Shown here: positions 1 to 64,000 of the stretch, in pieces
Numbering within the stretch: position 1 is the stretch's first letter
Layout of the letters: the number at the start of each line of letters is the position of its first letter
NCBI GenBank assembly: GCA_902780865.1
Contig: CACZHC010000001.1
Span: 3,554-67,553 of the forward strand
Length of the DNA: 64,000 nt
Direction: 5' to 3'
Origin: an uncultured bacterium
Lineage (GTDB): Bacteria > Verrucomicrobiota > Kiritimatiellia > RFP12 > UBA1067
Position numbers and translations under genes: made by a program
Notes under the pieces: generated by a model
Told to the model about the DNA's origin: nothing
The model's database searches: none
Seen by the model: the letters and a program-made list of their open reading frames with translations, nothing else

Positions 1-919
1 GGGGCAGCCCGTCGATGCCGTTGCCGTGACCTACGGCCCTGGCCTCGCACCGGCGCTCATCGTCGGGCTAAATGCGGCGAAGGGGCTCGCGAAGTCTCTC
101 GGCGTGCCGCTGATCGGAATAAACCACATCGAGGCGCATCTCCATTCCCCCTTTATCTACGATTCTCCCGACGACGCGGCGGCGAAGCTCGCCGATCCGC
201 GCGAGATCGGCCCTATGCTCGGTCTTGCCGTCTCAGGCGGAAACACGGTCTGGATCGATATGCCGGAATACGGGAAGTACGAGGTCGTCGGCGAGACGCT
301 TGACGACGCGGCGGGCGAGGCGTTCGACAAGGCGGCAAAGCTGCTCGGCCTAGGCTATCCTGGCGGGCTCAAGATCGACCGAATCTCCGCTGCCTATCGG
401 GAACGCTTCCCGAACGAACCGCTCATACCTTTCCCGAAAGGGCGCCCGCGCGACGGCGTGACGGCGCTCGCGGGGCTTCCCGCTGAGCTTTGCGTGTCGT
501 TCTCCGGGCTCAAGACTGCGCTTCTCAGGCATGTCCAGCACAATTCTTCGCTTGTCGAATCGAAGGAAGGGGCGCAGGACTTCGGCGGCTATGACGTCAC
601 GCCCGAAGTCGCGCATGTCGTCGCGTCCTACCAGGAGGCAATCGTCCAGGCAATTGCCGACCGCACTCGCGCCGCGCTGCGCCGCGGCTCCTACAGGGCG
701 TTTGTCCTTGGCGGCGGCGTTTCGCTCAACAGCCGCGTCCGCGCCGTCTTGACCAAAGTCTGCTCCGCGGCACATGTGCCGCTCCTGATGGCGAAGCCGA
801 AGTTCACGGGCGACAACGGCGCGATGGTGGCGGGACTTGCGTTCTATCGTCGAAACGTCTCTGGCGACGCGGCCTTTCGCGCCGACGCCTCTCCATCGCT
901 CCAAGTCGGCCTCGCATAG
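1..919 (+). CDS. tsaD: tRNA N6-adenosine threonylcarbamoyltransferase TsaD (Kae1/Gcp family), 5'-partial; in-frame from position 2
   Basis: Translation ..VDAVAVTYGPGLAPALIVGLNAAKGLAKSLGVPLIGINHIEAHL..VSGGNT..GETLDDAAGEAFDKAAKLLGLGYPGG matches the TsaD metal-binding HxEAH core and glycoprotease fold. The ORF runs open to the window start. Confidence 0.85.
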   Translation, partial: GQPVDAVAVTYGPGLAPALIVGLNAAKGLAKSLGVPLIGINHIEAHLHSPFIYDSPDDAAAKLADPREIGPMLGLAVSGGNTVWIDMPEYGKYEVVGETLDDAAGEAFDKAAKLLGLGYPGGLKIDRISAAYRERFPNEPLIPFPKGRPRDGVTALAGLPAELCVSFSGLKTALLRHVQHNSSLVESKEGAQDFGGYDVTPEVAHVVASYQEAIVQAIADRTRAALRRGSYRAFVLGGGVSLNSRVRAVLTKVCSAAHVPLLMAKPKFTGDNGAMVAGLAFYRRNVSGDAAFRADASPSLQVGLA

Positions 920-969
920 CGGGCTCAGAGTGGCGGGTGGTTTATTTTTTATACATGTATAATTTCTGA

Positions 970-999
970 TTGACGGGCGAGGCGGATTTATGCTAATCT
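970..999 (+). promoter_or_regulatory. sigma70-like promoter TTGACG-N18-TAATCT for the regulator gene; ATG lies 9 nt after the -10 (near-leaderless)
   Basis: Read directly from sequence. A perfect 12-bp palindrome TATACATGTATA at 950-961 sits just upstream and is a candidate operator. Confidence 0.4.
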
Positions 1000-1008
1000 G
1001 CTCTCGTC

Positions 1009-2097
1009 ATGGCGAAAAAGGTGAAATCCAGAGGGCGCCCGTCGCTCAACGCACGCATTGCGGATGTACTGCGCGAACGTGTCGCCGCGATGAAGCCGGG
1101 CGAGCCCTTCGGCACCGAGGTTGCGATAGCGGATGAGTGCGGTGTCAGTCGCATGACTGCGCGCAAGGCCGTCAACGCGCTTGTGGAAGAAGGGCTTCTG
1201 GAGCGCAGGGCCGGCGTCGGCATTTTTGTCCGCGGCAAGGGCGAGGTCACTCGCCGCTGGCGCTTTATCGCCGGCAATCTTCTGTGGGACAGCGCAATCA
1301 AGGCGGCGAGCGGTGCGAGGCGCGAGGCGCAGAAGATCGGAGCGGAGCTGGAACTCAAGGACGCTGGCGGCGACATGCGGGCGCTGCTCGCCGAGATCGC
1401 GGCGCTTCCCGATTCCGGCGCCACGGGCGCGATAGTGTTTTCCGTTCACGCGAAGGCGTTCGACGCGGCAGTACATGCCGTTGCGGAGAAGGGTTTTCCA
1501 ATAGTGGTCGTCGACGAAGATCTCGGGAAGAAGGTGCATGTCTCGTGCGTCGTCGCGGACAACGTAGTCGGCGGCAGACTCGCCGCGGAGCGGATCGTGA
1601 GCGCAGGTCACCGCCGCCTTGCGTTTATCGGCGACCTCGTGGCCGATACGGTTCGCGAGCGCTGGAGCGGATTCTCGAAGCTCGCCGCCGATCTGACGGG
1701 GGAGATTCCGCTCAAGTACGATGTGAAGGGCGAGGATCGACTCGGCGACTGGGGGATGGAGGTGCGCGCCGCCGTCGTTCGCATCGTGAAGCGCAAGGTG
1801 CGTCCGACCGCCGTCTTCTGCTCCTGCGACGCGATAGCGCGGCACGCGATGCGTGCGTTCGCGGAAGTCGGCATGCAGGTTCCGGACGACATTTCGCTCG
1901 TCGGATTCGACGACGATCCTATTGCGGAGTGGACGACTCCCGCGCTCACGACGGTGCGTCAGGATTTTTCGGCGATGGGTCTCGAGGCGGTGAAGGCGCT
2001 TGTCGCGCGGATCGCGAAGCCCGCCGCGCCGGGCGCAACGGTCGCAGTGCCGGTGGAATTTGTCGCGAGGGAATCTCTTGCGAGAAGAAGAAACTGA
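1009..2097 (+). CDS. Transcriptional regulator with an N-terminal GntR-type HTH fused to a LacI/PBP-type periplasmic-binding-like ligand domain
   Basis: N-terminus RPSLNARIADVLRERV..GEPFGTEVAIADECGVSRMTARKAVNALVEEGLLERRAGVGIFV is GntR-HTH-like. The C-terminal half (..AFIG.., LVGFDDDPIAEWTTPALTTVRQD) resembles the LacI-family sugar-binding domain. Confidence 0.7.
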   Translation: MAKKVKSRGRPSLNARIADVLRERVAAMKPGEPFGTEVAIADECGVSRMTARKAVNALVEEGLLERRAGVGIFVRGKGEVTRRWRFIAGNLLWDSAIKAASGARREAQKIGAELELKDAGGDMRALLAEIAALPDSGATGAIVFSVHAKAFDAAVHAVAEKGFPIVVVDEDLGKKVHVSCVVADNVVGGRLAAERIVSAGHRRLAFIGDLVADTVRERWSGFSKLAADLTGEIPLKYDVKGEDRLGDWGMEVRAAVVRIVKRKVRPTAVFCSCDAIARHAMRAFAEVGMQVPDDISLVGFDDDPIAEWTTPALTTVRQDFSAMGLEAVKALVARIAKPAAPGATVAVPVEFVARESLARRRN

Positions 2098-2107
2098 TTT
2101 AACGTAC

Positions 2108-4306
2108 ATGAAAGGGAAAGCCATGAAAAATAACAACATGCTCGTGACCGTTATTGCGGCCTTTGCGACATTTGCTTCCGCCTGGGCGGCAAATGTCACC
2201 TGGAACAATTCGACTGGCAACGGCCAGTGGTCCGATCCCGACAACTGGGCCGGAGGCGCACTGCCCGGCGAAGGGGATGTGGCTGTCATCGGTTCGGATG
2301 TGACGCTTGACGTTGACACGACGGTATTGGGGGTGTCGTTGTCCGGCTCCCCGGTGATTGATGGCGCAGAGCATCGGCTGACCGTCTTGAACGGAACGGT
2401 CACGGGCGGATCGAAGCCCGTCGTCAAGTGCAAGCTCGTCTTCCCTGAAGGCGTGGCAGCGACCGTCAGGCCTGCGCAGGGATATGGCAACATAATGACG
2501 ATCGAGGGCGGAATCGATGGCGGCGTTTCCGTTGCGTCCACGGGCGGGAATCAGAATTTCAATATTCGCTACACGAACGAGACCATTCGAACTGGGGCGC
2601 TCCTTGCGGACTTTGGCACGACGTTCTTTTCCCCGCTGGACGTAAGCAGCATCACTCTTTCCGATCCCTGGGCGGATGCGAACGGCAACTCCCCGACGTT
2701 CACCTTCTGGCCATCGGCGACTCTGGCCAACGATACGGTTATCACGACGAAACAAGGTATTGTCACGGTGGCCTTCACGGATCAATACGAAACCGCTCCC
2801 GTCACGTTCACGGTCCCCAAGCTGCACCTGGCTTCGGCGGGCAGGACGTCGCTGTCCTGCAATTTCTATGGCGTACAGAACTTTGTCAGGATCAATGCGT
2901 TTGAGCGCGATTCCGGAGCGATGCTCCACATCAACAACAGAAAGCTCGGTTCCTCGGCCTTCGATCCGGGAGTTAACGCCGGCATCTTCATCCAGGGGAT
3001 TCCGACGGATGCACAGGGGCGCGTCCCTGCCTGGGCCTACAACGACAGCTACCGCATCAAGGTGCTGGGAAACGGGGCTCTGGTTCCTGTTGCGTATAAC
3101 GACTACGCCAACCTCGCAGCGGAAATCGCGGTCAACGATCCGACGGGACTCTATCGCCTCCACTATGTGCAGGACTCGGCGCTGACGGCGGACACCGACA
3201 TCGATTCGCTCATCATGAACGGCAACTTCAATTCAACGGACAACACGATGCGTCTCGACCTCGGCGACTACGACCTTCGCCTGCATGGCGGCGCCCTCGC
3301 CTTGCGCGACTACGCCTCGAAGGAAATCTCCGCATCCGGGGACGGCGCCCTTGTCATCGCGGCAGACCAAGCGGTGTTCAACTTTACATATAATGTCAAC
3401 CGTATCGAAATCTCCGCTCCGATCGAATGGGAGAAGCCTGCCGGTTCTACCGTCGATTATCCCGACTTCCTCATGCCGTACTATTCCGGGGCCGAGACTA
3501 TCTTCTCCGGCGAGGATCGCGTCGGCGACTGGGGCGCGCTCAGCGCGGACGGCCGCAACAATGGCGGCTCGCTGCTCATCTTCGACGGCCCGTCCGACCG
3601 GACGTTCCACGGCCCCGTCGGCGGACGGTTCTGGATGCGCAAGCGCGGCACCGGCACGCTCACCTTCGCCGGGCCCGACATCACGCGCGGTCGACAGATA
3701 TTCGTCGAGGACGGTACCGTGGTCATTGCAGATAACAACGCGCCAAGGATTGACTGCGTCACGAATGGTGCGACGCTCAGAGTCGAGAAGGATATTGTCT
3801 GGACCCAGACAGCAGTTGTTTGGGATGACAGCGTCCTTGAGGGATTCGGGACACTGAATCCAGGACTTAACCAGAATTACCTTCAGCCGGGATGCATTCT
3901 GCGTGGCGGCACGGCAAGCGAGCCTGGCACGTTCTCGTTCGGCGGTCAGGTGGTGATTCCAACGAACGTCGTTATCGACGTCGGTTTTACGGGTGATGCT
4001 CACGGGCAGATACATGTCGGCGGCAAGTTGACGTTCAGGTCCAATCTCGATACGGAGGTCGTTGTTCGCGTGGCGGATGTCGACAAGACGGCGGCCATTC
4101 GCCCGTCTGACACGTTTGTTGTTCTCGATTACGGTGGTAGCCTCGAGAACTACGATGCAGGGCGCATTTCATTCGTCGTGGAAAATGTCTCGCCGAAGAG
4201 ACTCGATACGAGCGCGGCGCAGCTTGCATTTAATACCAAGACGAAGACGCTGTCGGTCACAGGCATCAAGAGTGTGAGCAAGGGCCTCGCCGTCTTCATT
4301 AGGTGA
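2108..4306 (+). CDS. Secreted autotransporter-associated beta-strand repeat (PATR-like) / beta-helix surface protein; ends ..KGLAVFIR
   Basis: Signal peptide MKGKAMKNNNMLVTVIAAFATFASAWA. N-terminal motif NVTWNNSTGNGQWSDPDNWAGGALP is typical of PVC-group PATR proteins. Gly/Thr/Asn-rich beta repeats. Start chosen at the first ATG with an n-region (2108); the track ORF begins upstream at 2000. Confidence 0.6.
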   Translation: MKGKAMKNNNMLVTVIAAFATFASAWAANVTWNNSTGNGQWSDPDNWAGGALPGEGDVAVIGSDVTLDVDTTVLGVSLSGSPVIDGAEHRLTVLNGTVTGGSKPVVKCKLVFPEGVAATVRPAQGYGNIMTIEGGIDGGVSVASTGGNQNFNIRYTNETIRTGALLADFGTTFFSPLDVSSITLSDPWADANGNSPTFTFWPSATLANDTVITTKQGIVTVAFTDQYETAPVTFTVPKLHLASAGRTSLSCNFYGVQNFVRINAFERDSGAMLHINNRKLGSSAFDPGVNAGIFIQGIPTDAQGRVPAWAYNDSYRIKVLGNGALVPVAYNDYANLAAEIAVNDPTGLYRLHYVQDSALTADTDIDSLIMNGNFNSTDNTMRLDLGDYDLRLHGGALALRDYASKEISASGDGALVIAADQAVFNFTYNVNRIEISAPIEWEKPAGSTVDYPDFLMPYYSGAETIFSGEDRVGDWGALSADGRNNGGSLLIFDGPSDRTFHGPVGGRFWMRKRGTGTLTFAGPDITRGRQIFVEDGTVVIADNNAPRIDCVTNGATLRVEKDIVWTQTAVVWDDSVLEGFGTLNPGLNQNYLQPGCILRGGTASEPGTFSFGGQVVIPTNVVIDVGFTGDAHGQIHVGGKLTFRSNLDTEVVVRVADVDKTAAIRPSDTFVVLDYGGSLENYDAGRISFVVENVSPKRLDTSAAQLAFNTKTKTLSVTGIKSVSKGLAVFIR

Positions 4307-4315
4307 TGAGTTTTG

Positions 4316-4345
4316 ATAAAACAGGTCTGACCTGTTTTATCATTT
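4316..4345 (+). terminator. Rho-independent terminator (AAACAGGTC-TGA-GACCTGTTT hairpin plus T-run)
   Basis: Perfect inverted repeat followed by tatcatttt, immediately after the stop at 4306. Confidence 0.6.
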
Positions 4346-4420
4346 TCAACAGCGGAGATTCGCGGCGTCGGCAACACGGCTTTTGTAGCTCGCAAGATGG
4401 ATAAAGTGGAGGATACTGAG

Positions 4421-6238
4421 ATGAAGTTGGCTTATATCATTCAATGCGTCGCGCTTGCCGCGATGGTCGCGCATGCAGACGAGGCGGCGATTGCGCCGAA
4501 ATGCCTCTATTCGGTGTCGGAGACAAGCCAGGAGACCAAGGTGAAGCCAGAGAAGGTCGTGACGGTCTCGGCTGGCGGCGTGGTCTCGGTCGCGGGCTCA
4601 GGCGCGGAATATCCGTGCGTAGACTTCGTTCCGGCGAATGGCGTGTGGGATCTCTCGCCGTGGGGACACATCGAGACGCAGGTGAAGAATACCTCTGACA
4701 TGCCGATTTCCGTCAACATGCGCGTCGACCATACCGATCCCTTCCAGAGCAACACGGAAATCGCCTACCTGAAGCCCGGCGAGTCGCGCACCTTGAAGGT
4801 CATCTTCGGCTACCAGTACGGCTTCAAGCCAGGTCCGAAACTCGACCCTTCCAAGATAAAGCTCGTCAAACTCTTCGTCGGCGGGAAGAGCGACAAGACG
4901 CGCACTTTCACTTTCACCGACATCTTCGCGAACGGTCCCGCCGGAGAGAAGCCGCCGCTGAATCCTAACTACGTCGTCACGGTTCCCGAAAACGGCGTGA
5001 TGATTCCGATGAAGAAGGGCACGGACAAGAACCTTTCCACATTCAATGACGCAAAGGCCGTCTTCACTAAGAGCGGGACTGTTGCCGTGACACTCGGAGA
5101 ACGCGAATGGGGCGCGGTTCGCGTGAAGCCCGCCATGGGCAGCTGGAACCTCGGCTCGTGGCTCAAGGTGAAGGCCGTAGTCAAAAACACCTCCAGCACT
5201 GAAGTTGCCCCGCGCATGAAGATCGACGGCGGCGAGGCGATTGAGACTGACGAGACGCCGATCGCCCCGGGAAAGACCGCCGTCATCGAAAAGACTTTCT
5301 TCGCCCCGAAGAGCTGGTGCGCGAAGGAAGGTCAGGGCACGCTGCCAGGCTGCACATACAAGTTCGAGAGCCATCGCGTGAAGGGCGTAGTATTCAGCGC
5401 CAAGGGGCAGCGCAAGACGTTTGAGATTCTCGAAATCAAGGCCGAGGATGTCATCGCGGAGCTTCCCGGTTGGCTCGGCAAGAAACCGCCAGTGCCGGGA
5501 GACTGGAAGCTCGTCTGGCACGACGAGTTCAACGGGAATGAGCTTAATGACGATTGGGAAATCTATACGGCGAACTACTGGGACAAGCGCACGCACTTCA
5601 CGAAGGACAACGCCTTCCTGCGCGGCGGCAATGCAGTCCTCAAGTACGAGAAGAAGACCGGACACCAGAACGACGATCCATCCGCGAAGACGACGGACTA
5701 TGCATGCGGATTCCTCAGCACCTACGGAAGGAAGACGTGGACGTACGGATACTTTGAGGCGCGCATGAAGCTCCCGACGGCTCCAGGGCTCTGGCCTGCA
5801 TTCTGGACGATGCCAGACCGCGGCGCGGACAAGGGGCCGCAGTGGGTTCGCGCCGATACGAAGAACGGCGGCATGGAGTTCGACGTCATGGAGCACCTCA
5901 CGGCGTGGGGCCCGCATCGCTTCAATATCGCCTGCCACTGGGACGGCTATGGCAAGGACCACAAGTCGGTCGGCACATCTGGCGCGTATCTTCCTGCGGA
6001 CAAGGACGGCTACATAGTCGTGGGCTTCCTCTGGCTGCCGGGACAGTATGTAGTCTACGGGAACGGCGTGGAAATCGGACGTCTCGAATCGAGCCGCATT
6101 TGCAATGTGCCGAGTTACGTGATACTATACATGGTCTCCGGCGGATGGGCGAACGTGGCGCTCGAAGACGAGAAGCTCCCCGACGAGTTCCAGATCGACT
6201 GGATCCGCGTCTGGCAGCGCAGGGACATGGTGAAGTAA
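4421..6238 (+). CDS. Secreted glycoside hydrolase family 16 (laminarinase/beta-glucanase-like) with N-terminal beta-sandwich domains
   Basis: Signal peptide MKLAYIIQCVALAAMVAHA. C-terminal region WKLVWHDEFNGNELNDDWEI...GLWPAFWTMPD...MEFDVMEH carries the GH16 E-x-D-x-x-E catalytic motif. Confidence 0.75.
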   Translation: MKLAYIIQCVALAAMVAHADEAAIAPKCLYSVSETSQETKVKPEKVVTVSAGGVVSVAGSGAEYPCVDFVPANGVWDLSPWGHIETQVKNTSDMPISVNMRVDHTDPFQSNTEIAYLKPGESRTLKVIFGYQYGFKPGPKLDPSKIKLVKLFVGGKSDKTRTFTFTDIFANGPAGEKPPLNPNYVVTVPENGVMIPMKKGTDKNLSTFNDAKAVFTKSGTVAVTLGEREWGAVRVKPAMGSWNLGSWLKVKAVVKNTSSTEVAPRMKIDGGEAIETDETPIAPGKTAVIEKTFFAPKSWCAKEGQGTLPGCTYKFESHRVKGVVFSAKGQRKTFEILEIKAEDVIAELPGWLGKKPPVPGDWKLVWHDEFNGNELNDDWEIYTANYWDKRTHFTKDNAFLRGGNAVLKYEKKTGHQNDDPSAKTTDYACGFLSTYGRKTWTYGYFEARMKLPTAPGLWPAFWTMPDRGADKGPQWVRADTKNGGMEFDVMEHLTAWGPHRFNIACHWDGYGKDHKSVGTSGAYLPADKDGYIVVGFLWLPGQYVVYGNGVEIGRLESSRICNVPSYVILYMVSGGWANVALEDEKLPDEFQIDWIRVWQRRDMVK

Positions 6239-6271
6239 CCACATTCCACAACCACAAAGCAAGGACAAAAA

Positions 6272-9200
6272 ATGAACAAGCAAGCACTGGCAATTCTCGC
6301 AATGGCTGTCGTCGTGGGCGCTTCGGCCGCTAATCTCACTTGGGTCGGTGGATCGGAAGGAGACTGGAACACGGCAACCAATTGGGACCCGCAGCAGGTG
6401 CCGACAAACAACGACACTGTGTTCTTTGATTCTGCACAGAACATTACAGTCAATCTTGGTGCGACGCAGATATTCGCAACGCTTTCGGTCTCTAACACGC
6501 CTTGCCTTAAGTTCGTCGGCGCTGCAAGCGGTTCTGAAATTCAGGTTCAGCAGGATTCGAAGTGGACTTTGTATGCTCCTGTTGTCTTTGACGAGAATAC
6601 GTATGTGAAATTCCTTGCCGGGAAGGTCTGGACGAACAATTCAACGATTGACTTCCTCGGTGGCGTTGGCGCCAACAATTCGACGCCGACACTGGGCGGA
6701 ACCGGCCTCTACAAGGTCCGTGGTCCCGTCGACTTCCCATCCGGCGTCAATCTCGCCGCGCCAATCGACTGGGGTCCCTCATCCGTGACGGCGGAGACCG
6801 TTTACAACGTCAACTCCTGCGACTGGCAATTCAACGCCGCGCCAACTGTCGAGGGCCATCTCGTCCGCTTCTCCGGCGGCACGGGCGGACCGGGCGGATC
6901 TGCTCCGTTGACGTTCAAGTCTTCCGACGATACGCGTCCTTCGGCGGGCATAAACCAGTACGCGAACCCAAATCTCTATCTGAGGCGGACGATGCCGACC
7001 GTCTTCGAGGACTGGTTCGCCCTCTGCCTCGGCAACGCCTGCAACAACAACAAGGTTGGCTTCACGCTCGGTTCAGGCGCGAATCTCTGGATCCCCGCCG
7101 ACATCACGACCGCGAACAACCGCGAGTATTCTTCTGAGTCCCCAACTGGAGGTTTCAAGCTTGCATTCAAAGGCTGCGGCGCGAACGTCCGGCTCACTGG
7201 CGACAATTCGTTTCAGGGTGGTGGTGCTGCTATGGATTTGATTTGTGAAAATGGTTGCGGGTATAATTCGGTGGAAATCGACGGCGACGGAGATACGATT
7301 CATCCGTTCGGCGAGGCGACGAGCAGCCTCTACTCGAACACGGGTCATGGCGTATTCATCAAGGCCCTCACGTCCGGCAAGACCCTTGCGAACGGCTTCT
7401 CCTACGGCAACTCGGTGAACAACAACAACGCCTACACCTTCGGTTTCGACGGAACGAACGACCTGACCGTGTCGGGCGACTTTACGCTCGGCACGGCCTA
7501 TTCGATGATCCCTGTCATTGGCGATATGACGCTGACGCTTACGGGAACGCTGAATCCGCAGAACAGGAACTTCGACTTCGCCGGCATCGGCGATGTCGTG
7601 CTCGGTCCGATGTCGCAGTACACCGGCTCGACGGGAACGCTCGTCAAGCACAGCGCGGGTTCGCTTACGCTTCAGGGCGCGCTCGTGGGCACAAGCTACA
7701 ACACGGCGTATTTCTCGGGCGGGAAGACGATCCTCGACTACACGCAGAATGCAGCGAGCCGTCTGAACACGGCGAACTCTGCCAATCTTGAGACGCCCGT
7801 CGCGCTCGCGGACGCCCTGCGTCTGCGCGGCACGGAACTCATACTGAAGGGTGGCTCCGTCTCCGAGACGGTCGGCGAAGGGAACGGCACCACGTTCCAG
7901 AACGGCCTCACCAAGATTCGCCGTGACGGCGGCATGTCGACAATCTATCTCGGCACGCTCTCGCCTGCCCCCACGGGCGCGCAGGCCTATACCGCGGCAA
8001 TGTCCTATGAGGGTGGCGTGGCGCAGGTTGCACCGTCCCAAGCAGGGGCGCTCCTTGGCGGGAACCACATGGTCGGTGACCATTTTGCGAAGACGGATGC
8101 GGACGGCTTTATCGTCGTGGCGGCGGACAACGAGACCAGCGACATCACGACCATCACTGGAAGTCAGACGACGGGTCGCCTTGTGAATAACCTCTTCGTT
8201 ATCGAGCCGACGGAGGATGGACAGGCGCTTACACTAAACTCCGCGACTGCCCCGTTTGTGGCGAACTGGAACGGCATGATTTTCCGCGGGCCGCATGATT
8301 TCACCGTGACGGGCGGCCAGTTTGGCGGAACCGCCACATGGAACCACTCACTGATCTTCAACCATGTCGGAACAGGCGTCTTCACCATCAACTCCGAACT
8401 CTACCGGAACGGCTTCACAAAGATTGGCCCCGGCACGGTGCGAATCACCGGCACGAGCACGCTGGGGCAGTCGCTCAATCTCTACGAGGGGGTGTTCGAA
8501 GTCGCGTCTGCGACCGGCTTCAGCCCGTCGTCAAAAGGCAATTACGTCGTTTATCTCAACGGCGGCACACTGAAGACTTCCGTTGATGTGACGCTTGAGC
8601 GCCCGCTCAGTGTCGGCGACAACGGCGGCGTGATCGACGTCGTGGCGAACACCACGTTCACGCAGAGCGGAAATACGGTGACGACGGCCGACAACACGTC
8701 TGGCCCCGTCGTGAAGCGCGGCGGCGGCACGTGGCTCCCCTCGGGCGACTTCCAAGCGCAGAGCGAGCTTCGCATCGAAGAGGGCACGGTGAGGCTCGGG
8801 TCGACGAAAGGCATCGGCGATGCGTCGAGCCGCACGCGCGCGATTGCACCGACGAAGATCCTTGCGGACGGCACGCTCGATGTCGCGGGTTTTGCGGCCA
8901 GGCTCGGCAATGTCTATCTTGACGGCGGTAGGATTGTCGATACGTCAGAAGGCGGCTCTCTCGGTGCGTATACGTTCTTTGCCACGTCGGGAACGGTGGA
9001 TGCGGTTCTGTCTGACGGCGCGCACCAGAACGGAAGCTGCTACTTCAATGCCACCAACCTCAAGAAGGATGGTCCGGGCACGCTGACGCTTTCGGCGGCG
9101 AACACGTTCACGGGCACGGCGTTCGTACACGACGGCACTCTTCTCCTTACTGGCAGCCTCGCCGGGTCGGCATACGTCGACGGTGGTGTACTCGAGGGCT

Positions 9201-9622
9201 CGGGTTCCATCGCTGGATATGCATATGCGACGAAGGACGGCGCGATATGCGCTACGCCCGGAACGGTGCTGTCGTTCGGTGACAAGCTTGCAGTTGGCGA
9301 AGGCGGTTCGCTGTGCGTCGCTGCAACAAGCGACGTAGTTGGAACATTTGCGCTCACATCCGCTGAAGGCGCCGTATATCTCGGCGAGAACGCATATCTT
9401 AGCTTTGACCTTCGTGGCGGAACGCTCGGCGCGCTCGCCGGCGAGCATGTTATTGTCGATTTGCCTGCTGGGGCTAAGGTCGAGGGAGAGTTTGCGAACT
9501 TCGTCAATGGCAAGTACACGGACGACAACGGAAACAAGTATGTCGTGAACTATGCGGGCGGCGACGGCAATGATATCGTGCTTTCCGCCCGCGGAAGCGG
9601 CTTTGCCATTTTCGTGCGATGA
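6272..9622 (+). CDS. Large secreted autotransporter-associated beta-strand repeat (PATR) protein; ends ..GSGFAIFVR
   Basis: Signal peptide. NLTWVGGSEGDWNTATNWDPQQVP N-terminus. Repeated units of the form GTLTLSAANTFTGTAFVHDGTLLLTGSLAGS..VDGGVLEGSGSI, characteristic of PATR repeats. Confidence 0.65.
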   Translation: MNKQALAILAMAVVVGASAANLTWVGGSEGDWNTATNWDPQQVPTNNDTVFFDSAQNITVNLGATQIFATLSVSNTPCLKFVGAASGSEIQVQQDSKWTLYAPVVFDENTYVKFLAGKVWTNNSTIDFLGGVGANNSTPTLGGTGLYKVRGPVDFPSGVNLAAPIDWGPSSVTAETVYNVNSCDWQFNAAPTVEGHLVRFSGGTGGPGGSAPLTFKSSDDTRPSAGINQYANPNLYLRRTMPTVFEDWFALCLGNACNNNKVGFTLGSGANLWIPADITTANNREYSSESPTGGFKLAFKGCGANVRLTGDNSFQGGGAAMDLICENGCGYNSVEIDGDGDTIHPFGEATSSLYSNTGHGVFIKALTSGKTLANGFSYGNSVNNNNAYTFGFDGTNDLTVSGDFTLGTAYSMIPVIGDMTLTLTGTLNPQNRNFDFAGIGDVVLGPMSQYTGSTGTLVKHSAGSLTLQGALVGTSYNTAYFSGGKTILDYTQNAASRLNTANSANLETPVALADALRLRGTELILKGGSVSETVGEGNGTTFQNGLTKIRRDGGMSTIYLGTLSPAPTGAQAYTAAMSYEGGVAQVAPSQAGALLGGNHMVGDHFAKTDADGFIVVAADNETSDITTITGSQTTGRLVNNLFVIEPTEDGQALTLNSATAPFVANWNGMIFRGPHDFTVTGGQFGGTATWNHSLIFNHVGTGVFTINSELYRNGFTKIGPGTVRITGTSTLGQSLNLYEGVFEVASATGFSPSSKGNYVVYLNGGTLKTSVDVTLERPLSVGDNGGVIDVVANTTFTQSGNTVTTADNTSGPVVKRGGGTWLPSGDFQAQSELRIEEGTVRLGSTKGIGDASSRTRAIAPTKILADGTLDVAGFAARLGNVYLDGGRIVDTSEGGSLGAYTFFATSGTVDAVLSDGAHQNGSCYFNATNLKKDGPGTLTLSAANTFTGTAFVHDGTLLLTGSLAGSAYVDGGVLEGSGSIAGYAYATKDGAICATPGTVLSFGDKLAVGEGGSLCVAATSDVVGTFALTSAEGAVYLGENAYLSFDLRGGTLGALAGEHVIVDLPAGAKVEGEFANFVNGKYTDDNGNKYVVNYAGGDGNDIVLSARGSGFAIFVR

Positions 9623-9659
9623 AAGACATGGGATAATTCTGGAGCAGAGGAGGTATTTC

Positions 9660-11459
9660 GTGAACAAGAGTGTAATATTGCATATGCCATGCGTCGCGCT
9701 TGCCGCGTTTTTGACGGTTTCCGCCGCGGCTGCGAACCTCGTGCCGGAGGGGAAGCGCGATTTCGACGTGCCGTTCAAGGGCGCTGGACAGATGAGTCTC
9801 GTCTACACGCCTGTCTTCTTCCCGAAGGGGACTGCGGGTGTCGTCGTGAGCGGCGAGGCGAAGTGGAGTGACGTCGTGCGCGGCGACAAGAGCTGGTTCG
9901 ATGCGCGCATAATGACCGACTTCATCGACTCGAAGTGCAAGAAAGTGAATGGCGGCCCGGTCATCGGTGGCTGGCACGGAAAAGGAGGGGAGTGGCGGGT
10001 TTTCCGCAAGTCTATCAAGGTTCCGGAGGGCGCGGAGGGGATCGCGCTGATGCCATGCCTTTTCAATGTCAAGTCTGGCGCGCTCGCCATTCGCGGCCTT
10101 TCCGTCGAGGCGCAGGAAAAGTACGAGGAGCTTCCCGAGGAGAAGGCGAAGCGCGAGGCCGAGGAGGCGAAGCGCACTGCCAACTGGGAGAGGCGCAAGA
10201 ACAAGGCGAAGGAGCGTCTGGAAAGGGACGGTACGCTCATCCCAGCGCAGGACGAGCCCTACGCGAAACTCGTTTCAAAGGAGCCAGGCAAGCTCGTCAA
10301 CGCCTACAAGGAGTATGACGTACCTGCGGGCGTCGAGGCGCTGAAGTTCTCCTGGAAGTGGGAGGTCAAAAACCTCAAGACAGGCGCCAAACCCTGGTTC
10401 GACGCGCGCGTCCTATTCAAGTTCAAGGACGCTTCCGGCAAGGAGGTCAAGAACCCGGGTCCGGTATACACGCAGCGCAATACGCAGGGCTGGCAGGATC
10501 GCGAGACGTCGTTCCTCGTGCCGCCCGAGGCCGTGACTTTCGTCGTCATGCCGTGCCTCTTCCAGGTCAATTCTGGCGAGATGGAGATGAAGGACGTCAG
10601 CTGTGTCGCAACCTCCGCCGAACCGCTCCACCGCGCCGCGGCTGAGCGCGAGCGCCAGATCAAGGCGCGTTTCGTGCCCGACGAACCAGAGAATCGCGCG
10701 AAGTGGCCGAAGATGGTCAAGGTCGAGGGCAATCGGCTCGTGGACCCCGACGGCAACGAAGTGTGGCTCCAGGGCGTCAACGCCGGCGGTATGGAGACGA
10801 TTCCGAACGGCGCGCAGGAGACGAAGTCTACGGTCGTAGCCATCGACGAGTGGAAGTCGAACTGCATACGCCTGCCGATCAACGAGGCCCACTGGTTCGG
10901 CACGGGCGTCTATTCGCCGGACGACGGGGGCAAGGCGTTCCGCGATGCGTGCGACAAGATCGTCCGCCTCGCCGCAAACCGCGGCGCATACGTCGTCATA
11001 GACCTTCACCGCTTCCGTGCGCCGAAGGCGGAGCACGTCGCGTTTTGGAAGGACTGCGCGGCGCACTACAAGGATCATCCGGCCGTCCTCTTCGATCTCT
11101 TCAACGAACCGCACGGAATCAGCTGGGAGGTGTGGCGCAACGGCGGATGGGTCGGCGAGGCGGGGAAGGTTGACGAGTCCGCGTTTCTCACGGCGGAGGA
11201 AAAGAAAAAGAACCAGGGATTCGAGTCGGTCGGAATGCAGGCGCTCGTGGACGCCGTTCGTTCTACTGGCGCAAAGAACGTCGTGATCGCTGGTGGACTC
11301 TATTGGGCGAATGACTTGACGGGCATCGAGAGCGAGGCAATAGAGAAGGGCGAGGCGAAGAGCTACCGGCTCGACGAGAAGGGCGGCAACGGACCACTGG
11401 CACAAGGGCTGGGCGCGGATTCTCCCGGTCGCCGCGAAGCATCCGATATTCCTCGGTGA
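9660..11459 (+). CDS. Secreted GH5-family glycoside hydrolase with two tandem CBM-like N-terminal domains; reading frame broken near 11350-11405
   Basis: GTG start with ggagg RBS. Two repeated ~110-aa modules (..[12 protein letters not shown].. / ..[12 protein letters not shown]..). Catalytic domain [25 protein letters not shown]...VVIDLHRF...[11 protein letters not shown] contains the GH5 acid/base motif NEP. The in-frame ORF stops at 11459 without a nucleophile motif. Confidence 0.6.
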
Positions 11460-11709
11460 AGTTGGCGCTGCGCCGCGCGAGGAAATGACTTTCATACCGT
11501 TCGAACAGAAGGAGGACCCGTACACGTTCGCCCCCGACATGCTCGGGTTCATCCAGAAGCACCGCATCAACTGGACGGGATGGTGCTTCCATCCGAAGGC
11601 GGGCCCCTGCATGATCAGGAGCTGGGACTACGACCCGACGCCGTACTGGGGCGAGTTCGCGCGCCGCGCCCTATCCGGCGAGAAGTTCGAGATGAAGAGA
11701 ATGCGATGA
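11342..11709 (+). pseudogene. C-terminal GH5 fragment in the +1 frame (..[49 protein letters not shown]..), evidence of a frameshift in the GH5 gene
   Basis: The frame starting after TAG at 11341 encodes the GH5 nucleophile motif FLGEVG, continuous with track ORF 11485..11709. Together with 9660..11459 this reconstitutes a complete GH5 domain. Confidence 0.5.
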
Positions 11710-13772
11710 GCGGCGTCGGAATCGCGCTTTCGGCGCTTTTGAGCGTCACAAATGTGCCTGGATACTACGCCTGCTACACCGAGGCGGTTACAGGCACCGT
11801 CGAGGTGCAGCGGCGCGTTCTTGCGATGCCGTCGAACGAATGTGTGCGCGGCAATTCGACGTATGTCAACACAGAGCGTTTCCTTCTCGGCCCGGACAAT
11901 CCGCATTGGCTGGAGCTGCGGGGGCCAGAGTATGCCGCGAAGCTGAAGGAGTGGAGGTCTGCGGCGGAAAGGGCGGTAGAGGCGGCTGCATCGCGCCCGC
12001 ATCCGCGTCTTTTCGCGACAGATGCGGACTTCGCACGCCTTAGGGAGGACGCGAAAGCCGACCCGCTTGTGAAACCGGCCGCCGATCGCATCATTGCAGA
12101 TGCAGAGGTGTATCTTTCCGCGAAACCGGTTGAACGTGCGATGAGCGGATACCGTCTTCTCGGTCCGGCCCGCAAGGCACTTACGCGGCTTGCAACGCTG
12201 TCGATGGCGTATCGCCTGACGGGCGACGCTCGCTATGTGCGCAGGGCCGAACGCGAAATAGAGGCGGTTGCCGCGTTTTCGGACTGGAACCCCGGGCACT
12301 TCCTGGACGTCGCCGAGATGTCGGTTGGCGTTGCCGTCGCCTATGACTGGCTCTATGACGCGCTTAAGCCGGAGGTCCGCGCCCTTGCGGCGCATGCGCT
12401 TCGCGACAAGGCGCTCGGTGCGACCGCGCCGCATCCACCCTGGACGCGGCTGCGCAACAACTGGGTGCAGGTCGGTTCCGCCGGCGTAGTCGCCGCAGCC
12501 GCCGCGCTGGCCGATCTTGAAAAAGACCTCTGTGCCATTCATCTCGCGGACGTCATCGAGTCGCTTCCGGAGGCGGAAGGAGTAGTCGCTCCCGACGGCG
12601 GTTTTCCCGAGGGGCCGAGTTACTGGAAATTCGGCTTCACCTTCAACGTGTTCGCGCTCGACATGATGAAGAGCGCGTTCGGAACCGACTTTGGCCTCTC
12701 GGAACTTCCGGGATTCCGCGAGACGGGATCGTTTCCGTCGCTCATGACCGGCCCATCCGGGCAGTTCTTTGCCTTTTCGGACGGTCATCCTGCCCGGCCC
12801 CAGATTTCGGCGCTTTGGTGGTTTGCCGTCCGGTTCGGCGATCCATCGTTCGTCGATGACCATGAAAAGCGCCTTTTCGCGAGGATGTGCGCTCTCCGCG
12901 CGGCTGGCGCAGAGGATGAGAACGACGTTCCACGCGACTTCCCGATCGGGCTGCTCTGGGTCGACGCCTATTCGCGGATGTCGAAAGCCGGGGTGTCGCC
13001 ATGCGGCAAGAACGGACCGTCCGTAGTGGTTCTGCGCGGCGAGATGCCCTTGGCGGTCCTGCGCGATGCGCCAGCGGACACGAACGGCATATACATTGCG
13101 ACAAAAGGCGGTTCGCCTTCCTACAACCACGGACATGCAGACGAAGGAACGTTTGTCCTCGACATGCTGGGCGAACGCTGGGCCTACGATCTCGGTGCTG
13201 AAGACTATACGGCAATTGAGCGTGCCATCGGCGCGAGTGCTCTTTGGTCTCCCGAGCCGGACTCCCGCAGGTGGACGCTATTTCGCCTCGGCACACAGGG
13301 TCACAACACGCTGACGATAGGCGGGCAAGGACAGTATTCGAAGGGTTTTGCGACTATATCGCAGCCGGAGGGCGGAGTTGTCGAGGTCAATCTCTCGGAA
13401 CTCTATCCAATGGCGAAGAGCGTTGTTCGCCGATTCCACATCGATGAAAGCTTCTATATCGAAGATTCCATCTGTGGCGTCGCGCCTGGCACCGTCGTGC
13501 GCTGGGCGATGGTGACGGATGCCGAAGTCTCGGTTTGGAACGACTTGCTGCCAGTGGCCGCGCTTAGGAAAAACGGCAAGACAATGAAGATTCTTTTCGG
13601 ATCCAACGGGGCGCCCGGCGAGCGCCGCGTGTCCGTTCGCGAGGCACGTCCCGAAAATGCCCATGAGAAGCAGAACGACGGGTTTAGGCAGGTCGTTTTC
13701 GAGTTCAAGACACAGGACGAGCCGGCAGAGTGCAGTGCCTTGTTCTGCGAGAGTATTACGATTGAAAAGTGA
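11706..13772 (+). CDS. Heparinase II/III-like polysaccharide lyase family protein (alginate-lyase-like N-domain plus heparinase II/III C-domain)
   Basis: [14 protein letters not shown].. N-terminus. [26 protein letters not shown] (alpha/alpha toroid), and [23 protein letters not shown] / GHNTLTIGG resembling the HxHxDxGSF motif of heparinase II/III-like proteins. Start overlaps the end of the GH5 fragment. Confidence 0.55.
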
Positions 13773-13795
13773 CGTTTCCACAATTTATGGCGATT

Positions 13796-13818
13796 GCCCC
13801 TTGCCTTTCAGGGGGGGC
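13796..13818 (+). terminator. Weak GC hairpin (GCCCC..loop..GGGGC) after the lyase gene
   Basis: Short stem, large loop, no clear T-run. Confidence 0.25.
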
Positions 13819-13829
13819 TTATGATATAC
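13819..13829 (+). promoter_or_regulatory. Extended -10 promoter element TGATATACT upstream of rpsT
   Basis: Matches the TGnTAnAnT pattern, 36 nt upstream of the rpsT ATG. Confidence 0.35.
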
Positions 13830-13865
13830 TACGCGCGAACATTCCCACAAAAAGGATAAGAAAAG

Positions 13866-14141
13866 ATGGCTAATATAAAGGGTGGCCGCGCTGCAAGGAA
13901 GCGCGACCGGCAGAACGAAAAGGCCCGCAAGCGCAATGCGGTCTGCAAGGCGAAGCTCCACGACGCGCACAAGAAGCTCTTCAAGTTCGCTGATGCGAAC
14001 AACAAGGAAGATGCTGAGAAGAAGTTCAAGGAATTTGTCTCCGGTCTCGACAAGGCCGTGAAGAAGGGCATCATCACGAAGAACACGGCTGATCGCAAGA
14101 AATCGCGCGCTCAGCTCAAGCTCAACAAGATGGCCAAGTAA
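13866..14141 (+). CDS. rpsT: 30S ribosomal protein S20
   Basis: MANIKGGRAARKRDRQNEKARKRN...KKGIITKNTADRKKSRAQLKLNKMAK; length and basic composition match bS20. Confidence 0.85.
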   Translation: MANIKGGRAARKRDRQNEKARKRNAVCKAKLHDAHKKLFKFADANNKEDAEKKFKEFVSGLDKAVKKGIITKNTADRKKSRAQLKLNKMAK

Positions 14142-14175
14142 AATAATTCAGGGAATACGGGAATGTGATGGCGAA

Positions 14176-14210
14176 GGGCATCGGAATGAATACCATTCTG
14201 GTGCCCTTTG
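14176..14210 (+). terminator. Putative rpsT terminator hairpin (GGGCATCGGAATG / CATTCTGGTGCCC) followed by TTTG
   Basis: Imperfect 13-bp stem with a 5-nt loop, read from sequence. Confidence 0.4.
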
Positions 14211-14263
14211 TAATTACAACCCGGCTTAAATAACTTCAACGCAAATAGAAAGGAAACAAAGAA

Positions 14264-15577
14264 ATGGACAAGAAGACTCTCCGCGACGTCGAGCTCAAGG
14301 GCAAGCGCGTCGTCATGCGTGTTGATTTCAACGTGCCGATGGCCAAGGACGGCTCCGGCAAGATCACCGACGACACCCGCATCGTCGCGGCGCTGCCGTC
14401 GATCAAGTACGTCCTCGAGCAGGGCGGCTCGCTCGTCCTCATGTCGCACCTCGGCCGTCCGAAGGGCGTCAAGCTCGGCGCGGCTCCGAACCCCGACAAT
14501 GCGGCGTTCACGCTGAAGCCCGTCGCAGAGGCGCTTTCCGAGAAGCTCGGGCTCCAGGTCAAGTTCGTCCCCGACTGCATGGCGGCCGACGATGTCGTCA
14601 AGGCGCTCAAGCCCGGCGAAGTCGCGCTCCTCGAGAACACCCGCTTCTACAAGGCCGAGGACGGCAAGGTCAAGAAGGATGACGAGAAGAAGGGCATCCA
14701 CCTCACCGACGAGGAGTTCGCGGCGAAGAAGGCCGAGCTCAAGGCGCAGCGCGCCGAGATGGCGAAGAAGCTCGCTTCCTACGGCGATCTCTACTGCAAC
14801 GACGCGTTCGGCACGGCTCACCGCGCCCACGCTTCGACCGCCGTCATTGCCGACTACATCCAGCCCGCGGTCTCTGGCTTCCTTCTCGAGAAGGAGATCC
14901 AGTTCCTCGGTGATGCGGTCGAGAACCCGGTCCGCCCGTTCGTCGCCATCCTCGGCGGCGCCAAGGTCTCGGACAAGCTCGCGGTCGTCAAGGCGCTTCT
15001 CAACAAGGTCGACACGCTCATCATTGGCGGCGGCATGGCCTACACCTTCAAGAAGGCCCAGGGCATCAAGATCGGCACGTCGCTCTGCGAGGACGAGCAG
15101 GTCGCCTACTGCAAGGAGATGCTCGCCGCGGCTGACGCGAAGGGCATCAAGATCCTCCTCCCCGTCGACAACGTGATCGCGAACAAGTTCCCCGAGACGA
15201 AGGACGCGTCCGACATCGAGATGAAGCTCTGCGAGGGCGACATTCCCGACGGCTGGATGGGTCTCGACATCGGCCCGAAGTCTGTCGCCCTCTTCGCTGA
15301 CGCCGTGAAGGGCGCGAAGACGGTCGTCTGGAACGGGCCTATGGGCTGCTTCGAGTTCGCGCCGCTCTCCAAGGGCACCTACGGCGTCTGCGACGCGGTT
15401 GCGACCGTCAAGGCGAACGGCGGCACGTCGATCATCGGCGGCGGCGACTCGGTGAGCGCGGTCAAGAAGAGCGGCAAGGCGGCCGAGATGAGCCACGTCT
15501 CCACCGGCGGCGGCGCGTCCCTCGAGTTCCTCGAAGGGAAGGTCCTCCCCGGCGTCGCGGCTCTCACCGCGAAGTAA
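14264..15577 (+). CDS. pgk: Phosphoglycerate kinase (long form with insertions)
   Basis: [56 protein letters not shown]...[32 protein letters not shown]; canonical PGK motifs throughout. Confidence 0.93.
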
Positions 15578-15600
15578 TGCGCTGACGGCGAGTCAGGAAA

Positions 15601-15641
15601 CCGCCCTCCCCGCGTGTGCGAGGAGGGCGATTTTTGTTTTT
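15601..15641 (+). terminator. Rho-independent terminator of pgk (CCGCCCTCC..GGAGGGCG stem plus ATTTTTGTTTTT)
   Basis: GC-rich 8-9 bp stem followed by a T-run. Confidence 0.7.
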
Positions 15642-15662
15642 CCCCTGTTCTTCGGGCGCAGA

Positions 15663-15673
15663 TGTGGTATAAT
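15663..15673 (+). promoter_or_regulatory. Extended -10 promoter TGTGGTATAAT for the two-component operon
   Basis: Perfect TATAAT with an upstream TG, 20 nt upstream of the response-regulator ATG. Confidence 0.5.
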
Positions 15674-15693
15674 TGCGCCAAAGAGGACAAAGG

Positions 15694-16326
15694 ATGAAGA
15701 AGATAAAGGTGCTTATAGTCGACGACCATGCGGTAGTGCGAATGGGACTCAAGTACGCGCTTTCCCTCTTCGTGGACATTGAACTCGCCGGCGAGCTTGC
15801 GGATGGAGAAGGCGCGGCAGAGCTCATGAAGCGCTCGGGTGCGGATGTAGTTTTGCTCGACATCAGGATGCCGGGCAAGGACGGCATAGCAACGCTCGGC
15901 GAGATGCTTGCCGCCGATTCTTCCGCGAAGGTCGTGATGCTCACGACGAGTTCCATGGAGGAAGACGTCTATGCCGCGCTCAACGCCGGTGCGAAGGGGT
16001 ATGTCCTCAAGGACCGCAATCCCGAGAACATCGTCAAGGCCATTCGCGCCGTCGCGGAAGGCGGCACGTTCATTCCCGACGACATCAAGGCCATTTACAA
16101 GGCGAGGAGCGAGGAGCCCGAGCTCACGCCTGCCGAACGCGAGGCTGTCGCTCTGCTCGTCCAGGGGCTCAACAACAAGGCGATGGCCGCAAAGCTCGGA
16201 ATATCCGAGGACGGCGTCAAGGTGCGGCTCAAGCACGCCTACGAGAAGCTTGACGTCAGCGACCGCGCAGGCGCGATCGCCGTTGCCATCAAGAGAGGCA
16301 TCGCCCGTCCCTCGGGCATGGTGTAG
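15694..16326 (+). CDS. Two-component response regulator, NarL/FixJ (LuxR-HTH) family
   Basis: MKKIKVLIVDDHAVVRMGL..VVLLDIRMPGKDG receiver domain. C-terminal LTPAEREAVALLVQGLNNKAMAAKLGISEDGVKVRLKHAYEKL is a LuxR/GerE HTH. Confidence 0.85.
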   Translation: MKKIKVLIVDDHAVVRMGLKYALSLFVDIELAGELADGEGAAELMKRSGADVVLLDIRMPGKDGIATLGEMLAADSSAKVVMLTTSSMEEDVYAALNAGAKGYVLKDRNPENIVKAIRAVAEGGTFIPDDIKAIYKARSEEPELTPAEREAVALLVQGLNNKAMAAKLGISEDGVKVRLKHAYEKLDVSDRAGAIAVAIKRGIARPSGMV

Positions 16327-16336
16327 CCGGCAGTCG

Positions 16337-18418
16337 ATGAAACGCGTCCTGACAGTCCTGTTCGCGACTATCGCCGTTTCTGCCTTCGCGCTGCCGCGCG
16401 TGAAGGTCGCGGACATCCTCGCCATGGACGCAGACGAAATCGCCGCGTGCGGGAAATGCGAACTCGAGGTCCAGGTGGCGTTCGTGATACCGTGGGTGAA
16501 CAATGCCTTTGTGGCCACCGATGTCGGCGACGCGGACGGCCATGCGCTATATTTCGCGGCGTTCACTGATCCGCAGCCGGGAATGTTCGACAGCGTCGAG
16601 GCCGGCGACATAATGAAGGTGATCGGCACGCCCGACCCCATGCTGCTCGAACCCGGAATCGAGTTCGACAGCGCCAAGTTCATCTCGCACGCCGATCTCC
16701 CGCCGCCTCGCACGAGGTCTGTGCTCGGAATAAAGGCGGGACACTTCAACAACTGCCGCGTGCGCGTGCGCGGCGTGTGCGTGTCGGCGGCATACGGCAA
16801 CGCGACTGGAAAGCCGGCATTTCTACTGTGGCTCTCGACCTCGGACGGCGAGATACGCGTGCGCGTGCGCACGAACGACTTCTCCCCGGAGGCTCTCCGC
16901 GACGCGGAAGTCGAGGTTGACGGGGTGGTTGTCCCGATCTTCAACCCTCGCCACGAGTTCATCGGCGCGGAGATTGAGGGGTTGAATGCACAATCGCTGA
17001 CTGTCGCGAAGGCGCCGCCAGACGACCCGTTCTCGGTGCCGGAGTGCGATACCTCGGCGCTTCTCGCGTGGAGTCCGCGCGGGCGCAGGCTCCACGCCTG
17101 CCGCGTAATGGGCGAGGTCACGTGCGTCTACGCCGAAGACGGCATGTTCACCGTCCAGCGCGGGAAGGCGTCGGCGAGAGTGTTCGCGGAAGGTGCGCTT
17201 CCTGAGGCCGGGGACATGGTGGAGGCGGCGGGATTTCCCGTCAGCCGCGGCGAATGCGGCGCGCTCGTCGGCGCAAAATGGCGGCACACGGACGCCGTCC
17301 TCGAACCGGCGAAGATCCACAGGCTTTCTCTCGCCACGGGCTCTGCCTTCGACATCGGCGGATTCAGGTTCGACAACGATCTGCAGTTCCGCCTCGTGGA
17401 GATGACGGGGAGGGTCGTTGACGCCCATTCGATGCGCGATCTGCACGGCAAGCTCGTTATCGACGTCGACGGGCAGAATGTGGAAGTGATACTTCCTCCG
17501 GCTGGCGGCGGAAAGCTGCCGTCGGGCATCAAGGACCTGCCGCTCGTTCGTGTGCGCGGCGTATTGGACGCGCATGTCTCGCTCGGCAACGACACCGACA
17601 GGATGTTCAGCTTCGAGGGCTACCGTCTGCACACGAGGCGCGCCGACGACATTGCGCTTCTCCCCGACTGGCAGTGGGGCGTGCGGAGGGCGCTCGGCTT
17701 CGCGTGGATCGCGTTTCTCTCGGTTCTTGTCGCGTTCTTCGTCTTCGTCGCCGTCGTTGCGTTTCGTCGCCACCACGCGCGCGTCGGCGCCGAGGCGATA
17801 GCGGCCGACAGGCGGCGCATCGCGGCGGAGCTTCATGACACGATATCGCAGCACATCTCGGGCGCGAAGCTGTGGGTGTATTCGGCTAAGATGGCTGCCG
17901 GCGACAAGCTTGCGCCGGGCGCGGCAGATGCGCTCGTGATGGCGGAGAACGTTCTCGAGGCTACGCGGCGCGAGATTCGCGACGCCATCATGGATCTCCA
18001 GAGCGATGATTTTGTCTCGCAGTCGCCTGAGTCGCTTCTGCGGCGCATCTGCCGCGACGCCTCGGCTCCAGGTAAGACGCGAGTTCGCAGCTTTCTGCGC
18101 GGCCTCCCCGCGGATCTTCCGATCATGGTGAAGCGCGATCTCCTCGCCATCGTGTCGGAGGCGATAGGGAACGCCGTGAAACACGGCGGCGCGGCGAACG
18201 TGATCGTGGTGAGCGAGGGCGACGGGGCGGGCGCGTTCACGATAGACGTCCTCAACGACGGCGAGCCGTTTTCGGCGGACGCCGCGCCCGGCCCGGAGAA
18301 GGGGCATTTCGGCATCTCCAATATGCGCGAGCGCGCGGCGCGCTCTGGCATGATGCTGACATTCGGCCAGAAGCGCGGCTACGTCGCGGTTACCCTTCAG
18401 TTCCGGCCAAAGTCGTAG
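16337..18418 (+). CDS. Sensor histidine kinase (HisKA_3/HATPase, NarL-partner type) with a ~400-aa extracytoplasmic sensor domain and one TM segment
   Basis: MKRVLTVLFATIAVSAFA signal/anchor. TM segment GFAWIAFLSVLVAFFVFVAVVAF. H-box RRRIAAELHDTISQHISGAKL. ATPase motifs IVSEAIGNAVKHGGA ... GHFGISNMRERA. Confidence 0.8.
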   Translation: MKRVLTVLFATIAVSAFALPRVKVADILAMDADEIAACGKCELEVQVAFVIPWVNNAFVATDVGDADGHALYFAAFTDPQPGMFDSVEAGDIMKVIGTPDPMLLEPGIEFDSAKFISHADLPPPRTRSVLGIKAGHFNNCRVRVRGVCVSAAYGNATGKPAFLLWLSTSDGEIRVRVRTNDFSPEALRDAEVEVDGVVVPIFNPRHEFIGAEIEGLNAQSLTVAKAPPDDPFSVPECDTSALLAWSPRGRRLHACRVMGEVTCVYAEDGMFTVQRGKASARVFAEGALPEAGDMVEAAGFPVSRGECGALVGAKWRHTDAVLEPAKIHRLSLATGSAFDIGGFRFDNDLQFRLVEMTGRVVDAHSMRDLHGKLVIDVDGQNVEVILPPAGGGKLPSGIKDLPLVRVRGVLDAHVSLGNDTDRMFSFEGYRLHTRRADDIALLPDWQWGVRRALGFAWIAFLSVLVAFFVFVAVVAFRRHHARVGAEAIAADRRRIAAELHDTISQHISGAKLWVYSAKMAAGDKLAPGAADALVMAENVLEATRREIRDAIMDLQSDDFVSQSPESLLRRICRDASAPGKTRVRSFLRGLPADLPIMVKRDLLAIVSEAIGNAVKHGGAANVIVVSEGDGAGAFTIDVLNDGEPFSADAAPGPEKGHFGISNMRERAARSGMMLTFGQKRGYVAVTLQFRPKS

Positions 18419-18423
18419 TGTAG

Positions 18424-18486
18424 TACACTTTCGTGTATGCGCTTCCTGTTTTCTTTTGCTGCCGTGATTATACTTTTGGATATTCC
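18424..18486 (+). promoter_or_regulatory. Promoter box copy 1: inverted repeat TACAC-TTTC-GTGTA with downstream TTTTGGATATTC -10-like element (longer spacing than the other copies)
   Basis: Read from sequence. A 10-codon uORF (MDCARITRKD) lies between the box and the main ATG at 18543. Confidence 0.45.
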
Positions 18487-18542
18487 TTTCCGCGATGGAT
18501 TGTGCTAGAATAACGAGAAAAGACTAGAGGGAGATTGACAAA

Positions 18543-21023
18543 ATGCACGGAACAAATCTACACGTTGGCGTCAAGGCGTTGCTGGTGGGATGCGCCATGT
18601 TTGCGGTTTTCCATCCAGTCACAGTCGAAGGCGCGGGTGCGAAGGGCCTCTACCAGGCCATATATGCGGGAGAGAACGTGACGACGGGCGATCCGGCGGC
18701 GGACGGCGTTGTCATTCCTGAGGGCGCGCTTCTTCTGGCGGTACAGTCGGGGAATCCGTCCATCTCGGCGACGTCCGGCGGCACGACCTACACGGTCGGC
18801 CCGAACACGACGGTCGCCTACAAGGGCGTCATGCGTCTGACGGCGGGAACGACCTACACCTTCGCCAAGAATTATGACGACTCCGGCAGTGTCAGTCTCA
18901 CGGCGCCGGGCGGCGCGAAGACGGAAGTCCTCAGGTCCACGGCATGGAACGAGGTCAAGTATGGTTCCTATACGGCGGCTGGGTCGGGCTGGTACGGGAT
19001 CGAGGTTCGGTTCGGCAACGGCAGCGGCGGCGTCGGCCCTACGACTGCTCCGTTCAACGCAGCGCCGTACGCCTCTCTTCTGTGGAACGACACTGGGCTC
19101 GCGTCCTGCACGGCGGAGAACCGCGCGTCGTGGCACCGCCTCGTGAACGACGTGACCGAGGGCGACTATCTCTACACGGAGATTCCGGTCCGCGGCATAT
19201 CCGCCGTGTACACATGCGACGGAGGGAACTTGACGGCTTCTCTGACGCTGGAATCGGGCGACACCTGCGACCTTTACGTCTGCTACGGCGCGCAGAACGG
19301 CGGCGACACGACCAACGGCTGGGATCATGTCGTCAAGGTGGGGACGGTTACCGCGGATGAGACATCCGCTACGGACACCTCGGTCTCCGGAATCGGGACT
19401 ACGGTCAGTTACGTCCGCTATGCCACATACAGCGCGGCGGCGGATGAATTCAGCTTCTCGAACGGCTATGGCGAGCCCGTCCTGTCCGATGCGCACATTT
19501 CCGCGGACGGCAACACGTTGAGGGTGCAGGCGACTCTCGCGCTCGCCGGTCTCGGCGGATCTGGCGCGACGACGGTCGAGATATACCTCGGCACTTCGCA
19601 GGACGAAATGGCGCGTGTCTATGCGTTCAATCCCGTGTCCGTGAGCGGAACGGCGCTTCAGCACGACATCACGGGGCTTGTCTTTGGCGCGATGTACTAC
19701 TGCCGTCTGCGCGCCTGGAGCGAAGACGGCGGCGTGCTGTACGAAACAACAACGGACGCGATGAAGGTGCTGATATCCGGCACGATGGTCTGGAACGGCG
19801 CGGGGACGGACTGGAACTCCGCTTCGTCCTGGGATGGAGGCGCATATCCCGTTGCCGGTCTGTCGGCGCAGTTCCCGTCGGCCGGCGGACGCGTCGAGGC
19901 AGCGGCGGACGGAGCGGCGGACGCGCTCAGCGTCGCGACGGACACGCCAATCACCTTCGCCTTCGGCGATCACGCGCTCACGCTGGACAAGACGGAGTTC
20001 GCGACGGAAAAGAAATCCGATGTCACGCTCGAGTCCGGAACTTTCGACTTCGGCGTGTTTTCCTACGTGAAGAAGACGGAGGACAATCTGCTCACCGTGA
20101 AGAAGGACGCCGCGCTGACGCTGCCCGCAGCCATGGCCGTGCAGACATGCCGGAACAAGTGGGTGATCGACGGCGGCCGTTTGACGACAACGGGCACGTT
20201 CTCCCTGTCAACGCGTTCGGGAAGCAACGGGAACAGCACAGACGGCTCCAGCGTTACGCTCCAGAACAGGGCGGTCTGGCAGGCTGCGGCGATCAAGTGC
20301 GGCTGCTGGCACAACGCAAAGATCGCGGTGCTGTCCGGCTCGACGCTGACGGCCGGAAGCGTCACGATATCCAACGACCAGGATTCTGGCAGCGGCAACG
20401 GAATGATCGTCAGCAACGCTACGGCAACGGTATCCGGTCTCGCGGTCTGTTCTGATGACCGGCATGGAAGTTCATATCTGCGACTCTACCAGGATGAAGG
20501 TCAGACGGCGTCGCTGACGGTGACGGGGAGCATGAGCGTCTCGTCGGAGGGGAATGGCTGCCGCCATGGAAGGAACAACCGCGTCGACCTCGCGGGCGGC
20601 ACGCTGACTGTCGGCGACAGCCTGCGCGTGAGCTCGAATCCGAACAATCCCCTTACGGGGCAGACCAACGTCGTGTCCATCTCGCGTGCATCGTCGCGTT
20701 TTGCCGTGACGAAGAAGGTGTCGTTCCAGCGCGACACGAAAGTTGCATTCACCGTTCCGGCCGAGGGCTATGCGGCCGAAGCCGTCTTCACCGCGGGCAC
20801 TACGATGGTATTCTCCGAACAGGCGAGCGTTACCGTAGACGCGACGGCTGTGCGGAAGTCGATGAACATTAAGCTCCTCAAGGCGGGGACTGCACTTTCC
20901 GGACTGACGGCAGAACGTGTGGCTGTTACGGCCCGTCCCAAATGGACGAGCAAAGTGAAGATTGATGAAACTTCGCTTGTGGTTCACGTTGGAGCCCCTG
21001 GTTTTAGCATAGTCGTGCGCTGA
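18543..21023 (+). CDS. Large secreted surface protein with an N-terminal PA14-like domain and beta-rich repeats; ends ..GAPGFSIVVR
   Basis: Signal peptide. GLYQAIYAGENV...GWYGIEVRFGNGSGG resembles a PA14 domain. Thr/Ser/Gly-rich beta repeats. Shares the C-terminal hydrophobic-Arg tail family. Confidence 0.5.
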   Translation: MHGTNLHVGVKALLVGCAMFAVFHPVTVEGAGAKGLYQAIYAGENVTTGDPAADGVVIPEGALLLAVQSGNPSISATSGGTTYTVGPNTTVAYKGVMRLTAGTTYTFAKNYDDSGSVSLTAPGGAKTEVLRSTAWNEVKYGSYTAAGSGWYGIEVRFGNGSGGVGPTTAPFNAAPYASLLWNDTGLASCTAENRASWHRLVNDVTEGDYLYTEIPVRGISAVYTCDGGNLTASLTLESGDTCDLYVCYGAQNGGDTTNGWDHVVKVGTVTADETSATDTSVSGIGTTVSYVRYATYSAAADEFSFSNGYGEPVLSDAHISADGNTLRVQATLALAGLGGSGATTVEIYLGTSQDEMARVYAFNPVSVSGTALQHDITGLVFGAMYYCRLRAWSEDGGVLYETTTDAMKVLISGTMVWNGAGTDWNSASSWDGGAYPVAGLSAQFPSAGGRVEAAADGAADALSVATDTPITFAFGDHALTLDKTEFATEKKSDVTLESGTFDFGVFSYVKKTEDNLLTVKKDAALTLPAAMAVQTCRNKWVIDGGRLTTTGTFSLSTRSGSNGNSTDGSSVTLQNRAVWQAAAIKCGCWHNAKIAVLSGSTLTAGSVTISNDQDSGSGNGMIVSNATATVSGLAVCSDDRHGSSYLRLYQDEGQTASLTVTGSMSVSSEGNGCRHGRNNRVDLAGGTLTVGDSLRVSSNPNNPLTGQTNVVSISRASSRFAVTKKVSFQRDTKVAFTVPAEGYAAEAVFTAGTTMVFSEQASVTVDATAVRKSMNIKLLKAGTALSGLTAERVAVTARPKWTSKVKIDETSLVVHVGAPGFSIVVR

Positions 21024-21040
21024 CATTCATCTGTCTGGAA

Positions 21041-21853
21041 ATGAACAGACGTGAGTTCTTGAAGCGTGGCGTGATTGCGGGCGTCGTGGCGGCGTTCTCG
21101 CCTGAGGCGTTCGCGTCCGCGCTCGCGCAGGGGCAAGGGCGGAAGACGCTGGTTCTCGGAGGAAGCGCCTTCGCGCTCGGATACGCGCTCTCGCATCCCA
21201 ACGAGACGGTCGTGCTCGAGCGCGGCATCCTTCTCGCGCCCGAGTTCTCCGCGACGGGGGACTACGCCGAGCCGGGCGCGGCGAAAAGTCCGCTCGGGCG
21301 CGAGCTCCTCGCCGCGCTCGAGAAGTGCGGACTCCTCAGGGACGGGAAGGTGGAGCTTCCGCCGCTCGCGGACTTCATGTCGGAGTTCTTCGCGGCGCAC
21401 GGAGGCCGCGCCTTCCTGAACGCCGAGCTCGTGTCCGTCGAGACGCCGCGCCGCGGGTCGTTCCGCCTCGGGATCTTCGGCAGCGCATACACGGGTGTCA
21501 AGACATTCACAGTCGACAGTTTTCTCGACACGACGCCGACGGGGTGGCGCGACCTCGGCGCGGACGCGGTGAAGGCGAAGGTTTTCCGCGCGATCACCGA
21601 CCGCGGCGCATTTGCCGCGGAGTTGCCGGCGGACGCGGACTGGCACCGCGCGCGGATAGCGCTCCACGAGGAGTTCGCGCGGCGAGGAGACGGCGCGAGG
21701 ATCCTCGCGGAGGCGAACGGATTCGAGTATTCATACGGCGGCGCGAAAGTCGAGCGGAAGACCTCAGCGGGCTTCGTGTGGAAGCCGTCCGCGCAGTACA
21801 GTACGCTTCTTGATGCATTCGAAGAGGGAGTCGCATGGAATACGATGTCATAG
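21041..21853 (+). CDS. Tat-signal protein with an N-terminal Rossmann-like (FAD/NAD-binding-like) segment; function unknown
   Basis: MNRREFLKRGVIAGVVAAF twin-arginine motif. KTLVLGGSAFALGYAL...ETVVLERG dinucleotide-binding-like pattern. Overlaps the next gene by 19 nt. Confidence 0.45.
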   Translation: MNRREFLKRGVIAGVVAAFSPEAFASALAQGQGRKTLVLGGSAFALGYALSHPNETVVLERGILLAPEFSATGDYAEPGAAKSPLGRELLAALEKCGLLRDGKVELPPLADFMSEFFAAHGGRAFLNAELVSVETPRRGSFRLGIFGSAYTGVKTFTVDSFLDTTPTGWRDLGADAVKAKVFRAITDRGAFAAELPADADWHRARIALHEEFARRGDGARILAEANGFEYSYGGAKVERKTSAGFVWKPSAQYSTLLDAFEEGVAWNTMS

Positions 21854-23559
21854 TCGTCGGACTTGGCACGGCTGGCGTGGAAGCGTTCAGGACCTCCGTC
21901 GAATGCGGGCTCAGGACGCTCGGCATCGAGCGGCTGAACGGAATGGGCGGCGTCGGCACGGTCGGTTGCATCTCCTTCGGCGGCGACATCCCGAAGCTCC
22001 TGCACGACTACGAGAAGGCGGCGGAGAAGGGCGAGGTCGCGTACGAGTCTGCGGTCATCGGAGTGCAGCGCAAGGGGAATCGTATTGCATGTGTGACTTA
22101 TGTCACGAACGGCGTAGTCCGCGAGGCGTCCGCGAAAATCGTCATCGACGCGAGCGGGAACGCCACCATCGGCGCGCTTGCGAAGCTTCCGCTGCGGCGC
22201 GGATGTGACTTCGACGGCACGATGGCTCCTTGCTCGCGCGCGGAAAGCTGGATGAACGCAGGCGGCGGAATCCGCCCGATCTACCGCAACTACCAGGAGG
22301 ACACTTCCGCGGACTCCCTGGACGCGCTTTCCGCGACGGCGGCGAAACTCACTCGCGGACGCCATCAGTTCTGGTGTCAGAACAGGGCGAAGCAGCGGAT
22401 GCTGCGTCCGTCGCCCGCAGTAGGCGCGCGTGAGGAGCCGCGCTACGTCACCGAGCGCATCCAGACGCTCGCCGAGGTTCTTGCGGAGACCCCGGTGGAG
22501 GATCCGATCTTTTACGCCTGGACGCCCGAGGACCTGCCGGTGACGGACCGCGCCGTCGCTTTCGAGAGCGAGGCGATACAGAACTGGAAGTTCCTCTGCG
22601 ATCTGCCGATGTTCGGATATCCTTCGACGATTTCGTACCGCACACTCGTCGTCAAGGGCATTGCCAACCTTCTTTGCCCCTCGAAGCACTTCGGCGTCGC
22701 GCACGATCTTGGCGGGGGGCTTCGCATGCAGGGCGAGATGCGCAAGGCGGGCAAGGCCGCGGCGCTTGCGGCGAAGCTGGCGATTGAGAAGGGCGTCGCC
22801 GTTAAGGACGTTCCGTATGCGGAGCTCAAGCCGTTCCTCGAGAAGGCGAGAACGCTGCGCAGTCCGTTGAAGACGATTGTCACTTCGTACCACGGCTATG
22901 CCTTCACGCCCTACGACGACGCACAGGTTGTCGAAGAACTTAGACGCGATGTGACGCGCACGCCGGAGTGGTGGTTTGCGAAGTCCGAGAACGCGCCGTG
23001 CGAACGGTCTGCCTACGCCTACTGGACCGCGTGGAAGCGCGGCATGGACGGAAAAGGGCGTCCGCTCGCGGACGCGCTCGAACGTGAGATGTCAGCCGGC
23101 GGCAGATTCGCCGCGAACTACACGATCGCGCTTGGGCTTATGAAGGACGCGCGCTGCGTTCCCGTGCTGCGGCGTCTCGTCGCGGAGCCTGGATGCGAAA
23201 TCGACCCTGTGATCGAAAAGGCGATACCGAACCGCTTCAAGGCGATTGCGCTTCTCGGGCGATTCAAAGACGAGAAGTCGGTAGCGCCGCTTGTGGAAAT
23301 CGTCAAGGACGACGCAAGGGGATTCACCCGCGACATCGCCGGATGCCGCGCCTACGAGAGCGCGGATCTCTACCGCTTCCAGGCGCTGTCGTACGCGCTC
23401 ATGGCGCTCAGGTCGATCCTCGCAGCGCATCCCGACGCGAAGGTGACGGCGGAGCTGGAGGCGTGGCGGACACGTCCGCTTGTCATCAAGGGATATGACG
23501 GATTCGATCTTGCCGCAAGATTGAAAAAGGTCTGCTTCACCAAGAAAGGGAAAGGATAA
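21835..23559 (+). CDS. FAD-dependent oxidoreductase family protein with C-terminal HEAT/PBS-like repeats
   Basis: MEYDVIVVGLGTAGVEAF GxGxxG motif. ..LGIERLNGMGGVG.. C-terminal VPVLRRLVAEPGCEIDPVIEKAIPNRFKAIALLGRFKDEKSVAPLVEIVKDD repeat-like. Confidence 0.55.
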   Translation: MEYDVIVVGLGTAGVEAFRTSVECGLRTLGIERLNGMGGVGTVGCISFGGDIPKLLHDYEKAAEKGEVAYESAVIGVQRKGNRIACVTYVTNGVVREASAKIVIDASGNATIGALAKLPLRRGCDFDGTMAPCSRAESWMNAGGGIRPIYRNYQEDTSADSLDALSATAAKLTRGRHQFWCQNRAKQRMLRPSPAVGAREEPRYVTERIQTLAEVLAETPVEDPIFYAWTPEDLPVTDRAVAFESEAIQNWKFLCDLPMFGYPSTISYRTLVVKGIANLLCPSKHFGVAHDLGGGLRMQGEMRKAGKAAALAAKLAIEKGVAVKDVPYAELKPFLEKARTLRSPLKTIVTSYHGYAFTPYDDAQVVEELRRDVTRTPEWWFAKSENAPCERSAYAYWTAWKRGMDGKGRPLADALEREMSAGGRFAANYTIALGLMKDARCVPVLRRLVAEPGCEIDPVIEKAIPNRFKAIALLGRFKDEKSVAPLVEIVKDDARGFTRDIAGCRAYESADLYRFQALSYALMALRSILAAHPDAKVTAELEAWRTRPLVIKGYDGFDLAARLKKVCFTKKGKG

Positions 23560-23564
23560 AAACC

Positions 23565-26312
23565 ATGGGAAAACGCTTTCTCGCATTTCTAATTGCACTT
23601 GCGTCCGGACTGTGCTGGGCGGCAGAGGGAAATCTCGCCGCCTCTAACGGCGGACGGTTCGCCTTTGTTGACCGTCCCGAAAACTGCTTCGAGCCGATGC
23701 TGTTCGACGCAAGTTGGGGACACTGCCGCGCTTTCGGTGGATGGAACGACGAAAATGGCGGCGCGGACGGACCTTGGACGCGCACCTTCCGGATCGTCGG
23801 CAAAGACGAGTCGCCTATTGTGCGTGGAAAGGTGACGTATGACCTTCGCCGCGATGCCGCGACTAACGAACTCGTGTCGCATTTCACATGGGAGTTCACC
23901 GCAGTAAAGGACTTTGAGGGGAAGGGCTTCTGCCTCGCATGGACGCTTCCTTGCGAACAGTATGCCGCCAACGCCTCGGCGGGAAAGGTCGTCTTCGGTG
24001 ACAAGACAGTGGAGCTGCCGCAGAAATATGGCGTTACGCATTTGGGCAACGCAACTTGCGACACGCTAGAGATCGCCGCTCCAGCTGGTGCGCCCCTTCG
24101 CATAAAGCTCGAGCAGCCCACGTGGTGCATGGTGCAGGACGACCGCCAGTGGAACAATCCATGTTTCACGTTGCGCATGGCAATCGGCGACGGCAAGCTC
24201 AAGGCCGGCGAAAAGCGGACCTTTTCGATGACAATGCGCGGCGTTTCGTCCTTTGTCCGCGACGGCAAATACACCGTGCAGGCGAGCGACGACTGGGTGC
24301 CGGTCTGTGACACGACGGCCGTCAAGGCCGGCTCCGCGCTCGACTTTTCCGCTGCAGGATGGATTGATGCGCCCGCCGGGAAGCACGGACGCGTCATTCG
24401 CAAGGGCGACCATTTCGAGTTCACTGGAAGACCTGGCGTAAAGCAGCGCTTCTACGGCGTCAACCTCTGCTTCTCCGCGAACTACATGAGCGCGGCCGAC
24501 GCCGAAGAGCTTGCGACGCGTCTTTCGCGCCTCGGCTACAACGCACTGCGCATACACCACTACGAGCGCGAACTCTGCGACAGGAAGGACGGTACGACGA
24601 TCCGCCCCGAGAAGATGGCCGAGCTCGACAACCTCTTGAACGCCTGCATCCGCCACGGCATATACCTGACGACAGACCTTTTCGTCTCGCGGAACGTCCC
24701 CTGGCGTTCATGCGGCATTGACCGCGACGGCGTAGTTCAGATGAAGGAATACAAGGAGCTTGTGCTCTTCCACGATGGCGCCTTCAGGAACTATCTCGAC
24801 TTCTCGCGCCAGCTTCTCAACCACGTCAATCCGGAGACCGGTCGCCGTTGGGCCGACGAGCCGGCCTTCGCGTTCCTCGCGCTCATAAACGAAGGGAATC
24901 CCGGCAACCATGGCTACGGCTTCATGAAGAACCTGCCAGAGGCGAAGGCGGCATGGGAGAAGTGGCTTGCCGCGCACAAGGCGAAAGAGCCCAAGACATA
25001 CGCCAAGATCACGGACAAGGTGCCGGACAACTGCTGGGAGAATACGCCGCAGAATTGCGCGTACGCGCTCTTCCTTACCGATATAGAAATCGACTTTGCC
25101 AAGCGTATGACGGCTTTCATCCGCGAGGAGATCAAGTCGCAGGTGCTTCTCACCGACCTTTCCTGCTGGAAGAACGCGATTGAGTACCAGCTCGTCCGCA
25201 CGCACTACGACTATGTAGACGACCATTTCTACGTGGACCATCCTAAGTTTCTCGAGAAGGACTGGCAGCTGCCGAGCAGCTGTCCGAACTCAAATCCAGT
25301 TCGCGGGGCGAACGCCGGCTTCGAGGCGGTCGCCAAGCATCGACTCCTCGACCGTCCGTTCACGCTCACCGAATTCAACTACTCGGGTCCGGGGCAGTTT
25401 CGCGGCGTAGGCGGCATGATGCTGGGGGCACAGGCCGCACTCCAGGAATACGACGGCATCTGGCGCTTCGCCTGGAGCCATAACGCCGAGGGCCTGCTCA
25501 AGCCGCAGTCAATCCACTACTTCGACGTCGCAAAGGATCCGCTTCAGCGTGCGACCGAGCGCGCCGTAACGATGCTATACTTGCGAGGCGACATGAAGCC
25601 GCTTAAGCGCACGCACGCGGTCGTCTTCCCTGAGAAGGCGCTCCGCAGCGACTTCAGCTGCGGCCCCCAGGCGGACATCAAGGACATGTGGTTCGGGTGG
25701 CACGCCCGCTTCGGTACACTAATCGCCGACGCGCTCCCGACGGGAGCGACTTCGGGCGGACTCTTCCCGGAGATATACTCGCGCACGTCCGACGACTACC
25801 GACGCTGGGCCGAAGGATCGCGTCCCGGTGACGGGCAGGTGATCATTGACCGCGAGGAGGGGTTTTTTGGCGTCGATACGCCGCGCACCGTCGGTTTCTT
25901 CGCGGAGGCGGGTGAGCGCACTGTCGGGCCTCTTACTGCGAAGCTCGACGGAAAAGTTCCGGCCGCAGTCTGGGTGAGCGCACTGGACGATGCGCCGATT
26001 ACCTCGTCAAAGCGGCTTCTGCTTACGCATGTCGCGGACGTTCAGGACGAGGGGACGGTCTATGCGGACGGCACGAAGAAAGTGCTTCTCAAGTGGGGCC
26101 ATCTCCCGCACCTCATGCGCAGGAGCGCGGCGGAGGTGACGCTCAAGTTCGCCGACGCGAGGCCCTGCAAGGTATACGCCCTCGCGTCTGATGGCATGCG
26201 CCGCGGCGAAGTGCCGGTCGTTCAGAAGGGCGGCAATGTTTCCTTTGTGGCGAATACTGCCCGCGATCACGCCGAGGCGACTTGCTATTACGAAATTGTC
26301 CGTCTCCCATAA
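23565..26312 (+). CDS. Secreted putative glycoside hydrolase (TIM-barrel, clan GH-A-like) with N- and C-terminal accessory domains
   Basis: Signal peptide MGKRFLAFLIALASGLCWAA. YGVNLCFSANYMSAADAEELATRLSRLGYNALRIHHYE and LTEFNYSGPGQ resemble a GH5/GH42-type (beta/alpha)8 barrel. Confidence 0.45.
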   Translation: MGKRFLAFLIALASGLCWAAEGNLAASNGGRFAFVDRPENCFEPMLFDASWGHCRAFGGWNDENGGADGPWTRTFRIVGKDESPIVRGKVTYDLRRDAATNELVSHFTWEFTAVKDFEGKGFCLAWTLPCEQYAANASAGKVVFGDKTVELPQKYGVTHLGNATCDTLEIAAPAGAPLRIKLEQPTWCMVQDDRQWNNPCFTLRMAIGDGKLKAGEKRTFSMTMRGVSSFVRDGKYTVQASDDWVPVCDTTAVKAGSALDFSAAGWIDAPAGKHGRVIRKGDHFEFTGRPGVKQRFYGVNLCFSANYMSAADAEELATRLSRLGYNALRIHHYERELCDRKDGTTIRPEKMAELDNLLNACIRHGIYLTTDLFVSRNVPWRSCGIDRDGVVQMKEYKELVLFHDGAFRNYLDFSRQLLNHVNPETGRRWADEPAFAFLALINEGNPGNHGYGFMKNLPEAKAAWEKWLAAHKAKEPKTYAKITDKVPDNCWENTPQNCAYALFLTDIEIDFAKRMTAFIREEIKSQVLLTDLSCWKNAIEYQLVRTHYDYVDDHFYVDHPKFLEKDWQLPSSCPNSNPVRGANAGFEAVAKHRLLDRPFTLTEFNYSGPGQFRGVGGMMLGAQAALQEYDGIWRFAWSHNAEGLLKPQSIHYFDVAKDPLQRATERAVTMLYLRGDMKPLKRTHAVVFPEKALRSDFSCGPQADIKDMWFGWHARFGTLIADALPTGATSGGLFPEIYSRTSDDYRRWAEGSRPGDGQVIIDREEGFFGVDTPRTVGFFAEAGERTVGPLTAKLDGKVPAAVWVSALDDAPITSSKRLLLTHVADVQDEGTVYADGTKKVLLKWGHLPHLMRRSAAEVTLKFADARPCKVYALASDGMRRGEVPVVQKGGNVSFVANTARDHAEATCYYEIVRLP

Positions 26313-26323
26313 TTGTTCCGCAA

Positions 26324-26352
26324 TTGACAATTGCACGGGTTTGGTGTAGCAT
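26324..26352 (+). promoter_or_regulatory. Consensus-like sigma70 promoter TTGACA-N17-TAGCAT located just upstream of promoter box copy 2
   Basis: Read from sequence. Embedded in the palindromic GCAATTGaCAATTGC. Confidence 0.3.
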
Positions 26353-26394
26353 ATACTTTCGTATATTCCGCATTCTGGGGACATTTGGTAAAAT
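26352..26394 (+). promoter_or_regulatory. Promoter box copy 2: TATAC-TTTC-GTATA followed by TTCCGC-N18-TTTGGTAAAAT
   Basis: Read from sequence. Followed by an 11-codon uORF (26433..26468) containing the 8-bp inverted repeat TATTGGTC..GACCAATA, before the main ATG at 26484. Confidence 0.55.
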
Positions 26395-26483
26395 CGCACA
26401 AAACTGTTTCCAGAATTTGGAGCCAAGTGGGGATGAGAGATGAGTATTGGTCGGATAATGACCAATAAAATGGGGGTATAGAA

Positions 26484-29400
26484 ATGAAGAATTGTCATAG
26501 ACACGCAGCCAGGGCGCTTTGCTCGGTGGCTGGAATGTTGTTTGCAGCTTCGGCTTTTGCCGCAGATGATGCGGACGTCACCGGCCTCGTGCCAACGGTC
26601 TTCATGGACTTCGAAGCATCCAGTCTGGCGAACAAGGGCTCGGCAAGTGCCTCGTTCAAGGACGAAGGAACAAAAAAATACAGTAGCGGGGCTAATGGCG
26701 GCTATGCGCTTGATACGTCAAGCTTCACGCCGTATACGTCGAGTAGCGGTTCTTTCTCTACGGCCGGTGAGCCAATCACCGTCTCCGCCGTCATGACGCT
26801 TGGCACGAACACGAACGGCATCACTCTGAACGTCCGCTCGGCCGCCGGCGACCTGATCATCCGCCGCGGCGCCGACACGGGCTCGCTCGTCATCGGCTTC
26901 GGCTCGCAGGGGGCGGTTTCGACGGCAGTTTTGAACGCGACCTTTGCCGACGGCGATGCTGCCTGGCATCTCGTTTCCGTAGTCGCTGGTTCGACGGGCA
27001 CTGGACTCTACGTTGATGGCGTTCTCGTCGGTTCCACGACGGACACCACTCTGTGGAGCCCTACGGGCGTCCTGAGCGACATGCAGTTCGGATCGCACTT
27101 TGGAGGGCTCAAGACAGGCGATGTCAAAAATGGCGGCTGTATCGATGACCTCCGCATCCACGCTGCGGCGCTTACCACTGTCCAGATGACGGCGATCGCC
27201 GTCGAATACGGGATCGTCGTCCCGGAAGGACACATCGCCGTCCGAGCGTCGGGCGAGCCGACGGTCGGCAAGAACACGTTCTCGACGACCTGGTCGCTGG
27301 ACATCGCCCCGGACGACAGGGCCGAGGCCGCCCTCGTCTACGGTTCGGACGCCGCGCTGTCGACACCGACGACGAACGCTCTCGGCTCGGCCCTTTCCGC
27401 CGGAGACTACACGGCGTCCCTTGCCGGCCTTTCCCCCGGCACGACGTACTGGTGGAAGATCGTCGCGAGCAACGGCGTCAACCGGGCCGAAACGGACACG
27501 GCGTCGTTCCGCACGCTCGACGAGATCGTCCCGACGGACTACGCCAGTCGCATCCCCGCCGCCATCTCCGGCTATGCCGGGACGGATACGCTCACGAACT
27601 TCCCCGTCCTCGTGAAACTCGCCGCTGGACAGCCCGCCGGCTTCGACTACGCCGACTGCGCGGAGGACGGCGCGGATATCCGCTTCGCGTCCCCGGACGG
27701 CACGGTGCTGCCGCACGAAATCGACACGTGGAACACGAACGGCGAGTCGCTTGTCTGGGTGAAGATCCCGGCGATCGCCGGCACGGCCACGGCGTTCGCG
27801 ATGTACTACGCCGCGCCGGACCCGGCGAGGCTTCCGCCGGTCGATCCGCACGACGTCTGGACCGCGGCCGGACACCGCGCCGTGTGGCACTTCGCCGCGG
27901 ACGCGACGGAGTCCGCGCAGGGCCTGGTCGCCTCCACGGTCACCGGCACCCCGTCCTACGAGAACGACGGCGCCGTCGGCAAGTGCTGGCAGAGCGCGGG
28001 CGCGGCGTGGCTGCAGTACGCGAACGACGCCTCGTGGAGCAGGCTCGGCCCCGATTCGACGCTCACGATCTCCGTCTGGGCCAAGTTCGACTCCTCTTCC
28101 TACGGTTACAACCGTATCCTCTCCGCAATGTCGAGCTGGGAAAATCCGGCCGGCTACGAACTGACCGTCCAGAACAACAAGAACCAGATCACAGTCGGCT
28201 CGAGCGGCAAGAGCCAATACCAGAAGGTCGTTTCGCCGGGGCCGTCGGACGAGATGGTCTACCTCACGGCCGTCTACAACGCCGACACCTACGCGGACCT
28301 CTACGTGAACGGCGTCCTGCAGGAGCACAAGCAGCTCAATCCGCTCGTGTGGCCGACGGAGGCGATGACGGTCGCCTGCGTGGCCGGCGGCGGCAACGTC
28401 TGGAACGGCAAGCTGGACGAGCTCCGCCTCCACGCGGCCGCCGAATCGGCCGACTGGGTCAAGGCCTGCTACGACACGATGGCGGCGCCGACGTCGTTCG
28501 TCGCCCTCTCGCCGGCCGAATCGACCGACCCGGACCTGCCGCGGTTCGGCGCAGTTTCCGCGTCCGACGCGAACGGCGTCGCGACCTTCACCGTTCCGCT
28601 CACCGAGCCCGGCTACGGCGGCGAAGTCCCGACCGCCGTTTCGGTCTTCTACGGGACCGACGGCGAAACCTGGACGGAGCTTTCCCTCGGTTCGACGAAC
28701 GAGGCCGCGACGCTGACCGTCTCGGCGTCCGGGTTCGCGGTCGGCGTCCGGTACCTCTGGTACGCCGTCGCCACCGCGACGAGCGGCGGCACGCCCAAGA
28801 CGACGGTCTCCCAACCGCAGTCGTTCGTCGCCAGGGCCTTCGACCCGACGGGGGACTACAAGTCCTTCACGGCGACCGTCGTCTGGGACGGTGCGCCCGC
28901 GGAGAACCTCCCGTTCCTGCTGCGCATCTCCGAGGGCGGAATCAACGGCTTCGACTACGACGACGTCACGGCGTCCGGCCTCGAGATCCTCGACGCGGAC
29001 GGCCACCTGCTTCCCTTCGAGATCGACACGTGGAACACGGACGGCGAATCGCTCGTCTGGGTCCTTCTGCCCGTCTACGAAAACGGCGCGACGGTTACCG
29101 TCCGCTACGGCGCCCCGTTCGCCAACGCGCCGATTCCCGCGACGAACGTCTGGGCGGCCTATGTCGCCGTGTGGCACATGAACGAAATCCTCGTCGACGC
29201 CGATTCCGGCAACCACTACACGCCCGATTCCTCCGCGAGCGGCTGGCATGCCTACAAGTCCGACGAGGCGGACACCGTTCTGTCGCCTGTGACAACCGCG
29301 CCCGGAGCCTCCGCGCATCCGACGCCCCTCACCGGGACTGCGATGAACATCGCCTACGGCGCTGGGAAGTCGAGCTCGTCCCTCGGCGGCTTCCGTGTCC

Positions 29401-31574
29401 CTGCGGCACAGACCTCCACAACCACGCTGAATGGCCCTGGCTTCACGCTCTCCGCCATCGTCAACTCGCAGCAGATCGCCAACAACGGCCGTTGCCGCGT
29501 GATCGCCTTCGGAAACGAATACAACGACAGGGCCAACTTCGCGGTCGGCTCCGACAAGATCTACTGCATGGGATCCAACTCCCACAACAAGACCAATCCG
29601 AAGGGCGCGACGGGCTGGGTCTACGCCGCGGACGTCTTCAACTCGCCGTATTCGAAGATCTACGCCGACGGCGTCTGCCTTTCCGCCAGCAACGAGGGCA
29701 ACCCCAACCTCGCTAGCCTCACGCTCGACAAGGGCATCGGCCTCGGCTGCTTTACGGGCGGCAAACAGTGCCTCGACGGCTACCTCGACGAGGCGCGCAT
29801 CCGCAACGCGGCTTCGACCGCCGACTGGATCGCGGCCGAATACCACGCGATGGCGGACGCCGGAGCGATATCCTTCTCCTCCGTTTCCTCGTCCGACATA
29901 TCGGCTCCCGTTCTCGGGATACCGTCCGTCGAGAGTAACCCCGACGGCTCGTTCACTGTTTCCGTCGAAGTGTCCGAAAATACGCCGGCTTCGATTGTCT
30001 GCATAGTCGGAGGAACCGACTACGCGATGACAACCGCGGACGCGTCTCTCCCGACGACGTATTCCGCCATGGTTTCCGGCCTTGCGCCCGGCACCTATGT
30101 TGCGTCCGTCCATGCGACGGCAACGAGCGGAACGGTTGTTTCCTCGACCTGCCCGACAGCGTTCCATGTTGGTTCGCTGACAATCGTCAAGCAGTCCGAC
30201 GCCGACGAAGGCACGATTGCGCCCGGAGTCTTCCGCGTTTCGCGCCTTGACGCCGATTCCACGGGCCTGCCCGCCGTGACGTTCGACGTTGCGTTTTCCG
30301 GAAGCGGACTTGCCGCGATCGCCGCCCCCGGCATTTCGACCGCCACGATTCCCGCGGGCGCGGCGTATGTCGAGATCGCTGTGACGCCTGTTCCCACGGA
30401 CGAAGTGGATGAAGACAGCGAACTTGTCCTGACGGTTTCTGGTGCGCAGATCGGGCAGCAGTCGACCGGAACGCTGACCGTTGTGGACGCGGGGTTTGAC
30501 CTCGCGGTTCGCTATGTCTCCACGGATGGCAACGACGCCAACTCCGGCGGCACACCAGAGGCGGCCAAGAAGACGATAGCTGCTGCCGTCGCCGCCGTCA
30601 ATCCGGTTGCGCCGTCACGGCCCTGCACAGTCCATGTCGCGACTGGTCTCTATCCAATCACGAAACCGATCGTCGTAACGAACGCGATCGCCATTCTCGG
30701 TGACAATCCGGATCCGTCGCGCGTCGTCGTGTCGAACACCGTCATTGGAGGTTGGGGTGCGATGAACCGGATTTTCACGATCGACCATGCCGGCGCTTTT
30801 GTGGCGAACCTCACGATGCAGAATGGCAATGTGAACGGTTCTGATCATGGTGGAAACTTCAATGTCGGTTCTGCCGGCGGTATCGTGTCCAATTGCGTCG
30901 TCGAGGCCGGCAAAAGCAATGGAAACCTGTACGGGGCGGGAGCACGGCTTTCAGGTGGCCTCGTCACGCATACAGTCTTCCGCAAGAACAACTGCGGATC
31001 GGGCATGGGTAATTGGCAGGGACAGCATGGTGGCGTTCTGGAGCTTTATGGCTCGTCCCGCGCGGAGAACTGCCTCTTCGTCGACAATCCTCCGTCCGGG
31101 ACGGTCTACCTCTCTCTGATCGGCGATTCTGCCGTCATGCGCAACTGCACGATTGCCGACACGGGTCTTTCGAAGACGAACGAATACTGCAAGGTATTCA
31201 CCGCGATCCGCATCAACTCTTCGAAAGCGACGGTTCTCAACACCGTGATCGCCGGCGTGACGAACAAGATTGACGGCGCGGCTTGTCCGCCGACGGGGTC
31301 GGGCGTTGCGAATTTCCTGAACGGCGCGTTCGACGGCGATGTGACGGGGCTGCCCGAAGGCACCGTTACCGGAACGGCGGCGGAGTTCTTCAAGGACTAT
31401 GAGAACGGCGACTACACGCCGAGCTTCTCCGGCCCACTTGCAAATGTGGGCGATGAGTATGAGGGAATGGCCGCGGTTGATCTTGCCGGAAAGAAGCGCA
31501 AGGCCGGCAATCACATTGACATCGGCTGCTACGAGTGCCAGAAGGAGAAGGGCTTCTTTATACTTCTTCGATAA
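26484..31574 (+). CDS. Giant (1696 aa) secreted multidomain protein: LamG-like domains, two DUF2341-like modules, Fn3-like regions, and a C-terminal right-handed beta-helix ending DIGCYE..KGFFILLR
   Basis: Signal peptide. LamG signatures CIDDLRIHAAALT, LDELRLHAAAESADWV, LDEARIRNAASTADWI. Two DUF2341-like modules (NFPVLVKLAAG..GADIRFASPDGTVLPHEIDTWNTNGESLVWVKIP and LPFLLRISEGG..LEILDADGHLLPFEIDTWNTDGESLVWVLLP). Beta-helix region (..TVHVATGLYPITKPIV..NCTIADTG..) with terminal HIDIGCYEC. Confidence 0.7.
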   Translation: MKNCHRHAARALCSVAGMLFAASAFAADDADVTGLVPTVFMDFEASSLANKGSASASFKDEGTKKYSSGANGGYALDTSSFTPYTSSSGSFSTAGEPITVSAVMTLGTNTNGITLNVRSAAGDLIIRRGADTGSLVIGFGSQGAVSTAVLNATFADGDAAWHLVSVVAGSTGTGLYVDGVLVGSTTDTTLWSPTGVLSDMQFGSHFGGLKTGDVKNGGCIDDLRIHAAALTTVQMTAIAVEYGIVVPEGHIAVRASGEPTVGKNTFSTTWSLDIAPDDRAEAALVYGSDAALSTPTTNALGSALSAGDYTASLAGLSPGTTYWWKIVASNGVNRAETDTASFRTLDEIVPTDYASRIPAAISGYAGTDTLTNFPVLVKLAAGQPAGFDYADCAEDGADIRFASPDGTVLPHEIDTWNTNGESLVWVKIPAIAGTATAFAMYYAAPDPARLPPVDPHDVWTAAGHRAVWHFAADATESAQGLVASTVTGTPSYENDGAVGKCWQSAGAAWLQYANDASWSRLGPDSTLTISVWAKFDSSSYGYNRILSAMSSWENPAGYELTVQNNKNQITVGSSGKSQYQKVVSPGPSDEMVYLTAVYNADTYADLYVNGVLQEHKQLNPLVWPTEAMTVACVAGGGNVWNGKLDELRLHAAAESADWVKACYDTMAAPTSFVALSPAESTDPDLPRFGAVSASDANGVATFTVPLTEPGYGGEVPTAVSVFYGTDGETWTELSLGSTNEAATLTVSASGFAVGVRYLWYAVATATSGGTPKTTVSQPQSFVARAFDPTGDYKSFTATVVWDGAPAENLPFLLRISEGGINGFDYDDVTASGLEILDADGHLLPFEIDTWNTDGESLVWVLLPVYENGATVTVRYGAPFANAPIPATNVWAAYVAVWHMNEILVDADSGNHYTPDSSASGWHAYKSDEADTVLSPVTTAPGASAHPTPLTGTAMNIAYGAGKSSSSLGGFRVPAAQTSTTTLNGPGFTLSAIVNSQQIANNGRCRVIAFGNEYNDRANFAVGSDKIYCMGSNSHNKTNPKGATGWVYAADVFNSPYSKIYADGVCLSASNEGNPNLASLTLDKGIGLGCFTGGKQCLDGYLDEARIRNAASTADWIAAEYHAMADAGAISFSSVSSSDISAPVLGIPSVESNPDGSFTVSVEVSENTPASIVCIVGGTDYAMTTADASLPTTYSAMVSGLAPGTYVASVHATATSGTVVSSTCPTAFHVGSLTIVKQSDADEGTIAPGVFRVSRLDADSTGLPAVTFDVAFSGSGLAAIAAPGISTATIPAGAAYVEIAVTPVPTDEVDEDSELVLTVSGAQIGQQSTGTLTVVDAGFDLAVRYVSTDGNDANSGGTPEAAKKTIAAAVAAVNPVAPSRPCTVHVATGLYPITKPIVVTNAIAILGDNPDPSRVVVSNTVIGGWGAMNRIFTIDHAGAFVANLTMQNGNVNGSDHGGNFNVGSAGGIVSNCVVEAGKSNGNLYGAGARLSGGLVTHTVFRKNNCGSGMGNWQGQHGGVLELYGSSRAENCLFVDNPPSGTVYLSLIGDSAVMRNCTIADTGLSKTNEYCKVFTAIRINSSKATVLNTVIAGVTNKIDGAACPPTGSGVANFLNGAFDGDVTGLPEGTVTGTAAEFFKDYENGDYTPSFSGPLANVGDEYEGMAAVDLAGKKRKAGNHIDIGCYECQKEKGFFILLR

Positions 31575-31588
31575 TTGCCGACACGGCC

Positions 31589-31632
31589 TACACTTTCGTG
31601 TATTGCCGCCTTCGCGACGCTTTTGGTACAAT
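31589..31632 (+). promoter_or_regulatory. Promoter box copy 3: TACAC-TTTC-GTGTA / TTGCCG-N18-TGGTACAAT; ATG at 31643 lies about 10 nt after the -10 (leaderless)
   Basis: Read from sequence. Confidence 0.6.
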
Positions 31633-31642
31633 CGCGTCGCCA

Positions 31643-34183
31643 ATGAAACGAATATTCTTAGTGGTACTTGTCGCTCCGCTCGCGCTCGCCGCGGCGGAGG
31701 TTTCGCGCGACGATGCCGCGATTGCGGCGCGCGCATGGGTTGATCGCGGCTATGCGATGGGCAAGCTCCCTGCCGGGTGCACCGTTGCGGGCGTGGACGA
31801 GGTGACGGATCCGGACACTGGCGCGGAGTTGCGCGTGGTGCGCTTCACTGGCGGCGGCTATGTCGTTCTCTCGGCCAACGATCTTGTCGATCCGGTAATT
31901 GCTTTTTCCGAGACTGGAACTGGCCTCGACCTCGACGATGACAATCCGTTTTGGGCGCTCCTGCGCAGCGACATTGCGGCGCGCGAGGCCCATGCAGGTG
32001 TCGAGCGCGGCAAATCCGCCGCGGCGAAGAAGGGGACTGGCGTGCTTCTCGCCGCGTCCGGTCGGACGACCGCGCAGCGCAAGTGGGACAATCTCCTCTC
32101 GAAGCCTTCGGGAGGCGCCCCCGTGCTCCGCGCCGTAGCGGGTCTCTCCTCGCTCTCGGACATTCGGGTTGACTCGTTCGTGCAGTCGCGCTGGTCGCAG
32201 TCCGGTCACGCCAATACCGATTTAGGCGTTCCGTGTTACAACTACTACGTGACGAACCACTACGTCTGCGGTTGCGTTGCTACCGCACAGGCGCAGCTGA
32301 TGCGCTACTGGTGCTATCCGACAGCGAACGAGCCGGTCGAGCCGTTCTACAATCTCTGCATGGTCGACAACAAGTACATCTTCCCCTACATAATGGGCGG
32401 GGCTTACGACTGGGACAATATGCCACTTGAACCGATGTGGGTCGCGGACATTACGGAGGAACAGTGCCAGGCCATCGGCAAGCTCACCTACGACGTCGGG
32501 GTAACCGTACGCATGGAGTGGAAGTCTGACGGAAGCAGCGCGAGCGTGCCATCCACCGTGGCGTCCCTGACGCACAACTTCCATTACGCGAGCGCGCACG
32601 CCGTTTCCTATTCGTCCGGCTCCTGCAAGTTGGATCTGTTCAAAAAGGCCCTGATTCCCAACCTCGATGCCCGCTGTCCGTGCATCCTGAGCATCCAAGG
32701 TTCCGGCGGCCACGCGATCCTCGCCGACGGCTACGGCTATTCAGATGGCAATTTCTTCATCCATGTCAACATGGGCTGGGCAGGCTCGGGCGACGCTTGG
32801 TACAATCCGCCGAACATCGAGGAATACACGTCGATCAAGGCCTACGTCTACAATGTCTTCCCCAGGAAGACCGGCTCCATCGCGAGCGGCCGCGTGCTCG
32901 ACCAGTCGGGGAATGCCGTCGCGGGCGCGAACGTGGCGCTCTCCGACGGACAGACGACGGTTTCCGACGCGAACGGCATCTATGCGTTCATCGCGCCCGC
33001 CGGGACGTACGATCTTACGGCCGCAAAGGGCGGCTTTACCGCGCTGGGCTCGGTGACGCTCGGCGAAACGGCCGGAATCAACGTCTCGACGAACATCGGC
33101 ACGTATGGGACCTACAATCACGGCACCGGCAAGAACGGCAACGTCTACGACAACGACCTCCAGTTCGCGGACATGCCGTCCACTTCGGCACCCGTCTTCT
33201 CTCCCGGGGCGTGTGCCGTCCACCCTGCCACCAACGTAACAATCACCTGTGCCAATGCGAACGCGACGATTCGCTACACGGTCGACGGCACGGCGCCGGA
33301 CGAGACGAGCCCCCTATACGACGGGCCGATTTATGTGAACGACACCGTCACGATCAAGGCGCGTGCCTTTGCGCCCGGTTGCAACGCTAGTGCCGTTGCC
33401 GTTGCGGACTACGTATACGATCCGGGAGACGGTCCGCAGAAGGGCGACAACTTCGACGATCCGATCGAGATCTATGGCGCGAGCGGAACGCGCGTTGTCG
33501 CGGACAACGAGCTTTACACGATCGAGGAAGGCGAGCCGGTCCATGTCGTCATCGATGGCACGCCCAAGCCCCAGCTCCGCTCGATCTGGTACCGCTGGAC
33601 GGCACCCGCGAGCGGACGCGTGACCTTCCGCACGTACTGCCGGAAAGGCAACGCCGCCTACTATACCAACATTGCCGCCTACCAGGGGGATACGCTCGCC
33701 AGCGCCGAGAAGATCGCCTTCTCGACTGCTAACGACGCCAACTACGCGGCGCTCCTTCCCCTCGACGTCGTCCAGGGGACCACCTACCGGTTCGTCGGAA
33801 TGATCAACTCGACCAATGCCCCCGCGGCCTTCGGGACCTTCACGCTGCGCTGGGACGACGAATTCCCGACCACATTGCCTTTGCCCGTCTTCCGTCCTGC
33901 CGAGCAGGGTGGGGGAATGTTGTTCGCCGGCTCTGGGGCGGGCCGTAGTTTGACATTCTATCTTGAAGACACGCTTCCTACGGCTTATTACGCGGTGTTC
34001 ACCAATGGGACTTTGAGGGGGCCATTTTTCGCGGCTGCCAATGGTGTTACGGGGGCGAATAGTGGCGTTCTTGAGCTTCCCGTCGATGCCAAGGAATCGT
34101 CCAAGTTCTTCGCCATCGGCGTGTCGGACAAGCCCATTTCCGTCGGCGACCCGCTCGTGCCGAGGGCAAATGCTGGCAACTAA
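31643..34183 (+). CDS. Secreted C10-family (streptopain/SpeB-like) cysteine peptidase with a CarbopepD-regulatory-like domain, a chitobiase/hexosaminidase C-terminal-like domain, and a C-terminal ~100-aa domain shared with the 47182 protein
   Basis: Signal peptide MKRIFLVVLVAPLALAAA. WSQSGHANTDLGVPCYNYYVTNHYVCGCVATAQAQLMRYW (catalytic Cys motif GCVATA.AQ.M.Y). GGHAILADGYGY (catalytic His). GRVLDQSGNAVAGANVALSDGQTTVSDANGIYAF. ANATIRYTVDGTAPDETSPLYDGPIYVNDTVTIKARAF. Confidence 0.7.
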   Translation: MKRIFLVVLVAPLALAAAEVSRDDAAIAARAWVDRGYAMGKLPAGCTVAGVDEVTDPDTGAELRVVRFTGGGYVVLSANDLVDPVIAFSETGTGLDLDDDNPFWALLRSDIAAREAHAGVERGKSAAAKKGTGVLLAASGRTTAQRKWDNLLSKPSGGAPVLRAVAGLSSLSDIRVDSFVQSRWSQSGHANTDLGVPCYNYYVTNHYVCGCVATAQAQLMRYWCYPTANEPVEPFYNLCMVDNKYIFPYIMGGAYDWDNMPLEPMWVADITEEQCQAIGKLTYDVGVTVRMEWKSDGSSASVPSTVASLTHNFHYASAHAVSYSSGSCKLDLFKKALIPNLDARCPCILSIQGSGGHAILADGYGYSDGNFFIHVNMGWAGSGDAWYNPPNIEEYTSIKAYVYNVFPRKTGSIASGRVLDQSGNAVAGANVALSDGQTTVSDANGIYAFIAPAGTYDLTAAKGGFTALGSVTLGETAGINVSTNIGTYGTYNHGTGKNGNVYDNDLQFADMPSTSAPVFSPGACAVHPATNVTITCANANATIRYTVDGTAPDETSPLYDGPIYVNDTVTIKARAFAPGCNASAVAVADYVYDPGDGPQKGDNFDDPIEIYGASGTRVVADNELYTIEEGEPVHVVIDGTPKPQLRSIWYRWTAPASGRVTFRTYCRKGNAAYYTNIAAYQGDTLASAEKIAFSTANDANYAALLPLDVVQGTTYRFVGMINSTNAPAAFGTFTLRWDDEFPTTLPLPVFRPAEQGGGMLFAGSGAGRSLTFYLEDTLPTAYYAVFTNGTLRGPFFAAANGVTGANSGVLELPVDAKESSKFFAIGVSDKPISVGDPLVPRANAGN

Positions 34184-34252
34184 TAAAGCAACTTTCGGTA
34201 AAAGCATACATAACATTTCGAGGATTAGCTTCGTTCGAGGGAGAATATTGAG

Positions 34253-36322
34253 ATGATTAAAAATCGCCGCCTTTTGATCCCTGTCCTCTTCGCGGTCGTT
34301 CTGACTGTGGGCGCAGAGGTTCCTGGCAAAGATGGTGTTGCGGTGAATGGAATCTCGCAGTTGTTCCCGGCGGCGGATGTGAAGCTGGAGCCGAACGATG
34401 GTGGAGCCGTGCGTATGGAAGGCGATGTCGCTGTTGTCGACGTCGCGCCCGAACGTAGTTTCAGCGGCGCAAAGTTTGTATTTGGAAAGCCGTTCGCGTT
34501 TATCGATTGCCGAACCGTTTCGGTGGAGATCTCTAACAGGACGGATCGCGCGATGGGCTTCGGCTTTTATGGCATTCACCGAGGCGACTATACGTGGTAT
34601 GCGGCCCAGCGTTTCCGCCTTGAGCCGAACCAGTCAAAGGTCGTTACGGCGCTGAACCGCCCCAAGTCCTACGTTCTTTCGCCGGGGAGCCAAGCCATTC
34701 CCGGGTTGATTGGATATGATGCCAAGAGCTTCCCGAATAGCGTCAACAAGAGCAGCACCATAGATTTCTTTGTCGTATTCTGCGATCGCCAGAACTCGCC
34801 CGCCCAGTTTGACGTGAAGTGCATTCGTGCCGATAGCGGCAAGCAGAGTTTCACGCTTGACGTCAACGACAAGTTCTTCCCGTTCGTGGACGAGTTCGGC
34901 CAATACATGCATGCGGACTGGCCGGGCAAGGTGCACTCGCTCGAGGAGCTTATGGCGTCGGCAAAGGCAGAGGAAGCGGCTTTGCTATCCGAGCCCGAGT
35001 CGCCGATCCCGGGCGTGGACCGCTTCGGCGGCTGGGGAGCGGGTCCGCAGCTTAAGGCGACAGGAATGTTCCGCACGGAGAAGTGGAACGGTCGCTGGTG
35101 GCTCGTCGACCCAGATGGGCACATCTTCTTCTCCTTGGGCTGCAACTACGTCCGTCTCCTCTGCCGGACGCCTGTCGCCCGGCGCGAGCGGTTTTTCTCG
35201 TGGCTGCCTTCTCGGGAGGATCCGCTTTTTGCAGACTGCTGGAAGGACGAAAAGTTCAACTGGCACGTCGATTCGCTCTACAAGGGCGTGGATACCGTCC
35301 CTCAGTTCGACTTCGCGAAGGCGAACCAGAAGCGGCTTTACGGAGAGGATTGGAAGGAGAAGTTCATCGATCGGCAGCACCGGCGCATGCGCTCGTGGGG
35401 CTTCACGTCTATGGGCAACTGGTCCGATCCCGAGATCATGGCCGCGAGCCGCACGCCCTACGTTGACAACTTCAATCTAGACGGCGTGCGCAAGCTCGAG
35501 GGGGACAAGCACGGCATGTGGCGCAAGTTCCCTGACGTGTTCGCGCCTGACTTCGCGTCCAACTTGGTGCAGCGCGCGCTCACGACCCGCACGCCCAAGT
35601 CGCGCACCGACCCGTGGTGCATCGGGTGGTTCGTCGAGAACGAGCTTCACTGGGGGCGGGGCAACAAGACGGACGACATGATTGACGCCGTCGTCGGCTC
35701 GCCAGACGACCAGCCGGCCAAGGTGGAATACCTGCGCCGCCTCAAGGCCGCACACGGCGAAGACGCGACGTTTGAAAGCGCCACGGCGAAAGACAAGGAC
35801 GACTTCGCAGCCGATATTGCCGAACGCTATTTCTCTACGGTCAAGCAGGCCATCGAGCAGGTTGCGCCCGGGCGTCTCTACCTCGGCTGTCGGTTTCACA
35901 ACAGCTATCCAGCCGCGCTTCGTGCCGCGGCGAAGTATTGCGACGTCGTGAGCTTCAACTGCTACAGGGACCTTCCCGAGACGCATCGTCCCCCGGCTGA
36001 CGCCGTCGACAAGCCGACGATTATCGGCGAATTCCACTTTGGCTCGCTGGACCGAGGCTCGCTGCATGCGGGGCTTGTCCCGTGCTGTGACATGAAAGAC
36101 CGCATCGAGCACTACAAGGCGTATGTCCGCGCGGCGCTCAAGGACAGGAACCTCGTCGGCGTGCATTGGTTCTTCTGGAGCGACATGCCACTCACGGGCT
36201 GGATGGATGGAGAGGACTTCATGACCGGTGTCCTAACGGTGACAGACACGCCGTACCCCGAGATGGTCGAGGCAACCCGGGAACTCGCACGTGAACTCTA
36301 CCCCCAGTCCGCAAGGCCATAA
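34253..36322 (+). CDS. Secreted glycoside hydrolase, clan GH-A TIM barrel (acid/base ENE, nucleophile GEFH) with an N-terminal beta-sandwich domain
   Basis: Signal peptide MIKNRRLLIPVLFAVVLTVGA. WNGRWWLVDPDGHIFFSLGCNYV. CIGWFVENELHWG. IIGEFHFGSLDRG. Confidence 0.5.
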   Translation: MIKNRRLLIPVLFAVVLTVGAEVPGKDGVAVNGISQLFPAADVKLEPNDGGAVRMEGDVAVVDVAPERSFSGAKFVFGKPFAFIDCRTVSVEISNRTDRAMGFGFYGIHRGDYTWYAAQRFRLEPNQSKVVTALNRPKSYVLSPGSQAIPGLIGYDAKSFPNSVNKSSTIDFFVVFCDRQNSPAQFDVKCIRADSGKQSFTLDVNDKFFPFVDEFGQYMHADWPGKVHSLEELMASAKAEEAALLSEPESPIPGVDRFGGWGAGPQLKATGMFRTEKWNGRWWLVDPDGHIFFSLGCNYVRLLCRTPVARRERFFSWLPSREDPLFADCWKDEKFNWHVDSLYKGVDTVPQFDFAKANQKRLYGEDWKEKFIDRQHRRMRSWGFTSMGNWSDPEIMAASRTPYVDNFNLDGVRKLEGDKHGMWRKFPDVFAPDFASNLVQRALTTRTPKSRTDPWCIGWFVENELHWGRGNKTDDMIDAVVGSPDDQPAKVEYLRRLKAAHGEDATFESATAKDKDDFAADIAERYFSTVKQAIEQVAPGRLYLGCRFHNSYPAALRAAAKYCDVVSFNCYRDLPETHRPPADAVDKPTIIGEFHFGSLDRGSLHAGLVPCCDMKDRIEHYKAYVRAALKDRNLVGVHWFFWSDMPLTGWMDGEDFMTGVLTVTDTPYPEMVEATRELARELYPQSARP

Positions 36323-36375
36323 GTCGGCACAAGAGGGCATCCGTGAAACTGCAATTCTTTCCCTCTGCCGCTTCC

Positions 36376-36404
36376 TTGATTCCATATTGGTTTTTTGGTA
36401 AAAT
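36376..36404 (+). promoter_or_regulatory. sigma70-like promoter TTGATT-N17-(TG)GTAAAAT upstream of 36454; lacks the inverted-repeat box but retains the TTTTGGTAAAAT element
   Basis: Read from sequence. Confidence 0.4.
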
Positions 36405-36453
36405 GCAAGCACAAAATCTAGAGGATTTGCCTCGTTAGAAGGAGGAGTCTGAT

Positions 36454-38745
36454 ATGACCAAAGGTTGCAGCAGTATAGACCGCGGCAAATCTGCCGCGGA
36501 TAAGAGTGTACATCTTATGCTGGCATTCCGCCTTTCGGCTCTTGCCATCTTTGCCGCCGCGGCGTATGTTGCGATCGCTGCCGAGATTCCAAATGCGGAC
36601 GTGGTCAATCCTGTCAATCTCGTTTCGACAGTCGGCGGCTCGGCGTCCAGCGACACAAAATGCCTAAACAGCGACAATCAATATGGGGTTACGAGGGCGT
36701 TCGATGGCGTTAACAACACTGACACGGATAACCGCTGGATTGGGCACGGTAGCACTTTCCCGCAGCGAGCCGTATGGACTTTCCCTTCAGCTACTGTTGT
36801 GGATGCCTTTCGCATTTACAACGCCTCATATAACGGAGCTTATCAATCGCCTTCGACATTCACGTTTGCGGGTGCGAACGATGACGAAAAGTGGAAAATT
36901 CTTGACTCTGAGAGCTCGATTACGGGCTGGTCTGCCGGCTCATACCGGACATTTAGCTTTACCAACCGTACACCCTACAAGAAGTATCGGCTCGAGATCA
37001 CTGCGGTTCAAGACATGACAAGTTCAAATGGGAAGCGGCTGTCGATTAGGGAAATTGAGCTATATCGACTTAAGGCAGTTACTTTTGGTGTTGAGCCATC
37101 TGGCTCGCCAACTATTGGACATAATTCGTTCTCGACGTATTGGACGCTTATTGCAGCAGGTGGCGCGACGGCAGATGCAGGCATTGTGTGGAGCGCCGAC
37201 GAGACGTTAGCGACTGCCGTAACCAATTCGCTCGGCACCAGCCTTTCAGGCGGAATATATACCGCGACGCTCTCGAACTTAGAGCCAGAAACGAAGTACT
37301 GGTGGAAAATCTTCGCGACAAACGCGACCGATTCTGCCGATACTGAGGTTGCTTCGTTTAAGACAAGCGGTGCGCCTGTTATCGGTAGTTGCACACGCAC
37401 GGTAGATGGTAATGCCGTTACATTCTCCATTGCCCTTGACGAGGTGGCTCTGGGGAACACGCTGATCACGTCGGTTTCGGTCTTCTACGGAAGCGACGGC
37501 GAGAACTGGACGGAGCTTTCGCTCGGTTCAACTTCAGCGGCAGCGACTTGGGTCGAGACGGTTGAGAATCTAGATTGGGGGACAACTTATCAGTGGTTTG
37601 TTGGTGCTTCGGCTACGATGGAGGGTGGCCGTATGCTTTCGACTTCTTCTGCGACCAACTCCTTTACTACGCTCTACAACGGCGATATGTATGTCGACGC
37701 CGCGGCAGAAAACGCAACGCCACCTTATTCCACGTCTGCGACCGCCGCCAAGACCATCGCCGCCGCGTTGGCACTCGCCGCCGCCGGCGCGACGATTCAC
37801 GTCGCCGAAGGCCTGTATAAAATTTCGAACCCGCTGAGCGTGACGTCTGCCGTTCGCATTCTCGGCGATGATCCGGACCCTTCGCGGGTGGTTGTCTCCA
37901 ATACTGTGAAGGCAAACTACCAGAACGGAAATCGGCGTGTCTTTATTCTCAATCATGCCGATGCATTCGTGGCGAATCTGACCATGAAGAATGGCTCGGC
38001 ATGGGGCGACTGGACAGCGGGCGGCAATCTCTACATCAACACCAACGGCGGCACGGTCTCCAACTGTGTGCTGGAGGCCGGGTTGCTTGTTTCGGGACAT
38101 GGCAACGGTGGAGGTGCAACATTGGAGGCGGGATTGATCACGCACTCCACAATTTGCAAGAGTTCCTCGGAGAAGGGATCGACCAAGGAGGGAAAGAACA
38201 AGGCGGTAGCGCTTTACCTGAAAGGTGCATCCCGTGCCGAAAACTGCCTCATCGCTAATCATCATCCTGCAACATCTTTAACTATTGCAAAACTCGACGG
38301 CACAGCAATCATGCGGAACTGCTCAATTGTCGATGGCTCTCTCACGGCAACGAGCGAGTGGTGCACGGTGCGGTCTCCGCTCGTCATCGGTGCCAACGCC
38401 ACAGTGCAGAATGTTGTTGTTGCAGGCATCACGAATACTGTTGACAATATCCCGTGTCTTCCTACCGGAACTCGGTCAAATTTCGTCAATGGCGCGGTCG
38501 AAGGGGATATAACTGGAACCTCATTCCCCGAAGGCACCGTTACCGGCACGGCATCGTCGTTCTTCAAGGACTACGCGAACGGCAACTACACGCCGAAGGC
38601 GGGCGGGCCGCTCGTCGGGAATGGCGAGAACTACGAGGGCATGGCGTCTGTCGACCTAGCGGGCAATCCGCGCAAAATAGGCAGCAAGATCGACATCGGC
38701 TGCTACGAGGCGAGCTCTTCGGCGTTAGTTATAATCGTGCGCTGA
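36454..38745 (+). CDS. Secreted F5/8-type C (discoidin) domain + Fn3-like + right-handed beta-helix protein; ends KIDIGCYEASSSALVIIVR
   Basis: Discoidin-like segment RAFDGVNNTDTDNRWIGHGSTFPQRAVWTFPSATVVDAFRIYNAS..YKKYRLEIT. Fn3-like TYWTLIAAGGATADAGIVWSAD..TKYWWKIFATN. Beta-helix ATIHVAEGLYKISNPLSVTSAVRILGDDPDPSRVVVSN. GGAGGA RBS before the ATG at 36454; alternative start at MLAFRL (36517). Confidence 0.65.
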   Translation: MTKGCSSIDRGKSAADKSVHLMLAFRLSALAIFAAAAYVAIAAEIPNADVVNPVNLVSTVGGSASSDTKCLNSDNQYGVTRAFDGVNNTDTDNRWIGHGSTFPQRAVWTFPSATVVDAFRIYNASYNGAYQSPSTFTFAGANDDEKWKILDSESSITGWSAGSYRTFSFTNRTPYKKYRLEITAVQDMTSSNGKRLSIREIELYRLKAVTFGVEPSGSPTIGHNSFSTYWTLIAAGGATADAGIVWSADETLATAVTNSLGTSLSGGIYTATLSNLEPETKYWWKIFATNATDSADTEVASFKTSGAPVIGSCTRTVDGNAVTFSIALDEVALGNTLITSVSVFYGSDGENWTELSLGSTSAAATWVETVENLDWGTTYQWFVGASATMEGGRMLSTSSATNSFTTLYNGDMYVDAAAENATPPYSTSATAAKTIAAALALAAAGATIHVAEGLYKISNPLSVTSAVRILGDDPDPSRVVVSNTVKANYQNGNRRVFILNHADAFVANLTMKNGSAWGDWTAGGNLYINTNGGTVSNCVLEAGLLVSGHGNGGGATLEAGLITHSTICKSSSEKGSTKEGKNKAVALYLKGASRAENCLIANHHPATSLTIAKLDGTAIMRNCSIVDGSLTATSEWCTVRSPLVIGANATVQNVVVAGITNTVDNIPCLPTGTRSNFVNGAVEGDITGTSFPEGTVTGTASSFFKDYANGNYTPKAGGPLVGNGENYEGMASVDLAGNPRKIGSKIDIGCYEASSSALVIIVR

Positions 38746-38886
38746 CGGAAGTTGTGGCGGGTGCCTCGACCGGAAGGCCACGATAATCCAGACCGACCGC
38801 CCAAGGAGCTGATAGAGTATCTAGCCGAGAAGGGCTGCCGTAACATGGGCTGAAGTCGTCCGCCCTCCCGCACCCCGGAGCGACAC

Positions 38887-38929
38887 TACACTTCCGTGTA
38901 TTGCCGACCCGCGGCGTATCTGGTAGAAT
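38887..38929 (+). promoter_or_regulatory. Promoter box copy 4: TACAC-TTCC-GTGTA / TTGCCG-N18-TGGTAGAAT; ATG at 38939 lies 9 nt after the -10 (leaderless)
   Basis: Read from sequence. Confidence 0.6.
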
Positions 38930-38938
38930 TACGGCACA

Positions 38939-40474
38939 ATGAAAAGACTGCTTTTAGCGATGTCTGCTGTCATCGGGCTATGCACGGCTTCCGCAGCGGA
39001 GGCTGACCTTGCCCGCTCGCCGATGCGCGAGAACGTCTGGACCGCCAACGCGACGAGGTTTATGTATCCGCCGCGGCTCGCCTTTCCCGCGCACGCCGGC
39101 GCAACGAACGCCACATGCGGCGTCGAGGGTGCGGACGGCTCTCGGCACATTCTCGCGGTGCGGGACGGCGTGGTCGATCTCGCTCCGGCGTGGGAGTCTC
39201 TCCCGGTCGGAAACGTGCAGCTCGCCGTTAAGTCCGAAAGGGGGGAGTCGAAGCGGTTCTTTTGGAAGAAGGCCATGTTCAAGGAGGGCGCGTACGGGAA
39301 GGCGCGGTGCGGATACGGAGAGTCCGCGGCGAAGTGCTTCCGCTATCTCATGGACATGCCCGCCTTGCGGTATCTCGCGGAGAAGGGCGAGCCGGATCCG
39401 GACTACGAGCTCAACTGCTATCCGAGCAAGATGATGTCCGCTGTTGCCCGCGGTTTTGCGCGTCACGCGGAGAAGTGCCCGCAGGACGCTGAGCGCGCGC
39501 TGCGCGTTGCGAAGTCCGCCGCGGACTGGCTGATCTCGGCATCCGGGAAAGATGGCTCGGCGCTTCCGGGGATACCTCCGATCTACATGGGCGACAGGCT
39601 TACCGCGAAGGCGAACGCCGGCCTCGTGATGACGAGCTATCCCTGCGCCGCCGCGTCCGCGTACATCACGCTCGGCAGGCGCACGGGCGAAGCGAAGTAC
39701 GTCGCGGCCGCGAAGAGGATCGCCGAGGTGTATCTGAAGCTCCAGGGTGCGGACGGCACGTGGCCGCTTGTGCTGCGCGTCTCGGACGGCTCGCCAGCGG
39801 CGCCGAACCGCCTTCTTCCGACAACAGCCGTCGAAATGTTCGAGACGCTGTTCGCCGAGACGCGCGACAGACGCTACCGCGAGGCCGCAGACAGGGCCTT
39901 CGGATATTTCGAGCGGGGCCCGATGGCGGACTGGAACTGGGAGGGCCAGTTCGAGGACGTCAGGCCGTCGCCAGCGAAGTACCACAACCTGACGAAGCAC
40001 GACGCGTGCTCTGCGGCAATCTATGCGCTCGCGCGCTTTCCAGGGGACGCGAGGTGGATTGCCTTCGCGAGGGATGCCGCGCGCTTCGCGGAGGACCAGT
40101 TCGTGGACTGGGAGGTTCCGTATGGCGGCGCGGATTTGCCTCCGGTGTGGGGAGAGTACGGCGATCGCAGATGGATGCAGAAGTTCTCGGAATGGCGCTG
40201 TCCGGCCGCGGTCGAGCAGTACGAGTGCTACGTCCCGGTCGATGCGTCCGCGGCGAAGATCATCCGCACGTTCCTCGCGCTCTACCGCGCCACGGGCGAG
40301 GCGTCGTACCTGAAGAAGGCGCGGGCCCTCGGAGACGAGGCAACGCTCGTGCAGCGCGACGACGGATCATATCCCACGTGGTGGCGGCCAGATTCTCCCT
40401 ACCATGCTGACTGGCTCAACTGCATGATCGCGACGGCCGAGGCGATGGAGCTCCTCGCGGAGACGGAGGACTGA
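38939..40474 (+). CDS. Secreted hypothetical protein, probable (alpha/alpha)6-toroid polysaccharide hydrolase or lyase
   Basis: Signal peptide MKRLLLAMSAVIGLCTASAA. Helical repeat pattern (..AKSAADWLISASGKDGS.., ..AAKRIAEVYLKLQGADGTWPL.., ..KKARALGDEATLVQRDDGSYPTWW) typical of alpha-toroid glycoside hydrolases or epimerases. No specific family assigned. Confidence 0.35.
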   Translation: MKRLLLAMSAVIGLCTASAAEADLARSPMRENVWTANATRFMYPPRLAFPAHAGATNATCGVEGADGSRHILAVRDGVVDLAPAWESLPVGNVQLAVKSERGESKRFFWKKAMFKEGAYGKARCGYGESAAKCFRYLMDMPALRYLAEKGEPDPDYELNCYPSKMMSAVARGFARHAEKCPQDAERALRVAKSAADWLISASGKDGSALPGIPPIYMGDRLTAKANAGLVMTSYPCAAASAYITLGRRTGEAKYVAAAKRIAEVYLKLQGADGTWPLVLRVSDGSPAAPNRLLPTTAVEMFETLFAETRDRRYREAADRAFGYFERGPMADWNWEGQFEDVRPSPAKYHNLTKHDACSAAIYALARFPGDARWIAFARDAARFAEDQFVDWEVPYGGADLPPVWGEYGDRRWMQKFSEWRCPAAVEQYECYVPVDASAAKIIRTFLALYRATGEASYLKKARALGDEATLVQRDDGSYPTWWRPDSPYHADWLNCMIATAEAMELLAETED

Positions 40475-40514
40475 CCACGGAGGCCGACCCCCGGCCCTGG
40501 ATCGCACTACACAC

Positions 40515-40565
40515 TACACTTTCGTGTTGTCGCATTGGCGCGCTTTTGGTAAAATTGCAACAACG
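40515..40565 (+). promoter_or_regulatory. Promoter box copy 5: (CACTACA)x2-TACAC-TTTC-GTGTT / -N15-TTTTGGTAAAAT; SD AGGAG precedes the ATG at 40586
   Basis: Read from sequence. Confidence 0.55.
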
Positions 40566-40585
40566 AAAGAATCATAGGAGATTTT

Positions 40586-43234
40586 ATGAATAGGCGAATG
40601 CTACCTGCGATTTTCTGCGCCGTTGCCGTGCTCTGCTTGATTTCCACCGCGCGCGCGACGGTGCTTGTGTATGAGGGGTTCCATCCGGAGGACTACAATA
40701 ATGTTGCGGCTGGCGGCAATGTGACGGCAAGCGACTGCACGCTTACCGGAAACAATACCACTGGCGTTACCTATGGTTCTACGGCGGCCAACAAGTGGAA
40801 CGGGATGGGTGGTACGCAAATCAAGGTCTATGGTGAAAACTATGGGCTTGCGCTTCCATCCGTGATGACGGGCGCCGGATTTACCGCGCATGGCGGGTCG
40901 ATCGGGACCAACCCTGAAGGCAACGATAGCCAGTTACGCGCCATGCGGCATGCCCTTGCGTCGGAAGTCCTTAAAGTTTCAGAAGGAAAGCTCTATGTCC
41001 GGATGCTCCTCAACATTGACTCCAAAGCCGCAGGCAAACTATCGTCTAATGATGCTCTTTCAGATGCCAGCGGCGGCTATTACGGCTTCGGCCTCTGCAC
41101 GGTTCCCGGCAGTAACAACTACAATCTGCTGATCAAGACGAAGGCCGCTCTGGCGTTTGCGATTTGGAAGAATAATTCAGGGCAGTGCAATATCTCGTTC
41201 ACGCACACAACCGCAGGGGAGGCAACTGTGACATCGTATCCGATTCTCACCGATATCACGCTTGGAAGCACCTATATCTGCTATGCGGAAATCAATGTGG
41301 GCGGCGGCACAGACGGAAAGGAAATCATCCGCGCAGGAGCGGTCAAGTCCGATGATTTTGCTGGCACCATTGCGTGGGCGAAGCTCAACGGGGAAAACGA
41401 AACCATAGAAACAGAGCTCATAACCGAATCTTCATTCCCCAATACGATGGCGGTCGCCGGTCCCTACGGGTCGAACGGCGGCTATTTCCGTGCGGACGAG
41501 CTTGTGGTCGGGACGGAACTTGGGGACATTCTGCCTGCGGGCGGCGTGTTTGCGGTGTCTGCAACTGGAACACCAACCATAGGGCAGACGTCGTTTTCGA
41601 CGGACTGGATCCTCGTTGCCGATGATGGCGTGACGGCGGATGCTGGTATTGTCTATTCAACGGACGAGACGTTCGTTACTGCAATGACGAACTCGCTTGG
41701 AACGGGGCTTCCCGCCGGCACGCGCACGGCGACGCTTTCAAATCTCGACCCCGCCACGACCTACTGGTGGAAGATCTATGCAGACAACGGGATGGAGGTT
41801 GCTGAAACGACGCCGGCCTCGTTCACCACGATAGGGGCGCCCATTTTCGGCGACGCGACAGCGACTATGACCGGTGATTCCGCTACGTATTCCGTCACGC
41901 TTGCGGAGGCTGCGCTGGAGAACACTCTTTCCACGTCTGTCGCTGTGTTCTACGGAACTGACGGCGAAAACTGGACGGAGCTTCCGCTCGGCTCGGCTTC
42001 GACGGCTGAGACATTTTCGGAAAGCGCAGACAGCCTCGGATATGGCGTGACATACCAATGGTTCGCGCGAGCTTCGGCGACAATGGTGGGTGGACGCGTC
42101 CTCTCGACGACGACCGCGACCAACTCTTTCACGGCACTCTGGAACGGCGATATGTACGTCGATGCCGCGGCAGAAAACGCAACGCCGCCTTATTCTACGC
42201 CTGCGACTGCCGCCAAGACTATCGCCGCTGCGCTTTCCCTCGCCACCGACGGCGCAACGATCCATGTCGCCGAAGGTCTCTATAAAATCTCGAATCCGTT
42301 GAATGTGACGTCTGCCGTTCGTGTTCTCGGTGACGATCCGGACCCTTCTCGCACTGTAATCTCCAATGTGACGGGTGCTGGTTATAACAATGGCAACCAC
42401 CGGGTGCTGTATTTGAACAACGCAGGTTCGGTCGCCGCCAACTTGACGCTGAAAAACGGAAGCTCCTGGGGGCGGACTTCGTCTGGATGTGGTTTTGCCA
42501 TCGGCACAAGCGGGGGAATTGTTTCGAACTGTGTTGTTGAAGCTGGGTTGACGGCGGGAAACCAGGCCATGGCAGGCGGGGCGCAGTTGGAAGGCGGGTG
42601 CGTGACCCATACTGTCTTCCGGAAATGCAAGGTTGGCAGTGATACTACATCCAACAAAAATGCCGGGATGAGCTACGAGCCTGGCGTTCTTCGGCTCACA
42701 AAATATTCCAAAGCGGAGAACTGCCTCTTCGTCAACAACACGCAGGATGCAAGCAAGGCACTCACGCTGATTCGGCTTGAGGACAACGCAATTTTGCGTA
42801 ATTGCACAATCGTCGATTCGGGATTAGGCAACACCAATCAGTACTGCGCCGTATTTACGCCGGTGTATCTCACCTCTGCGAACGCGACGGTCCAGAACGT
42901 CATTGTAGCCGGCGTGACGAATCGAATCGACGGTGCACTGTGCCGTCCGGCTTGGGGACGTCCGGCGAATTTTCTCAACGGAGCCACTGATGCCGATATT
43001 TCCGGTCTTAACTTCCCTGAAGGCACCGTCAACGGGACTGCGACGGAGTTCTTCAAGGGCTATGCCAACGGAGACTACACCCCGGCGTCGGGAGGACCGC
43101 TCTACAACGCAGGCGCGAACTACGAGGGCATGGCGTCCGTCGATCTCGCGGGCAACAAGCGTCTGGTTGGCAGCAGAATCGACATCGGCTGCTACGAGGC
43201 GAGATCCTCCGCGCTCATCATGATCGTCCGCTGA
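40586..43234 (+). CDS. Secreted N-terminal-domain + Fn3-like + right-handed beta-helix protein, paralog of 36454; ends RIDIGCYEARSSALIMIVR
   Basis: Signal peptide MNRRMLPAIFCAVAVLCLISTARA. Fn3-like and beta-helix segments are near-identical to 36454 (..LWNGDMYVDAAAENATPPYSTPATAAKTIAAAL..ATIHVAEGLYKISNPLNVTSAVRVLGDDPDPSR..). Confidence 0.65.
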   Translation: MNRRMLPAIFCAVAVLCLISTARATVLVYEGFHPEDYNNVAAGGNVTASDCTLTGNNTTGVTYGSTAANKWNGMGGTQIKVYGENYGLALPSVMTGAGFTAHGGSIGTNPEGNDSQLRAMRHALASEVLKVSEGKLYVRMLLNIDSKAAGKLSSNDALSDASGGYYGFGLCTVPGSNNYNLLIKTKAALAFAIWKNNSGQCNISFTHTTAGEATVTSYPILTDITLGSTYICYAEINVGGGTDGKEIIRAGAVKSDDFAGTIAWAKLNGENETIETELITESSFPNTMAVAGPYGSNGGYFRADELVVGTELGDILPAGGVFAVSATGTPTIGQTSFSTDWILVADDGVTADAGIVYSTDETFVTAMTNSLGTGLPAGTRTATLSNLDPATTYWWKIYADNGMEVAETTPASFTTIGAPIFGDATATMTGDSATYSVTLAEAALENTLSTSVAVFYGTDGENWTELPLGSASTAETFSESADSLGYGVTYQWFARASATMVGGRVLSTTTATNSFTALWNGDMYVDAAAENATPPYSTPATAAKTIAAALSLATDGATIHVAEGLYKISNPLNVTSAVRVLGDDPDPSRTVISNVTGAGYNNGNHRVLYLNNAGSVAANLTLKNGSSWGRTSSGCGFAIGTSGGIVSNCVVEAGLTAGNQAMAGGAQLEGGCVTHTVFRKCKVGSDTTSNKNAGMSYEPGVLRLTKYSKAENCLFVNNTQDASKALTLIRLEDNAILRNCTIVDSGLGNTNQYCAVFTPVYLTSANATVQNVIVAGVTNRIDGALCRPAWGRPANFLNGATDADISGLNFPEGTVNGTATEFFKGYANGDYTPASGGPLYNAGANYEGMASVDLAGNKRLVGSRIDIGCYEARSSALIMIVR

Positions 43235-43312
43235 CGGAAGGTAGGGCTGGTGCCTCGACCAGAAGGCCACGATAATCCAGCCCGACCGTCCTTCCACGCC
43301 CCAGAGCGATAT

Positions 43313-43355
43313 TACACCTTCGTGTATTGTCTCCCGTGAACGCTTTTGGTAAAAT
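43313..43355 (+). promoter_or_regulatory. Promoter box copy 6: TACAC-CTTC-GTGTA / TTGTCT-N17-TGGTAAAAT; followed by a 10-codon leaderless uORF (MLPKGLEEVV) whose TGA overlaps the main ATG (ATGA)
   Basis: Read from sequence. uORF spans 43357..43389. Confidence 0.55.
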
Positions 43356-43385
43356 CATGTTACCGAAAGGCTTAGAGGAGGTTGT

Positions 43386-45782
43386 ATGAACAGACAGATT
43401 CTGCCTGCGATTCTTTGTGTTGTTGCCACGGTGTGCAACGCGACAACGTACTATGTATCTACAACCGGCAACGACGCGAACGACGGTTTGTCGGTCTCGG
43501 CCGCGAAGGCGACAATCGCTTCGGCACTTGCTGCGTTAAAGGCGCTTCCCGATGGCGGCGGTGAGAGGATCGTCTATGTATGCGATGGAGACTACGAGTT
43601 TGATTCAGGAACGGACATTGCGGCTACGGTTGACTTTCCTGTTTTAGTGACGTCGCTTTCCAGAGATGCGTCGAAGGCGCGCATCACGCGGACTGGATCT
43701 TCGAAGCGGATCTTCCAGCTCGACTGTGCGGATGCGGTCGTCTCGCATCTGACGATCTACGGCGGGAATTTGCTGGAAGGCGGGGCGGCGTACATTACCG
43801 CTAACGGAGGGACGCTTTCGGACTGTGTCGTGTCCAATTGTGCGAATTCCGCGTATAATTCGCATGGCGCGGTATATGTAAATGCAGGACGCGTTGCACG
43901 TTGTGTATTTAAGAAGAATGCGTACACTGTCGGATCGGGTCTTTATGCCAAGGGGGGAGTCGTGGAGTCGTGCCTGTTCACTGGGAACACGTGCGGCGGT
44001 GGTGGAGCGGTCTACATCGATGGGAAAGCCTACCTTGTGAACTGCACAATAGCGGCGAACACAGGCTCGTCGTGCTCTGGCGTCAAGATGAACAATGCCA
44101 ATGGACGGGCGGTCAACTGCGCGATATTCAACAACACCGCGCCTGACTCGGCCACTGGGAAGGTCTTCAGCTCCAACGGCTCGTGTTTCGTGAACTGCGC
44201 GGCGGACCTTGAAATCACTGACGGAACAGGATGCCTCTGCGTCCAGCCGGCTTTTCGCGATTCCGCGAACGGCGACTGGCGTCTCACGCCGGCGTCGCCG
44301 CTGATAGACGCTGGAATCGACGTGGCCGAGTACGGCGCTACTTCTACGAAGGACCTTGGCGGTTATACGCGCGTTGTCTCGGCTTCGGTAGACATTGGGT
44401 GCTACGAGAATCCCAAGAGCGACGTCGAATGCGGTTTCGTGTTTGCAAGTTCAGGATATCTCGTCCCGACCGAGATCAAGTTCACAGGCGTGGCGTTCGG
44501 CTTTGCCGAAACGCCTGACTTTACGTGGGAAGTGACAAGGGCTGGCACGGGAGAGACAGATTATCTGTACAATGCGACGCCGATATGGGAGGCTTCCACC
44601 CCAGGCGTCTATTCCGTCCGCTTAACTGTGTCAGGGGGAGGCAATTCTGCCGTGTACGAACAGGCATCCTGCATCAAGCTTGCTCCTTCCGACATGTATA
44701 CGAGCCCTGGCAACGAGTCAGCGGCGTATCCGTACTCCACATCTGCTACGGCGGCGCCTGATATCGCTACGGCAGTTGCCGCAGCGGTTGACGGGACGAC
44801 GATACATGTTCTCAAAGGCGCTGATGGAATCTATCCGCAGTCCGCGACAATCAAAGTCGAGAAAGGGGTGCGCATCGTCGGCGAGACGGACGATCCGAAC
44901 GACATAGTCTGCACGAACCTGGTAGTGAACACGGACGGCCACGGAATCTTCCTGCTCAACCACCCCGACGCCTTCGTGGCCGGACTGACCATGGCGAACG
45001 GATCGCTTCGCGCAAACAACGCCTACGGCGGATGCCTGCGCATCAAGCCGAACGGCGGGGCTGTTTCAAACTGCGTGATACGCTCCGGACAGTCGCAGCA
45101 TTTTGCCAGCCCTGGTGCGGGTGCGTATCTTGAGGCAGGCGTCGTCACGCACACTCGCTTCACGGGGCGTTTCACGAGCTGTCCGCAGTACAACGCTGAT
45201 CCTTCGTCCGCCGGCGTCGTCGCGCACCTTACCGGCGGTCGCCTCGAGAACTGCCTGTTCCACGACATCGAGATCGTGCCGGGGGTTGACGGAACGTCGT
45301 GCGGCCCCATGGTTTCAGTAAGGGGCGGCATGATGCTCAACTGTACCGTCGTCGGACGCTGCCAGTGTGTCGGCACGGGAAACAGTACGGACGGGATCTT
45401 CCTGAAGTACGACGGCGGTTCCGGAATCTACTGCAGCGGTTCCGGCTGGGTGAAGAACTGCGTGTCCACCTGCGTCACGAACATGAACGGCATCGTCACT
45501 CCGTTCACCGGCACGGCGTCGCGCTTCGTGAACTGCGCGGGAGACGGGGGATCCATCTGGGGCGGGACGAATTGCCTGAATGGCGAGCCAGGATCGTTTT
45601 TCAGAGATTTCGCTCGCCGAAACTACACGCCGAATGCGAACGGCCCGCTCATGGACGCAGGCATAGAATACGATGGCATGGCAGCAACAGACCTTGACGG
45701 AAAGCCGCGCAAGGTTGGGAAGTGCGTTGACATTGGCTGCTACGAAGCCCCACTAAGGGGATTCAGGCTTAAAGTGCGTTAA
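43386..45782 (+). CDS. Secreted protein with two right-handed parallel beta-helix domains; ends CVDIGCYEAPLRGFRLKVR
   Basis: Signal peptide. TTYYVSTTGNDANDGLSVSAAKATIASAL and a second YPYSTSATAAPDIATAVAAAVDGTTIHVLKG module. Repeated NCxx/beta-helix rungs (SNCANS, VNCTIA, VNCAIFNN, FVNCAAD). Confidence 0.6.
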   Translation: MNRQILPAILCVVATVCNATTYYVSTTGNDANDGLSVSAAKATIASALAALKALPDGGGERIVYVCDGDYEFDSGTDIAATVDFPVLVTSLSRDASKARITRTGSSKRIFQLDCADAVVSHLTIYGGNLLEGGAAYITANGGTLSDCVVSNCANSAYNSHGAVYVNAGRVARCVFKKNAYTVGSGLYAKGGVVESCLFTGNTCGGGGAVYIDGKAYLVNCTIAANTGSSCSGVKMNNANGRAVNCAIFNNTAPDSATGKVFSSNGSCFVNCAADLEITDGTGCLCVQPAFRDSANGDWRLTPASPLIDAGIDVAEYGATSTKDLGGYTRVVSASVDIGCYENPKSDVECGFVFASSGYLVPTEIKFTGVAFGFAETPDFTWEVTRAGTGETDYLYNATPIWEASTPGVYSVRLTVSGGGNSAVYEQASCIKLAPSDMYTSPGNESAAYPYSTSATAAPDIATAVAAAVDGTTIHVLKGADGIYPQSATIKVEKGVRIVGETDDPNDIVCTNLVVNTDGHGIFLLNHPDAFVAGLTMANGSLRANNAYGGCLRIKPNGGAVSNCVIRSGQSQHFASPGAGAYLEAGVVTHTRFTGRFTSCPQYNADPSSAGVVAHLTGGRLENCLFHDIEIVPGVDGTSCGPMVSVRGGMMLNCTVVGRCQCVGTGNSTDGIFLKYDGGSGIYCSGSGWVKNCVSTCVTNMNGIVTPFTGTASRFVNCAGDGGSIWGGTNCLNGEPGSFFRDFARRNYTPNANGPLMDAGIEYDGMAATDLDGKPRKVGKCVDIGCYEAPLRGFRLKVR

Positions 45783-45801
45783 TGACTTGCATAAGATAAC
45801 T

Positions 45802-45858
45802 CTCTGCGTGCTCTGCGTCTCTGCGTTGAAATATCCTACACGTCCTACATGGTTAAAA
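45802..45858 (+). promoter_or_regulatory. Variant regulatory region: three tandem CTCTGCGT repeats, then two direct repeats of CCTACA at 9-bp spacing abutting a TGGTTAAAAA -10-like element
   Basis: Read from sequence. The same CTACA half-site as the inverted-repeat boxes, in direct-repeat configuration. Confidence 0.4.
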
Positions 45859-45872
45859 ACGAAGGAGGCAAA

Positions 45873-47117
45873 ATGATAAGACCATTGGTTGCGGTTCTTG
45901 TGGCGGCGGTTTCGTTTGGAGTTGCGAACGGCTATACCGTCGACGCGGAAATTCCGGCGGGGAACATCGTCGTGAAGTCGATCGAAGGCGATGTCGTGAA
46001 GCTGAAACAGGACTTCCGCGACACGCCCGGACACTGGATCTACTGGGCGTTCCGCGTCAGAGGTGCCGCGGGACGGACGCTCACCTTTGACTTCGGCGAC
46101 TCGGCCGCGGTCGGCTCCCGCGGCGCGGCGGTTTCGGAAGACCACGGTGGACACTGGCGCTGGTCCGACTTCGAGAGGGACGATCCACGCGACCCGGTGA
46201 CGGGAGACCACGCATCGTACACGACCTTCACCTGGAAGTTTGGCCCGGACGACAACGAGGTGTGGTTCTCGCAGACCTTCCCGTACTCGCAGTCCGACTG
46301 GGAGGCCTTCCTCGCGGCGCACGCGGCGGACTACGGCAGGGTCTTTGTCACCAACACTCTGTGCCTCTCGAAGAAGGGGCGTCCCGTCGAGGCAGGACGC
46401 TTCGGACGCATCGACGGCAAGGCCAAATACCGCATGTTCGTCACTTCGCGCCACCACTGCGCGGAGACGACGGCGACGTTTGTGATGGAAGGGCTTCTGT
46501 CGGCCGTCTTCGGCGATGACGAACTCGGACGCTGGATGCGCGAGAACATCGAGATACGCGCCGTTCCGTTCGTCGACAAGGACGGCGTAGTTGATGGCGA
46601 CCAGGGCAAGAACCGCAGACCATACGACCACTGCCGCGACTACAACGACGACAAGCCGTCCATCCACCCCGAGATCAAGGCGATCCGCGAGATGCTGGAG
46701 AAGTGGGCGAAGGAGAGCGGAACGCCGTCCGTCGTGATGGACCTGCACTGCCCGTGGCTCCGCGGCAGCTGGCTCAAGAAGGACGACTCGAACGAGTACA
46801 TCTACGCCGTCGGAATCAAGGACGTCGAGCCCCAGCAGCGCCGCATCTGCGAGATACTCGAGCGCGTGCAGGAGTCTGGTTCCGGGTTCCTCGCCTCGGA
46901 CTACTACGCCGAGGGCCGCGGATGGAACACGGGCGCGAACTACAAGGCTGGCTCGACGCTCACGCAGTGGGCGATACGCACCTGGCCGGACGCGCCGCTC
47001 GTGGTCTGCTTCGAGATTCCCTTCGCGAACGCGCGCCGCATGACGCTCATGCCGCCGACGTTCCGCCTCTTCGGCCGCGACATTGCGCTCGCGCTCAAGG
47101 CCTATCTCGAGCCGTAG
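45873..47117 (+). CDS. M14-family zinc carboxypeptidase-like protein with an N-terminal beta-sandwich domain
   Basis: AAGGAGG RBS. Signal peptide MIRPLVAVLVAAVSFGVANG. Zn-ligand-like HHCAET (HxxE). IEIRAVPFVDKDGVVDG (NPDG-like). MDLHCPW (second His). Confidence 0.5.
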   Translation: MIRPLVAVLVAAVSFGVANGYTVDAEIPAGNIVVKSIEGDVVKLKQDFRDTPGHWIYWAFRVRGAAGRTLTFDFGDSAAVGSRGAAVSEDHGGHWRWSDFERDDPRDPVTGDHASYTTFTWKFGPDDNEVWFSQTFPYSQSDWEAFLAAHAADYGRVFVTNTLCLSKKGRPVEAGRFGRIDGKAKYRMFVTSRHHCAETTATFVMEGLLSAVFGDDELGRWMRENIEIRAVPFVDKDGVVDGDQGKNRRPYDHCRDYNDDKPSIHPEIKAIREMLEKWAKESGTPSVVMDLHCPWLRGSWLKKDDSNEYIYAVGIKDVEPQQRRICEILERVQESGSGFLASDYYAEGRGWNTGANYKAGSTLTQWAIRTWPDAPLVVCFEIPFANARRMTLMPPTFRLFGRDIALALKAYLEP

Positions 47118-47130
47118 CATTCGGGTCGAC

Positions 47131-47173
47131 TACACTTTCGTGTATTGCCGCCTTCGCGTGCTTTTGGTAGAAT
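47131..47173 (+). promoter_or_regulatory. Promoter box copy 7: TACAC-TTTC-GTGTA / TTGCCG-N17-TGGTAGAAT; ATG at 47182 lies 8 nt after the -10 (leaderless)
   Basis: Read from sequence. Nearly identical to copy 3. Confidence 0.6.
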
Positions 47174-47181
47174 CACCGCAA

Positions 47182-49989
47182 ATGCAACGGATATTCCCAA
47201 TGGCACTTGCCGCTCCGCTCGCGCTCGCCGCGGCGGCTGCGCTTCACGGAGCCGTTCCTGACGTCACCGGCTCGCTCGAGTACGTCAGCAGCCCAGCCAA
47301 GCATCGCTGGCCCGCGGGAGGCTCCTCGTGCGGCGCGCTCGACCTCCAGTTCCACCGCGGAACGCTCCTCGTCGGCAGCGGCGAGGTCGAGAGCAACCCC
47401 GGCCCCGTCTGGGTCTATGGAACCGACCCGCTCACGCTCGAGGAGAGCTTCGAATATTCCGCCGGCACCGAGGCGCTCGCAAGCTGTCGTGTCGCGTCGT
47501 GGGGCGAGCTTCTCGTGCCGTCGCAGGACCTGCATGACGGAGACCCAAACGGCGGCACTGTCTTTACGCGCGATATTACCGGCACCTGGAAGCGCTTCAA
47601 CAGCATCGGCGGGAGCGTGCCCACCGCCTCGTCTGGAGTCGTCTACAACAAGACGCACATCTGGGACATGGAGGAGTTCGACGGACGGGTATTCACATCC
47701 GGATACCAGTTGCACTGGTCGACGAACCGCTGCGTAAAATTTGTCGATACCGGCTCGATCACGAACGCCTACCGCGTCCTCTACTATATGACGAGTTCAA
47801 CGAGCGGTCAGGGGCGGTGGTCCCTGCGCCGGCAGATGCAGCTGTTGCGCTTCGCCAACGACCTCTACGCGGTCCCGAACACCCTGATCCAGCCGAACAA
47901 CCGCGTCGCGGACAACGACAAATGGTACAACAAGGCCGAGGTGTTCACTTATAATTCGTCGACGAAGAAGTTTGACGAGTCGCGGCAGGCGATGTCGACA
48001 CTTTTCCCGAACATCTCGTCGAACGACTTCCGCCTTGTCCTTTCGTCCGCGAGTACCACGACCTGGGACCCGCTGCCGACGGGCACATACGACACCGTAC
48101 TTGTGCGTCTCTGGCACACGACGCCGTTCAAGGGGCGCGTCCTCTACGTGGGCTGCTACGACACGAAGCCGGGCTCCCCCGCGTTCACGTCGTACCCCCT
48201 CCCGTTGATGGGATGCTCGGCGTACGTGCAGACGTATGGCGGCAAGAAGACGCTCAAGGCGGACCGCCTTTCGTTCGACAACGACAAGGAGGAGTACCCG
48301 TGGGATTTCACGGTTGTCGGCGACACGTGCTATGCGCTCACGTCGAAGCCCAACGCGTCTACGAAGGTCGTTCGCCATTCTGTCTGGAAGTCAACTAACG
48401 GCACGAGTTTCACGCGCGTCTTTTCGTTCGACTTCCACCAGAACATGATTTCGCTCGACTACCGCGATGGCTGGTTCTGGCTGGGCGTCGGCGTGAAGAA
48501 TGCGACGAGGGGCTACGCCTACGACAGCAAAAAGGCTGACGAGGCGGGCGCGGTCTACCGTGTGCGGCTTCCGCAGGAGCCGACTTCCGTCGAGGCGGTC
48601 AATCCGCCGACAGCTGTTGCGGAAGGGGGCTCGGCGTCAATCGCGTTCCGCCTCACGGCGCAGCCATCGTCCAATTTGACGCTGCGCGTCGCAGCTCGCG
48701 AGCGGCGCGGCGTTTCGCTCGACAAGTCGTCTCTCACGTTCACCACGTCGAACTGGTCGACGCCGCAGACCGTCTTTGTTTCGCTTGCGGACGACGACGT
48801 TGGCGACACGTCGAAGATTTTTGTGCAGTGCGGCGCCTTCGGCGACGACGTGGAGCGCGGCGAGTTCTTCAGCCCCCAGGTGACATCCGCCCTCGTGACG
48901 CTTGAACCTGTCGAGAACGACATTCCTGCGACAGTCGTTTCGGAGTCGTGCGATCCGGGCGTCGGCAAATGCACATATCGCGCGACGTTCGATTCGCTCG
49001 GGAGCGTGAACGGAACGGCCGCGTCGTCAGCCGCCGTGTCGGTGAAGATCTATTCCGACGCCGCGCTCACGGCGCTTGTCGGGGAGACTTCGGGAACAGT
49101 CTCCGCGACTGGAACGGAATGGTCCTTCGTCGTCAACGGACTCGAGAGAGGTGTCTGGTACTGGGTCGTCGCAGAGACATCGACCGCGCCTGGCGTCGCG
49201 CATGTGTTCACCGCGAAGTACCTCTCGCCCATCGCGGACCCGGAAAACCTCGTCGATCTTATGGATGACGAGTCCAACCGCGAGGCGACGTATTCCAACT
49301 CGACTTCCGGCGGTGCGACGGGATCTACTGCGTTCGACAACTCGTCGTCAAAGTTCGGCGGATACAAAAAGCCCGTCGAGTTCTTCTACCAGTTCAAGAC
49401 GCCGGTCGTAGTCAAGGCGTTTGGCGTCGAAGGGGCCGGTAATTCCAACCCCGACCAGGACCCGTCGACAATCAAGATCTTCGGGGGAATCTCGACGAAT
49501 GCGAGCGACCTCGTGCAGCTCTTTTCGCGTACGGGGGAGCCGGCCTGGACTGCCGGAGAATGGCGTCGCTGGCTCGTAGAGAACGAGACTGCCTACACTT
49601 TCTACAAGTTCCAGATGTCCGGCGCTCACCAACACTGCTACATCCGCGAAATCGAGCTCTACGGAGACGTCACTGCGATCGGAGATGTGCCTGCGCCCGT
49701 CTTCCGCTCAGCGGCGGACGGTGGAGCCATGACTTTCTCCGGGACGGGCGCTTCGCGCATTCTCACGCTTCACCTAGTGGGCGCGCTTCCGCAGACGTAT
49801 TACGCCGTTTTCACGAACGGCACCTTGAATGGCGCCTTCTTTGCGGCTTCCGACGGCGTGTGCGGCGAGGCGAGCGGCGCGCTCGAGATATCCGTCGCCG
49901 CCAAGGAGCCGTCCAAGTTCTTCACCGTTGGCGTTTCCGCGGAGCCGATCTCCGAAGGCGACTTGCTCGTGCCTGGAGGCTCGCGGTGA
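47182..49989 (+). CDS. Secreted surface protein with a Calx-beta-like domain, a discoidin/F5-8-C-like domain, and a C-terminal ~100-aa domain shared with the C10 peptidase
   Basis: Signal peptide MQRIFPMALAAPLALAAAAALHG. Calx-beta-like segment PTAVAEGGSASIAFRLTAQPSSNLTLRVAARE..TFTTSNWSTPQTVFVSLADDDVGDTSKIF. Discoidin-like segment ..KKPVEFFYQFKTPVVVKAFGVEG..YKFQMSGAHQHCYIREIELYG. C-terminal ..YYAVFTNGTLNGAFFAASDGV..SKFFTVGVS.. Confidence 0.55.
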   Translation: MQRIFPMALAAPLALAAAAALHGAVPDVTGSLEYVSSPAKHRWPAGGSSCGALDLQFHRGTLLVGSGEVESNPGPVWVYGTDPLTLEESFEYSAGTEALASCRVASWGELLVPSQDLHDGDPNGGTVFTRDITGTWKRFNSIGGSVPTASSGVVYNKTHIWDMEEFDGRVFTSGYQLHWSTNRCVKFVDTGSITNAYRVLYYMTSSTSGQGRWSLRRQMQLLRFANDLYAVPNTLIQPNNRVADNDKWYNKAEVFTYNSSTKKFDESRQAMSTLFPNISSNDFRLVLSSASTTTWDPLPTGTYDTVLVRLWHTTPFKGRVLYVGCYDTKPGSPAFTSYPLPLMGCSAYVQTYGGKKTLKADRLSFDNDKEEYPWDFTVVGDTCYALTSKPNASTKVVRHSVWKSTNGTSFTRVFSFDFHQNMISLDYRDGWFWLGVGVKNATRGYAYDSKKADEAGAVYRVRLPQEPTSVEAVNPPTAVAEGGSASIAFRLTAQPSSNLTLRVAARERRGVSLDKSSLTFTTSNWSTPQTVFVSLADDDVGDTSKIFVQCGAFGDDVERGEFFSPQVTSALVTLEPVENDIPATVVSESCDPGVGKCTYRATFDSLGSVNGTAASSAAVSVKIYSDAALTALVGETSGTVSATGTEWSFVVNGLERGVWYWVVAETSTAPGVAHVFTAKYLSPIADPENLVDLMDDESNREATYSNSTSGGATGSTAFDNSSSKFGGYKKPVEFFYQFKTPVVVKAFGVEGAGNSNPDQDPSTIKIFGGISTNASDLVQLFSRTGEPAWTAGEWRRWLVENETAYTFYKFQMSGAHQHCYIREIELYGDVTAIGDVPAPVFRSAADGGAMTFSGTGASRILTLHLVGALPQTYYAVFTNGTLNGAFFAASDGVCGEASGALEISVAAKEPSKFFTVGVSAEPISEGDLLVPGGSR

Positions 49990-51314
49990 TCCGGCGCGGA
50001 CATGCAGTGCTACCACTGGCAGCCCTTGCCGCGCTCGCGTTGCCTGCGGCCGCGTTCTGTGAAGCCGCCGGACGCTACGTTCCGACATATGACGCCGAAA
50101 AGGCGTGGTATCTCGGCGAGCTCGGTGTCACGAACCTTCTGAACGCCGGCATTACCGGCAGAGGCGTCCGCGTCGGTGTCATCGACCTCGGCGTGGGCGA
50201 CATCGTGACCGGGGCGCACACGAACCTGCACTGCGCGGCGAAGGGTGGAAAATCCATGCGGGCCATGCACGGCCCGGCGGTTGCGGGCATCATCGCCTCC
50301 GACCTCTATGGCGTCGCGCCGGAATGCGAGATCTACGCCTACGACAACGGGGACGGCACTGCTGACGACCTGATTGCCGGCTTCGCCTGGTGCGTCTCGA
50401 ACGGATGCCGCGTGATCAACTACTCCGGCGGCATGCACCGGTTTTCGCGAGGCGTCGGCAACCTTCCGGAGGAGGCCGCCGCCGCGAAGCTGGAGGAGCT
50501 CCGCGCCGCGGTCCGCGCGGCGATGTCGGCGGGAATCGTCGTTGTGGCATCGGGCGGCAACGCGCCGAACGAGACGCTTACCTGCCCGCAGGACGTAGAT
50601 GGCGTGATCAACATCGGCGGAGTCGCTCGCACGCGCAAGTCCGCCGGGCTCAACGACTCCTGGGCGAAGGACTTTTGCGCCTTCGGCAAGGACGTGCCGA
50701 TCTTCACTTCGCGCTCCGGCGCGACAGGCGCGCAGAGCGGCTCGTCGTTTGCCGCGCCGATGGCAACCGGAATCATCGCGCTCCTGCTCCAGCAGGAGCC
50801 CTCGCTCACGCGCGACGAGATATACGGCATCCTGCGCTCCACCGCCTTGCGGCCCGAAGGAGGCCGGACGAAAACCCACGGCTACGGACTCCTCCAGGCC
50901 GCGCGTGTCCCGGCGGACTACAAGCGCCAGGCCGCGTTCGACGCCGAGCAGGCCGCGTTCGTGCGTACGGATTCGGCCGAGCTGCTCAACGAAGGCATTT
51001 CGTGGAACGAGGAGCGCGGGTTCTACGAGACGAAAATGCGCCCCGGGGAATCGATGAAGCTTGAGTACAGGATCAATCCCGCGAATGCCACCGACCGGAA
51101 CCTCTACTGGTACTGCGGCAACATGCCGACATTTCGTCCGATTGAGCTCGACCAGGTCCTGACGATCCCCGCCATGACAAAGCCCGGCGAGTTCCTTGTC
51201 TACTTCGCGCGCAACGACGCTCGGCAGATCGTCTGCCGGCTGCGCGTCGACGTCGTCGCGCCAGATCCCGCCGCTCCGCTCGCCGAACCCGCCCGCGAAC
51301 TCTGCCGGCAATAG
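49986..51314 (+). CDS. Secreted S8-family subtilisin-like serine peptidase; GTG start overlaps the upstream stop (GTGA)
   Basis: Signal peptide VIRRGHAVLPLAALAALALPAAAF. Catalytic triad motifs VGVIDLGV (Asp), HGPAVAGIIAS (His), GSSFAAPMATG (Ser). Confidence 0.8.
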   Translation: MIRRGHAVLPLAALAALALPAAAFCEAAGRYVPTYDAEKAWYLGELGVTNLLNAGITGRGVRVGVIDLGVGDIVTGAHTNLHCAAKGGKSMRAMHGPAVAGIIASDLYGVAPECEIYAYDNGDGTADDLIAGFAWCVSNGCRVINYSGGMHRFSRGVGNLPEEAAAAKLEELRAAVRAAMSAGIVVVASGGNAPNETLTCPQDVDGVINIGGVARTRKSAGLNDSWAKDFCAFGKDVPIFTSRSGATGAQSGSSFAAPMATGIIALLLQQEPSLTRDEIYGILRSTALRPEGGRTKTHGYGLLQAARVPADYKRQAAFDAEQAAFVRTDSAELLNEGISWNEERGFYETKMRPGESMKLEYRINPANATDRNLYWYCGNMPTFRPIELDQVLTIPAMTKPGEFLVYFARNDARQIVCRLRVDVVAPDPAAPLAEPARELCRQ

Positions 51315-51326
51315 CCGGACGGCGGG

Positions 51327-51369
51327 CTACACTTTCGTGTATTGTAGGGGCGGGTGGTTTTTGATAGAA
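51327..51369 (+). promoter_or_regulatory. Promoter box copy 8: TACAC-TTTC-GTGTA / TTGTAG-N16-TTGATAGAAT; a 4-codon leaderless mini-ORF (MVEK) then SD AGGGGAGGG before the ATG at 51411
   Basis: Read from sequence. Confidence 0.55.
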
Positions 51370-51410
51370 TCACGGCACCATGGTAGAAAAATAAGCGAAA
51401 GGGGAGGGTT

Positions 51411-53765
51411 ATGTCTACCGATGTTGTCCGTTCTGGCAAGTATCTGAACTGTAGTTTTGCTGCGGCGCTTTGCGCGGCATTTTTGCTGGCTTCGTCCGCT
51501 GCACGAGCGGCGGATCCGGACATCACCGGCCTTGTGCCGACGATCTGGTGGGACTTCGAAACCCAGCCCAGCGCCTCGGAACTCAAAGGCGCGAACAGGG
51601 GCTCGGCGTCCATCTCGTTCACGGGCGAGGGGACCAAAACGTATTCGGCAGGTGCGATCAGCGGCACATACGCCCTCGATGCGTCGCATTACACGCCGTA
51701 TTCGAAGGCGAGCACTTGTTCGACGGCGGGGAATCCCTTTACCGTTTCCGCGGTGATGACTCTTGGCACGAATCCAAACGGCATCACGCTGAACGTCCGC
51801 ACGACCGCCGGCGACCTGATCATCCGCCGCGGCGCGGACGCGGGTTCGCTCGTCATCGGCTGGGGCAAGCAGGAGGCGGATTCGTCCCACTTTCTCAACG
51901 CAACTCTTTCCGGGGGAGATTCCGCCTATCACCTCGTCTCCGTCATCGGCTCGTCGGCGGGCACTGAACTCTACGTTGACGGCACGCTTGCCGCTTCCTC
52001 GACGGAATTTACCCCGTGGAGCTCATCGGGCAAGGTGGAGCAGATGCAGTTTGGTTCGCACCTGGGCGCCATCCATACGGGCGAGGCGAGGCTCGGCGGC
52101 TGCATCGACGACCTGCGCATCCACGATGCGGCGCTCACGCCAGCGCAGATGAGGGCGATCGCCGTTGAATACGGACTCTCCGCGTTTTCCGACGGATTAA
52201 TAGTGTCTGGCACGCCGGGCTACTGGGGAACCGTCATCCCCGCCTACGGCGTCACGTCTGGGCTTTCGCAGGGCGGTCAAGTAGCGTGCTCTGCGCTCGG
52301 CGTGGAGACGGAGACGACAAAGACCGTCCCGATTGGCTACTCGCTTTATTCGGTCGCGTCTGACGGTGTGCAGACCCTTGTCGATGAAAGCACCTTGACG
52401 TCCTTTACCTACACGCACGGATCGGACGCAGGGCATCTTGTCTGGCACTGGGTGCAGTCAAATCTTGTGAGCGTGACCGCCGGACAGTACGGAGCCGTCA
52501 CGCCAGGCGGCTGGGTCGGATCCGGAGAAACGCTTACGGTGACGGCCACTCCGTATGGTGGATATAAATTCCTGCGATGGACGGGAGACACGGCAGGTAT
52601 CGACGCCACGTCTGCCACGGTTGTCCTGCCTCCTGTTACCAAGCCAGTTTCGCTCGTCGCCGAATTCCTGGACGAAAATACCGACGAAACGGTGCAGTAT
52701 GTCTCGCCTGACGGAGACGATGCAGACACCGGCTATTCCAAAGACCATGCGAGGAAGACGATCGCCGCCGCGGTGGCCACGCTCGACATTCACGCGCAAA
52801 CGCGGTCATGCACGGTCCATGTCGCGCCGGGACTGTACAAGATTTCTTCTCCTATTGACGTTTCGAGTGCAATCAGCGTCATTGGCGATGATCCTGATCC
52901 ATCGCGCGTCGTCGTGTCCAACCTGCATCAGGCCGGCTGGGCGCAAAACTTCCGCGTCTTCACGATCAACCACCCGGACGCCCTCGTCGCGAACCTTACG
53001 ATGCAGAAGGGATCGGTTGGCGGCGACTGGACCCAGGGGGCAAACTTCTATATCGGCGAGGCGGGCGGCACCGTGTCCAACTGCGTGGTCGAGGCGGGCG
53101 AACAGCGGACGAATCATGCCGGCGGCGGCGGTGCCACCCTGGATGCAGGCCTCGTGACGCACACGGTGTTCCGCAAAAACAAGGCGCCCAACTCCTCGCC
53201 TTACAGCGACGGCAGTGGAAACAGGGCCGCTGTTCTGTGCCTCAGGAAAAGCAGCCGGGCGGAAAACTGCCTGCTCGTCGACAACCCGCAGTCCTCGGCT
53301 GTTGTTCTGGTCTGGATGGGCGACAACGCCATCATGCGAAACTGCACCATTGCCGACTCCAGCTTGTCCAAGACCTCCGACGTCTGCCGAGCCTTCTCGT
53401 CGATCCGGATTAACTCGTCGAACGCCTCGGTCGTCAACACCGTGATCGCCGGCGTGACGAACACAATCGACGGCGCGGCATGTCCGCCTACGGGTTCAGT
53501 CACGAAGTTCCTGAACGGCGCGTTCGACGGCGATGCGACGGGACTGCCCGTCGGAACGGTGACTGGCACGGCGGCTACATTCTTCAAAGACTATGGAAGC
53601 GGTGACTATCGCCCGAAGACAGGTGGAGTGCTTGTCAACAAGGGACAAAATTACGAGCCGACACCAGCGAAAGATCTTGGCGGAAACAAGCGCCTTATAG
53701 GCAGCAAGATTGACATCGGCTGCTACGAAGCCAACGCCGCCGAACTCTGCATTCGTCTGCGATAA
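51411..53765 (+). CDS. Secreted LamG + Big/Fn-like + right-handed beta-helix protein, N-terminal paralog of 26484; ends KIDIGCYEANAAELCIRLR
   Basis: ADPDITGLVPTIWWDFE..GITLNVRTTAGDLIIRRGADAGSLVIGWG is ~80% identical to the 26484 N-terminus. LamG motif CIDDLRIHDAALTPAQMRAI. Beta-helix TVHVAPGLYKISSPIDVSSAISVIGDDPDPSRVVVSN. Confidence 0.65.
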   Translation: MSTDVVRSGKYLNCSFAAALCAAFLLASSAARAADPDITGLVPTIWWDFETQPSASELKGANRGSASISFTGEGTKTYSAGAISGTYALDASHYTPYSKASTCSTAGNPFTVSAVMTLGTNPNGITLNVRTTAGDLIIRRGADAGSLVIGWGKQEADSSHFLNATLSGGDSAYHLVSVIGSSAGTELYVDGTLAASSTEFTPWSSSGKVEQMQFGSHLGAIHTGEARLGGCIDDLRIHDAALTPAQMRAIAVEYGLSAFSDGLIVSGTPGYWGTVIPAYGVTSGLSQGGQVACSALGVETETTKTVPIGYSLYSVASDGVQTLVDESTLTSFTYTHGSDAGHLVWHWVQSNLVSVTAGQYGAVTPGGWVGSGETLTVTATPYGGYKFLRWTGDTAGIDATSATVVLPPVTKPVSLVAEFLDENTDETVQYVSPDGDDADTGYSKDHARKTIAAAVATLDIHAQTRSCTVHVAPGLYKISSPIDVSSAISVIGDDPDPSRVVVSNLHQAGWAQNFRVFTINHPDALVANLTMQKGSVGGDWTQGANFYIGEAGGTVSNCVVEAGEQRTNHAGGGGATLDAGLVTHTVFRKNKAPNSSPYSDGSGNRAAVLCLRKSSRAENCLLVDNPQSSAVVLVWMGDNAIMRNCTIADSSLSKTSDVCRAFSSIRINSSNASVVNTVIAGVTNTIDGAACPPTGSVTKFLNGAFDGDATGLPVGTVTGTAATFFKDYGSGDYRPKTGGVLVNKGQNYEPTPAKDLGGNKRLIGSKIDIGCYEANAAELCIRLR

Positions 53766-53794
53766 CAACATACATAAAAAAATGAATTAAACAA

Positions 53795-53830
53795 TCTACA
53801 CGATCTACATGTTCTACACGGCTTAAAACA
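53795..53830 (+). promoter_or_regulatory. Variant regulatory region: three direct repeats TCTACA(cga)/TCTACA(tgt)/TCTACA(cgg) at exact 9-bp period, followed by GCTTAAAAC
   Basis: Read from sequence. Shares the half-site with the inverted-repeat boxes. Confidence 0.4.
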
Positions 53831-53846
53831 AACAAAGGAAAAAACA

Positions 53847-56800
53847 ATGAAGAAACTGGTTTCCGCATTGATGGTTGCAGGCACGGTGCTTGCACTTCAT
53901 GCAGCCGTCCACGAGGACGACTGGCTCAAGGTCGAGACGCCCGACAAGGTTGCGCCCGACTCTGCGTTCCAGGTGAAGGTCACGCTCAAGAAGAACCTCG
54001 GAGCCGGTGAGAACGTGACCGTCGCGATGCACACCTTCAAGCCCGACGGCGGCTGGATGGGCACCGGCGAGTGGCGTCCGCCGCAGACGATGAAGAAGGG
54101 CGAGACTAAGGAGTTCGCCTTCACCGCGAAAGGGAGCGACAAGGTCGGACACTTCGGCCCGATCGTGTTCACCGCGCCGGGCGGAAACTGGGACAAGGCG
54201 ACGCACAGGATGTTCTGCGGAAAGATCGCATGGGCGATGTCCGGCGCGGAGGCTGCGAAGCGGAAGGCCGCGGCAGAAGCCGCCGCAGCGCGCTCCAAGC
54301 CGCCTGCGGGCATCACCTACAAGAAGAGCTGGATCGTCCCGCGCGGATGCTTCAGGCCCGGCACCGACGAGCCGATGAAGGAGATCCGCGAGGGCGAGCC
54401 GTTCGACGTCGTGGCTGACTACTACCTTGATTCTTCCGAATACTGGAACAACAAGTGCCACATCGTGGTCTTCGGCTGCGGTCCGTGGATCGACAACCCC
54501 GACGGCGTTCACGAGAAGCACGCGCACCACGTCGACTACCCGGGGGCGGGCTGGGGTTTCCGCGAGGTGAAGCCCGGAAAGGGCACCGTCCGCGTCACGC
54601 AGACGATCAAGAAGTTCTTCCGCTACAACTCGCTCTTCTTCCACGTCCGCTTCCGCGGCGGCGACGACAAGGACTTCCCGTGGACGAAGACATGCGGCGC
54701 GCCGCGCATGGTTCGCCCGATCAACGGGCTCGACATCATCGCGCCTACGGCAGGCGGTCTCTTCGTTGCGGGCCGCGAGAAGCCAGTCGTCGACCTCGTC
54801 GCCGGTTCCGACGCGAAGGCCGGCTCTCCCGTCGCCATCAAGATACTTGCGCTCGACGAAGTCGGCAAGCTCGAGGAAGTCGGCTCTGTTTCGGCTACGA
54901 TGCCCGATCCCGGCAAAACGGCCAAGGTCGATCTCTCGAGCGCCATTGGCAAGCGTCTCGGCTGCTTCCTCGCGGAAGGGCGCTCGGGCGACAAGTCGGT
55001 TGACGCGTTCTTCGGTGTTATTCCCGACGTAGACAAGGCGCTTGGCGGAAGGCGCGCGCAGTTCGGTGCGACGGACCTCCATACCGACCTCGAATGCGAG
55101 ACGGCCGCGAAGCTCGGTTTCTCCGTGAACCGCATGTTCATCGGCTGGGGCGGGCTCGTCCCGAACCGCGGCGAATACAAGTTCGACTGGCTTTCCAGTA
55201 CGATGGACCGCCAGGAGAAGCACGGCATCAAGCCGTGGCTCATGCTCATCGGTGCGCCCGAGTGGGTGCTGCCGCCCCATGTCCACTCGCCCGGATTCGA
55301 GCCGTACCCATTCGACGACGCGGGATGGCGCGATTCGATACGCGCGATATCGCAGAAGTTCGGCAAGCGCGTCTTCGGCATCGAGTGGCTCAACGAGATC
55401 ACCCCCGGCAGCAAGAGCTCGAACCCCACCGCGGACTACAACCGCTTCTGCGAGATCGGCACGGAGGAACTCCGGAAGGTGAACCCGAAGGCGCACTCGA
55501 TGATGGCCGGCGGCCTCTGGCCGCGCAACTTCCGTCTTGACGTCCTCGGCGCGGGAATCGGCAAGCACGTCGACATCCTCCCGATCCACTACGGCGAATA
55601 CGAAAGCGCGTCCGAGGCAATCGCCGACGCCAAGGCGGGCGGCATTGATCTCGTCTGGAACGACGAGAGCGCGGCGGGCATCTCCGTGTGGGGCATGGGC
55701 GGCCGCGAGGCGCTCGAGCGCAGCGTCTTGCAGTCGCGCTTCGTTCTCCGCTCGTGGCCCGCCCAGCTCGCCGCAGGCGTGAAGGGCATAATCTACTTCG
55801 GCGGCGAGGCGAACCCCGCCGGCAACTGGAAGTACCTTCTCGACGACTACACGCCGCGCCCTGTCGCCGCCACGCTTGCCGTCCTGTCGGCGAAGCTCGG
55901 CAATGCCCGCCCTGTCGGCGTCTACTACGCCGAACCTGGCGCGCGCGTCGTCGTGTTCGAGCGGAAGGACGGCACTGCGCTCGCCGTGATCGGTTCCGCG
56001 AACGGCGACGAGAAGTCCGCGCCTGTCGAGATGACTGTTCCCGCGACGCCCGGCTCCACCGTCGTGAGTACCGACCATCAGGGCAACACGCGTACTATCG
56101 CCGCCAAGGGCGATACCATTACTATAAAGGCCGGTGCGATGCCGTTGATCTACGAGGGGTTGCCGCTTAATCCTCTCGCCGTCCGCTGCGCGCTTACGAT
56201 CGAGGGCCAGGGACCGCTCACGCCCAAGCCCTCCGTCAGCTTCGTGAAGGGCGCTGCGCCGCAGTTGCGTATCTCCGCCCGCAACCCGCTCAACATGCCT
56301 GTCGAGGGCGTGGTTGGCGTTGCGATCGGCAACGGCGGCAAGAGCACCAAGGCGCTCAAGCTCGCGCCTGGAGCGAGCGAGCACTTTATCCTCGACTTCC
56401 CGGCCTCCGCGCTCCCCGCTGGTCCCTCGAAGGGCGTGGCCCGCGTCGGCTGGAAGCTCGCCAAGGGCAATGTCATCGCGCAGACCGACTTTGCCGTCGA
56501 CGTCGTCGATCCAGCGACGCTTGGCAACCTACTCTCGAACGGCGGCTTTGAGGCGAACGGCGGCTCGAAGCACGGCTGGAACGGCGGCGGCAAGGTGGTG
56601 AAGCTCTCGGGCGCCCGTCCGGGCGAGGTCGGAAACGCTCTTTCGCTCGACCACGGCAAGGGCTGGATGCAGCTTTTCCAGCGTGTCGACAATCCAGCCC
56701 CCGGGCGCAAGCTCCTCTACACGGCGTGGATGCGCACGGACAAGATGAACGCGGGCTCGAACGCCTCGCTCATCTGCCGCAACGGTCCATCGGCCGACTA

Positions 56801-57629
56801 CTACATGCCGGACATCTTCGCCGCCCCGAGGGACACCGCCGGCGCGTGGCAGTTCATGGTGAAGGTCCTCGGCACTTCGGTTGACCATGTGGCGGCGCAG
56901 GTCCAGCCCGTCGCCAGCGGCGAAAACGGATCCGCGCTCTACGACAACATCCGCCTGACGCTCTACGACGGGTCCGACTGGGCGACTGAGGCGCGCCGCA
57001 CCGCGAAGCCGAAGGCCATCGACGGTGATCTCTCCGACTGGGACTTCGCCGATCCGATTCCGCTTCTCTGCGCGAACCAGATCACGTCTGAAGGCGGCTA
57101 CAAGTGGACGCCCGAGAACCTTTCCGGCATTGCGCAGCTCACGTGGGACGACGAGGCACTCTATATTGCCGCGCGCGTGCGCGATGACGTTCATGTCGTC
57201 AAGACGGGCACGGATACGCTGAAGGGCGATGCCCTGCAGATCGGGCTCCATCCCGCGAACCGCCTCGTTGGCGCCGACAACGCCGCGATCGAGTGGTACA
57301 TATCCGCCGCGAACCCGGGCAGCGGCTCGGGCAAGCACACGGTCTTCCGCCCGGCGGCGCATGCGGCGGGTCTTGCGAGCGGCCAGCTCGCCAAGGACTC
57401 GTCCGTCTACGAGATCGCCGTCAAGCGCAACGGCAAGGATACCTGCTACGAGTTCAGGGTCCCGTGGCGCGACGCTGGTGGCGTTCGTCCGCAGGCTGGT
57501 ACGCGCCTCGGACTTTCGCTCCGGCTCACCGACGCCGACTCTGGTGCGGCGCACGGCGCGGCGGCTTGGGGACGCGGCCTCGAATCGTGGACTCCGTCCT
57601 CGTTCGGCTCGCTCGTTCTTTTGCCATAG
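53847..57629 (+). CDS. Large (1260 aa) secreted glycoside hydrolase, clan GH-A (GH5/GH39-like) with N-terminal beta-sandwich and C-terminal CBM9/DOMON-like domains
   Basis: Signal peptide MKKLVSALMVAGTVLALHA. ..FSVNRMFIGWGGLVPNRGEYKFDWLSSTMDRQEKHGIKPWLMLIGAPEW and GIEWLNEITPG (NE acid/base). C-terminal DGDLSDWDFADPIPLLCANQITSEGGYKWTPENLSGIAQLTWDDEALYIAARVRDD is CBM9-like. Confidence 0.55.
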   Translation: MKKLVSALMVAGTVLALHAAVHEDDWLKVETPDKVAPDSAFQVKVTLKKNLGAGENVTVAMHTFKPDGGWMGTGEWRPPQTMKKGETKEFAFTAKGSDKVGHFGPIVFTAPGGNWDKATHRMFCGKIAWAMSGAEAAKRKAAAEAAAARSKPPAGITYKKSWIVPRGCFRPGTDEPMKEIREGEPFDVVADYYLDSSEYWNNKCHIVVFGCGPWIDNPDGVHEKHAHHVDYPGAGWGFREVKPGKGTVRVTQTIKKFFRYNSLFFHVRFRGGDDKDFPWTKTCGAPRMVRPINGLDIIAPTAGGLFVAGREKPVVDLVAGSDAKAGSPVAIKILALDEVGKLEEVGSVSATMPDPGKTAKVDLSSAIGKRLGCFLAEGRSGDKSVDAFFGVIPDVDKALGGRRAQFGATDLHTDLECETAAKLGFSVNRMFIGWGGLVPNRGEYKFDWLSSTMDRQEKHGIKPWLMLIGAPEWVLPPHVHSPGFEPYPFDDAGWRDSIRAISQKFGKRVFGIEWLNEITPGSKSSNPTADYNRFCEIGTEELRKVNPKAHSMMAGGLWPRNFRLDVLGAGIGKHVDILPIHYGEYESASEAIADAKAGGIDLVWNDESAAGISVWGMGGREALERSVLQSRFVLRSWPAQLAAGVKGIIYFGGEANPAGNWKYLLDDYTPRPVAATLAVLSAKLGNARPVGVYYAEPGARVVVFERKDGTALAVIGSANGDEKSAPVEMTVPATPGSTVVSTDHQGNTRTIAAKGDTITIKAGAMPLIYEGLPLNPLAVRCALTIEGQGPLTPKPSVSFVKGAAPQLRISARNPLNMPVEGVVGVAIGNGGKSTKALKLAPGASEHFILDFPASALPAGPSKGVARVGWKLAKGNVIAQTDFAVDVVDPATLGNLLSNGGFEANGGSKHGWNGGGKVVKLSGARPGEVGNALSLDHGKGWMQLFQRVDNPAPGRKLLYTAWMRTDKMNAGSNASLICRNGPSADYYMPDIFAAPRDTAGAWQFMVKVLGTSVDHVAAQVQPVASGENGSALYDNIRLTLYDGSDWATEARRTAKPKAIDGDLSDWDFADPIPLLCANQITSEGGYKWTPENLSGIAQLTWDDEALYIAARVRDDVHVVKTGTDTLKGDALQIGLHPANRLVGADNAAIEWYISAANPGSGSGKHTVFRPAAHAAGLASGQLAKDSSVYEIAVKRNGKDTCYEFRVPWRDAGGVRPQAGTRLGLSLRLTDADSGAAHGAAAWGRGLESWTPSSFGSLVLLP

Positions 57630-57651
57630 TCGCTCTTTCTCGGCGATTCTA

Positions 57652-57660
57652 TGATATAAT
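57652..57660 (+). promoter_or_regulatory. Extended -10 promoter TGATATAAT; ATG at 57668 lies 7 nt downstream (leaderless)
   Basis: Read from sequence. Confidence 0.45.
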
Positions 57661-57667
57661 TTACGTC

Positions 57668-58516
57668 ATGGACATCGTCGAGAAACTTGCAGGGCTCATA
57701 CGAGACACCAGTTCGTCGCTTCCACGGGATGTGGAAGCGGCGATAAATAAGGCCTTCCGCGGAGAGACGCGCGGGTCTTCAGCGTCTGTCGTCCTCGGGA
57801 CGATACTCGACAACGTGCGTCTCGCGCGGAAGCTCGGCTCGCCGCTTTGCCAGGACACGGGGACTCTCGCGTTCTACGTCGACGCATCGCTTCGCCGCAA
57901 GGTCTCGCCCGCAGCCGTCAAGAAGGCGGTCGCGCTTGCGACTGCGCGAGGGTATCTGCGAAAGAACTGCATCGACTCCGTGACAGGCAAGTCCTACGAC
58001 GACAACTGCGCGGACGGGGCTCCCGTGATCCACTACGTCGACTGGCAGAAGCCGGGGTGCGTGACTCTTGTCATGAAGGGCGGCGGCAGCGAGAACATGT
58101 CGCGCCAGTATTCGCTGCCCGACGCGTCGCTCGGCGCGGGGCGAGATCTCGCGGGCGTGAGGAAATGCATTCTCGACGCGGTGCGCAAGGCGCAGGGCTT
58201 TGGCTGCGCGCCCGGGATACTTGGCGTCTGCATCGGCGGCGACCGCGCGACGGCGTATGAAGTGGCAAAAGAGCAACTTCTCCGTCCGCTCGGCGCGGTT
58301 GGCGCGTCGAAGGACGCGACGCTCAGGCGGCTTGAGAGGGATATCCTGAAGGACGCAAACTCTCTCGGCATAGGCCCGATGGGGCTTGGCGGCAAGACGA
58401 CGCTTCTCGGCGTCAGGATTGCAGCGCGGCCGCGCGTTCCAGCGAGCTTCTTCGTGACCGTCGCCTACATGTGCTGGGCGTGCAGGCGCGGAGAGGTTTG
58501 CGTCGTAGCCGTGTAG
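57668..58516 (+). CDS. Fe-S hydro-lyase alpha-subunit-like protein (class I fumarate hydratase / L(+)-tartrate dehydratase alpha family)
   Basis: MDIVEKLAGLIRDTSSSLPRDVEAAINKAF...LGSPLCQDTGTLAFYVD. The CQDTG motif and ~283-aa length fit the FumA/TtdA alpha domain. No beta subunit is adjacent. Confidence 0.55.
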   Translation: MDIVEKLAGLIRDTSSSLPRDVEAAINKAFRGETRGSSASVVLGTILDNVRLARKLGSPLCQDTGTLAFYVDASLRRKVSPAAVKKAVALATARGYLRKNCIDSVTGKSYDDNCADGAPVIHYVDWQKPGCVTLVMKGGGSENMSRQYSLPDASLGAGRDLAGVRKCILDAVRKAQGFGCAPGILGVCIGGDRATAYEVAKEQLLRPLGAVGASKDATLRRLERDILKDANSLGIGPMGLGGKTTLLGVRIAARPRVPASFFVTVAYMCWACRRGEVCVVAV

Positions 58517-58535
58517 ACCATGTAGCAAATGGAAT

Positions 58536-60065
58536 ATGAGCGATTTTTTGCTGTCGCTTAAGGATGTATCGCTCGCGTTCGGCGGACCGAGCGTCTTGGA
58601 TTGCGTGTCGCTTTCCATCTCGAAGGGGCTTCGCGCCGCGCTCACGGGGCGAAACGGCGAGGGCAAGTCCACTTTGCTGAAGGTGATCGCCGGAAAGCTC
58701 GAGCCGGATTCCGGCGAAATCGTCCGCGCACCTGGGCTCAAGACCATATACGTCTCGCAGGAAGTCCCTGCAGACCGCCCGGATGATCCCGGCTTCAACG
58801 CGCTTTCAGGCGGCCGCCGCCGCAGGAGCATTCTCGAGGCGGCGCTGCTGGCGCGTCCCGACCTCCTGCTTCTCGACGAACCGACGAACCACCTCGACAT
58901 GGAGACGATCGACTGGCTCGAGGCGATGCTGCGCCGATCCCGCGACATGGCCGTTGTCGTCGTCACTCACGACAGGCGCTTTCTCAGGCGTGTTGCGACG
59001 AAGATATTCGACCTCGACCGCGGCGAACTCTCCGGCTGGGAATGCAACTACCCGACGTTTCTCAAGCGCAAGGCCGAGCTCTTGGCGGACGAAGCGGTCT
59101 ACTGGGAGCGCAAGTCAAAGAAACTCGCTCAGGAGGAAGCGTGGATCAGGCGCGGCGTAAAGGCGAGGACTACGCGCAACGAAGGGCGGGTCGCCGCGCT
59201 TATGAAGCTGCGCGAGGAATTCGCGGCGCGGCGTGCCGCAGTGGGTTCCGCGACGCTCAAGCTCGACACCGCGGCTCCTGGCGGCATGGGCGTCCTCAAG
59301 ATAAAGAACGTCTCCTTTTCCTATCCCGGCTCGAAGCGTCCCGTGATTTCCGATTTCACGGCGACCGTGCTGCGCGGCGAGAGGATTGGCATCCTCGGCG
59401 CAAACGGCGTTGGCAAGACGACGCTCCTGAACTTGCTCACGGGGCGTCTCAAGCCGACGTCGGGCGAGGTTGTGCGCGGCACTGGCGTGGAGCTTTCGTT
59501 CTTCGACCAGCTTCGCAGCGAGATGCGCCCGGAGCTTACCGTTGGCGAGAACATCGCCTCCGACCGCGACGAAGTCGTAGTGGGAGGCGTGAGGAAGCAC
59601 GTCTATTCCTACCTTGCCGATTTCCTCTTCACGCCCGAGCGCGTGCGCACTCCGGTCAAGGCGCTTTCCGGCGGCGAGCGCGCGCGGCTTATGCTTGCGA
59701 AGCTTTTCCTGAAGCCCGCGAATCTGCTCGTGATGGACGAGCCGACGAACGACCTCGACGTGGAGACGCTGGAACTTCTGGAAGAGCAGCTTCTCGCGTA
59801 TTCGGGGACGCTGCTTCTGGTTAGCCACGACCGCGAGTTCTTGAACAACGTCGTGACTTCGACTTTCGCGCTCGACGGCGACGGAACCGTCAGGCAGTTC
59901 CCTGGCGGGTATGACGACTACGAGCGGCAGAGGGCGGCGAAACCGAAGGTGGACGTGCCGCCTGCGCCCCCGGCAAAGACGAAGCTCGACATCCGCGTCC
60001 GCGTCAAGCCCCTTGCCGCCGCGAAGAAGAAAGAGTTCACCTGCAATCCATTTGCAAATCTTTAA
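58536..60065 (+). CDS. ABC-F family ATP-binding cassette protein (Uup-like) with a shortened, degenerate first NBD
   Basis: Walker A GRNGEGKST. LSGGRRRRS...LLLLDEPTNHLD. Linker LAQEEAWIRRGVKARTTRNEGRV (strongly Uup-like). Second NBD GANGVGKTT, LSGGERARL, LLVMDEPTNDLD. Confidence 0.8.
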   Translation: MSDFLLSLKDVSLAFGGPSVLDCVSLSISKGLRAALTGRNGEGKSTLLKVIAGKLEPDSGEIVRAPGLKTIYVSQEVPADRPDDPGFNALSGGRRRRSILEAALLARPDLLLLDEPTNHLDMETIDWLEAMLRRSRDMAVVVVTHDRRFLRRVATKIFDLDRGELSGWECNYPTFLKRKAELLADEAVYWERKSKKLAQEEAWIRRGVKARTTRNEGRVAALMKLREEFAARRAAVGSATLKLDTAAPGGMGVLKIKNVSFSYPGSKRPVISDFTATVLRGERIGILGANGVGKTTLLNLLTGRLKPTSGEVVRGTGVELSFFDQLRSEMRPELTVGENIASDRDEVVVGGVRKHVYSYLADFLFTPERVRTPVKALSGGERARLMLAKLFLKPANLLVMDEPTNDLDVETLELLEEQLLAYSGTLLLVSHDREFLNNVVTSTFALDGDGTVRQFPGGYDDYERQRAAKPKVDVPPAPPAKTKLDIRVRVKPLAAAKKKEFTCNPFANL

Positions 60066-60157
60066 ATACTGATTCCTGGCCCCTGGCCCCTGTGCACTGA
60101 CCCCTAATCTCGTTTCCCCTCGCGTTTTGGGAGCAAATCTGCTATAATATCGCACCG

Positions 60158-61651
60158 ATGAAGCGATATTGGTTTTTGGCGGCCTTCGGGTTCGTCGTGC
60201 TTGCGTTTGCGGCCGTGTGGCTCGGGGCCCTCAATCAAGACGAGGGATGGTATCTTTATGCCGCGCGTCTCGTGTCGGAGGGCAAGACGCCGTACCGCGA
60301 CTTTTTCTACACCCAGGCGCCCGTAATGCCAATCGTATACGCGGCGTTCACTTCCGTGTGGAATTCGTTCGGGCTTCTTGGCGCAAGGATCCTTACCATC
60401 GTCATTGGTGCGCTGGGCCTCGCTTTTTTCTGCGCCCTTGCCGCACGCCTCGTCGCGCCTGGCCGCCGTGCGCTGGCCGCGCTTGCCGTCTTTCTCCTGC
60501 TCGGCTCGAATCTCTACCACCTCTACTACGTCGCGATTCCGAAGACATACGCGCTTGCGTCGCTTTTCGTGGCAATCGGCTTCTTCCTCCTGACCTTCGC
60601 CCGCACGCCGACCCTTCGCGGGGGCGTCTTCGCGTTCGTGTCGGGGCTTTCGCTCGCATTCGCGTGCGGCACGCGCATCAGTCTCGGAGTGATTCTCGTG
60701 GTTGTCGGTTTGGGGCTGCTTCTCTCGATTCGCACCTGGGGCAAGGCCTTCCTTTGGTTCGGCCTCGGCGGCGCGTTCGGCCTCGCTGTCGTCTACGGCT
60801 TCTTCCTATGCGACCCCACGGCACGCGCCGGGCTCTTTGCCGCGCAGGCCTACCACGCCGCCCGAGGCGGCTTTGACCCGGTCTTCACGGTCGGTTCCGT
60901 GTCGCGGCTCGTCAGGTGGTATCTGCCTGTTTTTGTCCTGCTTGGGCTTGGTTTTGCGCACCGTAGCGAAGCCGGTGGCGAAATCGATGCGGTCCTCGTC
61001 GCGCGACTTGCGTTTGCAAGCGTCGTCGCCGTTTTTCTCGTACAGATGCTCGCGCCGTTCCCCTACGAGGACTATCAGGTTCCGGTAATGGGGCTTCTTG
61101 CCGTCTTCGCCGTCGTGCTCTTCTTCGGCCGTCCGGCCTCCGTGCCTTCGCGCGGGCTTCTGCTGACGCTTGGCCTTGCATGGGCCGCGTCGTTCGGCTC
61201 TCCGCTTCTCGAAAAGTGGACGACGAACGGTCAGGACAGGTTCTGGACCCACAAGAAGGAGCAGTGCGAGCTCGCACAGCTGCGAGACGTAGCGCGCACC
61301 ATCGAGGAGGAGGACCCGAACGGCGACATGCTGCTGACCCAGGACCTCTATCTCGCCATCGAGACCGGGCGCAAGGTCCCTGCCGGGCTCGAGATGGGGC
61401 CGTTCAGCATGCTTTCGGACGAGGAATGGCGCAAGCTCCTCTCGTCCGCGCCGTGCAAGATGGCCGCTCTTTCCGGCTACTCGTTCGCCATAAATCCGCC
61501 TCGCTGCGACGAGGTGCCGATCGACAGGCAGATCGAGTACTGGAGCCTCCTGAAGAAGGACTACGACCTCGTGATGAGGGAAGATGCGTTCGGGCAGAAC
61601 GCCACTGCTCTTCTCATACTCAAGCGCAAGGCGGACAGGACTGACAGGTGA
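60158..61651 (+). CDS. Integral-membrane glycosyltransferase, ArnT/PMT (GT39/GT83)-like
   Basis: About 11 predicted hydrophobic TM segments. N-terminal DEGWYLYAARLVSEGKTPYRDFFYTQAPVMP resembles the ArnT/PMT family loop-1 region. Confidence 0.5.
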   Translation: MKRYWFLAAFGFVVLAFAAVWLGALNQDEGWYLYAARLVSEGKTPYRDFFYTQAPVMPIVYAAFTSVWNSFGLLGARILTIVIGALGLAFFCALAARLVAPGRRALAALAVFLLLGSNLYHLYYVAIPKTYALASLFVAIGFFLLTFARTPTLRGGVFAFVSGLSLAFACGTRISLGVILVVVGLGLLLSIRTWGKAFLWFGLGGAFGLAVVYGFFLCDPTARAGLFAAQAYHAARGGFDPVFTVGSVSRLVRWYLPVFVLLGLGFAHRSEAGGEIDAVLVARLAFASVVAVFLVQMLAPFPYEDYQVPVMGLLAVFAVVLFFGRPASVPSRGLLLTLGLAWAASFGSPLLEKWTTNGQDRFWTHKKEQCELAQLRDVARTIEEEDPNGDMLLTQDLYLAIETGRKVPAGLEMGPFSMLSDEEWRKLLSSAPCKMAALSGYSFAINPPRCDEVPIDRQIEYWSLLKKDYDLVMREDAFGQNATALLILKRKADRTDR

Positions 61652-63405
61652 AGCCGATTGAACTGAGGCACAGGATTCTCGAGACCGTTTCGAAGAACGG
61701 CGGCCATCTCGCGTCGTCGCTTGGCGCGGTCGAGATAGCGATGGCCCTTGCCGAAGTCTTCGATCCAGAGACCGACCGCGTGGTGTGGGATGTCGGCCAC
61801 CAGGCATACGCGTGGAAGATTCTCACCGGCCGCGCAGACAGCTTTGCCACACTCCGCAAGCTGGGCGGGATATCCGGTTTCCCCAATCCCGCCGAGTCGA
61901 AGGCCGATGCCGCCGTGGCGGGTCACGCGGGCGTCGCGCTTTCCGTCGCCGAGGGGCTCGCGGCCGCGCGCGACAGGCGAGGCGGAAACGAGCATGTTGT
62001 CGCGGTCATAGGCGACGCGTCGATCGCGAACGGCACGAGTTTCGAGGCGCTCAACAACTGCGCATCGGCGACGAAGCGGCTCATCGTCATCCTGAACGAC
62101 AACGAAATGTCGATAGCGAAGCCGGCCGGAAGCATCGCGAAGGGGCTTGGTCGCCTCACGTCGGGCATACGCTACAACCGTGCGAAGAACGTCGCCAAGA
62201 AGATCGGCCGCGCGCTTCGGCTGTCGTTCCTCTATGGTCTTGTCCACTGGGTGAAGAACCGCCTCAAGACGATGATGCTCCGCAACGTCTGGTTCGAGGA
62301 GTTTGGCTTCCACTACCTTGGCCCGGTCGACGGCCACGATCTTGCCGCGCTCGTCTCGGCGCTCACGGCTGCGAAGGAAGAGAACCGCCCTGTTCTTCTG
62401 CATGTCGTCACGAAGAAGGGCCATGGCTACGGCCCGGCCGAGAAGGACCCGACGGCATGGCACGGCGTTGGGCCTTTCCCCTGGCCTTCGACTTCCGACA
62501 CCGTCGATCTTGCGCTTCCGACGGACGGCCAGAAGGCGCGTCCGGCGCCCGGCTGGAGCGAGGTCTTTGGCGAGGCGCTGTGCGAGCTCGCGAAGGAAGA
62601 CGACCGCGTCGTGGCGCTGACGGCGGCGATGCGCGATGGAACGGGGCTTGCGCCGTTTGCCGCGCGCTTCCCGGATCGTTTCTTCGACGTCGGCATAGCC
62701 GAAGGCCACATGGTAGCGTTCGCAGGCGGGCTTGCCGCGGGCGGGATGCGCCCTGTCGTCGCCGTCTACTCGACGTTCCTCCAGCGGTCCGTGGACCAGG
62801 TTATGCACGATGTGGCGATCTCCAACCTGCCCGTCGTCTTCTGCGTAGACCGCGCCGGCGTCGTCGGTGCAGACGGAGTGACGCATCAGGGGCTCTACGA
62901 CATCGCGATGCTCAGGTGCCTCCCCAATGTGACGATATGCCAGCCGAAGGACGCCGAGGACATGAAGGCGCTGCTAAAGGAAGCCCTCGACCGCAACGGC
63001 CCGACCGTAATCCGCTACCCCCGCGGCAAGGTCCCGACGGGACGCGGGAGCGAGGCGCCTGCGATCAATCAAACAATCAAACAATCAAACAATCAAACAA
63101 TTGCCATTTGGGCCACCGGCGACTGGTACGGGAAGGCGTGCGAAGTCGCGTCCCGCGTCGGCGGGATTGCGGTGCATGCCCGCTACCTGAAGCCGTTCGA
63201 CAGCGAGCTCCTTGCCAAGCAGCGCGCGGCGGGAATGAAGATCGTGAGTCTTGAAAACGGGGCTGTCGCCGGCGGTTTTGGAGAGGCGATTGGCGCCGAC
63301 GTGAAGTTCGGGTGGCCCGACGCGTTCATCCCCCACGGCACGCAGGCCGAGCTTGAAAGGAAATACGGCCTCGACGTGGAATCCATAGTTGCGTCTCTGC
63401 GTTAA
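61648..63405 (+). CDS. dxs: 1-deoxy-D-xylulose-5-phosphate synthase
   Basis: GGHLASSLGAVEIAMALAEVFDPETDRVVWDVGHQAYAWKILTGR...VIGDASIANGTSFEALNN..ILNDNEMSI...; canonical DXS TPP-binding and transketolase motifs. Contains an in-frame 8-mer tandem repeat at 63066-63101. Confidence 0.93.
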   Translation: MKPIELRHRILETVSKNGGHLASSLGAVEIAMALAEVFDPETDRVVWDVGHQAYAWKILTGRADSFATLRKLGGISGFPNPAESKADAAVAGHAGVALSVAEGLAAARDRRGGNEHVVAVIGDASIANGTSFEALNNCASATKRLIVILNDNEMSIAKPAGSIAKGLGRLTSGIRYNRAKNVAKKIGRALRLSFLYGLVHWVKNRLKTMMLRNVWFEEFGFHYLGPVDGHDLAALVSALTAAKEENRPVLLHVVTKKGHGYGPAEKDPTAWHGVGPFPWPSTSDTVDLALPTDGQKARPAPGWSEVFGEALCELAKEDDRVVALTAAMRDGTGLAPFAARFPDRFFDVGIAEGHMVAFAGGLAAGGMRPVVAVYSTFLQRSVDQVMHDVAISNLPVVFCVDRAGVVGADGVTHQGLYDIAMLRCLPNVTICQPKDAEDMKALLKEALDRNGPTVIRYPRGKVPTGRGSEAPAINQTIKQSNNQTIAIWATGDWYGKACEVASRVGGIAVHARYLKPFDSELLAKQRAAGMKIVSLENGAVAGGFGEAIGADVKFGWPDAFIPHGTQAELERKYGLDVESIVASLR

Positions 63406-63447
63406 AACATAAAACATCAAACTTCAAACATCAAACTTTAAGCTTTT

Positions 63448-64000
63448 ATGGCCAATGTACACGGAGTTGCGGGCGAGTGGGCCCGGGTGAAGGGCATGGT
63501 GACAGGGCTTTGGCCTCTGTTTCTCGGCGTGTTCATAGCTGGTTTCGCCGTCGCCGCGACGGCTTTTGCCGACGTGGTGTGGGGGCTTGCGCTGCTTGTG
63601 GCGGCGATCACATATTCATGCTGGAGCCTTTTGAAGGGGCTTCGCCACGCCGAGCGCTTCTTCAAGGGCGCGCGCGGCGAGGAGCGCGTCTCCAGCATAC
63701 TCGCGCATCTGCCCGACGCCTACCACGTCTTCAACGACTTTGTCGCCGACGGCAAGCATGTCGACCATGTCGTTGCCGGGCCGGCGGGCGTGTTCGCCGT
63801 CGAGACGAAATACTGGCGCGGCAATGTGACGGTCGAGGACGGGCGCATACTCCTCGACGGGCGGCTTCCCGACCGCGACCCCCTCGAGCAGGCGAAGAAG
63901 GAGGCGCAGCTCGTCAAGACGGCGCTGGCCGCCGCCGGCTGGAACGGCGCGGTGACGCCCGTCCTTGCGTTCGCGTCCGACACGTTCAGGCAGCATATTG
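63448..64000 (+). CDS. NERD-domain-containing membrane protein, 3'-partial (runs off the window end)
   Basis: MANVHGVAGEWARVKGMVTGLWPLFLGVFIAGFAVAATAF.. (TM segment), then ..HVFNDFVADGKHVDHVVAGPAGVFAVETKYWRGNV.. matching the NERD core. Not in the ORF track because no stop occurs within the window. Confidence 0.55.
   Translation, partial: MANVHGVAGEWARVKGMVTGLWPLFLGVFIAGFAVAATAFADVVWGLALLVAAITYSCWSLLKGLRHAERFFKGARGEERVSSILAHLPDAYHVFNDFVADGKHVDHVVAGPAGVFAVETKYWRGNVTVEDGRILLDGRLPDRDPLEQAKKEAQLVKTALAAAGWNGAVTPVLAFASDTFRQHI

Follow-up and report, generated by a model that had tools for sequence, protein, structure and literature searches.

A dyad motif at secreted-protein promoters of gut Kiritimatiellae and its linkage to a NarL-type two-component system

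The 64,000-nt stretch of DNA analysed here (the window, in whose coordinates all positions are given) comes from a rumen/gut Kiritimatiellae metagenome-assembled genome (MAG), and a short promoter-like module recurs in it ahead of genes for secreted proteins. The locus raises the question of which part of this module is specific to those genes, and which regulator might read it. The module copies, the genes behind them and the two-component genes discussed below all lie on the + strand; L numbers designate the loci retrieved from other genomes and metagenomes.

Eight dyad copies and their promoters

The window holds eight copies of TACAC-YTYC-GTGTA or a close variant, all of them intergenic and on the + strand. 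An exact search with TACACNNNNGTGTA gave six matches, all + strand, at 18424, 31589, 38887, 43313, 47131 and 51328 (the initial annotation had put the last at 51327), compared with 0.01 expected in the shuffled window, and 0 of 100 shuffles reached six. A fuzzy search added the variants at 26352 (TATACTTTCGTATA) and 40515 (TACACTTTCGTGTT); at two mismatches or fewer it found nothing on the minus strand or within the genes of the window, and the only three-mismatch matches, at 60347, 9936 and 2105, look like noise. The original impression that eight near-identical modules are far beyond chance was therefore correct, as was the claim that each precedes a signal-peptide gene, since the downstream ORF has a signal-peptide-like N-terminus in 8/8 cases. 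Across the scanned loci, the genes preceded by the module encode large signal-peptide proteins of at least 12 classes. The proposed regulon of secreted proteins is supported for these targets but does not extend to every secreted protein of the window, as the genes at 2000-13772 and 36454 have no dyad.

The first copy (TACACTTTCGTGTA, 18424..18437), located 6 nt past the stop codon of a histidine kinase (HK) gene, is atypical. It has no -35 or -10 at the module spacing, and relative to the best downstream -10 (TGcTAGAAT, hexamer at 18506) the dyad centre would lie at -87.5, while the orthologous junctions in L012, L021 and L026 carry a complete normal module. The genes that follow it, for an 826-aa secreted protein, a 270-aa Tat-signal protein, an FAD oxidoreductase and a 915-aa GH5-like protein (18543..26312), have short or overlapping gaps and form a probable operon. 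Copy 2 (26352..26394; TATACTTTCGTATA, 20 nt, TGGTAAAAT) precedes the gene of a 1696-aa LamG/DUF2341 protein (26484-31574), copy 3 (31589..31632; dyad, TTGCCG, 18-nt spacer, TGGTACAAT) that of a C10 peptidase (31643-34183) and copy 4 (38887..38929) that of a 511-aa protein (38939-40474). Copy 5 (40515..40555) is a variant with a 2-bp deletion, in which GTCG completes a TTGTCG -35 and which is found in identical form at L029:3654; it lies ahead of an 882-aa paralogue (40586-43234). Copy 6 (43313..43355) precedes a 798-aa paralogue (43386-45782), with which 45849-47117 is probably co-transcribed, and copy 7 (47131..47173) a 935-aa protein (47182-49989) to which an S8 subtilase (GTG start, 49986-51314) is translationally coupled. 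Finally, copy 8 (51328..51370; dyad, 20 nt, TGATAGAAT) is followed by genes for a LamG/Flg_new_2 protein (51411-53765) and a 1260-aa CBM9 protein (53847-57629).

In 7/8 window copies an extended -10 (TGnTAnAAT) begins 32-35 nt past the dyad start, five of them with 34 nt from the dyad start to its TG, one with 35 and another with 32. With the -10 hexamer taken as -12..-7, the dyad centre falls at about -42.5 relative to a transcription start deduced from the -10, in agreement with the position near -43 and the class II-type geometry first suggested: on that putative start, the site centre lies within -41.5 to -44.5 and the site abuts or overlaps a weak -35. The start codon is 8-10 nt past the -10 in three near-leaderless genes (ATG at 31643, 38939 and 47182), about 30-45 nt in three others and about 90 nt at 26352. 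No Shine-Dalgarno sequence was seen at the three near-leaderless starts, which fits the -10 assignment. The initial annotation had given all eight copies a common -35/extended -10 spacing and a TTGCCG abutting the dyad. The spacing stands for seven, the 18424 copy being a dyad only, and TTGCCG for three (31603, 38901 and 47145), with TTGTCT, TTGTAG, TTCCGC and (GT)TGTCG found elsewhere.

The same layout is seen beyond the window. TG[GA]TAnAAT, present in seven of the eight window modules, is found in 27/27 non-redundant modules (the scan patterns required a -10-like element), and it starts 20 nt past the dyad end in 21 of the 27, 21 nt in four and 18 nt in two. Within the close clade the -35 matches at 3-4 of six positions; distant relatives lack it. 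Throughout the 27 modules the dyad hardly changes, in contrast to the variable spacer and flanks; conservation within the dyad is partly ascertainment, since the database scans required its pattern, a bias that spares only the window search, the HK-based retrievals and the flanking positions. As for the core promoter, TGGTAnAAT also occurs with no dyad at 15665, 36396 and 57652, as well as in L001 as TGGTATACT, so the TTTTGGTAnAAT half is the ordinary extended -10 promoter of the organism, of the sigma-70 kind with TGn directly before a TAnAAT-like hexamer. The dyad-less promoter at 36376..36404 (TTGATT, 17 nt, TGGTAAAAT), which serves the paralogue at 36454-38745, is an internal control that shows how generic this core is. 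The dyad is the sole module-specific part, and the view of dyad plus core promoter as one specific unit has to be narrowed to it.

These observations bear on a non-regulatory origin, in which promoter copies would have hitch-hiked on tandem paralogue duplication or would be fragments of a MITE-like mobile repeat. Several downstream genes are indeed paralogous, three modules are preceded by the conserved C-terminal domain of the upstream paralogue (repeat families D3, D6 and D8), copies 3 and 7 have a common promoter and signal peptide (D13), and promoter mosaics show recombination. However, the 20-nt spacer and flanks have diverged freely around a near-invariant dyad, even at about 50% HK identity, and the genes behind the modules include non-homologous ones (C10 peptidase, GH43, LamG, CBM9, two-component genes). 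Every module is oriented and spaced toward its start codon as a promoter would be. No terminal inverted repeats, target-site duplications, transposases or integrases were found, and we regard such an origin as very improbable. A MITE or other mobile repeat was considered separately and rejected, the similarity covering only ~52 nt (D10) with a uniform orientation toward the start codon.

The neighbouring two-component system

At the edge of the island lie the genes of a response regulator (RR, 15694..16326) and of the sensor HK (16337..18418); a Pfam and ORF survey of the island found no other regulator, sigma factor or recombinase. The RR has Response_reg (1.1e-24) and GerE (1.2e-10) domains, and its nearest match among solved structures is E. 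coli NarL (E 2.8e-37), with a full-length alignment to 1a04. By its sequence it belongs to the NarL/FixJ family, with a receiver bearing the predicted phospho-acceptor Asp and a GerE, LuxR-type HTH, and it is the candidate binder of the dyad. The residue equivalent to D56 (LLDIRMP) is invariant among orthologues, as is the recognition helix in six orthologues of 69-100% identity. K188, V189 and K192, which contact bases in NarL (PMC10853779), are kept as VKVRLKH. R178, the alpha-CTD contact of NarL, is replaced by Ala. The HK (HisKA_3 and HATPase by Pfam, with a corresponding gene call in L002) has a signal peptide, an extracytoplasmic region of ~420 aa and one TM helix. That region is predicted to be built from four OB-like beta-barrels (AF2 model, pLDDT 73), and Foldseek matched the DesK/VraS kinase cores and the tandem-OB HIN/LEF-3 folds. 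A search of 5.8 billion proteins gave only 19 clusters of HK homologues at E<=1e-20, and the RR with its adjacent HisKA_3-type HK is kept as a pair in all orthologous loci.

In scans of public genomes and metagenomes, the module was nearly confined to the Kiritimatiellae lineage: 12 of the 14 genome matches were in eight gut Kiritimatiellae/'Lentisphaerae' MAGs, and about 22/25 metagenome matches came from the same lineage. In five of the eight MAGs the strict dyad matches are on a single contig, which encodes the RR-HK pair. Two further MAGs (contigs L017 and L018) have the C-terminal part of the HK only, where the retrieved piece ends, and one (the L010/L011 contig) has neither gene in the retrieved pieces; these three are consistent with the single-contig pattern. 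A dyad directly follows the HK stop codon in the window and in 13 other loci (L012, L021, L026, L005, L006, L014, L015, L017, L018, L028, L040, L042 and L043), and the gene downstream of it belongs to at least five different classes across genomes. We also retrieved RR-HK loci blind to the motif, through HK homologues of 49-79% identity, and dyad promoters were nearby in all of them despite an altered gene order and downstream gene. In L047 and L044 a dyad lies upstream of a [1230-aa protein]-HK-RR operon, with another in L044 directly after the RR, preceding a GH43 gene; in L045 it is about 4.7 kb downstream, ahead of an F5/8-type-C protein gene; and L050 has two dyads. In L048, amid 22 kb of genes that are otherwise housekeeping, dyads lie on both sides of the pair: upstream of the RR, which suggests autoregulation, and behind the HK.

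The constant proximity of RR-HK orthologues to dyad promoters, down to 49% HK identity, speaks for the NarL-family regulator, one of two candidate binders named at the outset; the other, the GntR/LacI regulator at 1009..2097, showed no linkage to the dyad loci. The earlier idea of a shared operator and a co-regulated set also gains from a dyad that is kept while spacer and flanks diverge, from its narrow lineage and from this linkage. The dyad is thus most likely the binding site of the NarL-type RR. It could instead be bound by a different factor encoded elsewhere (e.g. a CRP/FNR-like or XRE-like dimer with a 5-4-5 site), the two-component system being a regulon member or neighbour. FNR-type sites share this geometry, a 5-4-5 dyad centred near -41.5/-42.5, and the RR-HK operon of this window has no dyad upstream. 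However, the adjacency has been kept through 49-100% HK identity and a change of gene order, the motif and the HK family are equally narrow in distribution, and no other regulator recurs among the loci. The few sites per genome, on one contig that encodes the system in 5/8 MAGs (with a partial HK in two more), suit a dedicated local regulator, and we find a separate factor improbable. A CRP/FNR-type site was also considered and rejected: the half-sites are TACAC/GTGTA and not TTGAT-N4-ATCAA-like, and neither the window nor the related loci yielded a cNMP-binding/HTH_Crp gene.

A model of control and its relatives

We favour a model of activation, to which as a whole we give a probability of about 0.6. 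The module would be a housekeeping-sigma promoter (TGnTAnAAT, weak -35 TTGYCN) with a 14-bp operator, TACAC-TTT(C/T)-GTGTA, fused directly upstream and centred at ~-42.5 from the presumed transcription start. The HK would sense an extracytoplasmic ligand through its four tandem OB-like barrels and phosphorylate the RR. A dimer of the RR would then occupy the dyad, and each of its LuxR-type HTHs would recognize one outer TAC/GTA triplet, in the manner of NarL. From this class II-like position the RR would activate about eight transcription units for large secreted or surface proteins (LamG, beta-helix-like, C10 and S8 peptidases, CBM9); both the binder and the sign of regulation are what we infer. 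Physical linkage is association and not binding, and this counts against the RR-dyad model.

In the main rival the operator and the RR are the same, but the RR, or its unphosphorylated form, would be a repressor, which at -49..-36 would occlude sigma region 4 and the alpha-CTD path on otherwise constitutive promoters. Some promoters are known targets of repression by NarL-family proteins, the dyad borders on or overlaps the TTG of the -35, and the core elements (TGGTAnAAT) of the dyad promoters match the dyad-less ones in quality and should fire unaided. On the other hand, the dyad-to-(-10) phasing is strict (mostly 34 nt from dyad start to TG), which is typical of activators that contact RNA polymerase, whereas repressor sites tolerate variation. 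Furthermore, the lack of a conserved -35 in distant relatives (GTGACT, GATACA, TTTATG) suggests dependence on an activator, and a dyad before the two-component operon (L044, L047, L048) fits the positive autoregulation common for such activators. Repression is in our opinion unlikely, though less so than the other alternatives. The near-consensus extended -10, like that of the dyad-less and presumably constitutive promoters, counts against activation; an activator may be dispensable because of it, and this leaves room for repression.

The nearest known system is NarX/NarL of E. coli, given the structural match of the RR, its retained K-V-x-x-K, the HisKA_3-type partner kinase and an inverted repeat that is bounded by TAC...GTA and lies immediately before the -35 (~-42.5 here). 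At yeaR and ogt, NarL acts as an activator on 7-2-7 sites centred at -43.5 and -44.5, a short way ahead of the -35, and its 16-bp operator consists of two inverted TACYYMT heptamers 2 bp apart (PMC10853779). The dyad is no such operator: TACACTT/TCGTGTA is 14 bp (7-0-7 or 5-4-5), TAC-N8-GTA instead of TAC-N10-GTA, with half-sites TACAC(T/G)(T/A) that match only in the outer TAC/GTA and have A, not Y, at position 4. The predicted OB-like sensor also differs from the four-helix nitrate sensor of NarX, the targets are secreted proteins and not respiratory enzymes, and R178 is not conserved. The shorter dyad, the Ala at R178, the window RR-HK operon devoid of an upstream dyad and the improper geometry at 18424 count against the model.

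At LuxR/TraR lux-box and RcsB-box promoters, a dimeric GerE/LuxR-type HTH sits on a dyad abutting the weak -35 of a sigma-70 promoter, at ~-42.5, and by this general analogy they resemble the candidate arrangement here. The lux box is 18-20 bp, the RcsB box half-sites differ, and LuxR and TraR bind ligands and are no phospho-receivers. Bacteroidetes PULs (hybrid two-component systems, SusR-like sensors) likewise place a sensor beside a cluster of secreted glycan- or protein-acting enzymes, presumably induced by a fragment of an extracellular polymer. However, the system here is a classical two-protein NarL-type one with a shared operator on many separate promoters, has no SusC/D genes and belongs to the phylum Kiritimatiellota.

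Variation of the island and its meaning

Sequence comparison suggests that the copy number in the window has grown partly by duplication and recombination of promoter-gene units. Copies 3 and 7 are 87% identical over promoter and signal peptide (repeat family D13) with unrelated mature proteins behind them, and in L048 a class-A promoter is fused to a class-E leader exactly at the -10. The minimal island, RR-HK-[LamG protein]-[CBM9 protein], is ancestral-looking; in L048 the LamG/Flg_new_2 and CBM9 pair of copy 8 directly follows RR-HK, and in distant relatives a homologue of the CBM9 protein is encoded in one operon with HK-RR. The smallest island, in L048, has two target genes and the largest, in this window, about 16, and in other strains the island is absent after the same PGK gene. 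Tentatively, the 5' modules (dyad, -10, sometimes signal peptide) may serve as portable homology joints by which secreted-protein genes are swapped, duplicated or replaced under one sensor; we hold this as a possibility, somewhat doubtful as it stands, with which an HK-proximal promoter driving at least five different genes in different genomes is compatible. If true, the surface and secreted proteins of gut Kiritimatiellae would form a 'cassette array' that differs between strains and diversifies fast.

Our literature searches turned up neither a publication on the dyad motif nor any work dealing with promoters or two-component regulation in Kiritimatiellota. On the reading favoured here the regulon is real and conventional in kind, its regulatory logic being textbook two-component control. 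The locus provides a working promoter consensus for the group (TTTTGGTAnAAT), apparently leaderless genes included, and a specific, predicted link from sensor to regulator, operator and regulon. It also delimits a set of large secreted proteins (peptidases, LamG, beta-helix, CBM) presumably deployed together, subject to strain-level expansion and reshuffling, and probably answering an extracellular polymer in the gut.

Copies of the dyad and geometry of the promoters

An exact search of the window for TACACNNNNGTGTA recovered six matches, all on the + strand (18424, 31589, 38887, 43313, 47131 and 51328), against a chance expectation of 0.01 in dinucleotide-preserving shuffles. A fuzzy search recovered both variant copies reported in the initial annotation, TATACTTTCGTATA at 26352 and TACACTTTCGTGTT at 40515, and found no credible copy on the - strand or within genes of the window. 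These eight copies, numbered 1 to 8 by position, share a 14-bp inverted repeat, TACAC-YTYC-GTGTA or a close variant of it, which we call the dyad, the module being the dyad plus a core promoter. In seven of them the extended -10, TG[G/A]TAnAAT, begins 32-35 nt past the dyad start (34 nt in five) and, given a -10 hexamer at -12 to -7, the dyad spans about -49 to -36 with its centre at about -42.5. A -35 of the TTG type abuts the 3' side of the dyad with a spacer of 17-18 nt; the element had been described as TTGCCG, a literal sequence found in just three of the eight copies. The exception is the copy at 18424, where the dyad stands alone and the best -10 further down would set its centre at -87.5; its orthologues in other assemblies have the normal module. 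All eight downstream ORFs have signal-peptide-like N-termini, as had been proposed.

Three secreted-protein genes have their ATG (31643, 38939 and 47182) 8-10 nt past the -10 hexamer and lack a Shine-Dalgarno sequence. This arrangement points to leaderless mRNAs in this lineage of Kiritimatiellae and independently supports the -10 assignment; the remaining dyad targets, unlike these three, have GGAGG leaders. For the S8 subtilase (49986-51314) the probable start is GTG 49986, which overlaps the upstream stop (GTGA) and yields a good signal peptide (MIRRGHAVLPLAALAALALPAAA); an ATG start at 49560 would make a longer ORF, reaching 430 nt into the upstream gene. The first operon linked to a dyad, itself probable, includes at 21041-23559 a 270-aa protein whose N-terminus resembles a twin-arginine signal (MNRREFLKRG...) and whose gene runs into the start of a FAD-dependent oxidoreductase; the two may form a Tat-exported redox pair amid proteins otherwise of the Sec-secreted type.

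TGGTAnAAT after a T-run also occurs free of any dyad at 15665 (response regulator gene), 36396 (paralogue 36454) and 57652 (fumarase gene), and likewise at the C10 peptidase promoter of three sister strains (L001, L003 and L004), so that this half of the module is the ordinary promoter of the organism and the dyad is the specific element. Nor is the dyad a general mark of secreted-protein genes, since those of glycoside-hydrolase type at 2000-13772 lack it.

Other candidate signals were discarded. A hairpin or second dyad around the -10, seen by eye at 31589 (GCGACGC...GCGTCGC), failed a permutation test over 37 distinct modules (mean best stem 3.59 vs 3.48 for mismatched arms, p = 0.27), and terminator-like sites between units were no commoner than in shuffles. 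The half-site CTACAC is in excess (36 observed vs 11 expected), with the majority in + strand coding sequence, an excess probably due to codon usage. Separately, three direct CTACA(C/T) repeats resembling the half-site, with period 9, lie at 53790-53822 in the 82-nt gap before the CBM9 gene, a gap in which relatives show a full or decayed dyad and one locus (L048:14590) retains only TACACTTCCGT.

Distribution and linkage to a two-component system

We scanned 596 Gb, one genome per species, for the dyad followed after 17-21 nt by the extended -10 and obtained 14 matches. Twelve of these fell in eight MAGs of gut Kiritimatiellae/'Lentisphaerae', each MAG having one or two, always on one contig. 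A metagenome scan gave 25 matches, about 22 from the same lineage (60-66% GC). The two scans pooled comprised 41 unique and 27 non-redundant modules before at least 12 gene classes, and 31 of 32 distinct downstream N-termini were signal-peptide-like by a crude heuristic. Conservation among the 27 modules covers the dyad, two bases to either side (AC...TT) and the -10, while the 20-nt spacer and the flanks vary, although conservation within the dyad is partly ascertainment because the scan patterns demanded it; this bias does not touch the flanking positions, the window search or the contigs retrieved through the kinase. The gap from dyad to -10 is 20 nt in 21 of the 27, 21 nt in four and 18 nt in two.

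The first dyad is immediately preceded by genes for a NarL-family response regulator (RR; REC+GerE, 15694-16326) and a HisKA_3 kinase (HK; 16337-18418), the HK stop codon lying 6 nt ahead of the dyad at 18424. By tblastn, orthologues of the RR-HK pair (HK identity 75-100%) immediately precede a dyad promoter in 13 more loci, although the gene that follows this promoter varies, with at least five classes represented. RR and HK are both on the dyad contig in five of the eight MAGs; in two more (L017 and L018) the retrieved piece ends within HK and holds its C-terminal part only, and the pieces retrieved from the eighth (L010/L011) contain neither.

The HK family is very small, a search of 5.8 billion proteins giving 19 clusters at E<=1e-20, and contigs were fetched through its homologues blind to the motif. 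At HK identities of 64, 50 and 49% (L047, L044 and L045, respectively) the order is a ~1230-aa protein, then HK, then RR, and upstream of this operon L047 and L044 carry TACACTTT(C/T)GTGTA, 20-21 nt, and TGnTAnnAT. L044 also has a dyad promoter directly after RR, before a GH43 gene, and L045 has one about 4.7 kb downstream of RR, before an F5/8-type-C protein gene. L048/L049 (HK 79%) hold a minimal island flanked by housekeeping genes, RR-HK-[LamG/Flg_new_2 protein]-[CBM9 protein]. The 22 kb there contain just two dyads, the first ahead of RR and the second behind HK. L050 (HK 76%) has two dyads, one with its central TTTC inverted. The ~1230-aa protein and the window CBM9 protein (53847-57629) are homologous over their full length (33% identity), and the former also has homologues in the dyad-driven genes of class B. 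This protein and the two-component system thus form the conserved core of the proposed regulon.

The GntR/LacI regulator (1009-2097), which the initial annotation had also put forward as a binder, shows no such linkage, its single homologue in related loci being a 30% identical paralogue in L045. Binding of the dyad by another, unlinked transcription factor we regard as improbable. It is also unlikely that the repeats are non-functional duplications or of MITE origin, since the dyad is selectively conserved across deep divergence, its orientation is uniform and mobile-element features are absent; a Pfam search of the island found no recombinase, transposase or sigma factor.

Response regulator, sensor kinase and proposed mode of action

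The closest solved structure to RR is E. coli NarL (E 2.8e-37). Of the NarL alpha-9 residues making base-specific contacts, K188, V189 and K192 (PMC10853779), all are kept in the alignment, within VKVRLKH; K174 is retained as well, and R178, an alpha-CTD contact, is Ala. Six orthologues of 69-100% identity have an unchanged recognition helix, ED[G/A]VKVRLKHAYEKL, and the dyad accompanying them is likewise invariant. NarL recognises TACYYMT-N2-AKRRGTA, and its sites in the yeaR and ogt promoters have their centres at -43.5 and -44.5, immediately before the -35, from where activation is class II-like (PMC10853779). The present dyad shares their outer TAC/GTA triplets and promoter position, but it is 2 bp shorter (7-0-7) and is thus not a NarL box.

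In an AF2 model of HK (pLDDT 73) a signal peptide is followed by four beta-barrel repeats (aa ~20-440), then by a single TM helix and a kinase core like that of DesK. In Foldseek the barrels of the extracytoplasmic sensor region (window 16337-17660) resemble tandem OB/HIN folds, the best PDB folds being HIN-200 tandem OB and baculovirus LEF-3, and the core resembles DesK and VraS; a sensor of four OB-like barrels matched no characterised histidine-kinase sensor.

We propose, with a probability of about 0.6 for the whole chain, that phosphorylated RR would bind the dyad as its candidate site and activate the secreted-protein promoters from a class II-like position. The main rival, repression from the same site, gains from the dyad core promoters looking as strong as the dyad-less ones, yet we consider it doubtful: activation is favoured by the strict phasing of dyad and -10, by a -35 that is weak or absent in distant relatives, and by the dyad upstream of the two-component operon itself in three lineages. 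The original reading of the modules as co-regulated promoter/operators was essentially right, given the comparative evidence of geometry, lineage limits and linkage.

Evolution of the island

The RR-HK island with its dyad-linked genes varies between strains. The window PGK protein is identical to one in rumen/gut assemblies, including MAG GCA_002392825.1. Downstream of a 100% identical PGK gene lies the island in the window (15563-15694) and in L002; in L001, L003 and L004 (3314-3484) a different C10 peptidase, whose promoter is a dyad-less TTTTGGTATACT, takes its place, which makes the presence of the island a strain-level trait. At least three independent assemblies (L052:1161-2507, L053 and L054; proteins P0015/P0016) have RR followed by a chimera of the first ~180 aa of HK (68-77% identical) and a LamG protein, with homologues of window genes 21041-26312 next, which by sequence is a natural HK-deletion variant. 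The reading of P0016 as an HK N-terminus joined to window g18543 was rejected, the LamG part being unlike g18543 and just the downstream genes being in common. The 3-10 kb of sequence around these variants contain no dyad, which agrees with the model, though so short a stretch would hardly test it.

A C-terminal domain of ~330 aa is common to five island proteins and forms, with the promoter that follows it, a recurring repeat unit (families D3, D6 and D8). Copies 3 and 7 (31589 and 47131) are 87% identical from dyad through signal peptide, and the proteins behind them are otherwise unrelated apart from their last ~96 aa. L048 combines a class-A promoter with a class-E leader, the junction falling exactly at the -10. 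Together with the island absence and the HK-LamG fusions, these features make the conserved modules appear to double as recombination joints, and the window contains a two-gene core enlarged to about eight transcription units.

In nine loci (L010, L013, L016, L017, L020, L027, L030, L032 and L038) dyad promoters precede a ~1250-aa CBM9 protein with a 180-230-nt leader, in which CTCTGCG occurs three or four times at spacings of about 8-9 nt; a remnant of this leader lies at window 45790-45825, between genes 43386-45782 and 45849-47117. No Rfam family was found in the long class-B leader or the window, besides two tRNAs in L013.

Our literature search found nothing relevant on the motif, on Kiritimatiellae promoters or on two-component systems of that group. 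What is newly identified is a putative, uncharacterised two-component regulon, in a phylum for which we found no published promoter or two-component work, and in kind its arrangement is a classical operator-promoter of the NarL/FixJ type.

Follow-up and report, generated by a model that had tools for sequence, protein, structure and literature searches.

The rumen, the gut and anoxic sediments harbor abundant Kiritimatiellae, polysaccharide degraders of which almost none have been cultured. Nothing was found in the literature on the means by which their proteases, esterases and adhesin-like proteins come to sit at the cell surface. The DNA analyzed here, a stretch of 64 kb from an uncultured rumen member of this group and referred to as the window, encodes a C10 peptidase and a protein with a discoidin-like domain (named after the start of its gene, 47182) that end in the same domain of ~100 residues, termed CTD in the following. 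What is this domain, and what may it do for the proteins that carry it?

Two old copies of one C-terminal domain

The relevant features of the window are:

31643..33868, + strand: passenger part of the C10 peptidase, with signal peptide, I69-like prodomain, Peptidase_C10, CarboxypepD_reg, CHB_HEX_C/Fn3_assoc and a PPC-like domain (Pfam)
33875..34183, + strand: CTD copy 1, the last ~100 aa of the C10 peptidase and the stop codon (HMM core 33899-34165; delimited by BLASTP, aa 745-840, HMM envelope and AlphaFold)
47182..49686, + strand: passenger part of the 47182 protein, with signal peptide, a large N-terminal region unmatched in Pfam and, next to last, a discoidin-like domain that ends ...CYIREIELYG
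49687..49989, + strand: CTD copy 2, the last ~100 aa of the 47182 protein and the stop codon (BLASTP, aa 836-931, translation and HMM match)
31587..31694, + strand: shared 5' block, copy 1, with promoter-like TTGCCG-18-TACAAT and TG extension, a very short leader, the ATG at 31643 and signal-peptide codons
47129..47233, + strand: shared 5' block, copy 2, from upstream of the 47182 gene into it
49986..51314, + strand: S8 subtilase gene (PF00082, E 1e-26), whose GTG start overlaps the 47182 stop codon (GTGA)

When the two full proteins (31643-34183 and 47182-49989) were compared by composition-adjusted BLASTP, a single segment was significant, aa 745-840 of the former against aa 836-931 of the latter (33875-34162 and 49687-49974 in window coordinates); it is gap-free, with 60 of 96 residues identical (63%) and E 3e-31, and all remaining segments have E > 0.2. 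The common ending that a sequence-only reading of this DNA had proposed is thus real, and the match is visible in the DNA as well, as that reading had it (66% identity across 282 nt, zero indels). Its start for copy 1, 33880, places the domain correctly but is one base out of frame: translation from 33880 runs into stops, whereas 33881 yields LPVFRPAEQ.... Exactly two copies are present in the window, since searching the six reading frames with tblastn and with an HMM (no filters) returned no third one (next-best match, E > 0.2). Their synonymous and nonsynonymous differences (pS 0.65, pN 0.23, dN/dS ~0.18) indicate conservation at the protein level and no recent copying: the two copies are old duplicates evolving under purifying selection. 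Copy 2 is the most divergent one of the near family, with 61-67% identity to every other member.

The probability that this similarity merely reflects chance or composition is vanishingly small. The G+C content of the window, 60-65%, inflates its Ala, Gly and Pro content, and otherwise nothing favors such an explanation; the E-value of 3e-31 is obtained after compositional adjustment, the alignment contains no gap, the fold is predicted confidently and the same invariant positions recur in independent metagenome contigs. Nor is the match one of low complexity. BLASTP, the six-frame window search and the metagenome HMM scan together rule it out.

The passengers themselves are of different kinds. 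The C10 host protein matches PF01640 well above the cut-off (132 bits vs 26, E 4e-38); its PPC-like domain ends ...FTLRWDDEFP, and 119 homologs place the junction between the passenger and a variable C-terminal slot at 33868/33869. The 47182 protein, of which P0009 and the L005 protein are orthologs, matches nothing in Pfam or, by sequence, in the PDB. The "Calx/discoidin" label given to it earlier has no direct Pfam match behind it; what points to the discoidin part is homology of the penultimate domain to the F5/8-type-C domain of the 36454 protein (BLASTP E 3e-9), which matches PF00754. The two proteins had also been described as otherwise unrelated; this applies to the mature proteins but not to the genes, which have the 5' block in common that the earlier reading overlooked (~87% identity over ~108 nt, including a 29-nt exact repeat where none is expected by chance). 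A promoter scan detected promoter-like hexamers in the block at 31587..31694. As the P0009 and L005 orthologs bear a signal peptide different from that in the window, the 5' end of the 47182 gene was probably converted in this lineage.

An undescribed family with a predicted beta-sandwich fold

Two independent AlphaFold models of the CTD (pLDDT 85 and 87.5) are small beta-sandwiches; the model of copy 1 (pLDDT 85, pTM 0.75) comprises six strands of at least 3 residues. The positions Y40, F52 and F79 are invariant and, together with the motifs YYAVFTNGTL, SKFF.(I/V)GVS and PI..GD, recur in independent metagenome contigs. Neither the two window copies (E <= 0.1) nor 22 diverse members (E <= 1) match any family in Pfam or NCBIfam; this includes, at the same thresholds, the type A C-terminal domains of the type IX secretion system (T9SS; PF18962, TIGR04183), and the type B family TIGR04131 is likewise matched by neither set. 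Carbohydrate-binding module (CBM), PPC and dockerin families are absent from the Pfam results for the 22 sequences at E <= 1. A sequence-profile search of the PDB gave noise only (E > 0.05), and Foldseek found nothing in the PDB at E < 0.4 for the two models, with no T9SS CTD among the matches listed (50 per model). The non-significant structural neighbors are mostly CBMs (CBM21, CBM35, CBM4, CBM6; E >= 0.5, TM <= 0.4), and no structural match exceeds a TM of 0.44. Membership of a well-characterized family, which the sequence-only reading had considered, thus finds no match in Pfam, NCBIfam, PDB sequences or significant Foldseek results, and the structure prediction that it had called for gave, with good confidence, a small beta-sandwich for which the Foldseek matches listed include no T9SS CTD. 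We regard the CTD as a previously undescribed family, predicted to fold independently into a beta-sandwich of about 85-95 residues.

Hosts and terminal position

An exhaustive HMM scan of 1.84 billion cluster representatives yielded 37 matches at E <= 0.001. The relatives come from gut and rumen metagenomes only, and from Kiritimatiellae wherever the source names an organism; each sequenced locus holds one or two copies. A word-indexed protein search under-reported the family, returning 7-11 fragments and missing the window's own full-length protein (later P0059). Seven multi-stretch matches (P0013, P0014, P0022, P0023, P0025, P0032, P0041) proved to be summed weak repeats and were discarded. 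A scan of 185,579 GTDB species representatives with a near-family pattern gave no confirmed match. In one of these representatives, RUG12088, Pgk is 100% identical and the contig, as calculated from coordinates, ends at about 28.4 kb of the window, inside the repetitive 1696-aa gene; the absence from GTDB is probably due to fragmentation of metagenome-assembled genomes in this repeat-rich island.

The domain sits within a few residues of the extreme C-terminus in 25 of 27 credible distant members and is terminal in all 21 carriers among the C10 homologs; in one member, P0037, it is internal. Full-length carriers open with Sec-type signal peptides, and the passengers are diverse: Peptidase_C10, Peptidase_C25 (P0019), S8 with beta-helix (P0039), a BD-FAE esterase (P0009), FN3 arrays (P0020), DUF6528 proteins (P0016, P0033) and a 1671-aa protein without family match. 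The C25 carrier scores 43.9 bits to PorU, as expected of any C25 peptidase (cut-off, 420 bits); among the scanned proteins of the 64-kb window, there is no T9SS core component (PorK/L/M/N, SprA/Sov, PorV, PorU). Additional domains are inserted upstream and leave the CTD last, as in C10 orthologs with an insert of 275-375 aa and in a 1627-aa ortholog of the 47182 protein, which contains esterase and LamG domains. At its extremes the family retains 30-40% identity on many unrelated passengers, with core residues and terminal position kept. What follows the last strand differs among members in both length and sequence, and a strict terminal motif is accordingly absent. In summary, the CTD is terminal, portable, restricted to signal-peptide proteins and under purifying selection.

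Exchange with other C-terminal endings

The 119 homologs closest to the C10 passenger part ways precisely after ...FTL.W..(D/E).. and continue with one of several endings: the CTD (19 proteins), two unannotated endings of ~116-125 aa (~42 and ~35) and a tail (14), which is short (12-14 aa), hydrophobic and Arg-containing (...GFRIIVR*). Even passengers that are 79-85% identical to that of the window C10 peptidase may bear a different ending (P0069, P0073). A second passenger family may behave similarly. By definition, NCBIfam "choice-of-anchor" domains lie ahead of C-terminal sorting signals of alternative kinds; the window beta-helix proteins match one of them, NF041518 ("choice-of-anchor Q"), immediately before their hydrophobic-Arg tail, one with 46.7 bits (above the cut-off of 25) and three with 20-24 bits, and in P0039 a putative region of this kind (aa 581-619; 22.4 bits, below the cut-off of 25) is followed by the CTD (aa 626-712). 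The CTD is thus interchangeable with other C-terminal endings, and it is distinct in sequence from the beta-helix tail, as had been noted before. Exchange with so short a tail shows that the slot is variable, not that all its occupants function equally. Some window enzymes (e.g. 34253, 38939, 45849) have a signal peptide and neither tail nor CTD; the endings therefore mark just a subset of exported proteins.

Homology of the CTD to the other ~120-residue C10 endings is unproven at the level of sequence profiles: hhalign gave P 0.004 over 48 columns against the class B ending and 0.056 against class C, and an iterated CTD HMM search (Z = 1e6) converged without recruiting them.

Possible roles of the domain

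Since the CTD occupies the slot in which related proteins carry other endings, it probably directs its passengers to the cell surface or holds them there. We tentatively favor, at somewhat under an even chance, that it is a module specific to this lineage that sorts proteins by their C-terminus or retains them at the surface, a parallel to the T9SS CTD family and not a member of it. It could operate in the following manner: Passage through the inner membrane would be the task of the N-terminal signal peptide. A component of the outer envelope would then recognize the folded CTD or be bound by it, and the passenger, be it a protease, an esterase or an adhesin-like array, would end up displayed on the cell surface or fixed to it. 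Such a design would be that of the T9SS CTD, with unrelated sequence and presumably unrelated machinery. The C-terminal slot would, on this view, serve for sorting or anchoring, and a receptor or translocon for the CTD would be expected to exist. Of the "anchoring or export" module suggested by the sequence-only reading, the discrete and portable nature is supported, and the function fits the terminal position, the Sec signal peptides and the exchange of endings in one passenger family and apparently in a second, a support that is indirect.

Several observations run against the sorting model. No machinery has been identified: no conserved partner gene lies beside the CTD genes in eight contexts. 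A search of the literature on Kiritimatiellae together with T9SS, sorting or C-terminal domains returned nothing relevant. With 37 matches in 1.84 billion representatives and one or two copies per locus, the family is smaller than expected of a general secretion signal. The domain of P0037 is internal, a strict terminal motif is missing and the weak Foldseek neighbors are mostly CBMs.

The latter point leads to the main rival, a ligand-binding module for carbohydrate binding or adhesion that would hold enzymes on a polymer of the diet or of the host instead of on the cell, which we consider possible, though on the doubtful side. The small beta-sandwich fold, the sugar-binding sandwiches that, along with the CBMs, make up the best non-significant structural neighbors, the conserved aromatics on two strands (YY..F, KFF) and the abundance of glycoside-hydrolase-like genes in neighboring loci all accord with binding. 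However, CBM families give no sequence match and the structural matches are poor; cysteine and serine proteases carry the CTD as readily as esterases; CBMs occur in all positions, whereas the CTD is almost never N-terminal or internal; and the same slot accepts a tail of 12-14 residues, which is incapable of being a binding domain. Alternatively, the CTD could be an inert terminal cap or spacer without specific function, shared through repeated exchange of ends by recombination of two neighboring genes. The two gene families do exchange ends, as seen in the common 5' block of the window genes and in a 374-aa 3' cassette (LamG-like plus CTD) that relatives of the two families share with 78% identity (P0008 vs P0009), and relatedness of the CTDs does not track that of the passengers. 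Yet this explanation is quite unlikely, given that the window copies are old (pS 0.65) and nevertheless conserved (dN/dS ~0.18), and that terminal position and core residues persist at 30-40% identity on many unrelated passengers.

The sequence-only reading had also suggested that the CTD may be what the translationally coupled S8 subtilase recognizes or processes, which appears very improbable. The GTGA overlap of the S8 start with the 47182 stop is genuine, and both proteins have signal peptides, but the adjacency is not conserved: in L005 and L001, the gene that comes after the 47182 ortholog encodes alanine racemase instead. Moreover, no S8 gene lies beside the C10 copy or beside the CTD genes of L087, L089, L091 and L093, and the S8 homolog P0039 bears a CTD as its own C-terminus.

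Returning to sorting, a broader version is conceivable, in which the CTD, the two ~120-residue endings and the hydrophobic-Arg tail (7-14 residues) would be alternative signals of one unrecognized Kiritimatiellae surface-sorting pathway, keyed on a shared terminal beta-strand and representing the PVC-lineage counterpart of the T9SS CTD with unrelated parts; we regard this as improbable. The candidate strands for such a single pathway are KFFAIGVS, SRFFRVGVS, RFFRLKAEVE, RFFKVFVEKK and GFRIIVR.

Significance and comparison with known systems

A portable domain that is swapped with other endings defines a candidate set of surface proteins and permits a phyletic-profile search for the missing machinery. 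If the sorting function holds true, the few folded domains known to sort proteins from the C-terminus would be joined by a new, non-homologous one; as a binding module, the CTD would instead constitute a new family by which enzymes of widely different kinds are brought to the same ligand.

Four groups of known modules invite comparison. (i) PPC domains are, like the CTD, C-terminal beta domains of secreted peptidases; the C10 protein, however, already contains a PPC-like domain ahead of the junction, and the CTD lacks a Pfam match and is also found on non-peptidases. (ii) The CTD recalls CBMs and dockerins as a small accessory beta-sandwich on enzymes in loci rich in polysaccharide degradation, and CBMs are its weak structural neighbors; in contrast, the CTD matches none of these families, occurs on proteases, is strictly terminal and has no Ca-binding dockerin repeats. 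(iii) In the choice-of-anchor and short sorting-signal systems (PEP-CTERM/exosortase, LPXTG/sortase), one passenger likewise takes alternative C-terminal endings; what comes after choice-of-anchor Q is the hydrophobic-Arg tail in the window beta-helix proteins and, after a putative region of this kind, the CTD in P0039. Unlike those signals, the CTD is a folded domain of ~90 residues without transmembrane helix, short signature or tripartite arrangement of motif, helix and basic cluster, and no exosortase- or sortase-like partner is seen. (iv) The type A T9SS CTDs of Bacteroidota (PF18962/TIGR04183) differ in that neither they nor type B match the CTD in sequence, no solved T9SS CTD is among the Foldseek matches listed, and the host belongs to the PVC-group Kiritimatiellae, for which no T9SS literature was found, with few copies per locus. 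In both, nevertheless, proteins that begin with a Sec signal end in a beta-sandwich of ~80-100 residues, which keeps its place at the extreme C-terminus regardless of upstream inserts and is borne by the same types of cargo: cysteine peptidases (C10, C25), subtilases and proteins with adhesin-like repeats.

The two window proteins and their shared end

Two otherwise different window proteins end in the same C-terminal domain (CTD; class A below):

31643..34183, + strand, C10 peptidase (PF01640, E 4e-38; ORF 31535..34183, true start ATG 31643)
47182..49989, + strand, 47182 protein (ORF 47083..49989, true start ATG 47182)

The C10 peptidase comprises an I69-like prodomain, PF01640, CarboxypepD_reg and CHB_HEX_C/Fn3_assoc; the 47182 protein has no match in Pfam, NCBIfam or PDB sequences. 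By BLASTP only the final ~96 residues of the two align significantly (63% identity, gap-free, E 3e-31), and the common terminal domain described in the sequence-only reading is exact apart from its start at 33880, which is one base off frame. Six-frame tblastn and HMM searches of the window (G+C 58-66%) locate no further copy. At the DNA level they are 66% identical (pS 0.65, pN 0.23, dN/dS ~0.18); they are old duplicates maintained by purifying selection.

A second region common to both genes is a 5' block of ~108 nt (31587-31694 and 47129-47233, ~87% identity) that includes a 29-nt exact repeat and spans promoter-like hexamers, TTGCCG and TACAAT (or TAGAAT) separated by 18 nt and bearing a TG extension, as well as the signal-peptide codons; the leader has only a few bases and no visible Shine-Dalgarno sequence. 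Because orthologs of the 47182 gene elsewhere encode a different signal peptide, conversion from the C10 gene probably gave the 47182 gene its 5' end in this lineage. Immediately upstream of the 47182 gene (45849-47117) lies the gene for a 422-aa signal-peptide protein with no Pfam or NCBIfam match, which by eye looks like a putative M14-type carboxypeptidase.

An undescribed domain family

Neither the window CTDs nor any of 22 diverse members match a Pfam or NCBIfam model at E <= 1, and a CTD profile search of PDB sequences returned noise only. The AlphaFold2 model from the 22-sequence alignment is a confident small beta-sandwich (pLDDT 85, pTM 0.75) with six strands of >=3 residues and shorter bridges; an independent model of a member at 35% identity has the same strand pattern (pLDDT 87.5). 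Foldseek finds no PDB match to either model at E < 0.4; the weak neighbours are generic sandwiches, for the most part carbohydrate-binding modules, and the 50 matches listed for either model contain no T9SS C-terminal domain. Because sequence libraries and PDB give no match and Foldseek no significant one, the CTD is, as judged from sequence and predicted structure, an undescribed family; a new fold is not claimed. The family consensus reads ...F.(L/V).(I/L).N.v.GAYYTVFT..(T/S)L.GpF.AE..SV....G.L.L.VDA..P.KF.kIvvS..P...Gd.l.

Distribution and carriers

Close relatives (70-100% identity) occur on metagenome contigs only. When 1.84 billion cluster representatives were scanned exhaustively with HMMER, 37 matched at E <= 0.001, and 27 of these were accepted as single-domain matches; the CTD reaches the C-terminus in 25 of the 27, and one member, P0037, has it internally. 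Every organism named by a source belongs to the Kiritimatiellae (P0015, P0045, P0046, P0076 and contig DGHT01000054 of MAG UBA3841, whose phosphoglycerate kinase is 91% identical to that of the window). The window enzyme is 100% identical to that of rumen MAG RUG12088 and 80-99% identical to those of dozens of Kiritimatiellae MAGs recovered from the guts of ruminants and humans. Carriers include peptidases (Peptidase_C10; Peptidase_C25, P0019; a partial S8 followed by beta-helix, P0039), a BD-FAE esterase (P0009), FN3 arrays (P0020), DUF6528 proteins (P0016, P0033/P0048, P0040) and a 1671-aa protein without family match; full-length carriers begin with Sec-type signal peptides.

At metagenome locus L087 the CTD ends two of three adjacent genes, the middle one encoding a beta-helix protein that ends ...GIMIIIE. 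This locus encodes a 1614-aa Peptidase_C25 protein carrying the CTD (7443-12287), whose best NCBIfam similarity is T9SS sortase PorU at 43.9 bits, far below the 420-bit cut-off; the gene adjoins a HisKA_3/GerE two-component pair, and 15971..18418 of the window encodes a HisKA_3-like sensor. The 2-kb contig L001 holds two divergently oriented CTD copies, 2-787 (- strand) and 807-1346 (+ strand), flanked by esterase-like sequence in shifted frame; the arrangement reflects either a genuine inversion between CTD repeats or a chimera assembled across the repeat.

A CTD pattern scan of GTDB representatives found none. The species-representative contig with identical pgk, CACYNF010000010.1 (43,946 bp), ends in a repetitive 1696-aa gene (26484..31574), by coordinate arithmetic at about 28.4 kb of the window; short-read MAGs seem systematically to miss the 28-54 kb island, with its paralogous surface-protein genes.

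Exchange of 3' ends and alternative endings

In other metagenomes, insertions of 275-375 residues (FN3-like, LamG-like) precede the CTD in C10 orthologs, and the 47182 ortholog is 1574-1627 aa long, with esterase and DUF2341/LamG-type domains ahead of it; the CTD is the final element in all expanded orthologs of both genes. The C10 ortholog P0008 (aa 848-1218) and the 47182 ortholog P0009 (aa 1199-1572) are unrelated except for a common 374-aa C-terminal cassette (78% identity) made up of a LamG-like domain and the CTD, from which we infer that the two families swapped 3' ends more than once. The window genes retain only the last ~96 aa of this cassette, at 63% identity. CTD relatedness does not track that of the passenger, the protein part preceding the ending: the P0009 CTD shares 82% identity with the window C10 CTD but only 63% with the window 47182 CTD.

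Residues 1-743 of the C10 protein, the passenger without its ending, retrieved 547 homologs. The best 120 all have C10 and CarboxypepD_reg, and nearly all CHB_HEX_C/Fn3_assoc. Endings were analysed in 119 of them (P0059-P0177; the remaining one is P0008); in 115 the junction is sharp, at the end of a PPC-like domain (...GTFTLRWDDEFP or ...FTLSWSGDLT), and discrete endings follow.

Table. Endings of the C10 passenger among 119 of the best 120 homologs (counts are approximate; quoted termini run to the stop codon)
Class A: CTD; 19, with divergent forms also in P0147 and P0177
Class B: ~116 aa, PYETWA...NAFRYVFG...RFYRLKAEVE; ~42
Class C: ~125 aa, weak TSP3-like DSDGDG motif, terminus HRFFKVFVEKK; ~35
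Class D: 12-14 aa tail, V.PPP.GFRIIVR; 14
Class E: terminus AGFYRVKVSVKAED; 3

The passenger thus bears at least five alternative endings after an identical junction (homologs of window 31643-33871). The passengers of P0069 and P0073 share 85% and 79% identity with that of the window but have the class B ending; among these listed homologs classes B and C are commoner than the CTD. Classes B, C and E are likewise unannotated. Of the alternative endings, three are unannotated domains ~100-125 aa in length and one is the tail of 12-14 aa.

Eight large window proteins with signal peptides, of beta-helix, PATR and LamG types, terminate in a hydrophobic strand of 6-8 residues and a final Arg:

C-termini at 4306, 9622, 21023, 31574, 38745, 43234, 45782 and 53765, + strand, hydrophobic-Arg tails

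The tails are VFIR, AIFVR, SIVVR, FILLR, VIIVR, IMIVR, RLKVR and CIRLR; no library family covers them, and similar ones occur at related loci (FIIIVR, L089; LLLIR, L088; QIIFK, L091; MIIIE, L087). In four window beta-helix proteins the tail directly follows NF041518, 'choice-of-anchor Q' (one at 46.7 bits, cut-off 25; three at 20-24 bits), and in P0039 an NF041518 region at 22.4 bits (cut-off 25) is followed by the CTD. Ending interchange appears, from these sequence matches, to extend to this second, unrelated passenger family. NCBIfam 'choice-of-anchor' families owe their name to their place ahead of alternative C-terminal sorting signals.

The last strand looks alike across classes: KFFAIGVS (A), KFAKIVVS (distant A), SRFFRVGVS (P0147), RFFRLKAEVE (B), RFFKVFVEKK (C), GFYRVKVS (E) and GFRIIVR or GFRLKVR (tails). 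This likeness is the basis for a rather speculative reading in which the endings would share one fold or one recognition strand; homology is weakly suggested, with hhalign P 0.004 for A against B over 48 columns and 0.056 for A against C, and an iterated HMM search did not merge the classes. The near-family CTD start P-x-F-R (LPLPVFRPAEQ; 33884-33895 and 49696-49707) resembles the start of class D tails (PPPVAFRVIVR at the stop; P0110-P0140), which may be coincidence or reflect a tail arisen by truncation.

Possible function

Tentatively, by analogy, the CTD may be a sorting or surface-retention module. This reading is favoured because the combined features are those by which C-terminal sorting and anchoring signals have been identified in other systems: a strictly terminal position, kept despite upstream insertions, Sec signal peptides, promiscuity (proteases, esterases, adhesin-like proteins), purifying selection and interchange with other endings. 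Any receptor, translocon or cleavage would be a proposal. Against sorting stand the few CTD copies per locus, the small detected family, the lack of a conserved partner gene beside CTD genes, the variable residues after the last strand, the internal CTD of P0037 and the CBM-like structural neighbours. Because of these points a glycan- or ligand-binding module is a serious rival, although rather unlikely; a short tail interchangeable with the CTD cannot be a binding domain. That the CTD is an inert cap, spread through end-exchange between neighbouring genes, is more doubtful still, given the selection signal.

The proposed recognition by the S8 subtilase encoded at 49986..51314 (+ strand) was not borne out: 47182 orthologs in L005 and L001 precede an alanine racemase. 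The GTG start of the S8 gene does overlap the 47182 stop, but no S8 gene lies next to the other CTD genes and the S8 homolog P0039 bears the CTD itself, making a functional link very improbable.

Pfam, NCBIfam, PDB and the searched literature contain no description of the CTD family, of its lineage or of the interchangeable endings as a set, whereas folded C-terminal sorting or anchor domains are already known as a functional category. If the sorting reading holds, the CTD would resemble the T9SS C-terminal domain in its mode of working, without being one.

Follow-up and report, generated by a model that had tools for sequence, protein, structure and literature searches.

Can a tail of seven residues decide where large exported proteins are placed? 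The question is raised by a window of 64,000 nucleotides (the whole stretch of DNA that was analysed) from an uncultured bacterium of the Kiritimatiellia, in which eight genes on the + strand end with G/A-Φ-x-Φ-x-Φ-R on reading of their C-termini. A preliminary description had proposed these short hydrophobic-Arg ends as a candidate sorting or anchoring tail. All eight C-termini are as it gave them, its predictions that could be tested in silico all held, and its interpretation is partly supported. The tail carriers belong to uncultured gut/rumen Kiritimatiellia and lie in polysaccharide-utilisation-type loci. Their records are named only 'LamG domain-containing' or 'hypothetical' (one cluster member is a 'LamG domain-containing protein [Kiritimatiellae bacterium]'), and no description of the tail was found in the literature or in NCBIfam. 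Our analysis established that the tail is a real, lineage-restricted C-terminal tag selected at the protein level.

Tail-Bearing Genes of the Window

The choice-of-anchor Q domain (NF041518) is the carrier domain in five of the eight tail proteins, and IDIGCYE is present in all five. The gene at 36454-38745, with F5/8 type C, beta-helix and a choice-of-anchor Q end, closes with ..SSALVIIVR (tail ALVIIVR, 38722..38742). The gene at 40586-43234 (beta-helix, choice-of-anchor Q end) closes with ..SSALIMIVR (tail ALIMIVR, 43211..43231), and the 3' end together with about 50 nt downstream is conserved between these two genes. Two choice-of-anchor Q domains are encoded at 43386-45782, where the protein ends ..RGFRLKVR (tail GFRLKVR, 45759..45779), and the gene at 51411-53765 combines LamG, InlB B-repeat and a choice-of-anchor Q end with the terminus ..AELCIRLR (tail ELCIRLR, 53742..53762). 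The fifth gene, at 26484-31574, encodes three LamG domains, DUF2341 and a terminal DIGCYE beta-helix and ends ..KGFFILLR (tail GFFILLR, 31551..31571), with 12 residues after CYE. Membership of NF041518 was defined by an HMM match that ends with DIG[AC]YE, either close to the C-terminus or ahead of an anchor. The protein of 43386-45782 matched at 46.7 bits, above the cut-off of 25; three other carriers scored 20-24 bits, just below it (24.0 for 40586-43234), and the scan of 26484-31574 gave no match, though IDIGCYE is present.

The gene at 6272-9622 carries the PATR / autotransporter-associated beta-strand repeat (PF12951, TIGR02601) and ends ..GSGFAIFVR (tail GFAIFVR, 9599..9619). Unnamed terminal domains precede the last two tails, which are GLAVFIR (4283..4303) in the gene at 2000/2108-4306 (family 3, C-terminus ..KGLAVFIR), a gene with no Pfam or NCBIfam domain, and GFSIVVR (21000..21020) in the gene at 18543-21023 (family 4, end ..APGFSIVVR). 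In none of the eight proteins did a Pfam or NCBIfam domain cover the tail. Each tail had been described as 5-6 hydrophobic residues and an Arg. The terminal Arg is found in all eight, but uniform hydrophobicity fails in GFRLKVR and ELCIRLR, where the hydrophobics alternate (at −2, −4 and −6 in GFRLKVR).

Selection at the Protein Level

Among 256 stop-to-stop segments from the six frames of the window, Φ-x-Φ-x-Φ-R$ was found in 10, and 8 of the 10 are the tail genes. The motif is about 500 times commoner at C-termini than composition predicts. For a stricter 7-mer motif, the composition expectation is 1.7e-4 per protein and the internal 7-mer rate is 8.9e-5. As a C-terminus it was present in 47 of 508 complete ORFs from related loci totalling about 1 Mb. 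Among called genes the count was 55 of 568. The loci were gathered via the choice-of-anchor Q-plus-tail module, so the raw frequencies are biased. The motif occurred in 2 of 2,896 ORFs outside the gene frames, and both proved to be genuine tail genes missed by crude gene calling; thus no true match was found among 2,894 off-frame ORFs. The tail is therefore not the artefact of high GC composition that the preliminary description had allowed for.

The terminal Arg is encoded by all six of its codons, the stop after the tail is TGA, TAA or TAG, and no in-frame extension was found 3' of the tail stop. This variety of codons and stops without any readthrough extension indicates selection at the protein level. 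The possibility that a transmembrane segment is concealed by readthrough or by an alternative genetic code was considered and rejected, as the stops are mixed, double stops occur in two genes and no hydrophobic segment is found in the frames downstream. A DNA repeat or mobile element as the source of the tail was also rejected, since the tail DNA and its flanks are dissimilar except in one paralogue pair.

Conservation of the Tail

In the consensus, a small/polar linker of 4-5 residues precedes seven positions: G/A/P (−7), L/F/T (−6), hydrophobic (−5), I/L/V (−4), hydrophobic or basic (−3), V/I/L (−2) and a last R (less often K, rarely Q). Hydrophobic residues are strict at −2, −4 and −6, while R, K, S or T is tolerated at −3 and −5. 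The tail is modular, and its pattern is kept in four unrelated terminal-domain families: the choice-of-anchor Q beta-helix, the PATR 'GGDGND' end and two unnamed domains.

An exhaustive search gave 16,565 representative clusters of the beta-helix family (E ≤ 1e-3), and the tail was present in 132 of their 148 best representatives, which are at most 50% mutually identical (last residue R in 109, K in 18 and Q in 5 of the 132). Across 105 distinct choice-of-anchor Q tails, the last residue was R in 84, K in 16 and another in 5, and either 11 or 12 residues always followed CYE. Of 86 proteins homologous to the last 199 aa of 36454-38745, 85 have the tail module; nearly all homologues of this protein end in five hydrophobics and R or K, with H or Q in a few. 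Orthologues of 26484-31574 end GFFILLR, GFFIVVR or GFFILVR, and the orthologue of 51411-53765 in another locus (L008) ends AAEFCIRVR. Metagenome homologues of family 3 at 95, 90, 68 and 31% identity end KGLAVFIR, KGLAIFIR, RGTVVLFR and NTTVVMIR, respectively, and the sole homologue found for family 4 (P0098, 58% identity) ends PDGLLLLVK. PATR-type homologues at 67-93% identity keep the tail, and remote ones stop at the 'GGDGND' end or have PEP-CTERM there (P0095). Lineage-specific flavours of the tail are common to different protein families of one MAG, which is expected for a shared receptor.

The Tail and the Adjacent Fold

Two AlphaFold2 models were built, both of C-terminal fragments. For the fragment of 36454-38745, the beta-helix had pLDDT >90, and residues 188-199 had pLDDT <50 with no secondary structure. 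For 6272-9622, the last strand was residues 286-291 and the tail was a low-pLDDT coil. The core was modelled with confidence in both. The models thus suggest that the tail is unpacked and lies outside the neighbouring domain; because only C-terminal fragments were modelled, it could still dock on an N-terminal domain of the same protein. The alternative that the tail is simply the last strand of a longer known domain, which would have undone the preliminary description, was rejected against alignment A3 (where the tail of 6272-9622 comes after the conserved 'Y.GGDGNDIVLS' end), against homologues that end without a tail and against the two models. When the beta-helix model was compared with the PDB by Foldseek, the matches were all to generic beta-helices and non-significant, and a profile search found nothing among PDB sequences. 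In extended form, six to seven residues span about 20 Å.

Comparison with Known Sorting Signals

At the position of the tail, homologues from other phyla have a T9SS CTD, PEP-CTERM or nothing. TIGR04183 (T9SS CTD) stands there in choice-of-anchor Q homologues of Bacteroidales and Cloacimonadales, choice-of-anchor Q is followed by TIGR03437 in Blastocatellia, and the PATR end by TIGR02595 in homologue P0095. These homologues and the NF041518 matches bear out the earlier suggestion that beta-helix domains ending DIGAYE are of a choice-of-anchor class that precedes interchangeable signals. Because known cell-surface sorting signals occupy this position in other bacteria, the tail is probably an undescribed and unusually short localisation tag. 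The tail had been held to be none of four known types (autotransporter, LPXTG, PEP-CTERM and T9SS CTD), and we found the defining features of each to be absent.

PEP-CTERM (TIGR02595) resembles the tail in several respects. It lies at the extreme C-terminus of signal-peptide proteins with many paralogues per genome, it is found on PATR-repeat and beta-helix proteins, it has a hydrophobic stretch before a basic end, and in P0095 it takes the same alignment position. However, the tail has no P-E-P (PEP is absent from the final 30 residues of all eight), its 5-6 hydrophobics are not a transmembrane helix, and it has a single R/K rather than an Arg cluster. The TIGR02595 HMM matched none of the eight carriers, whereas it matched P0095. 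No exosortase gene was seen in the ~1 Mb of loci, and none of their secreted multidomain proteins had a C-terminus with a transmembrane segment and basic cluster.

In Bacteroidales and Cloacimonadales, the T9SS type A CTD (TIGR04183) is likewise preceded by a choice-of-anchor Q 'DIGCYE' end, and the last strand of the one CTD examined (L074) is hydrophobic-then-basic (KKIILMK). But this CTD is a folded domain of ~70-100 aa, compared with 11-12 residues after CYE in tail proteins, and its HMM matched none of the eight carriers while matching the Bacteroidales and Cloacimonadales homologues. T9SS is not known in Kiritimatiellia. Classical autotransporters (T5aSS) have a C-terminal 12-stranded barrel and a final aromatic residue; the carriers have no barrel in Pfam/NCBIfam and end with R or K. 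LPXTG / sortase substrates have a motif, a transmembrane segment and a basic tail, and the carrier C-termini have neither the motif nor the segment.

GlyGly-CTERM, MYXO-CTERM, PGF-CTERM and LPXTG are likewise C-terminal, modular and lineage-restricted, with a Gly-containing start, hydrophobics and a basic end. Their design is tripartite (motif, transmembrane helix, Arg cluster), and that of the tail, with 7 conserved residues, is not. The described C-terminal sorting signals all have at least 20 residues or are folded domains. The tail has the general properties of prokaryotic C-terminal sorting signals (10.1101/2023.06.07.544157): an extreme C-terminal position, a signal peptide on the carrier, many paralogues, varied architectures and lineage restriction.

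The OMP beta-signal, which is recognised by BamA/Omp85, is a terminal beta-strand with alternating hydrophobics that the tail may resemble. Relative to the one confirmed OMP compared, the alternation in the tail (−2, −4, −6) is shifted by one position, and no barrel lies upstream of the tail. This OMP, of the FadL family and encoded in a tail-bearing MAG, has the C-terminus GGFSVTYRF, which is in register with G-F-x-Φ-x-Φ-R and adds an aromatic residue at the end; two unconfirmed proteins likewise end R-F or R-W, and no more outer-membrane proteins were found in further contigs. A basic penultimate residue is a known lineage-specific variant in OMPs, whose beta-signal is defined by Phe, Trp or Tyr as the last residue (PMC1634882). 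The tail stops at the basic residue, and so the defining terminal Phe/Trp is absent.

Donor strands act in chaperone-usher pili and type V pili. By analogy, the tail is a short hydrophobic strand, apparently disordered in the monomer, that could complete the fold of a partner. However, the carriers have no pilin fold, the terminus differs from the chaperone-usher case, and no usher or chaperone genes were seen.

Exported Carriers and Tail-Less Enzymes

Plausible type I signal peptides were found in all eight carriers of the window. The tail was strongly associated with a signal peptide (Fisher p = 4e-10), as the preliminary description had predicted. Outside the choice-of-anchor Q family, 7 of 7 carriers had one (the ~1 Mb of loci hold only 7 such carriers), and 113 of 129 representatives had signal-peptide-like N-termini. 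The tail is thus restricted to exported proteins. Most carriers are non-catalytic and multidomain (beta-helix, LamG, F5/8C, PKD, PATR), with lectin or beta-helix architectures of the sugar-binding type, and they presumably reside at the cell surface.

The GH16, GH5, heparinase-like lyase, C10 peptidase and M14-like proteins of the window have no tail. This absence agrees with the earlier account; two of its enzyme names need correction, since its S8 peptidase (31640-34183) is C10 (Pfam 4e-38) and its M14 enzyme (45849-47117) is at most M14-like, with a weak match (E = 0.0018). Clustering of the neighbours in ~76 loci (~1 Mb) gave no candidate for the sortase, protease or barrel partner whose co-occurrence had been suggested. 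The neighbours are glycoside hydrolase-like enzymes, histidine kinases/response regulators, AraC/LacI-type regulators and FAD oxidoreductases. T2SS-E ATPase genes are present in a tail-bearing MAG, and Kiritimatiella glycovorans, a cultured relative, is reported to have a type II secretion system (PMC5148204).

Possible Functions of the Tail

We consider that the tail is best explained as a lineage-restricted localisation tag of exported proteins and that it probably works by beta-strand donation, and assign this reading a probability of roughly 0.45. The localisation role is what we infer from the evidence above; the donation of a strand and the kind of partner that would receive it are speculative. 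The carriers would be exported by Sec and would then cross the outer membrane, probably in a type II secretion-dependent manner. Unstructured in the monomer, the tail would dock as a single donated beta-strand, by beta-augmentation, on a partner in or associated with the outer membrane. The strictly terminal basic residue with its free carboxylate may fix the register of the strand or lie where it meets the membrane. The docked tail would keep binding proteins at the cell surface while tail-less enzymes go elsewhere. In the protein architecture, the tail fills the slot of PEP-CTERM or T9SS C-terminal domains in homologues of other phyla. Against this reading, poisoning of BAM, not anchoring of a protein, is what one would expect from a beta-signal-like strand on its own, and no partner, sorting enzyme or barrel gene was found in the ~1 Mb of neighbourhoods. 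There is an even chance of an undescribed localisation system in Kiritimatiellia (perhaps also in neighbouring PVC) that has the tail as its signal, with seven residues, no transmembrane segment and a new receptor or enzyme; a candidate reader would be an outer-membrane barrel accepting the tag as an extra membrane-spanning strand.

The tail could instead be the recognition site of a dedicated processing enzyme (a C-terminal processing protease, carboxypeptidase or transpeptidase) that removes it or only its terminal Arg/Lys, possibly with covalent attachment to lipid, LPS or peptidoglycan in a sortase-like way with a minimal signal. The strictly terminal basic residue and the small-residue linker (S/A/P/G) before the hydrophobics resemble a cleavage context, and the established C-terminal sorting signals are all cleaved by endopeptidases (10.1101/2023.06.07.544157). 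Both in the window and in L008, the gene immediately 3' of a tail gene encodes a candidate M14-like carboxypeptidase that is secreted, and the locus has two secreted C10-like proteins, one of them (31640-34183) with the C10 Pfam match. However, the M14-like gene, with its weak match, recurs in only 4 closely related loci, and the ~1 Mb showed no gene resembling CPBP, rhomboid, exosortase or sortase. Five hydrophobics are also too few for the inner-membrane hold that known intramembrane sorting enzymes need. We regard such processing as unlikely. An Lpp-like peptidoglycan crosslink via a terminal Lys was set aside because Arg dominates the last position.

It is still less probable that the tail is a pure outer-membrane translocation signal without anchoring, which would mark periplasmic intermediates for type II or another, unknown secretion system. 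Only a subset of signal-peptide proteins has the tail, and the KKIILMK end of the L074 CTD is similar; the last residues of T9SS CTDs are essential for export. On the other side, no linear type II secretion signal is known, and the carriers look like binding or adhesin-type proteins whereas the enzymes, the more usual secreted cargo, are without the tail.

Just as improbable is a structural strand with no sorting role, which would dock in cis on another domain or be swapped between subunits to oligomerise beta-helix/lectin proteins, or, in a variant, act as a mini-dockerin binding a scaffold protein. The hydrophobic beta-strand character of the tail would suit it, and the modelled fragments, in which the tail is unpacked, could lack the docking site. 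But the carriers differ widely in domain content and in length (250 to over 2,700 aa), the tail is always at the extreme C-terminus with a nearly always basic last residue, and homologous domains of other phyla manage without it.

That the tail is a functionless relic of a PEP-CTERM/PGF-type tripartite signal, or merely results from gene conversion between paralogues, is very hard to reconcile with the conservation data. Some tails do consist of P-G-F/L, hydrophobics and R, paralogues share an almost identical choice-of-anchor Q-plus-tail module and 3' flank, and truncated 3' cassettes of the module exist. However, the pattern is kept independently in unrelated families and among divergent representatives, the tail length is fixed, and the sampled Kiritimatiellia loci have no hydrophobic tails of intermediate length and no PEP-CTERM-like ends. 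Finally, although random ORFs of the window DNA end in Arg more often than in any other residue (53 of 256), a compositional or annotation artefact (from high GC, an alternative genetic code or a stop-supplying DNA repeat) is already refuted by the ORF-frame controls, the motif enrichment, the codon and stop variety and the dissimilar tail DNA.

Significance

C-terminal sorting signals such as LPXTG, PEP-CTERM and the T9SS CTD reveal how proteins come to be displayed by bacteria, and they are used in annotation and in surface-display engineering. A conserved 7-residue tag that replaces known signals would imply a different recognition machinery in poorly studied, mostly uncultured gut/rumen polysaccharide degraders. 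Such a tag would be a simple handle for experiments, as it can be deleted, swapped or mutated. If the localisation reading is true, the exported proteomes of these bacteria split in two, namely tagged binding proteins and untagged enzymes. If the undescribed system is real, the tail would be the shortest bacterial surface-sorting signal known, serving at least about a thousand protein clusters.

Eight secreted proteins with a common ending

Genes on the + strand form a long run across the window, whose G+C content is about 61%, and eight of them end in a seven-residue tail of the approximate form G/A-Φ-x-Φ-x-Φ-R (Φ, hydrophobic). The translated C-termini are ..KGLAVFIR (gene end 4306), ..GSGFAIFVR (9622), ..APGFSIVVR (21023), ..KGFFILLR (31574), ..SSALVIIVR (38745), ..SSALIMIVR (43234), ..RGFRLKVR (45782) and ..AELCIRLR (53765), exactly as the preliminary description had written them. 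A type I signal peptide is plausible at all eight N-termini. The C-terminal domain of five proteins (26484–31574, 36454–38745, 40586–43234, 43386–45782 and 51411–53765) is a right-handed beta-helix closing on IDIGCYE (choice-of-anchor Q, NF041518); one scores over the curated cut-off, three fall slightly under it, and 26484–31574 has no match. Gene 6272–9622 encodes a PATR (autotransporter-associated beta-strand-repeat) protein, and the C-terminal domains of 2000/2108–4306 and 18543–21023 are unnamed. LamG, DUF2341, F5/8 type C, fibronectin type III-like and InlB B-repeat domains lie N-terminal of these ends.

The tail was found on none of the other secreted proteins of the window, which are GH16, GH5, a heparinase II/III-like lyase, a C10 peptidase, a GH127-like protein, a weak M14-like candidate and a CBM9 protein. 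The enzymes had been called tail-less before, and this stands; the peptidase given as S8 is C10, and M14 is only a weak candidate. Gene calling was crude, and the ORF 57293–58516, which matches class I fumarate hydratase (Pfam, 1 × 10−64), is missing from the called set. The GTG listed as its start overlaps the 3′ end of the 1,260-aa CBM9 gene; translation probably begins close to 57.68 kb.

The locus also contains repeated DNA elements. A palindrome-containing motif, TACAC-N4-GTGTATTG, has five copies on the + strand (31589–31605, 38887–38903, 43313–43329, 47131–47147 and 51328–51344) against 0.01 expected by chance. These sit upstream of the C10 peptidase, the GH127-like gene, two tail genes and a C10-like paralogue, and over-long ORF calls translate the motif as YTFVYCRLR. 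Shortly downstream of both aligned copies (38887, 43313) lies TGGTA(G/A)AAT, resembling an extended −10 box; together, the two elements are probably a common operator and promoter of the locus. Tandem TCTACA[CT]G-like units (CTACACGATCTACATGTTCTACACGG, CCTACACGTCCTACATGG), which resemble half-sites of the palindrome, occur in intergenic DNA 3′ of tail genes (45783–45848 and 53766–53846, and about 3000–3030 in the related locus L084). About 50 nt right behind two tail-gene stops (38746–38800 and 43235–43290) are near-identical (CGGAAG..GGTGCCTCGACC.GAAGGCCACGATAATCCAG.CCGA), and the last ~180 coding nt of the same genes are also conserved, which suggests that the paralogues have undergone gene conversion or share a conserved 3′ element.

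Selection at the protein level

In the six frames of the window, Φ-x-Φ-x-Φ-R ends 10 of 256 long stop-to-stop segments, and eight of the ten are the tail genes. We defined a strict 7-mer, [GAPS][LFTIMV][VILMFACT][ILVFM]x[VILFM][RK]$, which is found inside proteins at 8.9 × 10−5 per position. In related loci totalling about 1 Mb, it terminates 47 of 508 complete ORFs, whereas 1.7 × 10−4 per protein is expected from composition, and it matches 55 of 568 called genes versus 2 of 2,896 off-frame ORFs of the same DNA. Both off-frame matches are real tail genes overlooked by the crude gene calling. An artefact of high GC, which the preliminary description had considered, is rejected because off-frame ORFs give no true matches and the expectation from composition is far below the observed count. 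An artefact of the genetic code is rejected because the stop codon varies (TGA, TAA or TAG, at times doubled) and no transmembrane-like segment follows in frame; a DNA-repeat artefact is rejected because the tail DNA sequences differ from each other, with one paralogue pair as the sole exception. All six Arg codons are used for the terminal Arg. Selection on the motif therefore acts at the level of the protein, and the tail is real and strongly non-random.

The tail ends 51 of 206 proteins with a heuristic signal-peptide call versus 16 of 302 without (Fisher p = 4 × 10−10). Several of the 16 apparent exceptions are overlooked signal peptides and several are gene fragments; the rest are weak chance matches on cytoplasmic proteins (e.g., HtpG-like ..LADLMMK) and two doubtful ORFs. 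After removal of the choice-of-anchor Q family, by which the loci were gathered, signal peptides were present on 7 of 7 remaining strict carriers. The enrichment among signal-peptide proteins that had been proposed as a check holds in these loci.

Distribution and conservation

A scan of species-representative genomes with the choice-of-anchor Q-plus-tail module as query gave 76 loci. Most of them come from MAGs of rumen and gut origin labelled Kiritimatiellae/Kiritimatiellia, and some are labelled Lentisphaerae or Verrucomicrobia; a few bear the names of unrelated gut genera, and these contigs are probably mis-binned. With the last 199 residues of 36454–38745 as query, the C-terminal module was kept in 85 of 86 homologues, nearly all with five hydrophobic residues and a final R, which some replace by K and a few by H or Q. 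Metagenome contigs of sample ERR3224608 encode the same 763-aa protein.

Among 105 distinct choice-of-anchor Q-type tails, position −7 is G/A/P, −6 L/F/T, −5 hydrophobic, −4 I/L/V (96 of 105), −3 hydrophobic with R tolerated, −2 V/I/L, and −1 R (84), K (16) or other (5). The C-terminus invariably lies 11 or 12 residues beyond the E of CYE. An exhaustive HMM search over 1.84 billion cluster representatives matched 16,565 clusters at E ≤ 1 × 10−3 and 1,051 at E ≤ 1 × 10−30. Of the best 148 representatives, mutually ≤50% identical, 132 end in Φ-x-Φ-x-Φ-[RKQ], with G at −7 in 98, and a signal-peptide-like N-terminus is present in 113 of the 129 beginning with Met. The sole named cluster member carries no annotation beyond "LamG domain-containing protein".

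About 5% of otherwise typical tails finish in Q, H, N or L (e.g., GFFILVQ, LMIIVH and GTILILN; homologues P0014, P0032, P0029, P0045, P0110, P0119, P0139, P0165 and P0240; loci L016, L027 and L042), so the last residue is basic by preference, not by obligation. The 3′ module also occurs in truncated copies, which have neither N-terminal part nor signal peptide (L084 3223–3765, the same as P0022 and identical on 7 contigs; L008 15581–15961; L002 9464–10180). A hairpin, GGGGACAGACCCC..GGGGTCTGTCCCC, precedes the copy in L084. Such copies may be what is left of pseudogenes; alternatively, they may serve as silent cassettes in recombination between paralogues.

An interchangeable terminal module

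The tail is also found at the end of proteins that close with a domain unrelated to choice-of-anchor Q. Kiritimatiellia homologues of the PATR type end ..GGDGNDIVLSARGSGFAIFVR. Three remote homologues (P0094, P0096 and P0097) share a Y.GGDGND..L end and terminate directly after that strand; in a fourth, P0095, this end runs on into PEP-CTERM (TIGR02595, 25.7 bits; cut-off 16). Metagenome homologues of 2000/2108–4306 end KGLAVFIR (95% identity), KGLAIFIR (90%), RGTVVLFR (68%) and NTTVVMIR (31%), and a 58% identical homologue of 18543–21023 ends PDGLLLLVK. Further carriers in the loci include LamG/DUF2341/F5/8C proteins and one 196-aa protein, all with signal peptides.

The preliminary description had placed beta-helices ending in DIGAYE in the choice-of-anchor class, which precedes interchangeable sorting signals, and what follows DIGCYE does change with lineage: the tail here, a T9SS type A sorting domain of about 96–106 residues (TIGR04183) in Bacteroidales and Cloacimonadales MAGs, and a Solibacter C-terminal domain (TIGR03437) in one Blastocatellia MAG. 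Where DIGCYE is non-terminal, further internal domains follow it. We found no PEP-CTERM-like or transmembrane-plus-basic C-termini on secreted proteins of the sampled Kiritimatiellia loci.

Two other endings recur. Large secreted proteins of Verrucomicrobiota-labelled MAGs end in approximately [FY]YR[VIL]x[VL]E[LM][PR] (e.g., RKFYRVELRP, KFYLIELR and RYYSLEVEMP; L058 genes ending 4059, 7149 and 15251; L070 3334–6420; P0167, P0179, P0194 and P0234), possibly the terminal strand of some other C-terminal domain or signal. Giant beta-helix proteins of 2,700–3,800 aa (P0132, P0186, P0191, P0205 and P0245), relatives from the same family, have a different conserved C-terminus, an acidic motif such as ..LFDE..EEDYDLLA.NF[IV]A or ..EDSLDLIAASLLE[RK]R.

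Comparison with known sorting signals

The tail has no PEP motif or transmembrane helix (PEP-CTERM), no folded domain (T9SS CTD) and no LPXTG motif. Its carriers have no barrel, in contrast to autotransporters and OMPs, and unlike the OMP beta-signal the tail lacks a terminal aromatic residue. The earlier exclusion of autotransporter, LPXTG, PEP-CTERM and T9SS signals is borne out, as the defining feature of each is missing. Published C-terminal sorting signals have a common tripartite design with a transmembrane-length segment (10.1101/2023.06.07.544157). The tail shares their terminal position, signal-peptide carriers, many paralogues, varied architectures and lineage restriction, and like them it interchanges with other anchors in homologues, but it has neither the tripartite design nor an identified enzyme. 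We found no description of the tail in the literature searched and no NCBIfam model. The best-supported reading is a predicted new ultra-short localisation tag.

Predicted structure and possible mechanism

Two AlphaFold2 models of C-terminal fragments were examined. For the choice-of-anchor Q type (199 aa, 36-sequence alignment), pTM was 0.82 with a confident core, and the last 12 residues had pLDDT <50. For the PATR type (300 aa, pTM 0.82), the final strand is residues 286–291 (DIVLSA), and the tail forms coil whose pLDDT drops from about 52 to <50. Since the tail is unpacked and of low pLDDT in both models, it is not the last strand of the adjoining domain, an explanation that had been raised against the proposal.

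The pattern itself is strand-like. The −2/−4/−6 face is strictly hydrophobic, the −3/−5 face is mostly hydrophobic with R, K, S and T tolerated, and the segment opens at Gly and closes exactly on a basic residue with a free carboxylate. MAGs like that of the window have [FL] at −6 and terminal R; several others have G-T-Φ4-[KR], in one MAG also on a non-choice-of-anchor Q protein. Such flavours fit co-evolution with a single reader. The only confirmed OMP from a tail-bearing MAG, a FadL-family barrel (L059 3549–4940; Pfam, 2.4 × 10−50), ends GGFSVTYRF; this matches the tail pattern in register and adds a terminal aromatic, the residue that defines the OMP C-terminal signature (PMC1634882). If a basic penultimate residue is typical of OMPs of this clade, the tail looks like their signature minus the aromatic. 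Two signal-peptide proteins, L024 3384–3947 (−) and L029 17638–19482, end ..AGLLIRW and ..TTLVRF; they are unconfirmed as OMPs, one having no Pfam match and the other being DUF4139.

On the strand-like pattern, the lineage flavours and the FadL-family ending, we favour docking by a donated beta-strand. Carriers would leave the cytoplasm by Sec export, then probably cross the outer membrane by type II secretion, and the tail would dock on a partner in, or associated with, the outer membrane. Kiritimatiella glycovorans is reported to have a type II secretion system (PMC5148204), and T2SS-E ATPase genes are present in one tail-bearing MAG. Cleavage or trimming of the tail by a dedicated enzyme is unlikely, though the strongest of the alternatives. 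Still less probable are a pure export signal and, to the same degree, a strand for cis docking or oligomerisation; widely differing carrier architectures speak against cis docking on N-terminal domains. A degenerate remnant of a longer signal is very improbable.

The loci resemble polysaccharide-utilisation loci. Among the neighbours, GH-like enzymes, sensor kinases and response regulators, AraC/LacI-type regulators and FAD oxidoreductases recur. No catalytic-domain match was found in the tail carriers, whose modules are lectin-like and beta-helix. It is reasonable to infer that the carriers are proteins of a glycan-binding or adhesin type and that, through the tail, their cellular destination differs from that of the tail-less enzymes. 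New machinery behind the tail is a fair possibility.
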